DNA of 64,000 nt from Utricularia gibba (GCA_002189035.1 NEEC01000018.1:2108001-2172000); one strand, 5' to 3'; shown: positions 1 to 64,000, counted from the stretch's first letter. Notes: a model not told the origin generated them from the sequence alone. Translations and numbers: made by a program.

Positions 1-1690
1 CGTTTAGAACCGATTGGATTGGTGCATGAAAATCCAATCGTTCGATGGAGTTTGCAGCTAAATATTGCCTCTAAATAAAACCAAATATTTTTTTAGTTAT
101 TAAAAAATAATAAAACCAAAATGTTACCAAAGTCGTTGGTGGAATTACATGAATATATTGGGTGTGTTCAAAATTGGAGGAGTCGTGGCTGGTGCAAACA
201 CGCTATGCGGAAGAAAGCGTGCTTTTGCTTTAACCCAAAACAAAGAGAAAAAGCACGCTTCCTTTCTATTTTTTGGGTGACTCATGCCTCAATTCACAAA
301 GGCATCCATCACATAATGCCGTTCATTATTCTAAAGAAAAAAGATTAAAATGTTTTTAAATGCAAATTTATTTACTTCTTCCCAATAAATACAAGAAAAC
401 AAATATATTTGTTGAATAATTTTATTAAATATTTTTTAAAAAATTATGTAAACTAAGTGGTGAGGAGGAGACATGCCATGAGGTGGCTGGACACGCAGAC
501 TAAAAGCCGCTCCCTTAGGTTAGGGGATCCGCCATCCATTTGCTCGTGTCGTCCCACTTAGGGGTTTGTGCCACTAACAAATTTCAATCATGGTGTCCTA
601 AAAGACACCTTTAATGATTCGAATCTTTGTCCACATGATTTTTTTTTTGTAATTAGAAATATTTGGAAAATCGATTTGGGCGTAAAAAATAGGTTTAAGT
701 TGGTGAACAGTGTTTGAAAGTAGAGGGATGAGGTGGGATTCCATTCATGTCACTTGGAGGAGCGATCATGTCTTGCTGCTCATCTTTAGGGCTCATGGGA
801 TAAGGGTTTTGGGGGTAGGATCATAAAGAAGAAAAGAAGCACACTAAGTGCAATCTATGCCTGGACCAAACCCTAAGGATGTGTTTTGTATATATGAGTT
901 TTTGTTAAATGAAAACTTCGTATAATGTATTTCATAGCAAATTTTGATATAAATCCGTAATTTCTAAGTTATGTGGATTTTATTTCAAACCCATCATATG
1001 ATTTAATTATCTTTTTTACTCCTTATTTCCTATATACTAAACATAGTAAATTCTAAACTAAATATATCGAATATACAAAGTAAATCTAACCTAATTATTT
1101 CCTATTCAAATTAACAAATAATGTCTAAATGTGTGTATGTGTCATGATTGATGCTCGCTTTATATGATATTATTTGTTTCAAGTATTTAATTCTTATAGT
1201 TTTATTTTCTGTACGTTTAGAAAAAATGTCTCATACCAATGTTTCAGGATAACTCTATTTAAACAATTTTTATCCCTCTATATGAGGAGACTAGTCATAA
1301 TATTTCATATTGATTACAAACATGAAAGATGATATATTTAAATAGATGAATCATTTTAATCTTGTAAATGATCTTTTTTTCTGAAAAGTAATAATGTAAA
1401 AGCATGAGAATTGAATGATCAAAACAGAAAATATCATACAAAATGAACATAGATAGTGACAGTATATGAGTTGGATTTATGTAGATTACTTCAGCTACCA
1501 CTCCAACAAATGTCACTATCCATGTTGACCATGATGTGAGTTTTAACCATTCAATTTTACATTTATATGTGATGTGTTGGATAAGGGGTTAAATGATTCC
1601 GAAATAGCTTTGCATTGGTCAATGTCCATAGCTTTTGATTGGCATGAGGTGTGCAGCACTATCACTTGGACTGCATCTTCAAATCATGCC

Positions 1691-1697
1691 TATAAAT
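1691..1697 (+). promoter_or_regulatory. TATA box of the UMAMIT gene
   Basis: TATAAAT 43 nt upstream of the ATG at 1734. Confidence 0.5.
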
Positions 1698-1733
1698 GGT
1701 CACTGCAATCCCTGCTATCGTTGCAAGAAAACA

Positions 1734-3266
1734 ATGGGGATATGGGAGAAGGCCAAGCCTTTTCTTGCCATGATACTTCTTCAGTTCGGCTTTGCCGGGA
1801 TGCACGTCGTCGTCCTCCTTTCCTTCAAGAAAGGGTTCAGCCATTGGGTCTTCGTCGTGTATCGCCACGCCCTTGCGACCTTGGTTTTCGCCCCTTTGCT
1901 TATTTTCTTGAGAAGTATGTATGATCATTATCTTCACAGTGAAGCGGTGATGGATGTTTGATTTTCACCCTTCACCCTTTTCTGTTCTTAGGAAAATAAG
2001 GCCTAAGATGACCAAATGGACCTTCTTCAAGATCATGGGACTTGCTCTGTTGGAGTAACGACCTTTCTGCAATCAACCCTTTGCATGGTGATGTTTTCTC
2101 GTGTTTCTAATCAAGTTTGCATTGCTTCAGGCCTGTTCTCGATCAGAATCTATATAGCGTCGCGATACAGTATACATCGGCGGCGTTTGCGGCCGCCACC
2201 GTTAACGTCTTGCCGGCCATAACCTTTATCATGGCTGTAATCTTCAGGTATACCAGTGGTTTTGTTGTTTTATGTTAAGCTATAAAAGGGAAACAATTGA
2301 GTCATACGTGTGTTTCTCAGGATGGAGAAGGTAAATCTGAAAGTGATGCATAGTTTGGCGAAGGTGATCGGTACGGCGGTAACGGTCTGCGGCGCAATGG
2401 TGATGACACTCTACAAGGGGCCATTTATTAACATCCTCCCTAGCAGTCACCAGGCCGCGGAGCACGCGGCCACCGCTTCGGCCGGCCATCATTGGGCCGT
2501 CGGAACGATCATGATGCTCGCCGGAGTCGCTTGCTGGGCTGCCTTTTTCATTCTCCAAGTAACGCTCAAAAATCTCTGAACAAACTGCACATGATGATGA
2601 TGATGAGCATCCTTCGACTTACGTGGTGCGAAATTTGGAACAGAAAAACACGTTGAAGGATTATCCGGCGGAGTTGTCATTGACGGCGCTTGTGTGCTTC
2701 ATGGGAACGATGGAAGGCGGCGCGGTGGCGCTGGTGATGGAGCGGCGGTTGAGCGCGTGGCTCATCGGCTTCGATACAAGACTCCTTGCCGCCACTTATT
2801 CAGTACGACGACGTTTCCTTTTTTCATTCATAATTATACCATTTATTTAATTACACCTCTTAACCCCATAACACAACTCAATGGTTGCCTTTCAGGGGAT
2901 CATTTGCTCCGGCATCGCATTCTACCTGCAAGGCATCGTGAACAAGAGCCGGGGGCCGGTCTTCGTGACGGCGTTCAGCCCGTTAAGCATGATCATCACC
3001 GCCGTCCTGGGCGCAATAGTCTTAGCAGAGCAAGTTTACCTCGGAAGGTACTACCAGCAATTCAAAGGGTTTTCACGCAGCTTAAAAAACCTTAACACGC
3101 TCGTTAAATGGCTGGCTGCAGCTTGATCGGAGCTGCGATCATCGTTCTGGGATTGTATTCGGTGGTCTGGGGGAAGAGCAAAGAGATCTCGGAGAGGGAA
3201 AACGAGAAGCTGCCGGTTGTGGTGGACAAGAACACGAACACGAACACGATCAGGGATGGGACTTGA
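1734..3266 (+). CDS. WAT1-related / UMAMIT (MtN21, EamA-like) amino-acid or auxin transporter, 7 exons
   Basis: MGIWEKAKPFLAMILLQFGFAG, FVVYRHALAT, LPAITFIMAVIFRMEKV, AKVIGTAVTVCGAMVMTLYKGP, GPVFVTAFSPLSMII, GLYSVVWGK; GT-AG introns join in phase; stop TGA 3264-3266. Confidence 0.95.
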
Positions 3267-3687
3267 GTTCGCAAATGAGCTCTGCAACACAACTGGATGC
3301 TACTTGAGCATCTCCTGACGTTTTAATTGAGTGCTGTTGTCGTGTTTCCTCCTGATGCGACTACTCAGTGTAATCTAATCAATTGAGAGCAGGCATTGCC
3401 CATCCATGGCTGCCCAGTTCTGTAGACTTTTGCATGCAAACTACGACGTCGTTTGAGTTTCTAATTTAAACATTATTATTATTATTTGTGTGGTGGGGTC
3501 GGGTAAGAGAATTACACCCGCTTTCGTTATCCAGGGCGGGATATGACCCGACCCGTGTTCGTAGCACCGCCTTGGCTACGTGATTCGAGATCATTGTAGG
3601 GAGGTTTTTCTTCTTTGGCATCTGTTGACAGCAGAAGAAACGGATGTTCTAGAGGGGAGGGTTGGGGTTTTCTGCTGTTACGGTGAG

Positions 3688-4014
3688 ATGTTCCTCTTCT
3701 TCGTTGGAGGATTAGAGCAGCAGGCGACTCAGGTGTTGAAGAGCGGAATCGGAAGGTGTGTTGCGTGCGGGTCTGCGGCGGATCTCGTGGAATACGAAAA
3801 GGTACTGAAGCTTTTCTTCGTCCCCGTTTGGCGGTGGCCGGGGAAGCAGCCGATGTTGCGTTGTCAGGACTGCAATCTTTTATTCCCACAGTCAATTTCC
3901 GCTTCTCCGCCGACGGATAGAGATGCTTTGGGGACGAATTTGAGGTGCCACTACTGTGCTCGGAATGTGGATCCATCTTTCAGGTTCTGCCCCTTTTGCG
4001 GATCAACTCTTTGA
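3688..4014 (+). CDS. Small single-exon zinc-ribbon protein (zinc_ribbon_15-like), 108 aa
   Basis: MFLFFVGGLEQQ, CxxC pairs CVACG, CQDC, CHYC and CPFCG, plus LKLFFVPVWRW. Confidence 0.85.
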   Translation: MFLFFVGGLEQQATQVLKSGIGRCVACGSAADLVEYEKVLKLFFVPVWRWPGKQPMLRCQDCNLLFPQSISASPPTDRDALGTNLRCHYCARNVDPSFRFCPFCGSTL

Positions 4015-4861
4015 TTTTCTGAAGGCTTGAGGGGTTCTTGTTATAACCAGTCAGTGCTTATCAATGAGTTAGTATACGCATGAACTTTTCTGTGTATCAA
4101 GAAATATTGGTGCGTGATGAAGTAAAGTTTTCCCATAAGTGAATTCAGTGAGCTCAATTGAATCGTTTTGCCGTGAAAAGACGCAAAGGAGAGATTTCTG
4201 ATGGAGGAGGATTAATGCATCATCTTTATTAAAAGCTTGCTTGCTCACAACAGGGATCGCCCGGTATCCTGATCTTGACATCCATCAATCCTGTTGGTGG
4301 TCACTATCCTTTTGATCACAATCATTTGATGATTCAACATATAGTGATTGAAACACCCATAAGAAATGTTACAACTTGCTGAATGAGCCTGTACTTTTAT
4401 GGTATGTCTGCAGATTCCATCTTTTTTTCCCATGTCATACCAGTTTTACATGAACACACTTTCTTTTGCATGCCCATGCTCCTACCAAATGTGAATCGGA
4501 GACTTAAGTTTAGCATTAAATACACCCACTATTTTATGATATGTACCTTCACAACCTGCAGTGCATTCAGCAATTTCAGTTCCGATGCATACAGGTTTTG
4601 CTGATTGACACTCTGATCTTCTGAAGAGACGGTTTGAATGCATTAATAACTTTTATTTACTCTCCAACAACCCTCTCTGTCTCCTCCATATAACCATTGT
4701 TCGTGGAGACGATGGGTCATTTCCAACGACTCACACAACTCCTCCAAATGTAACCTCCTCATGATTCCTTCCTTGTTCCTTTACAGGTTGCCTGTTTCTC
4801 TTTGTTTACTGTGTTTCAGCATCCCCATACTCCCTGCTTGCAGAAAGTCGGCGATTGAAGT

Positions 4862-5408
4862 ATGTCGAGACAGGGAAACAGCAAAAGGCCAGCTGATGAT
4901 GCATTGACCCGCATCTTGATCCGAGTCAAAGATCAGGTCTGATCACCTTCCCCTTTCATTCCATGAGTTCCCACCGTTCTCTAACTCTTCCTTTGCACTA
5001 TTCATTTCTGCATAGTGCAATCGTATGATGATATCTAAGAATATTAGTTTTATAGCGTGGGGGTGAAGTGGTGTTCAAGATCAAGAGAATGACTCCACTC
5101 AAACACCTGATGGATACCTATTGTGACCGCCATTCTGTGGCTAAGGGAACCTACGTTTTCTTGCATGAGGAGCGTTTCATCAGAGGCAGGGACTCCCCAT
5201 ATGATGTACACCCCTACTACTACGCCTTTTTCATTCACATGATCGAAAAAACTCTAGTAATCTAATGCTGGTTTTCACTCCTCCTCAGCTGGGACTCGAA
5301 GATGGAGATGTGCTCGAGGCAATGACCCATCAAATGGGTGGGAGCAACACCCTCAATCCTCCTCCCCTTCACAAGATATCAGGCTTGCTGTGTGACAATG
5401 TATCTTAA
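4862..5408 (+). CDS. Divergent SUMO-like protein, 114 aa precursor; exons 4862-4936, 5056-5205, 5289-5408
   Basis: Spliced product MSRQGNSKRPADDALTRILIRVKDQ/RGGEVVFKIKRMTPLKHLMDTYCDR...SPYD/LGLEDGDVLEAMTHQMGG plus 21 aa tail; two phase-0 GT-AG introns. Confidence 0.85.
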
Positions 5409-6671
5409 GTGGTTACTGTGGTTTCTAGTTGAAAAATGAACAAGGCACAAACTTCAACAATCTCCTTCACGCAGCTTCCTCTGCTGATTCGACCCTCTCT
5501 TTGTACGCATGCTGGGCTCCAAATCGAAAACGGGCTTTTGGGCCCTGAAATTTGTAAAAATGGGGCCTGCAAACTTCTGAAATTAGGGCCCTAGAGCGGC
5601 AATATAATTTTGCAAAAGGGGACCTGGATTATGCTAAAATCAGGAATGTAGTAGCATAACTATGGGTTTATTATTTTTCAGTGCCTTACTATTTACTAAT
5701 TATTTGAGCATGGCGACCAGAGATCCGAATCTGCTGCGCTACAGTGGCAACATTCTTGTTGTCGGCCTCGAATCATGTCTCATGATGGGGTAAACACATG
5801 GCAGACAACAAAACGTGGGGTCCAAATGATATTTCCAAAAGTTCCAAACACGTCCTGGGAAAAGGTGCGAGAATCAACTTTACTTGATTACAGTCAAGCC
5901 CTCCCGCCCAATCCAAATCCCAAAACGGCCCCACAGATATTTGCTCGTGGGTCCTCCAACTCTCGAAAACTCGCATCCATGAGGCGCCTGAACATTTTTT
6001 TGTGGTGGGAATATATTAATTAAATTCGATTTAATTAATTACCTTATTTTTGAAAAAAAAAAACAAAAAGAACATGGAAAGGTAAGAAAAGAATTCAGGC
6101 TTTCAAAGTAATTACCGTCTTTTGAGTGTGTGTGTTTTGTGGTGGTGCGGTAACTATTTATAGCTAATATTGGGCCCAGTAGCAGAGGCTTTCCTATTTT
6201 GGAACACTCGGGGGGAGATAATTCCTTCGTAGTGTGATTACTAATTATGCACCTACGGACGTGTCCTGTCCGGTTGATTCACACAACATGCGTTTATTGC
6301 TTATCATTAGAGACGTTAATGTCATGATTATTGCTAATGCAATTTCTTTAATAATTGCATATTATTACGGATAATATTTTTTAAAATGTAGAAAATAAAA
6401 AATGATCCTGGTAAATAAATTGATATTTTATAAATAAGGTATTCCTTCGACATTTTCTTCGAAATAATGATGAATTTCGGCGATTTGCAATTAAGAAGAT
6501 TTTGTGGTTGGAAAAGGTAAGGGATGGCGTGGAAAAAGAATCCAACGTCTAAAGAGGACAGCAATCTGCCCGTGATAGTCACATACAGTACAAATCCACG
6601 GCACGTACTCCAGGAGGCGGATTTTTCCAACCGCAACTCTTCCTCCTCGCGTGCTCCGCCGCCAGATTATC

Positions 6672-7672
6672 ATGGATTCCTTTCCAGGAGATCGGAATTC
6701 GGAGCGAGAACAGCAGCATTTTCATGTTTTGGCGGTCGACGATAGCCTAATCGACAGGAAACTACTTGAGAGGCTTCTCACGGTTTCTTCCTACCAAGGT
6801 TTCGCGGATTCTTTTTTTCGTTTTCGTTTGTTGATAGGTTTTCGAGATTGAATGTGCTGCAGTTGGAGAGTTGTGAATTTTGTTTCGGATTGCGCAGTTA
6901 CGTTTGTGGAGTCTGGAGATAAGGCACTTGAGTATTTAGGACTCGTAGACGTGGAGGAGAACGGGGATTGTTCTACGATTTCCGAATCTGCGGTGCGAAT
7001 TCTGGGTCTCAATTGCGAAATTGAGACGCATTGATTAATCTTGAGTCAAATGCTGCAGGTTTCGGAGATTAATCTGATCATCACCGATTACAGCATGCCG
7101 GGAATCAGCGGTTACGATTTGCTCAAAAGGATTAAGGTCAGTCGTGAGATCATCGCCGCCAAGTTTCAATGTATCCCTACTATTTGATTTCTTGAACTTG
7201 GCTGCTTTACTGGTTCGCAGCAGGACTCCTCTTGGAAGCACATCCCAGTGGTGGTGATGTCCTCCGAAAATGAGCCATCAAGAGTTACCATGTACGGATC
7301 CCTTACTCCCTTTTCTTTTTAGTCACTTTTTGTTTCCCACGGGACCTGAACCGTGCGTGCCTCCACAAAGGGGAGCATCACCGGCCCAAGGAAGCCCATT
7401 ATCTTTTTATCAAAATGGGCCGGGCCGGGCCGCAACACCTGCCTTTCTGAGTTTTGAATGGCAGGTGCTTGGAAGGGGGAGCCGAAGAATTTCTGGTGAA
7501 ACCCGTGAAATTATCCGACCTGAGGAAGCTTCATTCTCAGTTACAGAGCTCCATGGGGGACAAATCCTCACAGGAACGAGTAATGGGGAACAAGAGGAAA
7601 TCAGTATCGGGATCATCATCTGACGCTTCAGGGAGAAGGAAATCCCAGTGCACAAGGCTCAATTCACCTTGA
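6672..7672 (+). CDS. Type-A cytokinin response regulator (ARR-like), 5 exons
   Basis: [61 protein letters not shown] (D-D-K receiver triad); no Myb output domain; exon phases consistent. Confidence 0.93.
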
Positions 7673-8873
7673 ACCTCAAGGATAACTGCAACATCCTCAA
7701 CCATCTTCATCACCACCATGAACCAAGAAGCTAGTACCTTACCAAAGTCCCTGCACATTAGAACTGCCACATGGGCTTGGTACTGCGCCCGGTTGGGCTT
7801 TGTGCACGCACCAGCCTGGCCTCAATGGACTCTATATTTACCCAGCTTTACCCATGTTCAAGCGCCCCTCTCTTATCCAATTCTGCTTTTCTTTTTCTAC
7901 TCAGTGCAGCACAATGGATCGGGTGATTTAGAAAACACCATCGTTATTGTTTACTTTGTTGCCCTGTGTGATACAGAAAGGAGACCCCACAATAAGGACA
8001 GGGTTCGGCAAGCCATCGTGGTCTCCTCCAATAAACGAGGTCGAATAATCCCCTCCATGATGCATACCAGACTTGCGCCTGCTCCTTCAGGTACGTCACT
8101 GTGATTGTGATCCCCTAACCGATCTTCTAACCATTAAAGTGCCTGAATTCGTTGGCCATCACTACCTCAACCGAAAAAATTGCTCATCTTTAGTATAACT
8201 TCAGACTTATCGAAAATTATTTTATTTTAAAACTGTTTAAATATAATTTGAGATTCTACATTTTTTTTTTCAAATGCGAATTATTTTTTAAAATTTTTGA
8301 ATCTTTTGATATTTAAATTATTTTTATTTAGTAACGAAAATACTTCTAAAAAACAATAGGTACTTGAAACGTTAGGTTTCATAATTTGTGAGTCTGAAAT
8401 ATATAATATGGATGTTATTCTTTGTTACTGAGTTTCATCCATTTCATGTAGCAGCCCTTTGAAAGTTATGTCGTTTAATTCTTATTATTAATATTTAATT
8501 TAAATATTTAAATGGGGAAAAAATTAATGATGGCGTTCATAATTGAGACTCTGCGCAGCCATGCGTTTGTCGGTAGTTACGTAAGAAGGTCTGCAATGTG
8601 CAACGGAGGGTTTTCATGGTCCGAGTTGAACTGAATAATGTGTGATTAATATATCATGGTATTATTGATAAAATTTAAATATTATAAATAAATTGTCCAG
8701 TCCAAAAAAGAGAGCAGCGTTGGGTCGTTGGGCAGTGGAAAATGGTGAGAATTTTTTTTATTTATAAAAGCGAAGCGAGGATGTTCTGAGGACTACTGAG
8801 CAGGTCAGGGAGTACGAAGAATCTGCGGCCAGTGCTGCCATTGTGGTTCTGACTCGCGGTTGGTTTGTAGCCG

Positions 8874-11549
<2,676 letters not shown>

Positions 11550-11554
11550 ATGGT

Positions 11555-11574
11555 GGGGGGGGGGGGGGGGGGGG
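11555..11574. repeat. G20 homopolymer in the ALDH3 3' UTR
   Basis: 20 consecutive G beginning 6 nt after the stop codon. Confidence 0.85.
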
Positions 11575-11856
11575 AACCAGATTGCTTGTAATGTTATCCA
11601 AGACTTGGAAAATTTCCTGTATTCAAAATATGTGGTATCAACAAGACAGAGGTTACTTACTACAAAATAGCCACCATGCCAAAGTCGATTGAGCCACTGC
11701 ATCAATTTTGAGACCTTCCACTTGGCTGAAAAGCGGGATCAGCATTTCCTTTCCATTCCTCAGATGGCAAAACGGCAAGGTTTTCAAATCCAGAATGTGC
11801 CTGAAAAACATCCATACGCTCTGCCATTTTCTTTTTCAGAATGCGATCTGAAGATG

Positions 11857-14800
11857 CTAGTTCTGCACCTGACTTATCTTGTCCATGCTTACGCTGGTAG
11901 AAGAGGCCGCAGGTGGATGAGAACGGAAAAGTGAAACAACAGGATTACCGGTGAAGGTAAAACTGGGGTCTTCAGAATCTACGACCATATCCTTAGGAGT
12001 CTGTGTTAAGATAGGTGTAGGTGGATCTTCTTTTGGAGGTGGTGATCTTCTCTTCCTAGTTTTCTCCCCATGCTGTGCATCAAGGGAGTACACTCATTTC
12101 ATACACAAAAAGCAGATGGCATTTGGAAATGCAAAAATAACAGAACAAGCTGATTCGGGTATGCTGGCAATAATGACTACTTGGACCCCAATAAACATCC
12201 TAGCTGAATGACACGTATGTCATTTATACCTTAACCAGGCTGTTTGGGCCCCTTCTTTCTTTTGCTCTGCGTATGGCACGTTTGATTCCATCTGTATCCA
12301 TGAAACCACTGGGCCAAAACAGCACGAGCTGCATTAGGGAAACTTCCGTTATTTCAACATTGTTTAATTCAACTCAGAAACATGACACAGCTGGGGTTCA
12401 GTCAGTTATCTTTGGAAATAATGATATAGAAAGAATTCACTAGAGGGTTCACCATGCTCTGAAGATCCGTCACATTGTAACAGCACACAGTCAAACCAGT
12501 TAGAGCTTGTGGTATTGAAAACCGTATCAGACCATCAATTTCAAATTATAAATTTTCCAAACAATCCAATGGTTCATACTCGATTCACACTCATCTGCAT
12601 TAACTTGTAGCATGGTACATTCTAAAATTTCCAGTACACTAGCAAGTTTAAAAGGGCATCAATGACTCAAGTACCTCTTGGTACAGCCTCTTAACTGGTG
12701 GACGTGGATCTTCTTCTGGGCCCTGAAGGAAATTCCCTTTGTATAATGCTAAAAACAACTTTATAAAGTCTACTCTCATTTCATACATCATTTCACTCTC
12801 CTCTCCTTCTAGAAGGGAATGATCTTCATTTGAGATATGCTAGACAATTTAGACACATACCTCTACATAAAGGTCATACAACTCACAGATTTTATCTTCC
12901 AGTACTTCCTCCATACGACATTTCTCTTTCATACCATCTCTGTCGTCAACATAATGACCATAAATGCCATCTGAACTTGCAGCACGCTGATCAAACTGCA
13001 AAGTTAGCCCAAATATCAAATGTTAAAAGACTAAAAAAGTTCATTAGGAAGGGGGCCCAGATGAAATGAACAACAACATGTAAATTATTGAAGAGACTAC
13101 ATAGTCAAGTCTGACGATAGAAAAAGCCAAACCCGATCCTTGACCATTTCTGCAACTTCTTGCTTTACTCTCTGTATTTGGCTATCCTTCTCTTGCTTTG
13201 AAGAAAATCCAGTCTTTGCCATCACTCTGAGATTCCTCTGCCATAAGAGCAGGCATTTCCAATTTGTTAAAGGCACTTGATAAAAAAGCCATCCTTGGAT
13301 GCTAAATAAGTTGAAGTAAAGAAGTTAGAGTACCTTCAGTGTCCTGACTTGCATTAAGTGTCCAACAACGCTCATTAGACGATTTACCACATCCTTGGGT
13401 ATTAATCCAAACACACTTTGCTGCTACCACGAGAATGAGAGTGAGAATTTTTCATGGAGAAATGTTACTGCGATATAATTAAATGGAAAGGCAGTATATT
13501 AATACCACTAATCTAGCAACTTTAGCCAACTTCAGCTTTAGTTCAGGAGTCAATCTCTTTTTGACCGCATGAGATGAATTATCAGGTACTTCTGTTGAAG
13601 GTGGTCTAGCTTTTATCCAGAAACAAATAGCAGTAATAAGTTTCCGAGACATTCAACCAGATAAAACTGTAGGTGCAAAGGAGTTCAGTGAGCTACATTT
13701 GGCCACTGTCTTTTCGAGCTCTTTTATTGCCTTGTCAAGCATCATACTTCTAGGCCTAGCAATAGACCCAGCCCTTCTCTGCAGAGAACATGTATTTTCA
13801 TTATCAGGAATTCTGGTTTCAAGTAAGAAAGAAAGCATCAAATAACAGAAATAAAGCGAATGTTGCATGGTTGAGTTGTACGAAATTACAAATGGACACA
13901 GAGTACAGGCTATGAAGAATAAAATTATGACAAATGCTTGTGTAGCCTAAATGTCTTATGCATGCCCCAGCATTGAGAATATTAAAATGGAACACTTAGC
14001 AATGGGAAATCACACCTCAAATCCAATGTCACCCAGCCGAGTCTACTGGACTAAACATCATGATGCACATGTATGTGATAATAAGGACAGCTTACACCAA
14101 TGTTTTTATCAATGGATCTCTCGGATGATGCATCCGGAAATCCAATGCCCTCATTCCATTTTTTTGATCTCTGCTGGCTAGGGTCCTTATCCTTCCTGTT
14201 GGCATCAACACCTAATACTCCCATAGGATCCATATTAACAGCTGCACTGCCTATTACCCCCTTCAGTAAAAGTTCAGAATCATGTACAAATTCTTGGCAT
14301 CGTGCAGCGTCTCCACTTACAACTGGAGTAGAGACTCCAAGCGATGTTTCAACTGATAATGAATGCCTTTTAACTTTATCTCCTAAATTTTCTTTATTGT
14401 TTGAAGTATGCCCCTCGTGAACTTTGATCAAATTTTCTCCTCTTCTCTTCTTGAGCTGCTGGTCTCGTACTAATGGTTCACTGCGAGAAAAGTTGAGAGG
14501 ACAATTCAAACAATCAGTAGTCTCCAGGAATAGCAACATGCGAACCTAGTACATACAAGTTCAGCTCAAAAAATGAAAGAAATTTTACGTATGACAGAAA
14601 AACTAACATGCGCTCCAGCTTCCCACGATTAACAAAAAACCCATCATGTTTTATTGCAGAGTTATCGACCTGGAAATAGTCATCCTGCATTAAATTGAAT
14701 ACCCACTTATTAAAAAATTCTGATAAATCTAGACAAATAATAAATAGGAAAAGGAAAACACAGTCAAAATTCATGAGGAGATAAACCTACCAACTCCGCA

Positions 14801-15509
14801 TCATCTATAAAAGAATCATTTGTATCATATTCATCATCATAAGGCACATTATCAAGTGCCTCCTCATCACTACTCCCATCACCCTGAAAAGTTTAACGAA
14901 GAATCAACAGAAATATATGTTTGATCTCCAGACTCTGACATCAAAGTTTCTCAATCTCGGAAAAGGACGAGAGACGTTTCCACTAAAACAAATGGGAAGC
15001 AAACAAGTAATAAGGAAAACTGGCGAGATAAATCTTCAAAAAAAAAAAAAAAACTTAATCCAATCTTGTAAAACCCTTCGATGAAAACGTGTAATCCAAA
15101 AAATATGACATTCCATCAAGAAAAATAAATTTCTCAATCAGAAAAGTCCAATGTAATCTCAGATACCCACCGCATACATTCGCTCAATTCTCTCAATCAC
15201 GCTGCTCAAACGACTCGAGCCTGCCTGTGCTTGCGCATCTTTGGAATCCTTCACCGTCAACAGCTTTGATGGAAGAGGCACCGGTGATTGGGGCTGAGGT
15301 ACACGTATACTCTCACGCGCTGCTTCCATCGGTACATTCACATCCGTCTCACTGGAAACGTTCTCTCTGAGAAGCTTTTTCCATGAAACAACTGTGGTTT
15401 CTCCAAGCAGGAACTCTACACAGAACCGAAGACGGCCACAGGCGGACTCGCATACAGATGCTTGTTTTGATCCGCCACGCCCCGCACATCCACGCAGTTC
15501 ATCAATCAT
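11857..15509 (-). CDS. UBN: Ubinuclein (HIRA histone chaperone subunit; HUN/HPC2 domain), multi-exon
   Basis: GETTVVSWKKLL, SVIERIERMY, YDDEYDTNDSFIDDAEL/DDYFQVDNSAIKHDGFFVNRGKLER, KRLTPELKLKLAKVARL, MDTDGIKRAIRRAKERR; the last exon boundary is less certain. Confidence 0.88.
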
Positions 15510-16200
15510 TCCTTTGCTGAGCCAATATCAGAAACAAATCCTCGAAACTGGAGGAAAAACCTTCTAGTGACCTGATCACCATGACATTGCGAAAAAGGAA
15601 CACAAGGAGGGAGCACCGATCACTTGGCGGTTACTGCAATGCAACGACTTGCACGAGGAACGGCGTGCCAGACCGGCCCAGGCCCACTAACCCCAATCCC
15701 CACGTTGGTTATTTAATCAATATTCGTTCATATTTTTAAAATTTTAAGAGCAAGTCAACTCAAACCATTATTCTAAAATTCAATTCAATGATTTTTATAA
15801 GAAATAAAAAAACTAAAATTTAGATAATTATTTTAATTTTTTATAATGTATTTAATTAAACTCGATTCAAATCCTGAATAGATCATAATAATGTCAAATA
15901 CAGTATGGCTTGCTCAGACTTCTATTTAATTTTCATTTTGGAGTACGCTCCTCCGCGCTACGGTGCACCCCCATAGCGTGAGGACGCCCGTTGATTGGTG
16001 TGACATTTTATTTTAGTTAAACATACCTTTTTTTATTTCCTTGAAGCATTTATTGTCATTCCATTTTTCATGCATCAACAAGCCGTTGCTCCAACTCCTC
16101 CCAGGCTCCAGGATCATCTTCCTGCTCTCATCTTCAGCGTCGGAATCTCCCCAGCTTCAACTTCTGTTGTCCAGTGGTCCCAAGGGGTCCAAACCAGCCA

Positions 16201-18375
16201 TCATTTCCCGAGTAGGAGCTCTTTTAGAGACGTCAATGGTGAAGCCAGTTCATGAGCTTGTGCATCTCTCCAGAATGTCAGCCCTGAAACAGCAACCAAT
16301 CTGTGTGTGTGTGTGTGGAATCCTAAGAGAAACAGGAAGGTTCCTGGAGAGACCAGGAAACTGACCCATCCAGCAGAGGAATCCAGCGGTTGAGGCTAGG
16401 AAGAATTCCTTGCTGATACACTCGGAGCTGTATCACACCACACACTTGAGAACAGCCATGGAACAAAGAGTGTACAGGAATGTAAAACACACACGATTAC
16501 CGGTAGAGGCATATGAGATTCCCCCACCCGTAGAAGATGGATCCCCATCCGGAACCAGTGAACCTGCAGCAAGTAGATTTGGAGTTTTCCTTACCAACAG
16601 TCAAAAAGATGCAGTAGCACAATGTAGTCACTAGCTGAACAGTGTATGACGTTTGGGAGATTAAAGGGGTGATGGGATCCGGCATACCACATCAAATCAC
16701 GAATAAACAGTGCACGAGGGAGCATGAGGCCGTTGCCGATCATGGCCAGTAGCATTGAGATAGGTGATAAGCCTTTTATGTTATCAGGACTGGCAAGATT
16801 CGTTAGCTGGAAGAAAAACTTGTCATCAGAAAGAAGAAATCCTTGAGTGTAGTGTACCGGTAAAGGAGCAAGGAGAACCATTTGTGCAACAGCCATCCAC
16901 ATGAAAAGAAGCGTTGCTGTCCAGCCTGATATTGATGCAAGAAACTCAACCCCCTTCTTAGAAAGCTTACCCAGACGGCCCTGCAAAATATTCAGCTTTA
17001 GAATTCCAAGAGGCTCAGAAGTATCTGAACCACGTAGCATGAAATCATCCAAAAACAGGCATTATTAATACGATAAAAGGAAAGATCCCTTGGATGGTTA
17101 CATAATCTGAAAGCAGTAGAGTGCCATTAGTTTCCATTGGAGGAGATTACTGCATTCAAACAAAATGCCATATATCATTCTTACCATAATTACTGCACCA
17201 AATGAAGTAAGGAAGGCTAGAACCCCGGGCAACACAGAATTTGGGACATAGGGGACCAAGGTTGACCATATGACCTACACAAATGAAAGAACTTCAGTGA
17301 GGGGATAACATTCAACATATGAAGGGAAGCCATATCGTCCATGGTTTTACTTGTGGGAGAGTAGAGAGCCCAGCTATTGCAATAAAATCCTCCCAGAAAT
17401 GCCACAGCTCCGGCTTGAGAATATTGAAGTACTTGAAAAAGTTCATTAGAAGGCCAAATGCAACTACTGCAGAAGTGATGATGAAATGAGGCAGAGGCAT
17501 AGCTTCACCCATAACCAACTGCAGCATCACTATGTATGTGGATATGACTCCTAAAGTCTGTACCACCACTGCTTCAGTTTCCCTCTTCTTAATAAAATAT
17601 GAAGAGAGAGAAAGATTCCCAAGCAATCCAGTAAGCATACCCTGCATAAGAGTGATTATAAATCTCATGCACAGCACTTAGGAAGCATTTTACGTTTTAG
17701 AAACAGATAATATTGAGAAAACACCACTGAAGTCATTTGACCAGGATAATAATATATGTTGTGCTCTTCAAATCCCAGTGTGGGGAAATTTCTCAAGAAG
17801 AGCCTGAACAAAAGTCATGTAATCAACAACACTGAACCCAAACAAAACTCCATTTACCAGCCATGGAACAGCCAGAAGAGCACTTTTGTTCCCCGCAAGA
17901 AGATTCCGAGCATTAAGTACTATTTGAGGCAGCTGCAACAGCAAAAATGGCAAGTTTGCAGCTCCTGCAAACTTCGCGGTCGTCGAATCCCATTGCTTGA
18001 ACTCATCATTTCTTTTTAGTAGCACCGGCTCCTTCATTGCATGAACGTAAACAGGATGATAATAATAAATAAATACCTTGCTATATGTGAACCTGACAGA
18101 AGGGAGTGAGCAAAATTATACACTTGAGATACCTGACCGAAGGGATTGATATCTTCCGAGCTGTAAGAGGGCAACTGTTTTACCCGGTGACAACTCGCTG
18201 ATTTTCCACAGAACAGCAACTCCTTAAAGTGATACTTGTTGAGGGCTCCCTCTAAATTTCTCCGGTCATAGGATACTGATTCTAAATTTGGACAACGATA
18301 CGGGAACAAGAAGCTGTTTGAGGGTCTATAAGCTTGAATGGGCATCTTACTCAGATGGAACACAGAGCACGCCAT
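16201..18375 (-). CDS. MEX1: Chloroplast maltose exporter, multi-exon, with transit peptide
   Basis: WDSTTAKFAGAANLPFLLLQLPQIVLNARNLLAGNKSAL, GLLGNLSLSSYFIKKRE, LLFMWMAVAQM, GNGLMLPRALFIRDLMWFTGS, FWRDA...SLKELLLGK*. Confidence 0.93.
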
Positions 18376-19802
18376 TGATTCTCGTTGAAGACGTAGAGAA
18401 CAAAATCAATGTCTGTTGAGATTTTTCAAGGCCAGATGACTAAGTACGGCATCCGGCTTAAAATTCCTCACACCACAAGTCCATTGTTGCTTGGAATAAT
18501 CCTAATTTAGACTCAGAAGCTCCCGAAAAGAGAGTGAAAACTACAACTTTGGGTGATAGGTACCAACTGACAGCAACATTATCGCTCAAAACCCCTGCAA
18601 CTTGGTCCCAGAATTGAGCATGATAAGCTATTCTTCTCGAGGGAAAGAACCTGTAAAAAGAAAATATTTAATTAAAAATGGGCAAGATAGAAAAAGAATG
18701 GTGCTTCTCGCCACCTACCTACAAAAGTCAAGACAAAGACAGGCGCTGGGAACAAGAAGGCAGTAAAAAGAAAAATATCTATCAAAATGAACGATAGTAT
18801 CAACACCGCATCCCCATCGCAAACCTGTACTACTGCAGCACTGAACTCGCCCTGCGCATTCTTACTAAGCATGAATGTAAATCGCCCGAGTCATAAGGAA
18901 AACCAGAAAAACAACTGTTCAAGATACAATTATTCTCATCTAAGGAAAATTGCGAATTATGTACATCGTTCATAATTCAAGTGGTTAAGTAAACCAAGAT
19001 TGCAGAGGGTTTGGGTAGACGATAATAACTCGTTTGAAATCTAGCTGCTCTCCTACTCTCCTTTCTTATGGATGGTTTTCCACAGTGGGTGATTTCAGTA
19101 ATAAAATGACAATCAAAAGGCAAAACTTACCAGTTACATGAAACGGCGTAAGAGCCACTGAACCTGCCCCCACGACGACACGCGTAAATGTGTCTGGCTA
19201 TTCCGAGCCCAGGTTTATTGCTCAGTGTAACCTGATCCGACGTCGGTGGAGCGTGACACATGGGCGGATCTCCGGGCAGAAGATAACCGGCGAGATTCTA
19301 TAATTGTGGCGTGTACATTTTCATCCATCAAGATCCGTGCGACCCCCCAAAAAGCATGGGTTCCATCATCACTAGCACTGCTCTGCAATTTCCTTTTTCT
19401 TTAAAAAAATTATTTTTATCTCTGCATTATAATAGTCAAAATTTTTTTTGGCCATGCAATATCTTGCTTTAATTGTGAAAATAATACGAATATTTAACAT
19501 TTTATTATAAATTTCAAATTAATTATTTTTTTATTTTAATCCCTTCAATCAAACACAATAATAAAATTTAATTTATAAAATATTTAATCTCTCTCGAGTC
19601 AGGGGCTGTGGGTTGAATTGGGCCTGAAGGGCATTTTTAGGGCACAGTTAAGCCTGATTTCGCCGGCCCAACTGAAGACGCTCTTCCTATAAGCGGGCGC
19701 AGCCGTCTTCTTCCTCTCACAGTCCACTCCAGAGTCTCTCGGCGATGGGTTTCTGATTCTTATTTTCGCTGTTTTCTCTTCTCCAGGGGTTCTTCTACGC
19801 GA

Positions 19803-19891
19803 CGGCGGTGATGATAATCTGTAGAATGTCATGCACCACTCTGATTCTCAAGAGTGATGAGAATTTCTCATACCCATAATTGTCTGAGCCG
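19803..19891 (+). ncRNA. Box C/D snoRNA, predicted guide for the 18S rRNA Gm equivalent to yeast Gm1271 / human Gm1328 (snR40/SNORD32 target)
   Basis: Terminal stem CGGC/GCCG; C box GTGATGA 19808-14; D' CTGA 19841-44; C' GTGATGA 19854-60; D CTGA 19884-87. Guide GTCATGCACCAC (19828-39) pairs 12 nt (one G:U) with 18S GUGGUGCAUGGC, and the D'+5 rule lands on the known methylated G. Confidence 0.85.
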
Positions 19892-19959
19892 TTTCCTCCG
19901 ATTTTTCTTCATCTCTTTCGATTGGTTTCTTGTCGAAGATGTTGCGTTTGAATTTAAGG

Positions 19960-20063
19960 GGAGCCAAATGATGCGATCTTCCTGTGTAAGGAAGATCTAA
20001 CCATGATGCGGACCGTACAAGCTTCACAGCTTCTGGGGATGACAATTGGTCTCTGATGGCTCC
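19960..20063 (+). ncRNA. Second box C/D snoRNA-like RNA (target not identified)
   Basis: Perfect 7-bp terminal stem GGAGCCA/TGGCTCC enclosing a C-like box ATGATGC (19968) and D box CTGA (20053); internal hairpin GATCTTCC/GGAAGATC; 68 nt downstream of the first snoRNA. Confidence 0.65.
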
Positions 20064-20178
20064 TCCTTCGAACTCGAAACTAAAAGAAAGTTTTTAGAAT
20101 TCATGTCTTTTTGAATTAGTTAGTCCCGTAAAACATGTCCGATACGATCTTCTCAATTTCTAAAGCCAACTCCAACAG

Positions 20179-21724
20179 CTACTCTGCCCAGGGGAGGAAT
20201 CCTGGATATGGGGTGCTGCCGCAGTATCTAAGCAAACTTGCAATTTCAGGACATCCCTTTGGATATGGGACTGACCTGTGAAATGGGTCACGGCCAACCC
20301 TTTTGCGGTGCAATGATCCCGAGCATCCATAAGGATCTTCTTCGAACTGCCTTCTAACCAAAGCTTCACCCTTCAGAGCTGCTTCCCTTGAATTTGGTGA
20401 GGATGGTGTCCCATGGTAGAAGAATCTGTGGGCTGGAAACCCAACAGTTGTTCGATGAAGATCGACAAATCTCTTCTCCTTGAAGTCGTACCCTACTACC
20501 TGAATGGAACATGATACATAAAAACACAAGTGTACACCTCTTGCTATGATGGAATGCCGCAGGTATGACTTACGGATATATTGTGCGGATACGAACCGGT
20601 GAGCTCCCGGAACCGGCATACACTGAAAAGGAGATTTTCGAAGCTATCTCTGGCGTGCTCTTCGGTGAGAGCTCTGCTTCTCACGCCATCACCTTTGCCT
20701 GTATTTGATCACAGTTGAACAGAAACGAGAATTCAGATGGACATGGAACTTATTGTGACTAGGTTGATAAAACCGGTGGAAGTTAAAACAAGAGTAGCAA
20801 TAGCAGATGCATATGCAAAGTGTCAACATGGCATATCCTAGATGAAGCCTGGAAACAGCATTGAAATATACTGCATTTCCCAAAAGTACTCATAGGGGGG
20901 CAAGGCTTCCTAAATGCCACTGCTGATAATAGATATGAAAAGTAATGAATTCAGTAGAGCGAATGATTAGTGAAAATCAGGCTGATGCAAATTCATCAGG
21001 CAGCACATTTACTGGGGTTTACTAAGAGCAGCATCACCTGATGTAACTTGGTCATCCCCACTAAAAAAAATCTAAAAAGATTCAATAACTTTGTAGCTAT
21101 GGAACAAAAACAGGAAAGGTTTAGTTCCTTACCAAACCATCCCTTCGCCTCCGCAACCATCCAGTAACTTTGAGCTTCGCTCCGTGGCCCGGCATCTTTC
21201 CTAGTCTCTCCCCCACTGAACAACAGCAATGCTAACTCATCACTGGCTGCAATCTCCACCCCCTTCTGTATATGAGTAACAAAAGATGCAGCTTGACCCT
21301 TATGCTTCTGATAGGGCTCCAGATACCACGAATCCTCCATATCCACCTTCTCACAAGTGCTACTCACATATACTGAATGACCTGCTACCATTACAAGATT
21401 CTTAAAGTTAGCAAAAGGATAACTTCCTTCATCAGCCTCCACACTCCACAAAGAAGACATCATCCTTAAACCCCCATCGTATATGGAAAATATAATGATC
21501 ACCGTTATCCCAACTATCAGAATCATCGAAATAAGGAACATTGGGTGAAGGTTGTAATAATTCCCGATCCTGTTTCCCACTGATTTGATCATCATAACAG
21601 TGCTTCTCTTAGGCTTCCTTGACTTTTTAGAGATTCTTCCAGATTCCAAGTCAAAATCTCCTCGCGAATAAGCCTGGAACGACAATGCGCTGTTGCTTGA
21701 TCCAGACGTGTAACTATTCTTCAT
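20179..21724 (-). CDS. Conserved membrane-anchored DUF218-like (Rossmann-like fold) protein, 3 exons
   Basis: TM segment, LVMVAGHSVY, LLFSGGETRKDAGPRSEAQSYW, ALTEEHARDSFENLLFSVCRF, YDFKEKRFVDLHR, RDPFHRSVPYPKGCPE. Confidence 0.88.
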
Positions 21725-22275
21725 AGAATATAAAGAATCTCAGGTCAAAGCGTTCGGAGAACGCAAGAAGAAGGATCCAGAAAATCGCACCAGAAGTAAG
21801 AAGGGTGGATCGGAAATCAAGAATCACAGCACACCAACATCCAACCACGGAAATTCCCATACCCAGAATTCACTCCGGACAGCGGGCGGCATCCCGTAGT
21901 GGAATTCGAAGGAAGACGTTCGACGGAATTTTGGCCGATCGCAGAATCAAATGGGTCAATTTCCGAATAATAAATATAATATTCATGTAATTCATGCGAA
22001 ATTGGTAAAAATTATCCTGCTTTAAACAGTAATTTGGACCACCTTTGTACTTGATACTATTAATGTTCGGACAGCGACAGCCATCCTATGTGTTTTTTTT
22101 TCAAATGCGAACTGCCACATGTCAATGAAGAAATTATTTAATTCACCTAACCCTCCTCAATGCCTAAACAACGAGGAAACTTAAATTAGTATTAAAATAA
22201 AATAAATAATTTTTTAATCGTGAATATTTATAAATAAAACATGATATTTCATTATATTTAAATTGAAAATAAAAG

Positions 22276-22788
22276 CTAGCCAGAAAAATCGAAACTCCAA
22301 TTGTTACTAAACAGCGGTTGATCAACATCATCATCATGCCACACCAACTCATAATCTCGAACCTGGGCCGTCGATTCCTGATATCCAAAATCCGCGAAAT
22401 CTACGCCCTTCGATTGCTTCGAGGATTCTCCTTCGTCCTGGCCGTCGATTTTCACATCCCACGTGTCCGCCTTGCCGCCGTCGATCGCCCATGAAGATAC
22501 CGGGATATTTACCGGCGTCACCGTGAAGACACCCTGATCGACTGCGGAGGGGACATCTTTCTTCGCGGTGCGTCGGCTTTTCCGGCAGCCTCCTCCGACC
22601 GGTACGTTCCTGAGGGCGCCCCCTTTGGTCCAATACCGTCGGCAGGACTTGCAAAAGTAGCGCGGCTGTGAGAGGCTGTAGTTGTTGAAGTAGCAGAATT
22701 TGGTGTTCGGCGAGGCGCAGCGTGGGCAGGTCGGAGCCGACTCCGCACCGATCGGCCTCCGATTCGCCCCGCCGGTGAAACTCGCCAT
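22276..22788 (-). CDS. Dof zinc-finger transcription factor, single exon, 170 aa
   Basis: [50 protein letters not shown]. Confidence 0.96.
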
Positions 22789-23821
22789 GGCACTAAAAAA
22801 CACTTTATGAGACGCTGCCGCTGTTCGTTCGTATTCATTATATAGAGGGAGATGGGTTCAGTTGGCTGGTCATACTGCTGCCTCATCCTCCACATAATTA
22901 CACGACCCAGCGCCGCATTTAGAATGTAATCCTGTTTAGGATGCCATAAATGTGATTAACGAATTAATTAATTACGTAATACTTTCTCCCGTACGCAGAA
23001 AATAGTCAAGAATAACATGAATCGCAAGAAAGAGAATGCCCACACTTGCTAATTGTAGAGTATTCCGGAGGCCGAGGGCGACAAATGGGGAAATGCAGTG
23101 GGGGATTAGCAGTTGATTAAATAAATTAATCAGGGGGAGGGGTGATTTCGTAATTGAGCCTTGGGGATGGGTGGGCTTTGAAAGAGCCACATGGGGTGTT
23201 TAGGGTCGCTGTCAATGCAGGCCCCACCCAGCAAATGCAATACAACAACATCCTTCCCCTCACGACTCAAATGATGCCCGAAATGCCCTGCCCCACTCCT
23301 CCATCTTCTCTCTCTCCCTCCACCAGTAACGGTTTATTACATGGTGTAAAATGATTATATAATTTTTTAATAACATTTTTCAAAGGATTTGATGATTTAA
23401 AAGAATTTGGTTATCAAATACAAATAAATTCTATTATAAAAAATTAAAAAGTTTAGAAGAGTTTTTTATTTTTTAAAATACAAAATTTGAATTTCTAATT
23501 TTTTAGAAATACTGTTTAAAAATTTTGAAAACTTGTGTCAAATGGAATTTAAAAATATTTAATAAGGATAATACTATTTTAAACATGTATTTATAAAATT
23601 TATATATTAAATATGTTATTAATTTAATTAGATTATATGAGTTTATAAAAAATATAAATAATTAAATACATTATTATCATATCCATATTGGATAAATAAT
23701 TAAACCAAATTCTTGAATTATTATTATTTTAGTAAATTATTTCGTTCTTGGTGATATGGACTTGGGCTGCTATTTAAGCAAGGGCTTTTACTTGGGGAGG
23801 CGTCATTGACGAGAAAGGAAA

Positions 23822-24911
23822 ATGGGGAGCGAAGAGGAGAGCGCGGTGAAGGAGCCTCTGGATCTCATCCGGCTCAGTCTGGACGAGCGTATATACGTCA
23901 AGCTTCGTCACGATAGGGAGCTGCGCGGCAAACTTCACGTTATTTTCTTCATTCCTTTCTCTGGCTAACTCTCTCGGTTGCTTATCTTGTCGCTGTAGTG
24001 TACGCGTTTTTGTTTTTCGTTTTTCGGAATTTAGAGAATGTGATGTTACTTCCTAGTTTCAATTCGTAATTTCAGGCTCAGAATCCAGAATTGCGTTAGT
24101 ATTCCGCTTTTCGTTTTCAACTGCTGTTGTTTGTTTTGCTTACTAGGTTTTCATCGTGAATCCGATTGTTTCCTGTTATTCACTTATTTATTAATTTTTT
24201 GTTCTGTACATTCTTTGGTGGAGGTTTCTGCTACTTTTTTTTTTCAGGTGTGTATTTCAGCTAGTTACCTCTTGCGTTTTAGAATGTTGCATCTGAGTAT
24301 TCTGAAGAGCAATTCAGATTCTATTTTCTGTACTATAATTTTGGCAATGAGAAAGATTAGGAAAGATGATGATTCGTTTTTAAAAAGATACCGTGTGTTT
24401 TTCGTTCTTGCAGGCGTACGACCAGCATTTGAATATGATTCTTGGTGATGTTGAAGAGATTATAACGACAGTGGAGATAGATGATGAAACTTACGAGGAA
24501 ATTGTCAGGGTATGCTACTCCATTTCTTCTTGTTTGATGGCACTGTTTCCTCATATTCCCAAGTGTAAAGCGTTGTGTATCGCTGCAGCAGTTAATTAAA
24601 TAGTGATTTGCGTATGCTCAAAGTTCCATAAACCCGAGAACTGAGATGTTAATGTAGTATGATTTTGTTACACACTGTTGAACTGCTGCCGTGCTTCTGA
24701 TTCAAGGGTGAACCCAAAGTGTAGACACAAGCACACGTCAGCCATCTCGTTTTGTATTTCATGCTGGCTGCGTCTCATTGTTCTGGTTAACGTCATTGGT
24801 TGGTTATATTGGTCTCGTTTTGTCTTGCAGACAACCAGGCGTAATGTTCCCTTCCTGTTTGTGAGAGGAGATGGTGTCATATTGGTCTCGCCTCCACTGC
24901 GGACTGCCTAA
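23822..24911 (+). CDS. LSM3: Sm-like protein LSM3, 97 aa; exons 23822-23938, 24414-24509, 24831-24911
   Basis: [45 protein letters not shown]...[31 protein letters not shown]. Confidence 0.96.
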
Positions 24912-25825
24912 CGCTGAAAAAACTGCTGTTTTTCTTATAGCAGGGATCGAAGTGTCGTCTTGGTAAGCCTTTTTTCCATGATCTCTGGGTGGGTTTTGGT
25001 GGACATTCTTGCTTTCGTAATGCATCTAGAAATCGAATTTTCCCGGGTTGTCCAGCACTTGTCATGAAGTCATTTTATTTCTAGATAGATAGGTTCATTT
25101 CTTCGTGAAATAGTTGGCATGAATGGTCTGCTCTGCCGGGTTTTTTTACTTGCGGTGCACGGAAACTCGGTGTTTGAGACTAATGGATCGTTCTGGTGCA
25201 AGTGTTGTGTTTATAGCTACTTGTTTTGTGTTGGCAGATTTTATCTAGAGTCATATTTGTTTAGTTCAATTAGAAAACTGATCATTTTGACACATGTTAG
25301 GAAAAATTGAATATTACTTGATGTTTTAAAAATGGATTTAACATTTTCGATGGATCTGGATTGTGTTTTAATTATTTGTATAGTGATTTGAATTTAGTTC
25401 AATACTTTTAATTATATTTTAAAATATATGAATTATTTTTTTAATAACTTTATTTTGTTATTCAATTTAGTGGTAATATGGACTGATTCGGATTTAATTT
25501 CGAATAGAATATAAAAATTGTCATTAAGTTTTAATCATGGGGTGATGCCTATTTTTCAAAATGATTCTATTTTTTTCCTGTAAATACAAAGAGCCACGTG
25601 CATTGAAACAAGTGGCCGCTAGGAAAGTTTAAAGTGCGCGTCGATAAAAACGGTTCATGTACATGTACATAATCGAACACACATTCATTAATATCCCACG
25701 AAAAGGTTGAAACGTAAGCAATGCCAACACAAAACTGTAAAGAAATGTAGTCGTTTGATGTGCTCAAAGCGACAATTTATAAATCAAGGAAATTTGTGGA
25801 AGAGGAGAAGGGGTATATCGATACT

Positions 25826-28800
25826 TCACCTGCGTCTGTGCCTGGGGGAATTGTAAGACGGCTGTGGGCTTCTGTAAGTTCTACTGGGCGAACTCGTCAT
25901 CGATCCTCTGAACGAGGCGTACGCAGCCTTGGCAGATTCAGGCACTGAATCTAATGGAAGCGTCTCCACGAAGCAGGCGGCGTTGATTCGCGTCCTTTCC
26001 AGCTCTCCCTGTAGAAGCTCCGAACTGTATTGCTGTGCAAGAGCCTGTTACAAATAAACCATACAGAGTGAGCGGATAACAGCATCAGATTCGCAAAGTA
26101 ACATCAAGATTAAACGCAAAATATAATTACAATCAGGTCATCTGGCGACACGCTTGATCCCGACTGCCTGTCATCAAGCACATCGTCGCTTCCGCGAGTT
26201 GGCCGCCCCTGGTGGCTCGGAGTATCTGCAGATTCACCCACGGTTTCTATTGCCTTTTCCAACAGGACTTCTTGAAGGGACTTCAAAGACTCCCTCGCAT
26301 CATGCGTGAAATAGGGATTCAGAATGGTCTCAAAATATTCAAGCTGCCAAACCAACAGTACACATAATCAAAACGCTGAATAACTACTCCCAGGATTCGT
26401 GATGGCGCTTCTTCATCTCCCATGACCAATAAACAGCCTTGCAGAAATAAATGAATTTACCACACGGCCGCGACTTACCTCGAGCATCAGCTGAGAATAC
26501 CCATTAGGGTCCAATGCATTCAGCTTCGTGTCTATGTTTTCATTAAACAGAGAAAGCAGTATATCGATTAGGCCTTCGACAAGGATGCCGAGTGTCTTGT
26601 CTAACAGTGGTTTACAGCCAGCGAACACCTGCAAGGAAAATGATGTTTTACATATGGCAGACCGCATGTGGACATGAATATCGCATGTGGGAAAACACGG
26701 CGTTCAGTTTCATCAAGTGGACGTGTACCTCTGCATGAACAGCCACCAAAGTATGGAGTAAGTCAACGGCTGCATCCCTCACACCCTACAAGAAAAAAGA
26801 TAATGTTTTAAGGAAATTACAAATACTGAACAGATGAATGGCGAAGACGAGAATGAACTCCACTTTGACTGCAGGCGCTGCCCCCCACTGGACTCCAGCA
26901 TCCAGTAAGTAATTAATAGCAGCGGACTTTATTAAATTTGTCTGGAACAAAAAAAATAATGTTAACATCTAACCAGGAAAAAGCAAAAACTTGAAGACCC
27001 AATGAAACTATTTCCCAAAGAGGAGAGGACGGGGGTGAATTTTTATTCATAGCGAAAAACTACCTTAGCAAGAGTATACTGTTCAAGGACCTTCTCTTCA
27101 AGCCCGGAGAAGGATAAAATAAGATCTTTCATATCATCATCTTCCTCATCATTGGCCCTGCGTTCGCAATAAAAGAAACAGCATCGACGGAATTAGGTTG
27201 CTTGTGATTGAGAAAACAGTTCTCCACCTTGAAGAATTCTGTAATTCGTATAGGAGTGAGATGATTTATGTCTACCTGGACTGCATCCACAGAATCTTGT
27301 ATTTTCCATACAACTCAGGAGCAAGTTCATCTTTGCAATATCCGATATTACTAAGGACCATTAGTAGCTGTTTATGTGGGTCGACAATACTACCAGGAAG
27401 AGGATCTGCTCTCTCCTCATGAGTATAGCCGTTCTGAAGGCTAGAGGTTCCCATATTTGACTTGTTCTTCGTAAGCTTTGAGCCAATATGTTCCAAAAAT
27501 CCTGAAAAGAGTCGGTGTGGTAAGCATTTCTTACAACTGTTTTACTCAGACACATTTTGTGAAACAAACATGCATCATACCTGCAAAATCCAGTAAACAG
27601 TTCAAAAATGCTAGCCTAACAGGTTCCCGAATTTCTTGAAGCTGAGCATGAATATCCTCAGATTTTTCTGATTCAATTTGCAAAGAATGAAGAATCCTGA
27701 AAAAATTCAGGAAAATTAAGTATTTATAATATAAAAAGGAGATGAGCCACGTGACGCTAAACAAAACATGAAAGAGACACAAAAAATTTAGTTTCAGATT
27801 ACTTGTAAGGGCCATGCTTGACGATGAGCAAAACAAAAACGAAACAGCAAAACTCACGCTTTTATTTGATCCATTGCCAGGATGGAAACTGAACGGCATG
27901 CAAGAGGCAGTGCTGAAATGGCATATGGCGATTTGTTTCTTTCCAAAATGGAAACAGGCAGCCATCTTTCATGATTTGCTATCTCTTCTGCTGATGTGCG
28001 CATCCATGAACAAAGCCTGAGTACATAGATCTTTGAGGCCTCAAATTCAAGCACCCTTAAAACGGAGGCTGCAATTCAGAAAATTTATTCTTAGAAAGGT
28101 CCTCCGGTTGAGATTGTGATTATTCAGTCTCTTTGATCTAAGATTTACCAGCAACTGGAGGCGCAGATTCTTTTATTTCAAAAGCCCGTTTTGCCTTTGA
28201 GATCTCTGAAATAGCATTGTCCATGTACGGCCCAAGAATATCAGATTCTTCGAGCTCATGAAATGTACTAAGAACCTGCAAGCAATATATCAAATTAAAA
28301 AGGATGTTAGTGAACCTGTCATGCCACAAAACTCAAACATTCACAAAGGCCTAAGGCTGGCTTAGGATACATTTTTATTACTGATGGACATGAATCCCTT
28401 TGGAAATAAGAAATCCTCACATAAGGTGGACACAACATATTTACCTTAGACTCATAGAGTGACAAAGTACTGCTTATCATCCCTGTAACTTCATCAAGAG
28501 AATCCTTGACTTTATCCTCAGATTTATTTATTGAATTATTGGGACTTGGTTCTGCAGCCACCTGTGATGACTGAAAAAGGAAACGAATAATAAAAACAAA
28601 TGAGTCTTAACAATTTTTTGGAACCATGTCCATCAGGAAAAGTGCACACAACAGGACTGGCCTGGACATCACCTTCGTGAATTTCCCACTAGAAACTGAA
28701 AGTGCCACTTTCCAGAAGACGGGTACATGATGGACAAGTACTGCAGTCAGTTTATGGATATATCTACCCCGAAGAGCATCAAGCTTTTCATTCGTCATGC

Positions 28801-31536
28801 CATCTGCATTATGAAAACTGAAATCTGTAGCAGCAGCCTCATCTGTTAGCTAGTAACAATGAAAAAGCTGTCAGTCATAAATTTGGAAAATATGGGTGAC
28901 CGTTAATCAGAAAACATAATAATTCTTTCTTCAACATACGGATTGATGAATATCTTGCTGAATTTGCCTCCACTTAGCGTCAGAGAGCACTTTCTCATGG
29001 AGCTCATTCTGCAAATTTTTGATCCGTGATTCATGATCTAAAGTGCATTTCTCAAGCAAGTTTCTTATTTTCCGGTTCTGGGACACATAAAACAACAAAT
29101 ACTTCAGTGTGACTAAGAATTCCAACATGAGGTATTTATGGGAAAATCGATTAATGATGAAGGATGAAAACTTCTAGCCTGTATATTCAAGTAATGCTTT
29201 ATTGGATCCGACTCCGGCTCTAGCTCCAAGAGAAGCCGCACAGTATTTTCAAGCTGCAAGAAACACAAGTTGACTAGTTCAATAACACTAATTTGCAAGA
29301 CAACACAGTTCATGGGCATGCCAGAACACAAATCGTGATAGGGAACAAGTATCTTGCACTAGGTGGCCACCAAAACAGAATATATCTCACATTCGCCAGA
29401 TCAATATTTGGATCTTCCATGGTCCTGTAAAGCATCCCTTTGAATTCATGCACTACCTTTTCAACTTCTTCAAGGACACGCTTAAGAATTCCAACCTGCA
29501 GTGTGAACCAATGGTGCATTTAGTGAGGAAATCCATCAGAATACTTCTGCGAAAAACATACTGTTGGCGAAACAGAGAGGCAAGCGTAGCTTTAAAGGAA
29601 ATGAACATGACTTCAACTAGAAAAGAGGGAGGATGAAAAAGATGAAGTCACTATAAACATGGTAGAAATCATTCAACATGCCAAAAACACAACAAGCGAG
29701 CCATACATGAGAAGGCAGAACAATTGACTTGGCTTTCCGGTACTCTCTCACAGCCAAATCATATTCACCCTTATTAATGCTTCCACGAATTGCACTTGGC
29801 AGGTTAAAAAGTGTTCTGAACCTTTGGAGCATGCTTTGAACGGACCTTATTTTTTCTGCTTGCACCTTTGGAAGTTTTCAAAATACAGTTAAAAAAATTC
29901 TGAACGCCCTGAAAAATTTTCAGCTAAAATATTGTTTGAATGGTAACTACCTGTCGCTCAAACAAGGGACCAAAAGCACGATTGGCAAGAGAACCGACTC
30001 CTTGTATACACTTAACTAACTGAGTAGTGCCAGAACCTTCAGGATCATCCTCTATTCTCTTTAGCTTTGACTCAATGTCTAAGGCATGAAAATCAAGTCA
30101 AAAGCTGATGTCGTTCTAATAGTAGTTGAATGAAGAGCAACTGACTACAACTGACCATCTATAGTTGTTTTGCATGAAACAAAGCAATCAAAGTTCTCCT
30201 TGACCAATTGCTTTTTCTGTTGGGTCCTTCCTTTCAAATCATTTTTCAACGAATGAGCACCAACTTCTAAATCTGCAGCACTTGTGTCTAGGTGCACCCG
30301 TGATATAAACAGTTTGGCATCAAATTTTTCCGTGTAATAGTTTAATTTTTCTGCAGAACCATGCAAATTCCATTCCATATGATAGGTTTCATAAAGATCA
30401 AAAGGAAGTGCAAAAATGGCTCAGAAAAGTTTAACACGGACCCCGATCATTTGGAGCAAGAGGTTCCACATCTATTGAGGAAGGTGCATTTGCCAAATTA
30501 TCACTGATCAACCGGAATGTTTTGTGATTGATTAGCCTGCTCAGGTATAAGTAACGTTAGAATTAATAAACAGAGCAACGCAAGCCAGTCAAGAAAAATT
30601 ACCCTAGTCCAAGAGGATCCACCCATTCCATGCCCCTTGGAAGAGACTGCAGACTGGTTAGTCCTTTTGGCTTCTGCTCGAAATTCTGAGGCGCTGGAAC
30701 TGCTCTTGTCTCCCTCATCTCCCTGACCCTCCGTGCCAACTGAGATGGACATCATATATTCTAAACCCTTTCTCAGGTTAGGCAGCATAGCATGATTAGG
30801 TTCACAACCTCAGTAAGGAACACCGACAATTGGGGCTAATTCACACATATATGATTTTTAAGGTAGAGAAAAAGACATTTCCCAATGACTATAATTACAG
30901 TACCATATATATTAGCCTTCTATTCTTCTAGCTCGTAAAACTACCACAGAGAAGCAACTGTACGGGCGAGTTTAGCATCGAAATGGAAAGTGCTGGCAGG
31001 TTCTAGACAAAAATTAAGAATCTCAAGTACTAACATAGAGCGCGATTTCGATCCATTAATATTCTGAACGATAAACGTAGCTGAAAAACTAACAAAAATA
31101 CAGACTAACCAAACCGTTCAAAATGTAAACGCAGTATATCTAGTGGAGAGGAAGAAAAGCATACCGAAGCTTCATTTACGCGCTTCCAGCAGTTAGGCTC
31201 ATCATCATCCCAATCCTCCTCTTTCCCGATCCCATTCTTATTTCTCGCCGCAACGCCGCCGTGAGCATCCTCGTCTCCAGACGAAATGCTCAGCATCTCC
31301 ACCTCGGAATCCTCGTCCTCATCCATAGATACTTTCCGATTGGACGCCTTCTTCTGCTGTTGAGCCACAGCAACGGCGTTCCTCGGAGCTCCGCTGCCGT
31401 TGGACGGAGGCTGGACGTAGTTGCGCACAGGCTTCGTCGGCACTTGCGATTGCTTATTGTAATTGATATCGCGCTGCGATTGCTGCTTTAGCGCAAGTTG
31501 CAGCAACTCATCCTCATCCAATTCGTCATCCGACAT
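25826..31536 (-). CDS. SEC5: Exocyst complex component SEC5, many exons
   Basis: MSDDELDEDELLQLALK, EKFDAKLFISRVHLDTSAADLE, KQLVKENFDCFVSCKTTID, FNLPSAIRGSINKGEYDLAVREYRKAK, MLEVEYFETILNPYFT, LERTRINAACF; individual exon phases not all checked. Confidence 0.93.
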
Positions 31537-31981
31537 CTTCTGATTCCGATTATGCCAATGAAATTTCCAGAAGCTGGATCTGTTCTGTGCGGGAATGCGG
31601 ATGATTGATCACGAGAAATGAAATAGCGGAGTGAAACGAAAGAAACGTTTGGGTCCAAGTACCCACTGTGCTACGGAACACGCTTTACTATGCTGCGCGT
31701 GAGAACTCCCAATTTTTCCCCATTAAACTCAATTATTTTATTCTGTAAAACTATTTCCCACATTTGAGACATATTTTTGAATTGTGAGCTTAATTTAGTT
31801 CAAAAATATAAATTGAATATGAAATTTAACTAAATTGATACATATTCAACTGAACCTGGACAGGTTTTGCCGTTGAATACAGAAAAAAGAAAAATCTACA
31901 GCCTATATGAAATAAGGTGTTCATCTGGATGCAGCAGTCACTCACACTCTACTGTTCGTGATCTAATAATTTCCTTCGGCT

Positions 31982-32916
31982 ATGGCGCAGCAACCCACCG
32001 CCTCCCGTCCGGTGAAATTTGTAGCCGCGGCTGATGGATTCGGAGAATCCCTGAAAGATTCGCTCGTGGCGGAACTCCGTTCACTCAACATCGAAGTTGA
32101 AGATCTCGGAACTACAAAGTACTATTCCGCCGGCGAACAAGTTGGCCGCCGCGTCAGCCAAGCGTCTCAAGCCGATCCTTCCGTCGAAACTCGCGGTCTC
32201 GTCGCCTGTGGCACAGGCGTCGGCGTCTCCATATTCGCCAACAAGTTCCCTGGAGTCTACGCCGCCTTGTGCCTCAACAAATCGGACGCTATGAACGCTC
32301 GATCCATCAATAACGCCAACGTCCTCGCAGTTTCCGGTATGTCCACGGCACCAGAATCTGCTAAAGAGATCCTCGATGTTTTCCTCAAAACGCAATTCAA
32401 GTCCCCCTGTCCTGCCTCCGGCGAGAACCCCTGGCCCGACGAGATCCAGTCATTCCTCGATGAATCAGTCAACGAAATCCCCAAAATCGGAGGGGAGAAT
32501 GCTGCTATTGTGGATCCCCCATGCTTCATCTGCTCGTTAGCGAACTCTCGGAGGGGAAAGAGTTCACGCCGGTGGAAATTATGCCCGGCGGATCGATGAA
32601 GATACTTAGAAAGTCTCCGACTTCGGCTATTGTGAGATTCAAGGAAGGCAGCGTTGAGCCGGCGCACCACCACACGTTTGGACACGATTTGGTGGTTACG
32701 GAAGGGAGGAAAACAGTGTGGAATCTGAGTAAAAAGGAGAGGTACGATCTGGAAACCGGCGATTATCTGTTCACTCCGGCGGGGGACGTGCACCGTGTAA
32801 AGTATCACAAGGACACGGAGTTCTTCATAAAGTGGGATGGGCATTGGGACTTGTTCTTGGATGAGGATTTGGATACAGCCCACGCCGCTATAGAGCGAGA
32901 TCAACATCAAAATTAA
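31982..32916 (+). CDS. DRT102: DRT102 (RpiB/LacAB-like domain plus cupin), interrupted by a -1 frame change near 32545-32560
   Basis: Frame 1: RGLVACGTGVGVSIFANKFPGVYAA, ARSINNANVLA, PCPAS. Frame 2: KEFTPVEIMPGGSMK, EPAHHHTFGHDLVV, GDYLFTPAGDVHRVKY. No intron between them. Confidence 0.9.
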
Positions 32917-34060
32917 GAACTGCCATGAAACTTTGTGCTGTGTTTTGATGTGTTTCGATATTTAACAAGTCTGCAGGTTGTTATCAATCCTTGTGGAATG
33001 TTCGTTGTACTGGTGACAGAGATCATGAGCAGCAGCATATTAAGAACTTTGCCCTGATGCTATCCGACTACTTGATAAATTACTGGTGACAGAGATCTGG
33101 AAAGTTTTTCTCTTTGCACAAACCAATTTTCTAGTCTATATATACCCTTCCTCTTTGAAAGCTTTCTCCTCGCGAGCAATCAAGCAAGCAGGAACAGTAA
33201 TCACTGTGTAATCCGCTTATTTTATCATATTGGGATGTGGGATCCTGCGTAGCGAAACAGATCACTCTTCTCGGACGTTTGCTGTTCTCTCATTTTCTCA
33301 GTCTTCTCCCTCGTTTTCCGGTCGTGATTTTCTTCCAGAATTCCATCATTCAGTCGATCTTGACTTGCATTGACATGAATGACAGCACTTTGACTACCCC
33401 AATGAATGTCCGCCTTCTTGAATTCCTCACGAAACTCAACAAACATGATGAGTCTGCCATTTTCGGACAAGGCAACCTCCATGATCATGATCATTTTCCT
33501 CTGTCAACAAAAGAAAAGATCTTGTCTTTTGCTTTCTCCTTCTTCTAGACAACCCATCCCTCATTTCACCATGTTCGGGTTGCGACTCACAATTACCAGA
33601 TACAAGCGTACATATAATACTGATTTATTCTAAGGTATTGACATATTCCAAGAAAACACTAAAAAAAAAGAAAGAAACTGCGGTGTGGCCGGCCGGTTCA
33701 CGGTCCCATTAGAACTTTTTCGTTGTTGGTAGCCCAAAAGTAGCTTTACTCCCACGTTTCCATTTCACAACTACAAGGGCAGTAACATGATACCCCAATC
33801 CGCACCAACTGTTCGAAATCACAACAAAGAACGAAACTTTACACTAGATTCTACCCATTCGAGCTTACAAATACCACATTCGGGCACCTTTAAAGTGACA
33901 TCATACTTGCAAACTGAACCATCTTTTCGTGAGTACCTACCACATTCCAGCCGCAAGGCCGGTCCTTGGCTATCGATTCTGAAAAACTATCGCCTTCTGC
34001 CCTCTGAAAAAAAGTCCCAATCTTCCATGCATTGGCAACCTAAATCCAAAACTCGTAGGA

Positions 34061-34344
34061 GGTGTTTTGGTAGTTTATTTAATTTTTAGTTACATTTATT
34101 TAAGCTATAACATAATTTATGAATTTAAATTCGAAATACATACAACAATACTACAATTAAGAGGATGTTTTATACTTGGATATAGAAGTTTTATATTCAA
34201 ATTTACATATATACTATTATTTGACTGACTAGTATATTCTATTATCAAACCATTTATAAAAAATATAAAATAGATTGATAGATGAATATATATAAAAATA
34301 TTATATTTATTTAAAATTAGTTTAAAATTAAACTATCAAAACCC
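34061..34344. mobile_element. Possible degenerate MITE
   Basis: GTTTTGGTAGTTTA (34064) and TAAACTATCAAAAC (34329) form a 14-bp inverted repeat with 1 mismatch around a very AT-rich ~250 bp interior; no clear TSD. Confidence 0.4.
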
Positions 34345-35260
34345 AAAGTCATTCTACATGAAGCAAGCTTATGAAAAAAATGTGGTGTGGATCATGAGTG
34401 ATTTTATATCCACGTGAGTTAAACATTAAAGGCCATTTTTTTCGGTTATTATATTCATATAAATTATAATGAACACTAGTCGCGCAATTATTCATAGTTT
34501 TATATTTTGGAAGTCTGACGCCTCGGTGTGTCAAATCTCGAGTGCAGAAAGAGTTGTGGATTTTAGAACAAAACTCGTAGGAAGGCTGAGACAAAAGCAT
34601 TATGTAATAAGCGTACTTTCTGAAGGTCAACTTCCAATCAGGTGGTGGTTGATGATTCATTTACACAAGAGCAGATTGGCTAAACATCGTTTCGATTGCG
34701 AGATGGGTTTGCATGACGTGGATCGTTGCTGGCGTGTCCACACCCTAGTTTCAAACTTTATGCGTAGTGCAGACACGCCGGAAAGAGAGACAGAGAGAGA
34801 AGAAGAAGTGGTGGGGTGCAATTGAATAAAGCTTTGTTCCGTCAGAAAAGAACACAGAAAATCGCAACCTGCATCGCCACTAGACAAGAGAAGAACATTG
34901 AACGTGGGTTCTCTAAAAGCTATCTTATTCTTCTGTGGTTTTTTATTTGTTTTTATCATACTCATCTCTTTCAGTCTTTTTTTGTTTCTGGATTTTCCGG
35001 TGCTTTCTGTATTTTATTTCACTAGGGTTCGTAGCTCTAGAACTGTTAGCTGATCGTTAATTTCTAAGTTTGGGGAGTGTGTTCATGGTTTATGGAAGCT
35101 CTCAAATTAGGGTTCATGAGATTTTTGGGTAGAAGGGTTCGTCCCTGGGGATGGCGATCTTGAAAACCAGTAGCTGAATTTGGGAGTTCTGGTTAAGTGA
35201 GATTGAAACAGTGGCTGCTGTTTTCTAAAAGGCCCCCTTGTTTTTGTTTTTAGGATACAA

Positions 35261-35998
35261 ATGGAGCTGTCGATCAACGATCGGATGCCCCGGGGAGACG
35301 ACGACGATGACAAAGAGGGAAGGAGTGATGGCGGAGCAGTGGAGGTGGGCAACCGTCGTCCCCGTGGACGCCCACCGGGATCGAAGAACAAACCGAAGCC
35401 TCCGATTTTTGTCACCCATGATTCTCCTAACGCGCTTCGGAGCCAAGTGATGGAAATCGCCGGTGGCGTCGATGTGGCCGAGAGCATCGCCCAATTCGCC
35501 CGGCGCCGCCAGCGTGGAGTTTGTGTCTTAAGCGGGAGTGGGTTTGTCGCAAACGCCACCATCCGTCAGCCAGCAGCATTAAGCGCCGCCGTGGTATTAC
35601 AAGGTCGGCTTGAAATTCTTTCCCTATCCGGGGCCTTTCTACCCGGCCCCGTTCCGCCGGGCGCCACCGGCTTGACGGTATATTTATCCGGCGGCCAAGG
35701 ACAGGTAGTGGGTGGCAGTGTGGTGGGCCCCTTGATCGCCTCAGGTCCCGTTCTGGTCATCGCAGCTACTTTTTCAAATGCAACTTATGAACGCCTCCCA
35801 ATCCTTGACGACGACGACGGCGCCCCGGCCCCCGGAAGCTCGTCTCAGGGAGCCGGACATGTCTCCGGCTCTCCCCCCGGAATACTTCATCACAACCTCA
35901 TGGATCCCTCCTCCTTTCCCATTTACACTTTGACCCAAAACGCCCCTCAAAACCCTGATTCCTTTGGAAGCTGGGCACATCCCAGACCACCATTCTAA
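35261..35998 (+). CDS. AT-hook motif nuclear-localized protein (AHL; AT-hook plus PPC/DUF296), single exon
   Basis: [82 protein letters not shown]. Confidence 0.96.
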
Positions 35999-36227
35999 GA
36001 GGTAACAAACAGAAACCAAGCCTTTCAATACCAACTTAAGAAACTCGAGCAACCCATTAGTTTACATGTGTGTAACTGCCTGTTTGTACATGGAGCACAC
36101 CATGACATTTTACTTCCCACGTCTTATTATGTATGCTGTGTGCTGGTAGCTGGTTGCTGGTTGCTGGTTCCTGGTTTCAATCAATAACTGTGGAGTCTTT
36201 TATCAAACGAAGAAGATGAATTGCAGT

Positions 36228-36248
36228 CAGCAGCAGCAGCAGCAGCAG
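36228..36248. repeat. (CAG)7 microsatellite
   Basis: Seven perfect CAG units. Confidence 0.9.
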
Positions 36249-37269
36249 TAGCATCCTCACCTCTTGTTATTTCTTTAATATTCGTCGGGCGCTTGACCAT
36301 TACAATTAAAAATTCGAGTCATCCCTGCAAACAGCATGGACTCCAGGATCAAGTTCCAATGGCGACAAAGCGCAGGCAGCTTTCGATGTCAAGAGTGTTA
36401 CGACTGTCACGGTACGCAACGTTACTGACTCATAGCCACCCATATAAAATACCCATTGTATTTATTGTCTTCTGTTTTATTCATGTCCAAAGGCATACAG
36501 AATATCAAAAGAATCTTGAATATTATTATTATAGTATACATTGTATTAATTATTTATCGCTTACCATCAATTTTTCATTTTATTTCTTACTAATTTCTAA
36601 GAAATAGGAAATAAAAGTAATTCCTAACATCATTTGCTTTTTTTTAATGCGGGACCTCGCTAGACGTAATTTTTTAATTCATAATTTATAAGGGTATTAT
36701 TCATCATTTATTGTAATTATTTTAATAAACTATTCTATCGAATTGCGCGTGTTACTTTCCAATTGATTGTACATGAAAATAGTGGGCCCTATGCACGTGA
36801 AATCACGTGCTAAGGACTTTGGATTGAAATATACAATTAAAAAATAACAATTTAAAATGGCAAGTTAGGTGCACAGTAAAGTGAAATTAATAGGCTCTGA
36901 ACAGTCGATGAGCACAAGTTTTCTTTATACATGATCCCGAATGTCACTATAAATTTTTTTACTTATTCTAAACACATATAATAAACATGATAATATTTTA
37001 AAGACTTGTGTATAAGATTTATATATTAAATATGATTATAATTATAATTTTGTAATATACATTTATATAAATATAAGTAATTAATATAAATTATTAAGTC
37101 AAGTGTATCCTAATTTAGAGTCAAAAAAACAATGGATCCGAACCTGAACCCGACCCGAATCCAAATTGGATGGAAATGGAATTTTCATTCCGAGAAAATT
37201 CCGATTTTTTTTATTTATCTAAAAATTGAATGCCGAGCACATTCCCCATGCAAATCTTCATCAAAGGCG

Positions 37270-37935
37270 ATGGGGCTGAAGGAGCTGTTCAATCGGAAAG
37301 GTAAGGAACCTCCGGGACTGAAATCGACGTCATCACGACGATCGAGCCGGTCGCTCTTAATTTCCCGATCACCGTCTCTGAACTCGCGTGCCCAGATCGA
37401 AGAGGAATTGGAGCAGGTTTTCAAAAAATTTGACGTCAATGGCGACGGCAGGATCTCAGCATCCGAGCTGGGAGCCATCTTCGGAAGCCTCGGACAGGCC
37501 TTACCGGAAGAGGAGCTGAACGCAATGATCGACGAGGTGGATTCCGATGGCGACGGATTCATTGATTTGAAGGAATTCATCGAACTCAACACCAAGGATA
37601 TCGATTACGACGATGTGGTTGGCGATCTAAAAGATGCCTTCGAGGTATATGATTCCGTAAGCTCATCAGATTGCTTTGCACATTTCGATGAGAATCATCC
37701 TCTTTGATGGCTCGGGGGTTTGCAGGTGTTCGACATAGACAAGAATGGGTCGATATGCGCGCAGGAATTGCAAGAGGTGATGCAGAGTTTAGGGGAGGAA
37801 TGCACGTTGGCTGAGTGCAGAAAAATGATCAGCGGGGTGGATTCCGATGGGAATGGTGTCATCACTTTCGACGAGTTCAAGGCGATGATGATGATGGGAT
37901 CCCGTTTCGATGCATTGGACAATAAAAACTCCTGA
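37270..37935 (+). CDS. Calmodulin-like protein with 4 EF-hands (CML25-like); exons 37270-37644 and 37726-37935
   Basis: EF loops DVNGDGRISASE, DSDGDGFIDLKE, DIDKNGSICAQE, DSDGNGVITFDE; 81-nt GT-AG intron in phase 0. Confidence 0.93.
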
Positions 37936-38311
37936 TTCATCGAGTTTGCTACTACACAATTGTGGTATGAACCATGAACAAGCTCGAACCGGTTCAAAAA
38001 TCCGGTTTTCTGTTTTTATTAGCTATTAATGGGTTATTAATTAATTTTAAAAATAAAAAGAAACCCCGTTTGTATTCGTATTTTAAACTATTGCTTTGGT
38101 TTAATTAAATTATATATATTTTTTTGTATGGGTGTTATGATTATCTGCAATTTAAAAAAATAAAAAATGATGCTGACCCAAACCCGGTCTAGTCCGGGCA
38201 GATGAACAGAGGGACAGCGCGAGGAACGTATATAATTTCTCCGCGCACTTAGCGGTGTACAGTCAACTTTTTCTGAGAAAAAGAAGGAGAACGCATACGA
38301 CTACGAGGAAC

Positions 38312-38319
38312 TAGGGTTT
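38312..38319. promoter_or_regulatory. Telo-box (AAACCCTA on the minus strand)
   Basis: TAGGGTTT upstream of the candidate gene at 38.5 kb. Confidence 0.4.
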
Positions 38320-38512
38320 CTTTGTTCCTCTATCAATGGGAATCGCGTCTGCACCGATAAAGTTTGTGAGAAATTTCTTCTTAATGTATATTCACTTACC
38401 AGAAATTCATCGTCAGAAGAAATTCTGCGTGAAATTGGCTCCGTGGCTCAATGCGGCAAATCGGTGGTTATATATTGCTTCGATTTTTTTCATTTACGGA
38501 ATAGTTTTGTAG

Positions 38513-39379
38513 CTATACTGAATCTAACGAGGTGGAGTCGCCTCATGGGCTGGAGGCTGGTGGAATTGACAAAACTTTTCGGAGAAAAATTTGGCAGGGA
38601 GGAGGTATCTGCGGACTGGTACGCCTCTGGTGATCTCATATATTTAAAGCTATTTCCTTTCAAAAACGTTGGTTGAAGGTCTCGTCTTTTGCTCACAGTC
38701 TTTGTTAATGCCGCGCCCTTTCTCTTTTGTTAGTCGTAGTCATCTAGATTTTGTTTTATGCAGCAGGAGATTCACCAGTTCAATGGAAACCTCTGAAGCT
38801 CAGGGAATATGAAGGGGATCTTGGAATCGCGTTTGGGGAAGACTCAGGTTTGCTTCTTATTCACATATAAAAGATTACAACCCCACACGATCTGCTGGAT
38901 AGTTCAAATTTCTGTTAGCTACAGTGGAACCGTATTGGTGGATTATTCACTCACATGAAGTGCGATTCCACTTTATCTTTTGGATGCTGTTGCCTTTGCT
39001 GAATGTAGTTTTTGATTCGGTGGATTTGAGTAATCGGATTCTTCAACAATTTAACAATATCCTTCAACAATGCTTGACCGTAGGATCAATATTGTGATGG
39101 TTTACGCAGGCAGGGTACTACTGCTCGGTTTTCAATCTGCTTCATTGTGATAGTTCTCGTGGGACATTTTATGCAAGCAGGGTACGACTGCTCGGTTGGT
39201 GAATGTGTCGTAAAAGGCTCTCTTTGCATGATTTGGTGATTTCAATTTCCTTAATATATTCAAGTACCTCGGCTTTTTTGCGCCCCTGAGAGTTATCTAG
39301 CGTAATGGCCCGGTTGACAATCGTTATGTCATTCTCCATAGATCTTGCTGAGCGCATCTTGAAACAACAAGAAGAGTAG
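38513..39379 (+). other. Candidate small multi-exon gene or pseudogene of unknown family; 5' end unresolved
   Basis: Segments 38513-38604, 38764/38767-38847 and 39342-39379 have AG/GT boundaries and join in phase to YTESNEVESPHGLEAGGIDKTFRRKIWQGG-GDSPVQWKPLKLREYEGDLGIAFGEDS-DLAERILKQQEE*. Confidence 0.4.
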
Positions 39380-39789
39380 AGAAAGCGCCAGATGCCAGAG
39401 AGAAGGTTGGGCTCCCCTGCATTCACTAAAATTCTGTTCCTCTTTTCATGGATTTTTTTTTCTTCAAATCCTCAGTCGCATTTTAGGAACCTGAACCCGA
39501 CCTGTTGTAGCCAAGATGGGATTCAGAGGTTTCGGTTCATCCAAAAAATGATGCTGCTAAATTTCTTGTATTTGAAATTTTGCAACCCGGGGCATGCTCT
39601 CTCCAAATGGTGGGTGATTCCCAGCACTTGCTTTACAATTATTTCTAGAAAATGCTATCTGATCATTAGTTTTTTCATTATACGAGTAACTGCAGGTTTG
39701 ACACAACATGAGATCCTACCCGTATACGCCATCCCAGTAACCTAGTCAACCATTAGATCCCAACCAAGGTGAAGGAGATGTACCACTTG

Positions 39790-41367
39790 CTATGGCTGAA
39801 CCAGTTTGACTCCCCTGCTCACGTCCTCGCACTGCCTAAGATAAGGCTCGACGAGGCTAGTAGCAGTCGCGTGTCTTGCTTCACAATCGTAGCTTGGAGG
39901 CATATGAAAGCAGGGGTCCATCGATAGAAGTCGATGGCATGATGGAGCATTTTCCGTCTCGTTCTTTGGCTTGAATACCATCCATGGCGTGAGCCCACCT
40001 AGACCCTGAGCCACATACCCAAAAGTTGATGATGCACTTGTGACCAGTTTATCTGTTAAGCTGAGCAGGTACATCTCTGCCAACGCTTTCCTATCATGAT
40101 TTAGATCTCCGGTATGCTGATGCCCCTCAAAGCTCGGTTGATGGATCGAGATGTCTTCTCCGGTTAGTGTTCCATTTTCCCAATACAGTTTTCTCATTTG
40201 GGTAAAGTAGTATCGGCTCAACGACGCTAGCATCACCGCAATCTTATGTTCTCCCATTGCTTTTGAGAGACTTTTTTCCTCTTTGTTACTAGCATTTGGA
40301 AGCAAACCCTCTGTCACAGTGCAGGAGAGAACTTGATCCAGAACCTTATCAGAAGGGATGCCTTCTTCTCGATGAAAAATGCGAATCTGGATCCCAACTT
40401 TCACATCAGCAGTAGACAAATAAGCTTCATAGAATCTCGTCACAAGTTCCCAGACAGAATCCGTTGGATGGAACAAATACCTACTCAAGAAGTGGAAAAC
40501 TGTCCCCTTGTCCGGGAATAGCTTATGCAGCTCTTCTCTAAACGATGGCATCATGAAGAAGGCCGGAGCGAAGTACTCGTTCGACATCATGATCGTCCAC
40601 GGCACGTCTTTCACATACGATTGCTCTTTGTCGCAATAGAAACGTTTATCTAAATCGCCGTAATCGGAATAAACATGAGCATACACGTAAGGTGGCAGTG
40701 TAGAGCCACCAGCGTCGCCCAACACATTCTTCCTCAGTAGCTCCCCAAAACTGTCCTGTGAATGTTTCCTAAACCCTTTGAATCTATCGCGCAAGGGGAA
40801 GTCCGATGGAAGTAGCCACGAGCCACCGGGAAATGGCTCGCAGAAGAGATCCGAAATGGCGTCTTCCGGGTCGACGAGGAGGACCCGGTCCGTGAGAAGA
40901 GCATACAAATATGCAGACGCAAGACTGATCATTCTGTTGCCTAAGCCGCCGGTTGGAAACCATATATTGTACTTGCACTCAGTTGGCGTGATGGATTTGT
41001 TGCTATGTATAATTGCCACTGTTTTGTTATAGAAATCTGTATACGGGGAGCATTTCCGATGTCGTTCTTCGTAGCTTCGAAGCTTGGATACGAGGTAATG
41101 AGAAGGTTTTCTTGACGGCCGTCTTCCATGTAAGAGATTGTCATACTCATACCTACTCCGACAAGAAACCTCGTCGAATCGACTCGGAAGCAGCTCGTCA
41201 TCATGCATCGTGTAAAGATAAGTACTTTGCTCGCGCTTGTTGTACAACAGATGATGCTCCGTTAGCGAGCTGGTGCTGAACAAAAATGACAACGCGAACC
41301 CCGCAAGCAATATAACACCCACCGATTTGAAAACCTTGGCCGCCCAGCTCTTGAATCTCGTTTCCAT
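39790..41367 (-). CDS. Alpha-1,2-fucosyltransferase (GT37, xyloglucan FUT1-like), single exon, 525 aa
   Basis: Type II TM, GGLGNRMISLASAYLYALLTDRVLLVD, DLFCEPFPGGSWLLP, VGIQIRIF, HQPSFEGHQ, ALAEMYLLSLTDKLVTSASSTFGYVAQGLGG, MDPCFHMPP. Confidence 0.95.
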   Translation of the reverse strand: METRFKSWAAKVFKSVGVILLAGFALSFLFSTSSLTEHHLLYNKREQSTYLYTMHDDELLPSRFDEVSCRSRYEYDNLLHGRRPSRKPSHYLVSKLRSYEERHRKCSPYTDFYNKTVAIIHSNKSITPTECKYNIWFPTGGLGNRMISLASAYLYALLTDRVLLVDPEDAISDLFCEPFPGGSWLLPSDFPLRDRFKGFRKHSQDSFGELLRKNVLGDAGGSTLPPYVYAHVYSDYGDLDKRFYCDKEQSYVKDVPWTIMMSNEYFAPAFFMMPSFREELHKLFPDKGTVFHFLSRYLFHPTDSVWELVTRFYEAYLSTADVKVGIQIRIFHREEGIPSDKVLDQVLSCTVTEGLLPNASNKEEKSLSKAMGEHKIAVMLASLSRYYFTQMRKLYWENGTLTGEDISIHQPSFEGHQHTGDLNHDRKALAEMYLLSLTDKLVTSASSTFGYVAQGLGGLTPWMVFKPKNETENAPSCHRLLSMDPCFHMPPSYDCEARHATATSLVEPYLRQCEDVSRGVKLVQP

Positions 41368-42643
41368 GATGCAATGCTGCGGACAAGATTGCAACTATTA
41401 CTACACGAGTCTTATACTACCACAGGGAGATGATAAACCGATGAAGGCTGTTTATTAAAATGCAACTATGGTTACATCTTTGAGGTGATGATGTTACGTT
41501 CATACGTGCCCCCTGGGTGTGCCCGTGGACACACGAAATGTATTCATGGCACTTTTTTCAAGTGCGGCAAACATTTAAGATCTTGTTGTGACCAACAATT
41601 GTTCTCAATCTTTCCATATGGCAATTTGAAGCCAATAATGCAACACTTTTTCAGACAGCCGTGGAATCTACACACCGTAGGTTAGGGTTTACTTGTAATA
41701 GATGCGTGCGGGAGTTAAGACAAGGGATTGAATTCTTGTTCAGATGCAACCCCAATGCTATCTGTTCGGGCTAATAACGAGACCATTAGGCCACCCAACG
41801 CCTCTGTAGCTATGATGAACTTGCACGAAAATGTTTACGACAGAAAATATAAATGGAAATATAAAATTACAGTGTGTTTGTTGACCTGAGAAGGGGCTGA
41901 ATTGAATATGTTGCGTAGACCTAAGAAATACCCGAAATTTATTTTAGGATATGATTGGTATAATTTCTGGAGAAGCACTTAAAATTAGAAGTGGGAGTTT
42001 TAAACTTCTTAAAATTGAAAAATACTTCTCTAAAATCAAAAGCTTTTTCAAATAGAATCTTAGTTTTTTGCACTTCATTTCGGCTACTACATGATTTGGA
42101 AGTGGAAGGAGCAATCGCTTTGATGCTTCGGGACATCAAAGATACTCCGAAATGGCGGGCGGCACACGAGATAATTACCATTCAGTATTCTTTGATTAAA
42201 CCCCAAAGTCAAAATCCTCACACTTAGGTGCTCATTAATTCGCCTAGGGTTCTACATCGTCTGTAGCGTGAACGAGGAAGCGGCCAAAGAGTAGTTGCTA
42301 CGCCTACGTCCATTTTCAAATTTAAAATCTATTCCATCCAAATGCATGATTAAATCAAATAGTAATTATTCCCTAATTAAAACCAAAAAAATCAAATTCT
42401 CATATAAGAAAGGCAGGTTCTGATCAAGTCAATCAGGTAGAAAATGTTTCATGAATGGGGTTTATTGGGGATAATAAGCCCTCAAAACGTATGTGATTAG
42501 CACTTAGAATAAAATGGAAATGATACAGAAAATAACCTACAAAGAATATTTTCCAAGCCAGAAGTGAACCTTGTAAAGTGGAACGTTAAAAGGGAAATGC
42601 ATTATCGGATGGAGAGTTTTATCAACAAGAAAAAAGAGGGAAG

Positions 42644-44224
42644 TCATGGGAAGGCACAATACTTGGAATCACTAATGCAGAGGAACAGTCTCTCGTGTGC
42701 CAGTGCCATTTTCTGAGCCGTGAACATAAAGCTCGCATACTTGTTGCAGGCTGCTCCTCTCACGGCTAACCTCGCCGCGCCTTCCGCCGCCACGAGCTCG
42801 AGTGTCTCGTACAGGGACTGCACATTCGGCGTAAACATGTACCCGAATTCATCGTCGACGACGATGGTCCCTCTGATGCTAGGAAACCTTGATGCCATTA
42901 TAGGCTTCCCTGTCATCATCGCTTCGTTCAGGGTGTGATCGAGGCCTTGTGGTCTCAGCGTCGGGTTCACAAAAATGTCGATACCGTTGTAAAACGCCCG
43001 TAATTGCATCGGGTTCATTGATCCCAGAACCAAAACCTGAGGACCGAGCTCTTTGTATCTACTTCCCCAGGGACCAGAACCTACGACGATTAGGTACGCG
43101 TGGGGGTGCTTGGTCATGAACTTGGAAAACGCCTCGAACAGCAAGGGGTGCCCTTTGTCTTTCACCAGTCTCCCGGCTACTCCGAATACGAGGCTTGCGT
43201 TTTTCGGTAGGCCGATTTCGGATCGAAATTTCTGCCCCATTAAAGGGTCCGGAGCGAAATCTTTATGCACACCGTTGGCGATTACGTGAACTCTTCGAGA
43301 TGGGATTTGGTAGACGTCTCTCAGCATTTCTCCGCAGCTATCTGAAGTAGCGATATGGTGAGCGTAACTTGAGAAGAATCGAATCTCTTTCAGAACCTTC
43401 GGGAGTGATTCCTCAAGGCTTTTGGAGAAGTCGGGTGAACGAGGCTCGTCGGGCTTTCGAGCAAGATCCAAGTAGATACTCGATTGGACGCTCTCGAGTG
43501 CGATTCCATGCCATGAAACTGCCACGTTTGGAGCTCCAACGGCTAGCCAGTGGGGAAGAGAGACGCTTTCTGTGTGGATCACATCAAACTTGCCGAGTTT
43601 TTCTTGTTCTTTAAAAATTTCCCAAGCCTTCTCAGATTGCCACTTATCAGGCTCACCCTCGTGCCAATGAATTACCAGATTCGGGGACTGAACCACCGTC
43701 TTGTTGACCGGCGGTGAAGTGAAGATATGGATGCGATGCCCTGGTAAGAAAAAAAATAATAACTTCAGTATTATTTTTTTCATAAACTACGAAAGAAAAA
43801 AGTTCAGCAATTGCAAGAACAAAATTGGATCATGACCTCGCGCAGCGAGGACTGAGTGAAGGGTCTTGGCATGGCGCTCCATGCCACCGGGCGTTGACGT
43901 GGTGGGCCATTTCCTTGTGAAAACGGCGATCCGTAAAGTCACCGGCGAAGGCCTCTCTGGATATTCCAGCTTGTTTAAAGAAAACTCGGCACGGCGGAGA
44001 TCTCCTGACCAGGGCTTGGTGCCTGAGGTGAAACTAGCGCATATACATCCCGGGGAGGGTGTGTGTAGAAGAAGCATAGCGGGGATGATGAACACGAGGA
44101 GGATGATGCAGAAGGCCAGCACGATATTAGGGATCCGACTAAAAGACGACGGCTTCTTGAACTTTCCGATGGCGGAGCTCATCTTAACCGGTGCCATGGC
44201 GCTAGATGACAAATTCAGGAGCAT
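42644..44224 (-). CDS. Membrane-anchored GT4 (GT-B, retaining) glycosyltransferase; exons 44224-43837 and 43740-42644
   Basis: TM segment, LRIAVFTRKWP..PGGMERHAKTLH, GHRIHIFTSPP, VAGRLVKDKGHPLL, FVNPTLRPQGLDHTLNEAM; start could be ATG 44224, 44197 or 44182. Confidence 0.93.
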
Positions 44225-45920
44225 CAGCTTCTTATAGCCCTCATACCAAAAATCTCCCAAACAAATTATTTAAGCAAAAGACCAAAAAAAGAACTGGAAA
44301 TCGCGTTTCTCGTGGTTCCAAAAACAATGAGAGACCATGTTTTTCTTAAGCAATATAATTTGGGTTTCTGTACCCAATATTTAAAATTCCACAACGAAAT
44401 TAATTTGCTCATTCTTTAGGTGCAGCTGGTTAATAAAATCTCACGAAAGTCAACCCAATTCAATTGATGTGTTCTATTTGCTTCCTTTCTCCAAGGGCAA
44501 ATGAAACCAACAAATGTTGACTCCAACAAAGCTAACATTTCATGTCATAAACAGACAAACAGCTTGAGAAAGAAATCAGGGTTTTGTTATAAACACAAGG
44601 ATTACATGTTACTGCTCTTGTTCTAATCGTAGCTGTTCTTGTAAAAATGTCGGGTAAAGAAAATATCTTTGATGGGTATCGTATCATTAATGAAAGAAGA
44701 ATCGTGAATTCAAAGCACTCCGTTGGACGAATTTGAGATTAGGCTGTAATTACCTAAGTCTCCAACAAAGTTAATGGCCATGGATTCTGACGTTATTAGG
44801 TTTGCTTTGATAAGATGCTTTAATTTATTGAGCATTAAATATGATGGGAATTAATTTACATAACAATGAATAATTACGCAAAGAAAATTTTATAATCAAG
44901 TTTATATATAATATTATTTAAAAAATTAGGATAATATTGTATTTTACCATAATTGGATTAACTAAACTCATCTAATTGATGGGGCTTATGTTTCAATATG
45001 AAATTATTTAATCTATAGTACTAAATATCATTATTTATTAACATATGATTAATACGAATTATTTAATATAAATTAATCTTATATATTCTATCAAACATGT
45101 CCTTAGTATGAAAGAGGCTATTTGGATGAGGGTAAGAGATGGGGACATCAACTTATGAGTCCTTTCATTATTTCATTAGCAGTTAATTATCGTTGTTAAT
45201 TCACTAATCACCCCTCAAGGCGGAAAGCCACACTATCACTCACCAAGTTTATCAATGAATTGATTATGCTTCAAAGAGTATTAATTCCTTAGTTCAACAA
45301 GCTTACCTTTAGCGCTTTTATTCCTAGGGCGTTAGTATATGTTATTAATTCTTTTATAAACAAAACAAGTGAAGAAGGTAATTAATTATCCCCACGGATT
45401 CTAAGCTTGCGTATGATACAAATGGTAGAAAAGTAAAACCCTAGGCAGCCTTGTCTTGACTGCCGAACCCTAAGCCTCTTTTTTTTTTTTTAAAAAAAAA
45501 ATCCATTTTCCATTAATTATAAATTTAGATTGAATTTTTTACTTTCAAATTATATTTTAAAATATTTGAAAAATTATTTTTAATAAATTGTATCCATTTT
45601 CTGAATTAGTAATGAGTGTAGGGTGGAAGTTGCTTGAACCCTAAAAATTATTGTGAGCATTGCGTGAGCTAAAAATGAAAGAATTAATTAACCTTTAGGT
45701 GAAACGAAGAAGTAGAAATCGAAAGCAATCAAATATTATATTGAAATACAAAGATCACAACTTGAAACCAAAGCAATAGGCTTCATAACACACATTCTGG
45801 CACTTATTGGACTAATGGTGTGTTTGATTCTGTCCAACAGACACAGTTGAGATGTGAACTTCTTCGTTTTCCTGTTGGATAGAATTCTGATACCCTATAA
45901 AAGGTGCTGGATTTCTCAAG

Positions 45921-47838
45921 TTATGCGGTTTGGGAGGTTTCATTGGTCATGTTCTTTGCCTCCAAGCCATGACTCCTCCAGTACCTTTTTTCCCAACCTT
46001 GGACTTGCTTCTCCTTCTGTTCTTGGCGTTCAAGAAACGAGCGGAGAGACGCGGAGCCATAGGGTGGCGGCATGATGCATGGGCTGGAAGGAGATGGACT
46101 TTTGACCATGGAATCAAGTAAGAACTTCTTCATCAGTCCTTCTGCAGGGCATGCGATAGTCTCTTGGCAGATCTCCTCAGCTCCCGGAGGAACTTCAGGC
46201 TTGTGCTTCAGAAGCTTAGCATACTCCTTCAACGCATGTAACATGTAGTCGTAAACATGGGTCATGCTGAATTCGTTGAACACGTAGCTGCTGCCGGCTT
46301 TGCCTAAAGTAAGAGCCTGAAGAGAGACGAATTTCAATTGGGCACGATAAGGAGATTCCACATTGTAAAGATGACTGCTTATTCTATGAGAAGTGGCACC
46401 CTACCTCCCTGTGATGCTTGTTTCCCCACTCAACAGCATGTTTGAGGGATTTGCATTTGTCATCCGGGTTAATTGGCCAGTAATGCGTCAGAGCCTTCAA
46501 GCCTCTAATGAAGAAGTCGAAGTACCGAGGCTTGATGTATAAAGTTGGAGAATCACACGCAAGAATGTACTTGTCGCTGACAGACCATGAGGAGCCTTCA
46601 ATGAAGATCCTGTACCTGCAAACGAAATACAAGAACATGAGCATCAGAACAAGGTGATCGCTAATTCAATACACTTCACCTGTGATTGCATTGGGCATCC
46701 AAGTCGGAGTTCATAAAGCCATTTGCACGCTCTTCTTCCCAGACCTGCATTTTCTTCAACATGTCACTATTTTCCCGCAGAGGGAGCAAGTTGCTGATGT
46801 GTTTCTTAAGATGATAGCTCCACTTAACAAACACTTGATCAAATAATTTAATGTTATGCAGTTGGGGATAATGCGAGTACCTGAGCATAGAGACGAGCAC
46901 CCAGTCGTTCTCTGGAGTAACGTTACATTTCATTAAATCACGTCTTGACAAAGGACCTCCGGTTTTAGTGTTACCCCGCCAATATGCGTATGGCTCTCTG
47001 TCCTGCCACGCCCTTCGTTTATTTGCCTTGTCTAAATCACTGAGTACCATCTCCCATGGCTTGATATTCACCTCAGGCCTATTCAAATGTGTCTTTGAAT
47101 TAAGGCAGATATCACAATTAATGAAATTTGAAGCAAATGGGTGTTGACTCACCAACCCCAAAAAGACCAATCGGGAAACACGATATTCACGGTGTCGTTG
47201 TCACCGCAATATCGGAATACTGGAAGTGGCAGTGAACCTCCTTTTCTAACGTTGGGATAATCCTCAGCGTTGAAAACCAGGTCCACGTCGGGGACTTCTC
47301 CAGGGTACCACTTCAGCAGCTGAAGAATTCCCCAGATAGTGAACGGGATTCTTGTTTGGAATGCGCCTTTGTAGTGTTGAACGTATGGCTTCCCGCCAAC
47401 GATCACGAGACGGAAACAGGCTTTACCAGCTGCTGCCTCCACCAATTCTCTAGAAATCCCAGTCTCCTTCCAGGGGCGCAAGTCTTCGTATATCCACTTG
47501 AAATACTCGGGGCAAGTCGAAGAAGCTGAACTTTTTTTATTTGATGGTTCTGGTGTGTTGTCGCTTTTAGGGCAGATTTGAGATGAATTGGTGCACTCCA
47601 ATGAGAAATATTCACTGCTGCCAGACTTCCCCTCCTTTTCTTCAGTGATGGAAACGACCTGTAAAAAAGTGTAATCTTGAGTAAAAAGGAGGTTTGGGAT
47701 CAGCTATTGGAATTTTTTGAACAAAAAACCCACAGAAGCATCTAATCTGACGTAGCTCATGGCAAACCAAGCGCCGGTGATAAACATGCCACAGAGGACA
47801 GCCAACAAGTAAAGCGGCTGCAACCGCAAAAACGCCAT
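45921..47838 (-). CDS. CAP10/KDEL-type GT90 protein (O-glucosyl/xylosyltransferase family), 6 exons, with one apparent 1-nt deletion
   Basis: CPEYFKWIYEDLRPW, FRLVIVGGK, TIWGILQLLKWYPGEVPDVDL, IVFPDWSFWGWPEVNIKPW, AYWRGN, YRIFIEGSSWSVSDKYILACDS, VYDYMLHALKEYAKLL; frame break at CCC 46900-46902. Confidence 0.9.
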
Positions 47839-48984
47839 GCCGGGGATTTTTGATGTGTAAGAATCAAATTCCAATTTCTATGAACATTTGGTCGTCAAAG
47901 CTAGACGCCGATGAGAGAGTATAGAAAAAATGTTGTTGATTATCAGAAAAAAAGGATATATAAGACCTCTTTCATGTGACTACCCTTTGGATGGTCCTAC
48001 AAACCCTAACTTATTCCTTTTTACAGAACATACGCCAAATTGCTAATATAAAAAAATTTACATGTGTTTCAAGGTTTTTGCCCCTATTTCTATGTTATTT
48101 TTCTATTTAATGGTTTTACAATAGGTAAGGATTGAAAGACATTACAATTTTTTTTTCTGATTTTTAGATGAACTCGTAGGGTGGACATCGGCGCACCACC
48201 TGCGCCACGAAATTTCACTTTACGATGTCATCGTTGACTATCATAAAAGTCAGACGGGTTATTTCAACATTCAAATGTGCAGTGAACATTCAGACTAGGA
48301 GTCTAACTGAGGTTGTGATTGATCTCAGACCCAGTTGAATACGTAATTACTCTACGCCGTCTGTTGAGAATCATGTAGTTTCAAGGTTGTCGTCTTATCT
48401 GAAGAACTTCTCATATTGAATCAAGTCGACAGTTTGCAGTTCCCGAAATCACGAGTTTTGATCCCATTTTCACCACTAACTCCCTGTGGCGGCCCCGTTT
48501 ACTAAGCCCTTGTCAGGGAATTCGTGGACTCATCCGAGAGGAAACATCGTCTGCCTTACGAGGGTTTACATCGTCTGCCTTAATGCTCCTGGTATGGATC
48601 TACATTATGTATTTGGATAGATGTCTAGTGTAGCATCTACAATTGGTTTGACAATGGTATCAGTGCTAGCAATTACATTACAATATGGGTAGTTACCTAA
48701 ATTTGTACCTAAGGTTTATTTGAGTCAATATTATTTATTAGCATAATTGCTGTCTAGTTTTGTGATCTGGTGGTCCTGATGGATGCAGGGCATTTAATTT
48801 GTAATACACTTGTCAAATAACGAAAGAAAGAAGGAAAAAAGACCCCAAATGACGAGGCACATCCTTGGAACTCTCTAAAAGATTTAAAAGCGAAGCTGTT
48901 TTGTTTAAATGTCTGAATATTTTTGCACTTGCCCAAAAAGGCATTGCAGTTTGCAGAACAAAATTATGGTGGTGCTGTTTTTCC

Positions 48985-50648
48985 ATGGTCTTCTCGATGC
49001 ATTTCTTGTTTTCGGGTGATTTTTGGTTCATTTGCGTAATTCTGATTAGTTCAACCCTAACAACACTCTTGATCCCACTTTCTCTCCCTTGCAATGAGTC
49101 TTCTACTTTTCTACTCCCGGATCAGATGGAGGCAGCAACTATCCCACCAGAAGATTCCTCGGAAAAAATTACTCCGACCAATTTCAGCCACCTTGCCTTT
49201 GGCATTGTGGGCTCCGAGCGTGCGTGGCACCACCGCAGAGCGTACTTGGAATCATGGTGGCAGCCAAATATCACACATGGACTTTTGTACCTCGACGCTG
49301 CTCCCACGGCGGAACTCCTCCCATGGCCCGCCTCTTGGCCACCGTATAAAGTGTCGCCTCCTGGCGTCCGTACCAAGAACCGCCTGTTCCAGGGGATATT
49401 GGAGGTTTTCCGGGAGGTTGACAATGAGAACCTGCGGTGGCTCATCATGGGGGACGACGACTCTATTTTTTTCTTGGACAATATCATCGACCTTCTTCGG
49501 CAATACGATCACAAGAAGTACTACTACATCGGTGGCCTGACGGAGTGGTTCTTGGCGGACTACTGGTTCTCGTTCGACATGGCGTTCGGTGGTGGCGGAA
49601 TCATTCTCAGTTATCCGTTGGCGAAGGCCCTCGCCGGAAATATAGAGAACTGCTCAAGAAACTATGGGGATATGAAAACCTATGACCTGATGGTAATGGC
49701 CTGCATTTTTGACATAGGGGTTTCCTTTTCTCCAAACAAGGGAATGCACCAGGTAATAATACCTTATTGGATTGCAAGATTAGTGAAGTATATTATAACA
49801 CTCGATTGGACATTTTTTGCAGATGGATCTACGAGGTGACATATCAGGGTTCTTCTCATCACACCCGGCGGTCCCATTGATATCCCTCCATCGCATGCAC
49901 GATGCGGATCCCTACTTTCCGGGGAAAAATCATACCGAATCCTTGCGCCACCTCATGAAAGCGGCGGCGATGGATCAATCGCGAATGCTGCAAATGACAG
50001 TCTGCTATTACCATCCTAGCAACTGGTCATTTTCCATTTCCTGGGGCTACTCAGCTTATATATATGAGAGTATTTTCCCGAGAAGTTACCTTCAGAAGCC
50101 TATTGAAACCTTTAGACATTGGACTTCACCGAATCGAGGTTACATCTTCATCTGCAAGGTAATCCTTACGTGCTCTGGCATTGACAGGATCATCTTTTCA
50201 GGTCCAAATTATATATTCGACACGAGGCCGCCGACCAGAGATCCGTGTGAAGCACCACATGCATTCTTTTTCGAAAGAGTTGAAGGTACATCAAACCAGA
50301 CTCTCACCACTTACAGGAGATGGAAAGCTCGTTCTTTGAAGGCTTGCGTGCGTGATGGCAATCATACAGCGGAATTCATTTCGGAGATTCATGTGGTCTC
50401 ACCATCTGGTACTCGGAAGGAGGTGAACCCTATTCTCATTCTTTCTCTTGCACTGTCTTTGAATTCAAAGCAGGGTTTGTTAATCTGAGCATTAAGTGGT
50501 TCATGTGTTCTCAATTGAGTTCCTTATTTTCATTTACTTCGTGTGTATTTAGATGGATCGTTCCGAGTGCTGCGAAGTCGTGGGTGTTGATGGTGAAAAG
50601 GCTGAGATCCATTACAGGGAATGTAATATTGGTGAGACAAGTGCCTAA
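48985..50648 (+). CDS. DUF604 (Fringe/GT31-related) glycosyltransferase-like protein, 3-4 exons
   Basis: HLAFGIVGS..AWHHRRAYLESWW, RWLIMGDDDSIFF, MAFGGGGIILSYPLAKAL, HQ/MDLRGDISGFFSSHP..PLISLH, IETF, DPCEAPHAFFF, final exon SECCEV; start ATG 48985 or 48997. Confidence 0.92.
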
Positions 50649-52192
50649 CCCTTTGAAATCAGATGGGGCGTTTTACCCCTAGATCTTAAAATGCCGTAGA
50701 ATAAAGATATGCATTCAAGGTGTTAGTCCATTGTGATGGTGATCCACCACTTCCTCCTATTTTTATAAACATGTAGCCACTATGTTCCATTCACCACATC
50801 AACATCATGGTTGAGGTATAAAGTTCAAGTCTTCTCTTTTATATTAAAGATATCAAAGAAATCTTTTTCATTTTTATTCTTTTTCTTTTATTTTTTGATG
50901 TAAAGAATCGTGTATTCATAATTCATATGTGATAGTTAATGTTTATTTTTTGGCATTCAAGTGTTTCCTCGAAAACGGTTATTATCTTAGATTTTTTCAT
51001 TTCATAACATAAATCCATATCATTGAAGTAAAAAAAAAGAATGTTTGGGTGGCTCTCAAATAATTTTATTAGTTTAGATAAATAGTAGAAAAATAGAAAG
51101 TAGGTTGGCTTGATTTTAGCAAAAAAATGACCATTTTACCCCGACGTAGATTTAATTATACAAGAATTCAACAAAAGCGTCAAAAATTCAGGAAAAATTC
51201 CTGCCAAATTTTTTTTAAAAAAATTATCACCAAAATCCCATATTCCCGGAAAATTGTTAGAATTGGGTTTCCTCGTGCAGAAAAATGGGGTTTTCCGAAG
51301 ACGAAGCAGTCGCTCATCCCCACAGTCCCGAAACAATGACACAGTGAAAACACAATGGGTATTTTTCAAAAAAACCCAGAAACAATGAGGGTTGCCGCAG
51401 CAAAAGCCACAGCTTTAAAGCATTTTCGAGGTCGACGTCGCTACTTTTATTCATAACCTGCCTCGTTCTCGGTGTGAGACAATTTTCATCTGGTGATGCA
51501 AAGCAGTTCTTTTGGGGATCTTACTTGTCATGTCACAAACATGTAAGAGATTCATGATACTCCAGTGAGACGCCGTCTAAAGGCATATATGATATATATA
51601 AACACTTTGGATTTGCTACATGCAGAAAGACCAACATCTATGTTTGTTTTAATCCGTTTTGGGATGGTGTTGTGTAATGTTTGTTTGGACCAGAAGTTTT
51701 ACCAATTTTTCAATTACATCCTTCAATTATTCATCCAATTCAATAAAATGATCACTCATGTTTAACCGATTTGTTATTTTTGACTTGTTTTTCGGGAAAA
51801 TAGATATAATTGTAATGTTAATATTTTAGTTTTGGTCATGTTATTTTATTTAACATATATTCATGATTGATATCCACTGTTATATTAAATTGGATGTTTC
51901 ATTACTAGTTATAATTGATTTTTATTATTTGCCATATATTCATGATTGATATCTCCGGTTAAGTATGGTAATATTTATTTTAGGCTTATATTAGCAACAA
52001 CGTAATAGTATACTGAGAGTCTTGTAGGATGCAAGAGTGGGCATATTTGTAAATGACCCATCAGATTGCACACAATAAAGACAAACTACAATTGTATTTA
52101 GAAAGTACTCTTCAATTGTTAGTACAGTTTCTCCTTTTGTTTACAACCTTGCAGATTGTAAACTTGGGGTTGTAGACGGTAACCCAACTTTA

Positions 52193-52508
52193 GGGCCAGT
52201 TTGGTAGATAGAATAGGAATAAATTGGATTAGAATTATTTGGGATGTTTGATGGGTTTATATTTAACTAGATTTAAAAAAAAAATTGGTACATAGTAAAT
52301 AAAAATGATATTTTTTCAAAATATTTATTTAAAGACTGGATATTTTCAAACCCATCAATATGGTGGGTTTGAGTAAAACCCACAAACTCGGGAAATGACA
52401 GGTTTATATTAAAAAGGGTTTAAATAAATCATGTCTACTAAACACGTATAGTATATTTACTATCCAAAGAAAACCAATGTATTCTACCCTACCCTACCAA
52501 ACTAGGCC
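52193..52508. mobile_element. Tourist/PIF-Harbinger-like MITE
   Basis: Ends GGCCAGTTTGGTAG and CTACCAAACTAGGCC (inverted repeat, 1 indel); ~315 bp AT-rich interior; TTA on the left flank, TATAA on the right. Confidence 0.55.
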
Positions 52509-52521
52509 TATAAGGGTTCAA

Positions 52522-52581
52522 GCTTGTTTAAACTCGTTGATGTCAATGGGCGCTTGTTTAAACTCGTTGATGTCAATGGGC
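52522..52581. repeat. Perfect 30-bp tandem duplication
   Basis: GCTTGTTTAAACTCGTTGATGTCAATGGGC x2. Confidence 0.95.
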
Positions 52582-52833
52582 TATGGCATGCAAACCCTCT
52601 TCTTCAGGTTCATGTCTAAGGTTATAAATTAGTAAAACTTAGGTAATTATACAATAAATTTGAAAGTATTATCATTGTAAAAAAGTATAACATATACTTT
52701 AAATAAAATTAAAAAATTACCAAACAGCCCCTGGTTCATGTTTTATTTCAAGATGAGATGAATCCTGAGGTGATGTTTCTCTTTGATACAACCATGAGAG
52801 TGGGGAATAAAGCAACAGGATTTTGTCTGCATA

Positions 52834-54292
52834 TCAGAAACAACGTAGGGTCCAGTTTTGGTTTTCGGGGCAGAGTTTGCCGAGCGGGGACTCATCGGAG
52901 TGCTCATCGACCAGCCATAAGCCACGCTCCTTGAACCGATGGATTTTGCTGTCTCTCCCAGCGATGTAATTGTTGTGGATGATGGCATGTTGACCCTTGG
53001 TTTGCTCAGCCCACGCTTTGTTACCGAAGTACTTAAGACCAGAGGGGAACGCCGTTGCCGGAAGAAGATAATCGTCGACCTGTCAATTGCAATATGTTTC
53101 CGCCGACATCTCATAGCCGGGAATGGCGGAGCAAAAGAAGGGATGGTACCTTCCCACGAGTCTCCCTGATTGCCCAATTGAAAGGGGTTGATCATTCACT
53201 CCTGGACTCCACTGCAGCGAACTCATGCGATCGGCCCAAGTGATCATCAGTAATTTTGCCCCCGGCGTGGGTCTTAGATAAATCAGGCAGCTACAATTCT
53301 TGAGACCAAACAATCTCAGCAGCAGTAGAAGCAATGCATCGTCATTAAACATATAATTCTGATAGTGTTATTTGCAGAACTTACGTCTCCACCATCAAAC
53401 GCATAGTACGCATCGTGCGATCCTTGGAAGTAAGGAAAGGGGTCCTTCATCCAGACCGTATCAACGTCATTGTACAGAACGTTGTACCCCAGCTCTAAGA
53501 TCTGCACAGTCCGCACCCCTCTGCGTCAGAATATTGTAACCGAAGTAGAAAGAACAGAAGAAACCAGTTCTTCTCCTTTCTGCATCCAGACAAAAGGAGC
53601 GTACCTCAAGAAGATGGCGTGGCCTTCTGGATGTCAAATTGAAAAATCCCTTGAAAAAGAAGAAAACCCTAATTGGTACCATGCAACAACACGAAACCAA
53701 GTACAGCTTTTTGTTTGTTTTAGTTGAGATCCAACTCTTAGCAAGAGCAGGGTGAGTGTCATCTCTTTATGTTTGGCTTTGTTATTGTATCATGTAAAAA
53801 GCTCATGAACCCAAATAACGTCACACGAAACGGTTACCATAGAGCCAAAAGTGTTAGATGCAGGGTCCAGCGGGGGGACGCCATGATGGCGTGGCCAGGC
53901 CACCTCTTGTTGACTGTGTACAGCGTCGGATAATCCTCAGCGAACACCAGAACTTTATCCACATGCTTCAGTCTGGCAAGGCTGATCAACCAGTTGCTTA
54001 GCATCTGCAGATACGCCTCGCCCACCGTACACACTATCACCGTGTTGTTCTTCGCGACATACGCCGCCGCGTCCCGGAGCGTGTACTCCCCCGACGGTGA
54101 ACCTGGACTGTAAAACTTCGATAGCAAAAATATCGTGTTCCGATTAAGAGAGGCGACACCGATCATCGCCAGCAAGGATACGAACACGAGCACGAGGGTG
54201 AGCGGGATCCGGACCAGGAAGGACCGGGGTGAATTTCTTGGTGCTTCCCCCGTTCTCCCATCATGGACACTGCAATCGCCTCCCTCTGTCAT
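52834..54292 (-). CDS. GT77 MGP4/RGXT-like UDP-Xyl:fucose alpha-1,3-xylosyltransferase paralog, 5 exons, two apparent 1-nt deletions (pseudogene or assembly error)
   Basis: VAKNNTVIVC, NWLISLAR, AEDYPTLYTVNKRWPGHA, GFFNLTSRRPRHLLE/ILELGYNVLYNDVDTVW, CSCLIYLRPT, NDQP, AFPSG, IIHNNYI, WLVDEHSDESPLGKL. Exons 54292-53838 (455 nt) and 53298-53150 (149 nt) are each 1 nt short of phase. Confidence 0.88.
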
Positions 54293-54791
54293 TACAAACG
54301 ATCTCAAAAGCTCGCACCTTTTTTCCCTTATCAAGCTATCAGGTTTTAAGCTTCTAGATATGGACTCTGTTAGTACCACCTCTTCGAACTTTCGTTGACT
54401 GGAAAATTAATTTCCATTGAAAATAAAAAAAAACTGAAATATTATAATAATTTCGAGTAACTTCTTGCAATTATATATAAATTCAGTCTCACACACACAT
54501 TTGATCATGAATTTCAAGCATCCACCATAAAAAAAGATGTGTTTTTGTATTTTATTCATGTATTTGATTAGCAGTCAAGTTAGGGTTTTGAAGAATCAGC
54601 CCACTAGTTTTTAGGGTTCGCGATGATTAATGGGTAATTACGTCGCTGACTTGGGAGTAGATACGCAACATTCGGGTAAACAGCTGGAGGGCTCCGGCTG
54701 ATGAACTCTGCTGCGCCTCCAGCTCTCATAATAATAGTATAAATTATTTTGACGTGAATGTGATTTTTATTTTCCGGAATATAAGAGTATG

Positions 54792-55288
54792 ATATTCAAG
54801 CACCTCTGCTTTCTGGCCCCCTTGAGAGTTATCTACTGTAATGGCCCTGTTGATAATCGTTGTGTCATTCTCCATGGATCTAGATGAGTACATCTTGAAA
54901 CAACAAGAAGAGGAGGAGAGGAAGCGCCAGATGCTAGAGAGAAGAAGGCCGGGCTCTCTTGCATTCAATTAAATGTTGTTCCTCTTTTCATGGATTTTTT
55001 TTTTTTCAAATTCTCTGCCGCAGATGAAGAACCTTAACCAGACCTATTGTAGCCAAGATGGGATCAGAGGTTTCGGTTCATGCAAAAAATTGTGTTGATA
55101 AATTTCTTGTATTTGAGATTTCGCAACCAGAGGCTTGGTCTCCCCAAATGCTAGATGATTCCTAGCACTTGCGCTACAATTATTGCTGTAAAATGCTATC
55201 TGATCATTAATTTTTTCTTTAATGCGAGTAACTGCAGGTTTGACACAACATGAGATCCTACCCTTGTACGCCATTCCAGTAACCTAGT
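54792..55288 (+). repeat. Diverged direct copy of 39257-39746 (last exon and 3' flank of the unknown gene)
   Basis: Colinear matches such as CATCTTGAAACAACAAGAAGAG, TTGTAGCCAAGATGGGAT, GTAACTGCAGGTTTGACACAACATGAGATCCTACC. Confidence 0.92.
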
Positions 55289-55311
55289 GACAAAACATGA
55301 GATCCTAACCT

Positions 55312-56115
55312 TGCTCACGTCCTCGGACTGCTTAAGATAAGGCTCGACGACACTAGTAGCAGCCGCCTGTCTTGCTTCACAATCATGTTAAAATTTAGGA
55401 TAAGATGAGTTGGACGAATATATATGAAACCCAAGTACATAAAAAACGTAGATCATATTAAAAAAAATTAAACCTAACTAATTACCAGTGATATGCAATC
55501 TCGTATATATTTAACTATTTCATTTTAATTTTTCGATAAGGTATTATTGTTCTGAAATTGTAATTGCTGTTTTTTTTACCTATAACCTAAGTATTACTTA
55601 CAATCACAAAATAAAAGTCTTAATCAGATTGAATACTAGCTCGATTTGAGGTTAAATATTAGAACAAATAATCACATATTAAGATTTAAAAGTTAAATAG
55701 TTAAGTATATAAAAAAATATAAATCATTAGTAATTAATTGGCCGTTATCTTTTCTAATATGATTTATGTTTTTTTATATACTTGGGCTTTACATGTACTT
55801 GCTTGACCCATTGAATTCTTAATTTTAACATTGTATCAAAGTGTATTTACCTTACGGCATAAGTTAGGTGGCCAAGATCAGTTTCGTGCTGATCTAAGTT
55901 TCAATTAAAAAAAACAAAGAGATGCATGGCTTAGGCGACAAAAATTAAATCAATTTATGACCTGATCACTATGTACAATTACAAAAAAAAGTATTAACCA
56001 GATCAAAGACTAGTTTAACTTGACAGCAAATATTAAAACAAATAATCCCACATATCCAAAAGTTGATGATGCACTTGTAACCAATTTATCTGTTAAGCTG
56101 AATAAATACATCTCT
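55312..56115 (-). pseudogene. Two remnants of a duplicated fucosyltransferase CDS (55312-55384 and 56048-56115)
   Basis: They match 39816-39888 and ~40011-40078 of the FUT gene; the intervening and remaining CDS is missing. Confidence 0.85.
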
Positions 56116-56332
56116 ACTAACTCTTGTATTAATCTTAGTTTAGACTTGATATTCAATCATGACAAAATATAATGTGTTAACCTTCACAAAGCAAACATCT
56201 CAATATAATGTTCGACCGTAATTCCACTATGTTCATACTTGATTAATGTTTGATTAAGACTTAGTTTATAAATTTATTTCATATAATAATTAACAATTGT
56301 ACAACAACATGCTAAATTTTCTGTTTATCATA

Positions 56333-57108
56333 TACCCAATATTTAAAATTCAACAACGAAATTAACTTGGCCATTCTTTAGGTGCAGCTGGTTAATAAAA
56401 TCTCAAGAAAGTCAACCCAATTCAATTGATGTGTTCTATTGGCTTTCTTTATCCAAGGGCAAGTGAAACCAACAAATGTTGACTCCCCAGATACGCCTTT
56501 TTATTTTGAATTCACTTAACACATTACATGTCATAAACAGACAAACGTCTAGAGAAAGAAATCAGGGTTTTGTTATAAATACGATGAGTACATGTTACTG
56601 TTCTTCTTCAAGTCGTATCTATTCTCGTAAAAATGTCGGGCAAAGAGAATATCTTTGATGGGTAACGTATCATTAATGACAGAAGAAATGTGAATTCATA
56701 GCAGCTCCGTTGGACGAATTTGAGATTAGGCTGCAATTAGCTAAGTCTCCAAAAAAGTTTGTGCATGGATTCTGATGTTATTAGGTTTGGTTTGACAAGA
56801 TGCTTTAATTAATTCAGTACTAAATATGATAGGAATTAATTTACATAGAAATGAATGATTACCCATAGAAAATTTTATAATAAAGTTTATGCATAATATT
56901 ATTAAAACACCTATAATAAATAGTTGGAAAAACAATTTTTAAAATAAAAAGGATGATATTGTATTTTATCATAATTGGATCAGCTAAACTCATCTAATTC
57001 ATGGGTTTATGTTTCAATATGAAAATATTTAATCTATAGTACTAAATATCATTATTTATTTAACATATGATTAATATGAATTACTTAATTTAAATTACTT
57101 ATATATGT
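56333..57108 (+). repeat. Diverged direct copy of 44371-45085 (GT4 upstream region)
   Basis: Colinear, for example TTTAGGTGCAGCTGGTTAATAAAATCTC, CCCAATTCAATTGATGTGTTCTATT, CCGTTGGACGAATTTGAGATTAGGCTG. Confidence 0.92.
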
Positions 57109-59699
57109 TGGAAGATGATGAAGCGATTTTTGAACAATCTGACCAAATCGTGTGAATTTGATGAAATAGATCTGGAAGGATTGTCATGCAAAATGGATAT
57201 AAGTGTGGCTAGTATTTGTAACTAGAATTTCCTAAATCTGTTCATGTTCAAGTGATGTTTTGTCCGTTATTTTTTTCCTTTAGAGCGTCCACGTAAAATT
57301 TGGTGTTTTTTTTTTTTTGCATCAAATTACACAAACACAAAGTTATTATTGAATCAAACACAATTATGCCAAGCTATTCATTGATATTCCTTTTTGTGCC
57401 TTTTAGCTACATGCTAAAATATAACAGAATGGGTAGACACAAAAAGGAACAATACTGTTTGGGTATGTAAATTGCTCTAATTTTGATCTCAAAACTTACC
57501 ACATCCAAGGCAACCTCTTCCAGTTGTAATTCTTCTCATGTACTCGTTTTGGTGTATAGGAGATAGAAATTCTTAAACCTCTGTTTGATTTTTTCTTCTA
57601 CTATGCATCCTCAAAGTTGTTCATATTTATTTCTTTCACCAATGAATCTTCAATCTTCATAGAATTCTGCAAAAGCACAAAATGGAATTGACTCAAATTG
57701 ATCATCCCCCTTCTTCCCGCATTGGCAATCAACAACTACCAAGAGATGCACAAACAAGAACCCTAAAATTTCTAGCAGCAGTGCGACAGCTTCTCCAACT
57801 TGATTTAGAAGTCTTTGTGATCATAAATGATAGTGGCATCTGCTTTGTTGCCGTTCTGCATGAGGTTTAGGAAAGGAGCGAGATGGGGTATTAGAACACA
57901 CAATTCTACATTAGGATTTGAAATTAATATGATCAAGTATATAAAAAATTATAAATTTCAAATAATCAATTAAACCTAATACTTTTTAATATGATTTACA
58001 TTTATTGTATACTTAAAATTTCTGTATATTTGCTCAACCCGTTGGCTCCTGAATTTCAACAACGGGGCAGATCCCAGTCATTGTCTTTGTCCTTCTATTT
58101 ATAGCTTTGGAAACACACCTCTTTATAATGGGTTAAGTTTGAGCGTGGTTGATGATTGACAGCGTTTATGCAACTCATTTAACGCAGGAAACGATCTATT
58201 CGGGATGTTGTAGTATTCTTCCATATTGTTATCATATACAAGTATGTGTGAAAACGAATGCACTTGTGAAGATTTGTATAACGGCCATCAGTTTAAGTGT
58301 TTTAAGTTTCACTATTCATGCGTATCTGCCTTGCAGTAATTTTTCTTATTACCTGAATAAATGATTGGTTGAAATTAAAGGAGACATCCACTGAGAACGT
58401 TGTGACATGAAGCATTACCTTAATAATTAGTTCGTCTTATATTTTCCAGTTTCCTTGCGTTAACTAGAGTTACCTATGATTTTGTTAGTGACCACTTGGC
58501 TTCAAGGAGTCGAAACACTAACTAACATTAAAACACCTAAACTTAATAATCAGTAATCAGTGGCGGCCGATGTCCATTAGTGTGGGCTACATTCTTATTT
58601 AATTCCATGTACTGTGTGCTTGACCTACTCTCTCACCATGAAATATTAAGTTGCTCATTGAAGGAAGATTTCTAGCTCACGATCTTGGAGCTTAGGTAGC
58701 AGGTTTTTTCTTGAGAAAAATTCCTTTTTTTTCCACACTTTTATGAGTTCACAGTCTACATCTTTATAGTTGCTTTTCTTAATGGTAATAAGTATAGCTG
58801 CTGACTTTTTGAAATCTAAACCAATTGGGATGTTGGACTGGTTCGTTGGGCCTTCGCCCTCTCGTTTTTGATCTCTCAAATCCAGCCCCATTTGACTTGG
58901 CCCAACTCTTGGTCCAGCTCTCTATCCAATATGTATTCCATCTTCTTTCTGACCTAGCACTTCGAGGCAGCGCTCTTCTTTCTCCCATGGTTTCAGCAGG
59001 TGGACCTGAAATATCTCTTCATGCTCTAACACTCATAAACTTATACACAGAAAAGTAAACTGGTGTGTAAATGATCAATTATATCCCATTTTACACAAAA
59101 TATAATCTAGTTTAAAATATTTAAATCACCAAATTCGATATTCAACTCATCATTTTGACCAAAAATTATACTAAAATTAACATGAAGAAGGTTTACTAAA
59201 ATATGTGCCGTCAAGATGCATGACCAATAACTTTGAAACTTCAGGCCGCTTGATCAGAGGATAGAGATATAACGTGGTTCCAAACCCATTTTCTAGATGT
59301 TGGATCGCGCAGAGTAAATGGTTATCAGTGTTGTCACTGATGTTGTGGTGTGTGTATGACACTACGGTTGTATTTGATGATCAAACACAGAGTGAAAGAA
59401 GCAGAGTACTTTCCAAATGAATAAAACAGAGCACTCTTACATCAGCAGAAGAAACAAAAACTGCACTCATAATCGACGGAGCAGACTAGACTTGATACTA
59501 GTAAACTTTAACTAACTCAACCGAAAAACAATGGGGGAAAAACAGGTACTTATTTGCTAGTGGTCTTGATCATGGACCAAGCTCAGCCTCGAAAACGATC
59601 ACTACTTCCAGCCGTGTCAATAAACACTGGGTGATCTTCATCAGGTCGCTGAATGTCCTTCCGGCCCATTACATGAATAATGAGACTTGGCTTCAGTGC

Positions 59700-59855
59700 T
59701 TCACTAGATTTTATTCAGTTTTCGTGGAGCTACTATTTTTATAGCTCCATAGATTGGAGAAACCAGCCAAACGGTGGAATGGTCTACGTGCAATCGAGCA
59801 ATAGGACAGGTGGGAATTTTACAAATTTGGGTATGAACCCCGGAAATACATTCCT
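59700..59855 (+). pseudogene. Frameshifted GT77 (nucleotide-diphospho-sugar transferase) fragment
   Basis: DWRNQPNGGMVYVQSSNRT then, in a shifted frame, EFYKFGYEPRKY; compare NHNCGFMYIRSNPRTIRFLKFWYDSR in the gene at 62.2 kb. Confidence 0.7.
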
Positions 59856-60205
59856 AAACACGAGGAGGATGATGCAGAAAGCCAGCACAATATTAAGGAT
59901 CCGACTAAAAGACGACGGCTTCTTGAACTTGCCGATGGCGGAGCTCATCTTAACCGATGCCATGGTGCTGGATGACAAATTTAGGACCATCAGCTTCTTA
60001 TAGCCCTCATACAAAACACTTCCCAATCAAATTATTTAAGCAAAAGACCAAAAAAAGAACTGGAAATCTTGGCATTTCGTGTGGTTCCAAAAACAGTGGG
60101 AGAACATGTTTTTCTTAAGCAATATAATTTGGGTTTCTGTACCCAATATTCAAAATTCCTCAAGAAAATTAATTTTGCCATTCATTAGGTGCAGCTGGTT
60201 AATAA
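59856..60205 (-). pseudogene. 5' fragment (start, TM region and proximal promoter) of a GT4 duplicate
   Basis: Matches ~44090-44435; encodes MASVKMSSAIGKFKKPSSFSRILNIVLAFCIILLVF and then breaks off. Confidence 0.9.
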
Positions 60206-60217
60206 CTCAAAGACGTA

Positions 60218-60674
60218 TGTTGAGAATCAAGTAGTTTCAGGGTTGTCTTGTCTGAAGAACTTCTCATATCGAATCGAGTCGACAGTTACCAGTTCCTGAA
60301 ATCACGAGTCTTGATCCTACTTTCACCACAAACTCCCAGTGGCGGCCCCGTTCACTAAGCCCTAGACAGGGAATTCGTGGACTCATCCTCTAACATCGTC
60401 TGCCTTAATGCTCCGGGTATGGATCTACATTATGTATTTGGATAGATGTCTAGTGTAGCATCTACATTTGTTTTGACAATGGTATCAGTGCTAGCAATTA
60501 CACTACAATGTGGGTAGTTACCTAAATTTGTACCTAAGGATGTGCCTCGTCATTTGGGATCTTTTTTCCTTCTTTCTTTCGTTATTTGACAAGTATATTA
60601 CAAATTAAATGCCCTTCATCCATCGGGACCACCACATCACAAAACTAGACAGCAATTATGCTGTCTAGTTTTGT
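60218..60674. repeat. Copy of the GT90/DUF604 intergenic region: direct 48363-48714, then inverted 48741-48866, then a foldback palindrome
   Basis: Direct match up to TACCTAAGG; reverse-complement match GGATGTGCCTCGTCATTTGG...CAAAACTAGACAGCAATTATGC; 16-bp perfect inverted repeat 60639-60674. Confidence 0.92.
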
Positions 60675-61215
60675 AATAGTAAATTCTTGATTAATTAAAT
60701 ACTATGTTAATAATTTCATCTTGAATTATGCTAACTAGAAAACAGTAAATTCTTGATTTTCAATTCCTGATATTTCCAGGGGATTAATTTCCTAATCTAG
60801 CCTATGGTTGGCAAAGCCATGCTTAGGTAGGAGTACATGAGGGTTGTTGGCTAATGAGTCATGAGGAGTGAAGTTATTCATGATTTCCTGTAGGCTGTGT
60901 TAAATGGGCGCATAATCTATGGTTACCAAGCCTATGTTCATCAAGATGCTTTTCTCCGCAATGCATTTTCTAGACGTTTATTATACACTTGTGTTTTTGT
61001 TTTTGTTTTTGTTTTTTTGAAGGAGCGAGAGATTAAATGCTTAGCATTTGGGAGAGAATGGGTGACACCTCATTTATTGTTAGCCGTGTTCAATTAACCT
61101 GGAAGTCGTCCCTCAGTTTCATCCATGGAGTTACGGTATCCACATTTGATGTTGATCCATGGAGTTACTGCTGTATCCCGCTGTTCAAATTATGAATGGT
61201 TTCAATTTGCATATC

Positions 61216-61224
61216 TATATAAAT
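61216..61224 (+). promoter_or_regulatory. TATA box of the GT77 gene
   Basis: TATATAAAT 55 nt upstream of ATG 61271. Confidence 0.55.
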
Positions 61225-61270
61225 GGTTCGGGCATTGAACAGCTAACCCACGCATAGCGCCGAGAATGAA

Positions 61271-62596
61271 ATGAGTTCGCCGGTGGCGGGAGGTGGCACC
61301 TCCTCCTTGGATTCCCACGGGAATCCAAGTAATTTGAAGAAACGCCGCCTTTTTATTGTCGCCGGAAGGGATGTCCAGTTGACCGTGTTACTTTTTGTAG
61401 TATTAACTCTCATTGTCATCACTACCATGCAACTTGGGTATGGTGATCCAAACCTGCTGTTTTGGAGACCTTCTACAGCGCCATCCGGATCTTGTGATCT
61501 CTCCTGGGAGCCTCCGGTAAAATGATCATCTTTCTCCAGTAGCATACGCTAGAAAAATCTGTAACTGGTTAACGACGGAGTGATGTGTAGCCTTACTGAA
61601 CTGAAAATTTGGTGCGAGACAGTTCACAGCAGATAAGCAGAAGCTGAAGAACATGTTAGAAGATGCGGTGATGGAGGACAAGAAGACAGTGATTCTAACA
61701 ACTATAAACGCAGCCTGGACGGAACCAAATTCGACCTTCGACTTGTTCATGGAGAGCTTTCGAGTTGGAAATCAGACTCAACACCTACTCAATCATATGA
61801 TACTTTTCTCGTACGACCAAGTTGCATATTATCGCTGCTTGGCATTAAACCTCCATTGCTTCCCACTGCACACCGACAATGACTTTGGTGGCGAGAAGGT
61901 TTTCATGAACGCAGAATACTTAAACATGAACTGGGGAAGGCTTGACCTTCTGAGAATCGTGCTTGAATTGGGATACGATTTCCTTTTCACGGTAAATGGT
62001 TTCACCTTCTATGCAGTTATTATTGACATGAGTTGGGATGATAAAAACACATGTATTGCTTAATTTTTCAGAGTGTTACCTTTAATTGCGAGGGGCATTT
62101 TTTTTAGAAGTTTCATGAAAATTTTCAGGACGTAGATATATTGTGGCTGCGTAATCCACTGCATCATTTCTTCCCGGAAGGGGATTTTCAGATGGCATGC
62201 GACTTCTACAGGTTTGGACCCACGGATAGGAGAAACAACCACAACTGCGGATTCATGTACATCAGGTCCAACCCCAGGACAATACGATTCCTCAAATTCT
62301 GGTACGACTCTCGAGATTATGATCTTTCAGATCACGAACAGAATGTGCTCTACGTACTCAAGTTCAATCCGGTAGTAGATGAGATGAACATGACGATGCG
62401 CTTCTTCGATACTAACTACATCAGCACTTTCTGCCAGCCAAGTAGGGATCTGGATCATGTGGTGACCATGCACGCAAACTGTCGCGTTGGCCTCCGCGCG
62501 AAACTCCGTGCTCTTACAGTCGTGCTCAACGACTGGAAGAGGTATATCACGTCGTCAGAGAGGAACAAATCTTGGTCAGTCACCAGGTTTCCTTAG
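61271..62596 (+). CDS. GT77 nucleotide-diphospho-sugar transferase family protein, 3 exons
   Basis: TM segment, MEDKKTVILTTINAAW, FDLFMESFRVG, LELGYDFLFT/DVDILWLRNP (DxD), DFQMACD, GFMYIRSN, HEQNVL, FCQPSRDL..V.TMHANC; the acceptor of intron 1 is ambiguous in phase. Confidence 0.92.
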
Positions 62597-63532
62597 TGAT
62601 CTGTATCGTTTATATTTGTTATTTGAACACAGTGTTTGCTGTGGTGCCTCATTGTTTTGGGATGAAGAGGTTAACCATTCAATCGTCCACAATCTCAGAG
62701 AGCAATAAATAAGAAACAGTATCATTATATGCTAAATAAATAAGCAAAAGTTTTATATGTGATGTTCTTCTTCTTCATCATTCGTGAAACTCTGCATGCG
62801 CGCTTGGAAGTTGGAACGTTGTAAGGACCAATCTCAAACCATAACCCTAAATCCCATAAAATAAAATGATATTAATGGAAATCATATTGATTATAAATAC
62901 GAATAGTTCGAAATTCTTATAGTCAAACCATTTGTTTCGTGAAATTTGTTGATGTTTCGTTCTTTGGCGATCAAATTCCAACAAGTTTCGTCCACTTGAG
63001 TTGAACCTGAATACAAATGCATTGTTTGTTATTGGACAAACTATCAAAATGATACCTTTAGTAGTAATTATATGTGCTTATTATAAAATGTTCTTTTGTT
63101 TTCTTATCGCTTTTTTACTGTTTTTCATCTCCAGATGATTTTCTTTGTCCATTTGTGGTTTCTCGGGACTATCTTGCCGCCATTTGTCCTGGTTGGCAGA
63201 AGTCACATTAAAACCTAAAACTGGAAAATGGATTACGAATTTATATTTGTGTATTGACTTGGTCTGTTATTTTCTCCTTTTTCTTTTCCGTGACACGATC
63301 TGAATCAGGGCACAGGATCAAAATGATGCTCGAAAATATTCCGGCGGCTTGAGTGGTAACGAAAATACCCGTATAACACGGCACAAAATAACAAGTAGCA
63401 CCCCAGGTTCACTTCAAACCAACGAGTCGTACAACGACTTTTTATTATCTTCAGCACAGATCGACAGAAACTCTTACAAAAGGTCCATACTTAGCATTGA
63501 AACAGGGACGCAAATGTTCGCCTCTCAGAACA

Positions 63533-64000
63533 TTAGGATAAGATCCAATGTTCGCCGTGGACGCCCACTCGCAATCCATGAATCTTAGCAAATAGGTTAA
63601 CCGCTCTGTTCACACCATCCATAACAACATCGTGGCCAAAGAGGACACCACCAGGGCGCAATACCTGTTGTACAGACATTACATATGGTAACAATAACGT
63701 CATCCAACACCAGTCAGGCACTATAGAAACTTGTATATATACATATTAAACACATCCTATCATTTTATCCAGGGACTACTCTCCAGAAAAGATTCTAACA
63801 GCCGGGGTATCACCCTAACTGAGTCAATCTTTGGAACACTGGTTTGGATTTTGTTTTCTAATTTCGCATTTTCAGGAGATTTTTCTGAACATTAAATAGA
63901 AAAATATAATTCTTGCAAATGGTAGGTTGATTAGTAGGAGCAAAAAGTTTCATGGATTATATTTACCTTGTAGCCGTTGTTGATGTCATCCCAGGCGGAG
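63533..64000 (-). CDS. 3' end of a class I SAM-dependent methyltransferase (Methyltransf_24-like); runs off the window
   Basis: SAWDDINNGYK (64000-63967), GT-AG intron, then VLRPGGVLFGHD...GVNRAVNLFAKIHGL...GEHWILS* (63664-63533). Confidence 0.82.

Follow-up and report, generated by a model that had tools for sequence, protein, structure and literature searches.

How do six glycosyltransferase (GT) genes of several non-homologous families come to lie side by side in a plant genome, and does their proximity reflect a common task? The question is raised by the window analysed here, a stretch of 64 kb of Utricularia gibba DNA, in which a Pfam search places six intact type-II membrane GT genes next to each other between 39.8 and 62.6 kb, in the order GT37 (FUT1-like), GT4 (At1g19710 type), GT90, DUF604/Fringe-like, GT77 (MGP4/RGXT-like) and a second GT77. 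The six Golgi type-II GT genes, possibly accompanied by a methyltransferase gene, form a genuine cluster that arose secondarily and is for the most part transcribed, in a fast-evolving Lamiales genome. The six genes, which represent five families or subfamilies, span 22.8 kb, with gaps of 1.1-2.2 kb between them and one further gap, of 7 kb, that holds decayed copies. A CAZy family is common to only two of the six, the GT77 genes, and because the families are non-homologous, tandem duplication alone cannot explain the grouping, as an earlier note on this DNA had argued. The locus thus shows the physical adjacency of three or more unrelated biosynthetic genes that is one mark of a plant biosynthetic gene cluster.

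All six open reading frames (ORFs) are intact, at 340-525 codons, and every one of the six proteins has an N-terminal hydrophobic window of 19 residues with a Kyte-Doolittle mean of at least 1.97, in keeping with the hydrophobic segments that had been claimed for the complete genes. It had likewise been claimed that no recognisable unrelated gene intervenes, and we found it so: the intergenic ORFs of the cluster had no match in a Pfam search, and neither an Rfam family nor a tRNA was found between its genes. The descent of all cluster genes is plant, and the window contains no transporter or nucleotide-sugar gene.

Identity of the cluster genes

The GT37 fucosyltransferase gene (39790..41367, minus strand) matches positions 31-474 of 475 of the Pfam profile XG_FTase (PF03254; E 7e-163). 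It is a single exon of 525 codons that has lost its intron, and it encodes an N-terminal membrane anchor, with the hydrophobic window at residues 12-30. The protein can be aligned over its full length with AtFUT1 (5KOE), scoring 531 bits, as against 452 bits for AtFUT4, and in a set of 18 rows it is placed inside the core-Lamiales FUT1 clade, the exact position being unsure with a branch of 1.6, about 11 times the median of 0.14 (the branches of GT4 and DUF604 are about three times the median). Judged by its sequence, GT37 belongs to the FUT1 lineage and not to the FUT4/6 lineage. Alpha-1,2-fucosyl transfer to xyloglucan galactose is a candidate activity, but with so long a branch the acceptor may be another; the motifs of the catalytic core are retained, and the two features together fit a change of function after recruitment.

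The GT4 gene, of the Golgi At1g19710 type (42644..44197, minus strand; Pfam Glyco_transf_4 and Glycos_transf_1, domains of the GT-B fold), consists of two exons around a GT..AG insertion of 96 nt (43741-43836) that contains a stop codon, whereas its orthologs are intronless and lack the insertion. With this intron, predicted from sequence, removed, the putative spliced coding sequence (CDS) yields 485 residues free of stops, including an N-terminal type-II anchor (Kyte-Doolittle value 3.26, residues 25-43). It is equated with At1g19710 through the source name 'UDP-Glycosyltransferase superfamily protein' and through the type-II topology described in PMC3522684. The protein is 72% identical to Sesamum P0121 and 64-72% identical to about 120 eudicot proteins, and in the tree it is the sister of the Genlisea copies within Lamiales, a position that makes Lentibulariaceae the probable family of the plant. 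The gene is apparently orthologous to a conserved housekeeping gene.

The GT90 (CAP10/Rumi-like) gene (45921..47838, minus strand) has about five exons, the first of which contains the start codon and encodes the membrane anchor (hydrophobic window at residues 9-27), and four exon pieces match positions 2-131, 120-217, 214-287 and 287-396 of the 396 of Glyco_transf_90 (PF05686). It stands head to head with the DUF604 gene across an intergenic region of 1.15 kb (47839..48984), parts of which are duplicated upstream of the second GT77 gene: 48344-48714 matches 60200-60539 at 84%, and 48740-48866 matches 60536-60662, inverted, at 96%. The DUF604/Fringe-like, GT31-related gene (48985..50648, plus strand; Pfam DUF604, PF04646, and Fringe, PF02434) has an intact spliced CDS of four exons (48985-49752, 49823-50138, 50202-50420 and 50551-50648), the last intron of which (50421-50550) is supported by RNA contigs at low depth. 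Its protein covers residues 39-450 of the 450 of Paulownia P0326, up to the final residue, and includes the DDD motif in 'MGDDDSIFF'.

The first GT77 gene, MGP4/RGXT-like, lies on the minus strand, with a transcript at 52733..54314 and a CDS from 54292 to 52834; Nucleotid_trans (PF03407) is matched by an exon piece, and spliced RNA contigs delimit exons at 54314-53837, 53648-53605, 53501-53385, 53298-53148 and 53077-52733. These contigs carry an extra G after 53871 and another after 53183 with respect to the assembly, both in runs of G, and the ORF is intact once the two indels are corrected; what look like two frameshifts in the assembly are errors in homopolymers. The protein is 57% identical over 280 residues to its best full-length representative, the MGP4-like P0247 of Cynara, the cluster name of which is UDP-D-xylose:L-fucose alpha-1,3-D-xylosyltransferase MGP4, and a loop of about 20 residues present in MGP4 is missing from it. 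The second GT77 gene (61271..62596, plus strand; positions 1-72 and 77-208 of the 208 of PF03407) has three exons, an N-terminal anchor and a DVD (DxD) motif within 'DVDILW'. Since the two GT77 genes do not match each other at E<0.01, they are placed in different subfamilies.

A run of seven consecutive genes had been proposed. Six family identities stand in Pfam, whereas the seventh gene, announced as a SAM methyltransferase, found no match in Pfam or PDB searches with the roughly 70 residues that the window contains. What is present is the 3' end of a gene cut by the end of the window (63533..64000, minus strand, from reading frames), namely the final exon (about 63533-63715) together with 11 codons of the penultimate one. 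Language-model features of this fragment point to the Methyltransf_24/TylF/CmcI clusters (score 0.91-0.92), and weakly suggest that it might belong to a class I SAM methyltransferase.

A decayed duplicate and the ancestral loci

The region from 54.7 to 60.7 kb is a decayed partial duplicate of the block made of GT37, GT4, (GT90) and the intergenic region, with pseudogene fragments of GT37 and GT4. In its first part (54792..57106, minus strand; 79-87% nucleotide identity), sequence from downstream of GT37 is accompanied by fragments of the 3' end of that gene (55310-55387 and 56046-56126), after which comes the stretch upstream of GT4 (56333-57106); deletion has removed the greater part of GT37 and the GT4 coding sequence entirely. 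In the second part (59856..60662, minus strand; 84-96% identity) a 5' fragment of GT4 (59856-60026, 88% identical at the protein level), with its upstream flank, abuts a copy of the GT90/DUF604 intergenic region; GT90 has been lost by deletion. The earlier note does not mention this duplicate.

On these matches, the order GT37-GT4-GT90-intergenic region is older than the segmental duplication, so that the adjacency predates a nucleotide divergence of about 10-20%. The order kept in the decayed copy also argues against misassembly. Homopolymer indel errors are indeed present, a point in favour of a wrong join in a long-read assembly, but the window is without any N, the RNA contigs match the assembly at 99-100% identity, and the duplicate independently keeps the GT37 3' end followed by the region upstream of GT4, as well as the GT4 5' end followed by the GT90/DUF604 intergenic region; an artefact of this kind is hardly credible.

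The relatives of three of the genes tell where these came from. Sesamum alatum carries GT37 next to a rotamase gene (scaffold 1, 3.64 Mb) and GT4 next to a Nodulin-like gene (scaffold 7, 2.44 Mb). In Erythranthe a rotamase gene is again the neighbour of GT37, on the chromosome record CM122614.1 (locus tag 09G), and a different chromosome record, CM118640.1 (locus tag 05G), has GT4 between a Nodulin-like and an Asp protease gene; copy a of Genlisea keeps the ancestral pair of GT4 and Nodulin-like genes. The DUF604 subclade is found within tandem DUF604 arrays in Andrographis and Handroanthus. The rotamase, Nodulin-like and Asp protease neighbour genes were looked for in the window, and none is present. 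Because the closest relatives of GT37, GT4 and DUF604 sit at separate loci with conserved non-GT neighbours, the grouping of these three is, as far as such comparisons tell, not ancestral synteny: they were brought together from separate ancestral loci. Inherited order in distant eudicots, which the earlier note had named as the observation that would overturn its proposal, is thus not what Sesamum, Erythranthe, Genlisea, Andrographis and Handroanthus display for these genes. Genlisea does not show the cluster: its two GT4 copies are in non-GT contexts, with the exception of one GT77 gene. This gene, a relative of the second GT77 gene (47-52% identity), is located 3.7 kb from GT4 copy b, and the link between the second GT77 and GT4 may therefore be older than the cluster.

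Expression, chance and constraint

Of the words sampled from 39790-47700, which covers GT37 to GT90, 29-46% occur in the three RNA runs X1-X3, and the same three yield spliced contigs of the MGP4-like gene at a depth of 16-30. A fourth run, X4, is low for both, with a share of 0.13 for GT37-GT90 and no MGP4-like contigs, a concordance that is one of contig presence only. The transcripts of DUF604 are spliced but weak (a depth of 2-5, where the MGP4-like gene reaches 16-30), and the second GT77 gene and the methyltransferase candidate give almost no signal. With spliced transcripts for the MGP4-like gene and DUF604, and with intact ORFs, the genes are not pseudogenes, which was another way in which the proposal of the earlier note might have fallen.

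It may nevertheless be asked whether the block is a store of relocated duplicates under relaxed constraint, drifting to loss while working housekeeping copies exist elsewhere. The very long GT37 branch would agree with this, as would the limited identity of the MGP4-like protein to MGP4 and its missing loop, the decay that has already overtaken the second copy of the block, and the near silence of the second GT77. Yet the six ORFs are intact, GT37 has kept its conserved core motifs, the MGP4-like transcript is spliced and fairly abundant, and the branches of GT4 and DUF604 are no longer than expected for a fast lineage. We consider such a drift towards loss quite improbable.

A stronger contender, if still a rather doubtful one, is coincidence, that is, unrelated housekeeping wall enzymes made neighbours in a compact, heavily rearranged genome, with, for example, GT37 in xyloglucan fucosylation and the MGP4-like enzyme in RG-II xylosylation. 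The uneven expression and the almost silent second GT77 favour it, and so does the upstream sequence, where a low-power test found no 8-mer common to at least four of the six regions. It is favoured, too, by the absence of such a cluster from Genlisea and by the rearrangement-prone character of the region, with its segmental duplicate and its deletions. GT4 goes in the same direction, since an apparent ortholog of a conserved gene is not what a lineage-specific cluster usually contains. Most of these features, together with the fact that the duplicate block was allowed to decay, have to be counted against a shared pathway. Coincidence would, however, require at least three separate relocations to have ended up within the same 10 kb. 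Under independence, moreover, six GT genes in a row, here of different subfamilies, should occur about 1e-7 to 2e-5 times in a genome of 30,000 genes, a rough estimate that takes 1.3-3% of genes as GTs, a generic frequency, and uses no annotation of this genome. Weighing these points, we give even chances to the genes of the cluster being functionally linked.

A possible Golgi-made glycan and its known counterparts

Each enzyme is probably anchored in the Golgi membrane, and would add one sugar in the lumen. If the genes are linked in function, co-location would reflect selection for joint inheritance or joint regulation of enzymes that act on one kind of glycan. In such a scheme the acceptor of the FUT1-derived GT37 would have shifted, the MGP4-like enzyme would put xylose on fucose, and the GT4, GT90 and DUF604 enzymes would supply further residues. 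The most plausible product would be a side chain with fucose and xylose, on a polymer that is either pectic (RG-II-type) or of the arabinogalactan/mucilage type. In its full form, the hypothesis would make this locus the first gene cluster known from plants for a glycan made in the Golgi, in which six GTs and perhaps a sugar O-methyltransferase, gathered from unlinked loci into a 23-kb block, build a fucose/xylose/methyl side chain, RG-II-type or belonging to a lineage-specific secreted mucilage or arabinogalactan, with GT37 acting on a new acceptor. We put this forward tentatively, as a possibility with less than even prospects; were it true, the cluster would supply candidate enzymes for those reactions of complex pectin synthesis to which no enzyme is yet assigned.

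A product specifically of RG-II type seems unlikely, in spite of several likenesses. The cluster has a gene of the MGP4/RGXT family, and the known RG-II xylosyltransferases are RGXT1-4/MGP4, no RG-II methyltransferase being known (PMC12168206). It has a GT4 of the At1g19710 type, which Voxeur et al. chose as an RG-II candidate on the basis of co-expression with RGXT4, GAUT and GT29 genes (PMC3522684). A GT37 is present as well, from a family whose members act on xyloglucan, arabinan-type acceptors, RG-I and RG-II, with AtFUT8 as an RG-II-active member (PMC10933551). The GT37 of the cluster, however, is FUT1-like by comparison with AtFUT1 and AtFUT4, and so probably not FUT8-like, the MGP4-like protein is divergent, and RG-II is highly conserved, which fits poorly with the fast-evolving enzymes found here. 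In Arabidopsis, no cluster of these genes has been reported. RGXT1 and RGXT2 are homologous tandem copies. They appear with neighbouring locus numbers (At4g01770 and At4g01750) in a review table (PMC12168206).

Literature searches agree with the statement of the earlier note that no plant cluster of this kind has been described. plantiSMASH does predict a 'saccharide' class, the commonest of its predicted classes, which rests largely on UGTs (PMC10698576). Plant specialised-metabolite clusters share with the present one the adjacency of at least three non-homologous biosynthetic genes, assembly by relocation rather than inherited synteny, local duplication with decay, and a strongly accelerated member, here GT37. 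Known and predicted plant clusters, however, encode cytosolic enzymes (UGTs, P450s, terpene synthases) that make small molecules, whereas all the enzymes here are Golgi type-II membrane GTs, there is no scaffold-forming enzyme, and what they make would be a side chain on a polymer. Bacterial and fungal polysaccharide loci, for capsule, exopolysaccharide or O-antigen, also set different GTs and a modifying enzyme side by side for the stepwise assembly of a glycan, but they are operons or islands that include transport and polymerisation genes, while each gene here has its own promoter and introns. Finally, single-family GT tandem arrays in plants resemble the locus through its DUF604 subclade, which forms them in other Lamiales, with the difference that the window has one DUF604 gene, flanked by GT90 and GT77.

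Gene content of the block

Between 39.8 and 62.6 kb the window, which is plant nuclear DNA with 0 N, carries six protein-coding genes, every one from a different glycosyltransferase (GT) family or subfamily. A single 525-codon open reading frame on the minus strand (39790-41367) matches the Pfam XG_FTase/GT37 profile. It is followed on the same strand by a GT4 gene (42644-44197; Pfam Glyco_transf_4 and Glycos_transf_1) and by a GT90 gene whose four exon pieces (45921-47601) jointly match positions 2-396 of the 396 of the Glyco_transf_90 profile, the start of the gene being carried by an upstream exon with its start codon at 47838; enumeration of GT..AG pairs alone did not settle the junctions of exons 1-2. 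Beyond these lie a gene with DUF604 and Fringe matches (48985-50648, plus strand) and two genes that match Nucleotid_trans (GT77), namely the MGP4/RGXT-like GT77 no. 1 (52834-54292, minus strand) and GT77 no. 2, of a different subfamily (61271-62596, plus strand). All six proteins open with a 19-residue hydrophobic window (Kyte-Doolittle mean 1.97-3.26), which fits the type-II Golgi topology proposed in the earlier note. The absence of unrelated genes between the members, also claimed there, is borne out in that the intervening open reading frames have no Pfam match, and that a scan of 38-64 kb returned no Rfam family and no tRNA. The left flank holds unrelated genes, encoding an EF-hand protein, an AHL protein, an RpiB-type isomerase and a Dof protein, together with an aldehyde dehydrogenase-like gene read from the translation alone.

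That note had counted seven genes, the last being a SAM methyltransferase. The six glycosyltransferase genes stand, while the methyltransferase is unconfirmed: reading frames give a fragment on the minus strand, made up of the last exon (about 63533-63715) and of 11 codons where the window ends, for which searches of Pfam and of PDB (E up to 10 in both) returned nothing meaningful. Language-model features of the fragment point to a class I SAM methyltransferase of the Methyltransf_24/TylF/CmcI kind, with a score of 0.91-0.92 that the tool itself grades as a lead.

The GT4 gene consists of two open reading frames in the same frame, separated by a T-rich stretch of 96 nt (43741-43836, minus strand) that runs from GT to AG and includes an in-frame stop codon. 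Removal of these 96 nt yields a 485-residue protein whose match to the Sesamum protein P0121 runs across the junction. No intron is present in the orthologs of Sesamum, Erythranthe and Genlisea, and the insertion is therefore a candidate for a recent intron gain. A near-repeat (AGGTCAT / AGGGCAT) lies at its two junctions.

Origin of the grouping and its decayed duplicate

Might the same gene order be ancestral synteny? In Sesamum alatum the FUT1-like gene, which adjoins a rotamase gene, maps to scaffold 1 (3.64 Mb), and the GT4 gene, which adjoins a Nodulin-like gene, to scaffold 7 (2.44 Mb). Erythranthe has the same two pairs on two different chromosome records, CM122614.1 (09G) for FUT1-like/rotamase and CM118640.1 (05G) for GT4/Nodulin-like, with the gene order Nodulin-like, GT4, unknown gene, Asp protease, SBP, RLK. 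The DUF604 gene, with four exons reaching the last residue of its Paulownia homolog, belongs to one of the several paralog subclades of Lamiales (branch 0.88 vs a median of 0.28), and this subclade is found as tandem DUF604 arrays in Andrographis (locus L011, WJEG01000005.1) and Handroanthus (L007). These two are the relevant loci for comparison; the DUF604 loci of Sesamum alatum (L006) and Genlisea (L008) hold paralogs of other subclades and count for little. The grouping is thus not ancestral for GT37, GT4 and DUF604, the outcome of the synteny check that the earlier note had called for. In the DUF604 subfamily nearest to the gene of the window, other Lamiales have arrays of at least three genes, and matches come mostly from Lamiales, Solanales and Gentianales, a distribution suggesting that this uncharacterised family, related to GT31, expanded in the lamiids.

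Genlisea has two GT4 copies, and these group with the GT4 gene of the window (SH-aLRT 86), as would probably be seen in a fast-evolving relative of Genlisea. Copy a keeps the Nodulin-like neighbour, and copy b (L005, Genlisea aurea KE527140.1) is found with Asp protease, Kelch, GT77 and PRMT5 genes within 10 kb. The GT4 and GT77 genes are there 3.7 kb apart (677-6585 of the locus), with the Asp protease and Kelch genes between them, and the GT77 protein shares 47-52% identity with GT77 no. 2, of the same subfamily, so that a GT4-GT77 linkage may go back further than the remainder of the cluster. Apart from this GT77 gene and the tandem DUF604 copies, the flanks of the eleven fetched loci contain no extra GT gene, and the window contains no remnant of the ancestral neighbours (rotamase, Nodulin-like, Asp protease, Kelch, PRMT5, SPRY, OMT, SSB, SBP, RLK).

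In a genome of 30,000 genes, of which GTs make up 1.3-3%, the expected number of runs of six GT genes is about 1e-7 to 2e-5, a rough estimate that assumes independence and generic GT frequencies. Rough as the figure is, chance expectation lies far below one, even allowing for the number of windows scanned. We take it as established that the cluster, made of non-homologous Golgi GT genes, is real and was assembled secondarily.

The GT37 protein has its best relatives among FUT1-like proteins of Lamiales, with which it shares only 57% identity; AtFUT1 gives it a higher score than AtFUT4, and a tree places it inside the core-Lamiales FUT1 clade, with a terminal branch of 1.6 (median 0.14). The GT4 protein shares 72% identity with its Sesamum counterpart, and its branch measures 0.79 (median 0.24). 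Judged from the branch lengths of GT37, GT4 and DUF604 relative to these medians, the lineage as a whole has evolved roughly three times as fast as its relatives, with GT37 faster still. GT37 is a single exon here, and the FUT1-like genes of Erythranthe and Sesamum have at least one intron (gene spans of 2.5-4.6 kb for 570-576 residues); this indicates an intron loss, which fits general compaction or a retroposed copy.

Self-comparison of the window revealed a decayed duplicate within the cluster. Its pieces follow in order: the downstream flank and 3' end of GT37 (39256-39888 = 54792-55384, 79%), a further GT37 fragment (40011-40088 = 56048-56125, 87%), the region upstream of GT4 (44371-45086 = 56333-57106, 83%), the 5' end of GT4 with its flank (44091-44436 = 59857-60205, 91%), and two parts of the GT90/DUF604 intergenic region (48344-48714 = 60200-60539, 84%; 48740-48866 = 60536-60662, inverted, 96%). 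From these ordered self-matches, the block running from GT37 through GT4 and GT90 to the intergenic region was evidently duplicated, the copy afterwards shedding nearly all its coding sequence. As the gene order must predate the duplication, it is not an assembly join, and misassembly as the source of the grouping is hardly credible. Extra copies, moreover, were not kept.

The duplication left GT77 no. 2 behind a copy of the head-to-head GT90/DUF604 intergenic region. This copy (60200-60662), which includes the 127-nt inverted piece at 96% identity, lies some 600 nt upstream of the gene; it could represent a promoter duplication, although the RNA runs show almost no expression of GT77 no. 2. 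Between the two parts of the duplicate there is a 2.7-kb AT-rich stretch (57107-59856, GC about 0.30-0.39) with no Pfam-recognisable open reading frame, which may be a degraded mobile element; a 118-nt direct repeat of 73% identity (55657-55774 / 57889-58006) is found near it.

Transcription and gene integrity

Transcripts were recovered for two cluster genes, DUF604 and GT77 no. 1, and RNA coverage extends over three more. For the GT37-GT4-GT90 stretch, the share of sampled sequence words found was 46% in run X1, 44% in X2, 29% in X3 and 13% in X4. The DUF604 transcripts are of low depth (2-5), with the last intron visible in RNA, and X4 gave no contig for either DUF604 or GT77 no. 1. From the 54.4-64 kb stretch, words were found in X1 only (7%); GT77 no. 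2 and the candidate methyltransferase gene are therefore barely expressed in the runs examined.

In the assembly GT77 no. 1 looks like a frameshifted pseudogene, a reading that the RNA rules out. Contigs from three RNA runs of two studies give a five-exon spliced transcript at a depth of 16-30, and all have an additional G at each of two places, after 53183 and after 53871. Both sites lie in G runs, GGGG and GGGGGG, each of which the assembly renders one G short; these are thus assembly errors, homopolymer indels that mimic frameshifts, and other apparent pseudogenes in this assembly may be artefacts too. The corrected frame is intact; along 280 residues it is 57% identical to a Cynara protein from a cluster named UDP-D-xylose:L-fucose alpha-1,3-D-xylosyltransferase MGP4, and it differs in the lack of a loop of about 20 residues. 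In the left flank, the RpiB-type sugar isomerase frame (31982-32916) is overlapped by a second one in another frame, cupin-like by eye; this could be an intron-split fusion gene, or another assembly indel.

Shared pathway or coincidence

That the cluster genes are functionally linked we regard as an evenly balanced proposition, the step to one pathway being inferred. It is favoured by a grouping very unlikely by chance, by at least three independent relocations into the same 10 kb, by the preservation of core motifs in an accelerated GT37, and by the joint variation across runs of the GT37-GT90 words and the MGP4-like transcript. Literature ties to RG-II, which link two of the members independently, count in the same direction: the At1g19710-type GT4 was chosen as an RG-II candidate via co-expression with RGXT4, GAUT and GT29 genes (PMC3522684), RGXT/MGP4 enzymes transfer xylose onto fucose in RG-II (PMC12168206), and GT37 members include enzymes active on RG-I and RG-II (PMC10933551). 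Against it stand the uneven expression, the near silence of GT77 no. 2, the decay of the duplicate, the block being seen in no second species among the eleven fetched loci of relatives, and the lack of a common upstream motif (no 8-mer common to at least four of the six upstream regions, with a null mean of 0.47, in a test of low power). A coincidental grouping of the GT genes is unlikely rather than negligible, and it is quite improbable that the cluster genes are extra copies adrift. As for the product, RG-II is conserved and sits uneasily with fast-evolving enzymes; a product of RG-II type is doubtful, and a secreted or arabinogalactan-type glycan peculiar to this lineage would be an alternative no less open.

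Among known systems, the plant biosynthetic gene cluster comes closest. The 'saccharide' class of plantiSMASH is the commonest predicted one and consists largely of UGTs and other small-molecule enzymes (PMC10698576), whereas the U. gibba cluster is made of Golgi glycosyltransferases. In our literature search we met no description of a plant cluster of Golgi glycosyltransferases for polysaccharides, in line with what the first reading of this DNA had maintained. If the genes do function together, the cluster would be a variant of the plant biosynthetic gene cluster not described before, extending the idea from small molecules to the polymer glycans of the Golgi. RG-II and other complex glycans, whether of the wall or secreted, need more than 20 glycosyltransferases, and most of these, like all the methyltransferases involved, have yet to be identified (PMC12168206); co-expression screens have so far given candidate lists only (PMC3522684). 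The cluster would offer a guilt-by-association set: an MGP4/RGXT-type xylosyltransferase, a candidate GT4, a diverged FUT1-type fucosyltransferase, and uncharacterised GT90, DUF604 and GT77 members. Should the grouping be coincidental, it would still usefully illustrate the extent to which a compact genome can reorder its genes.
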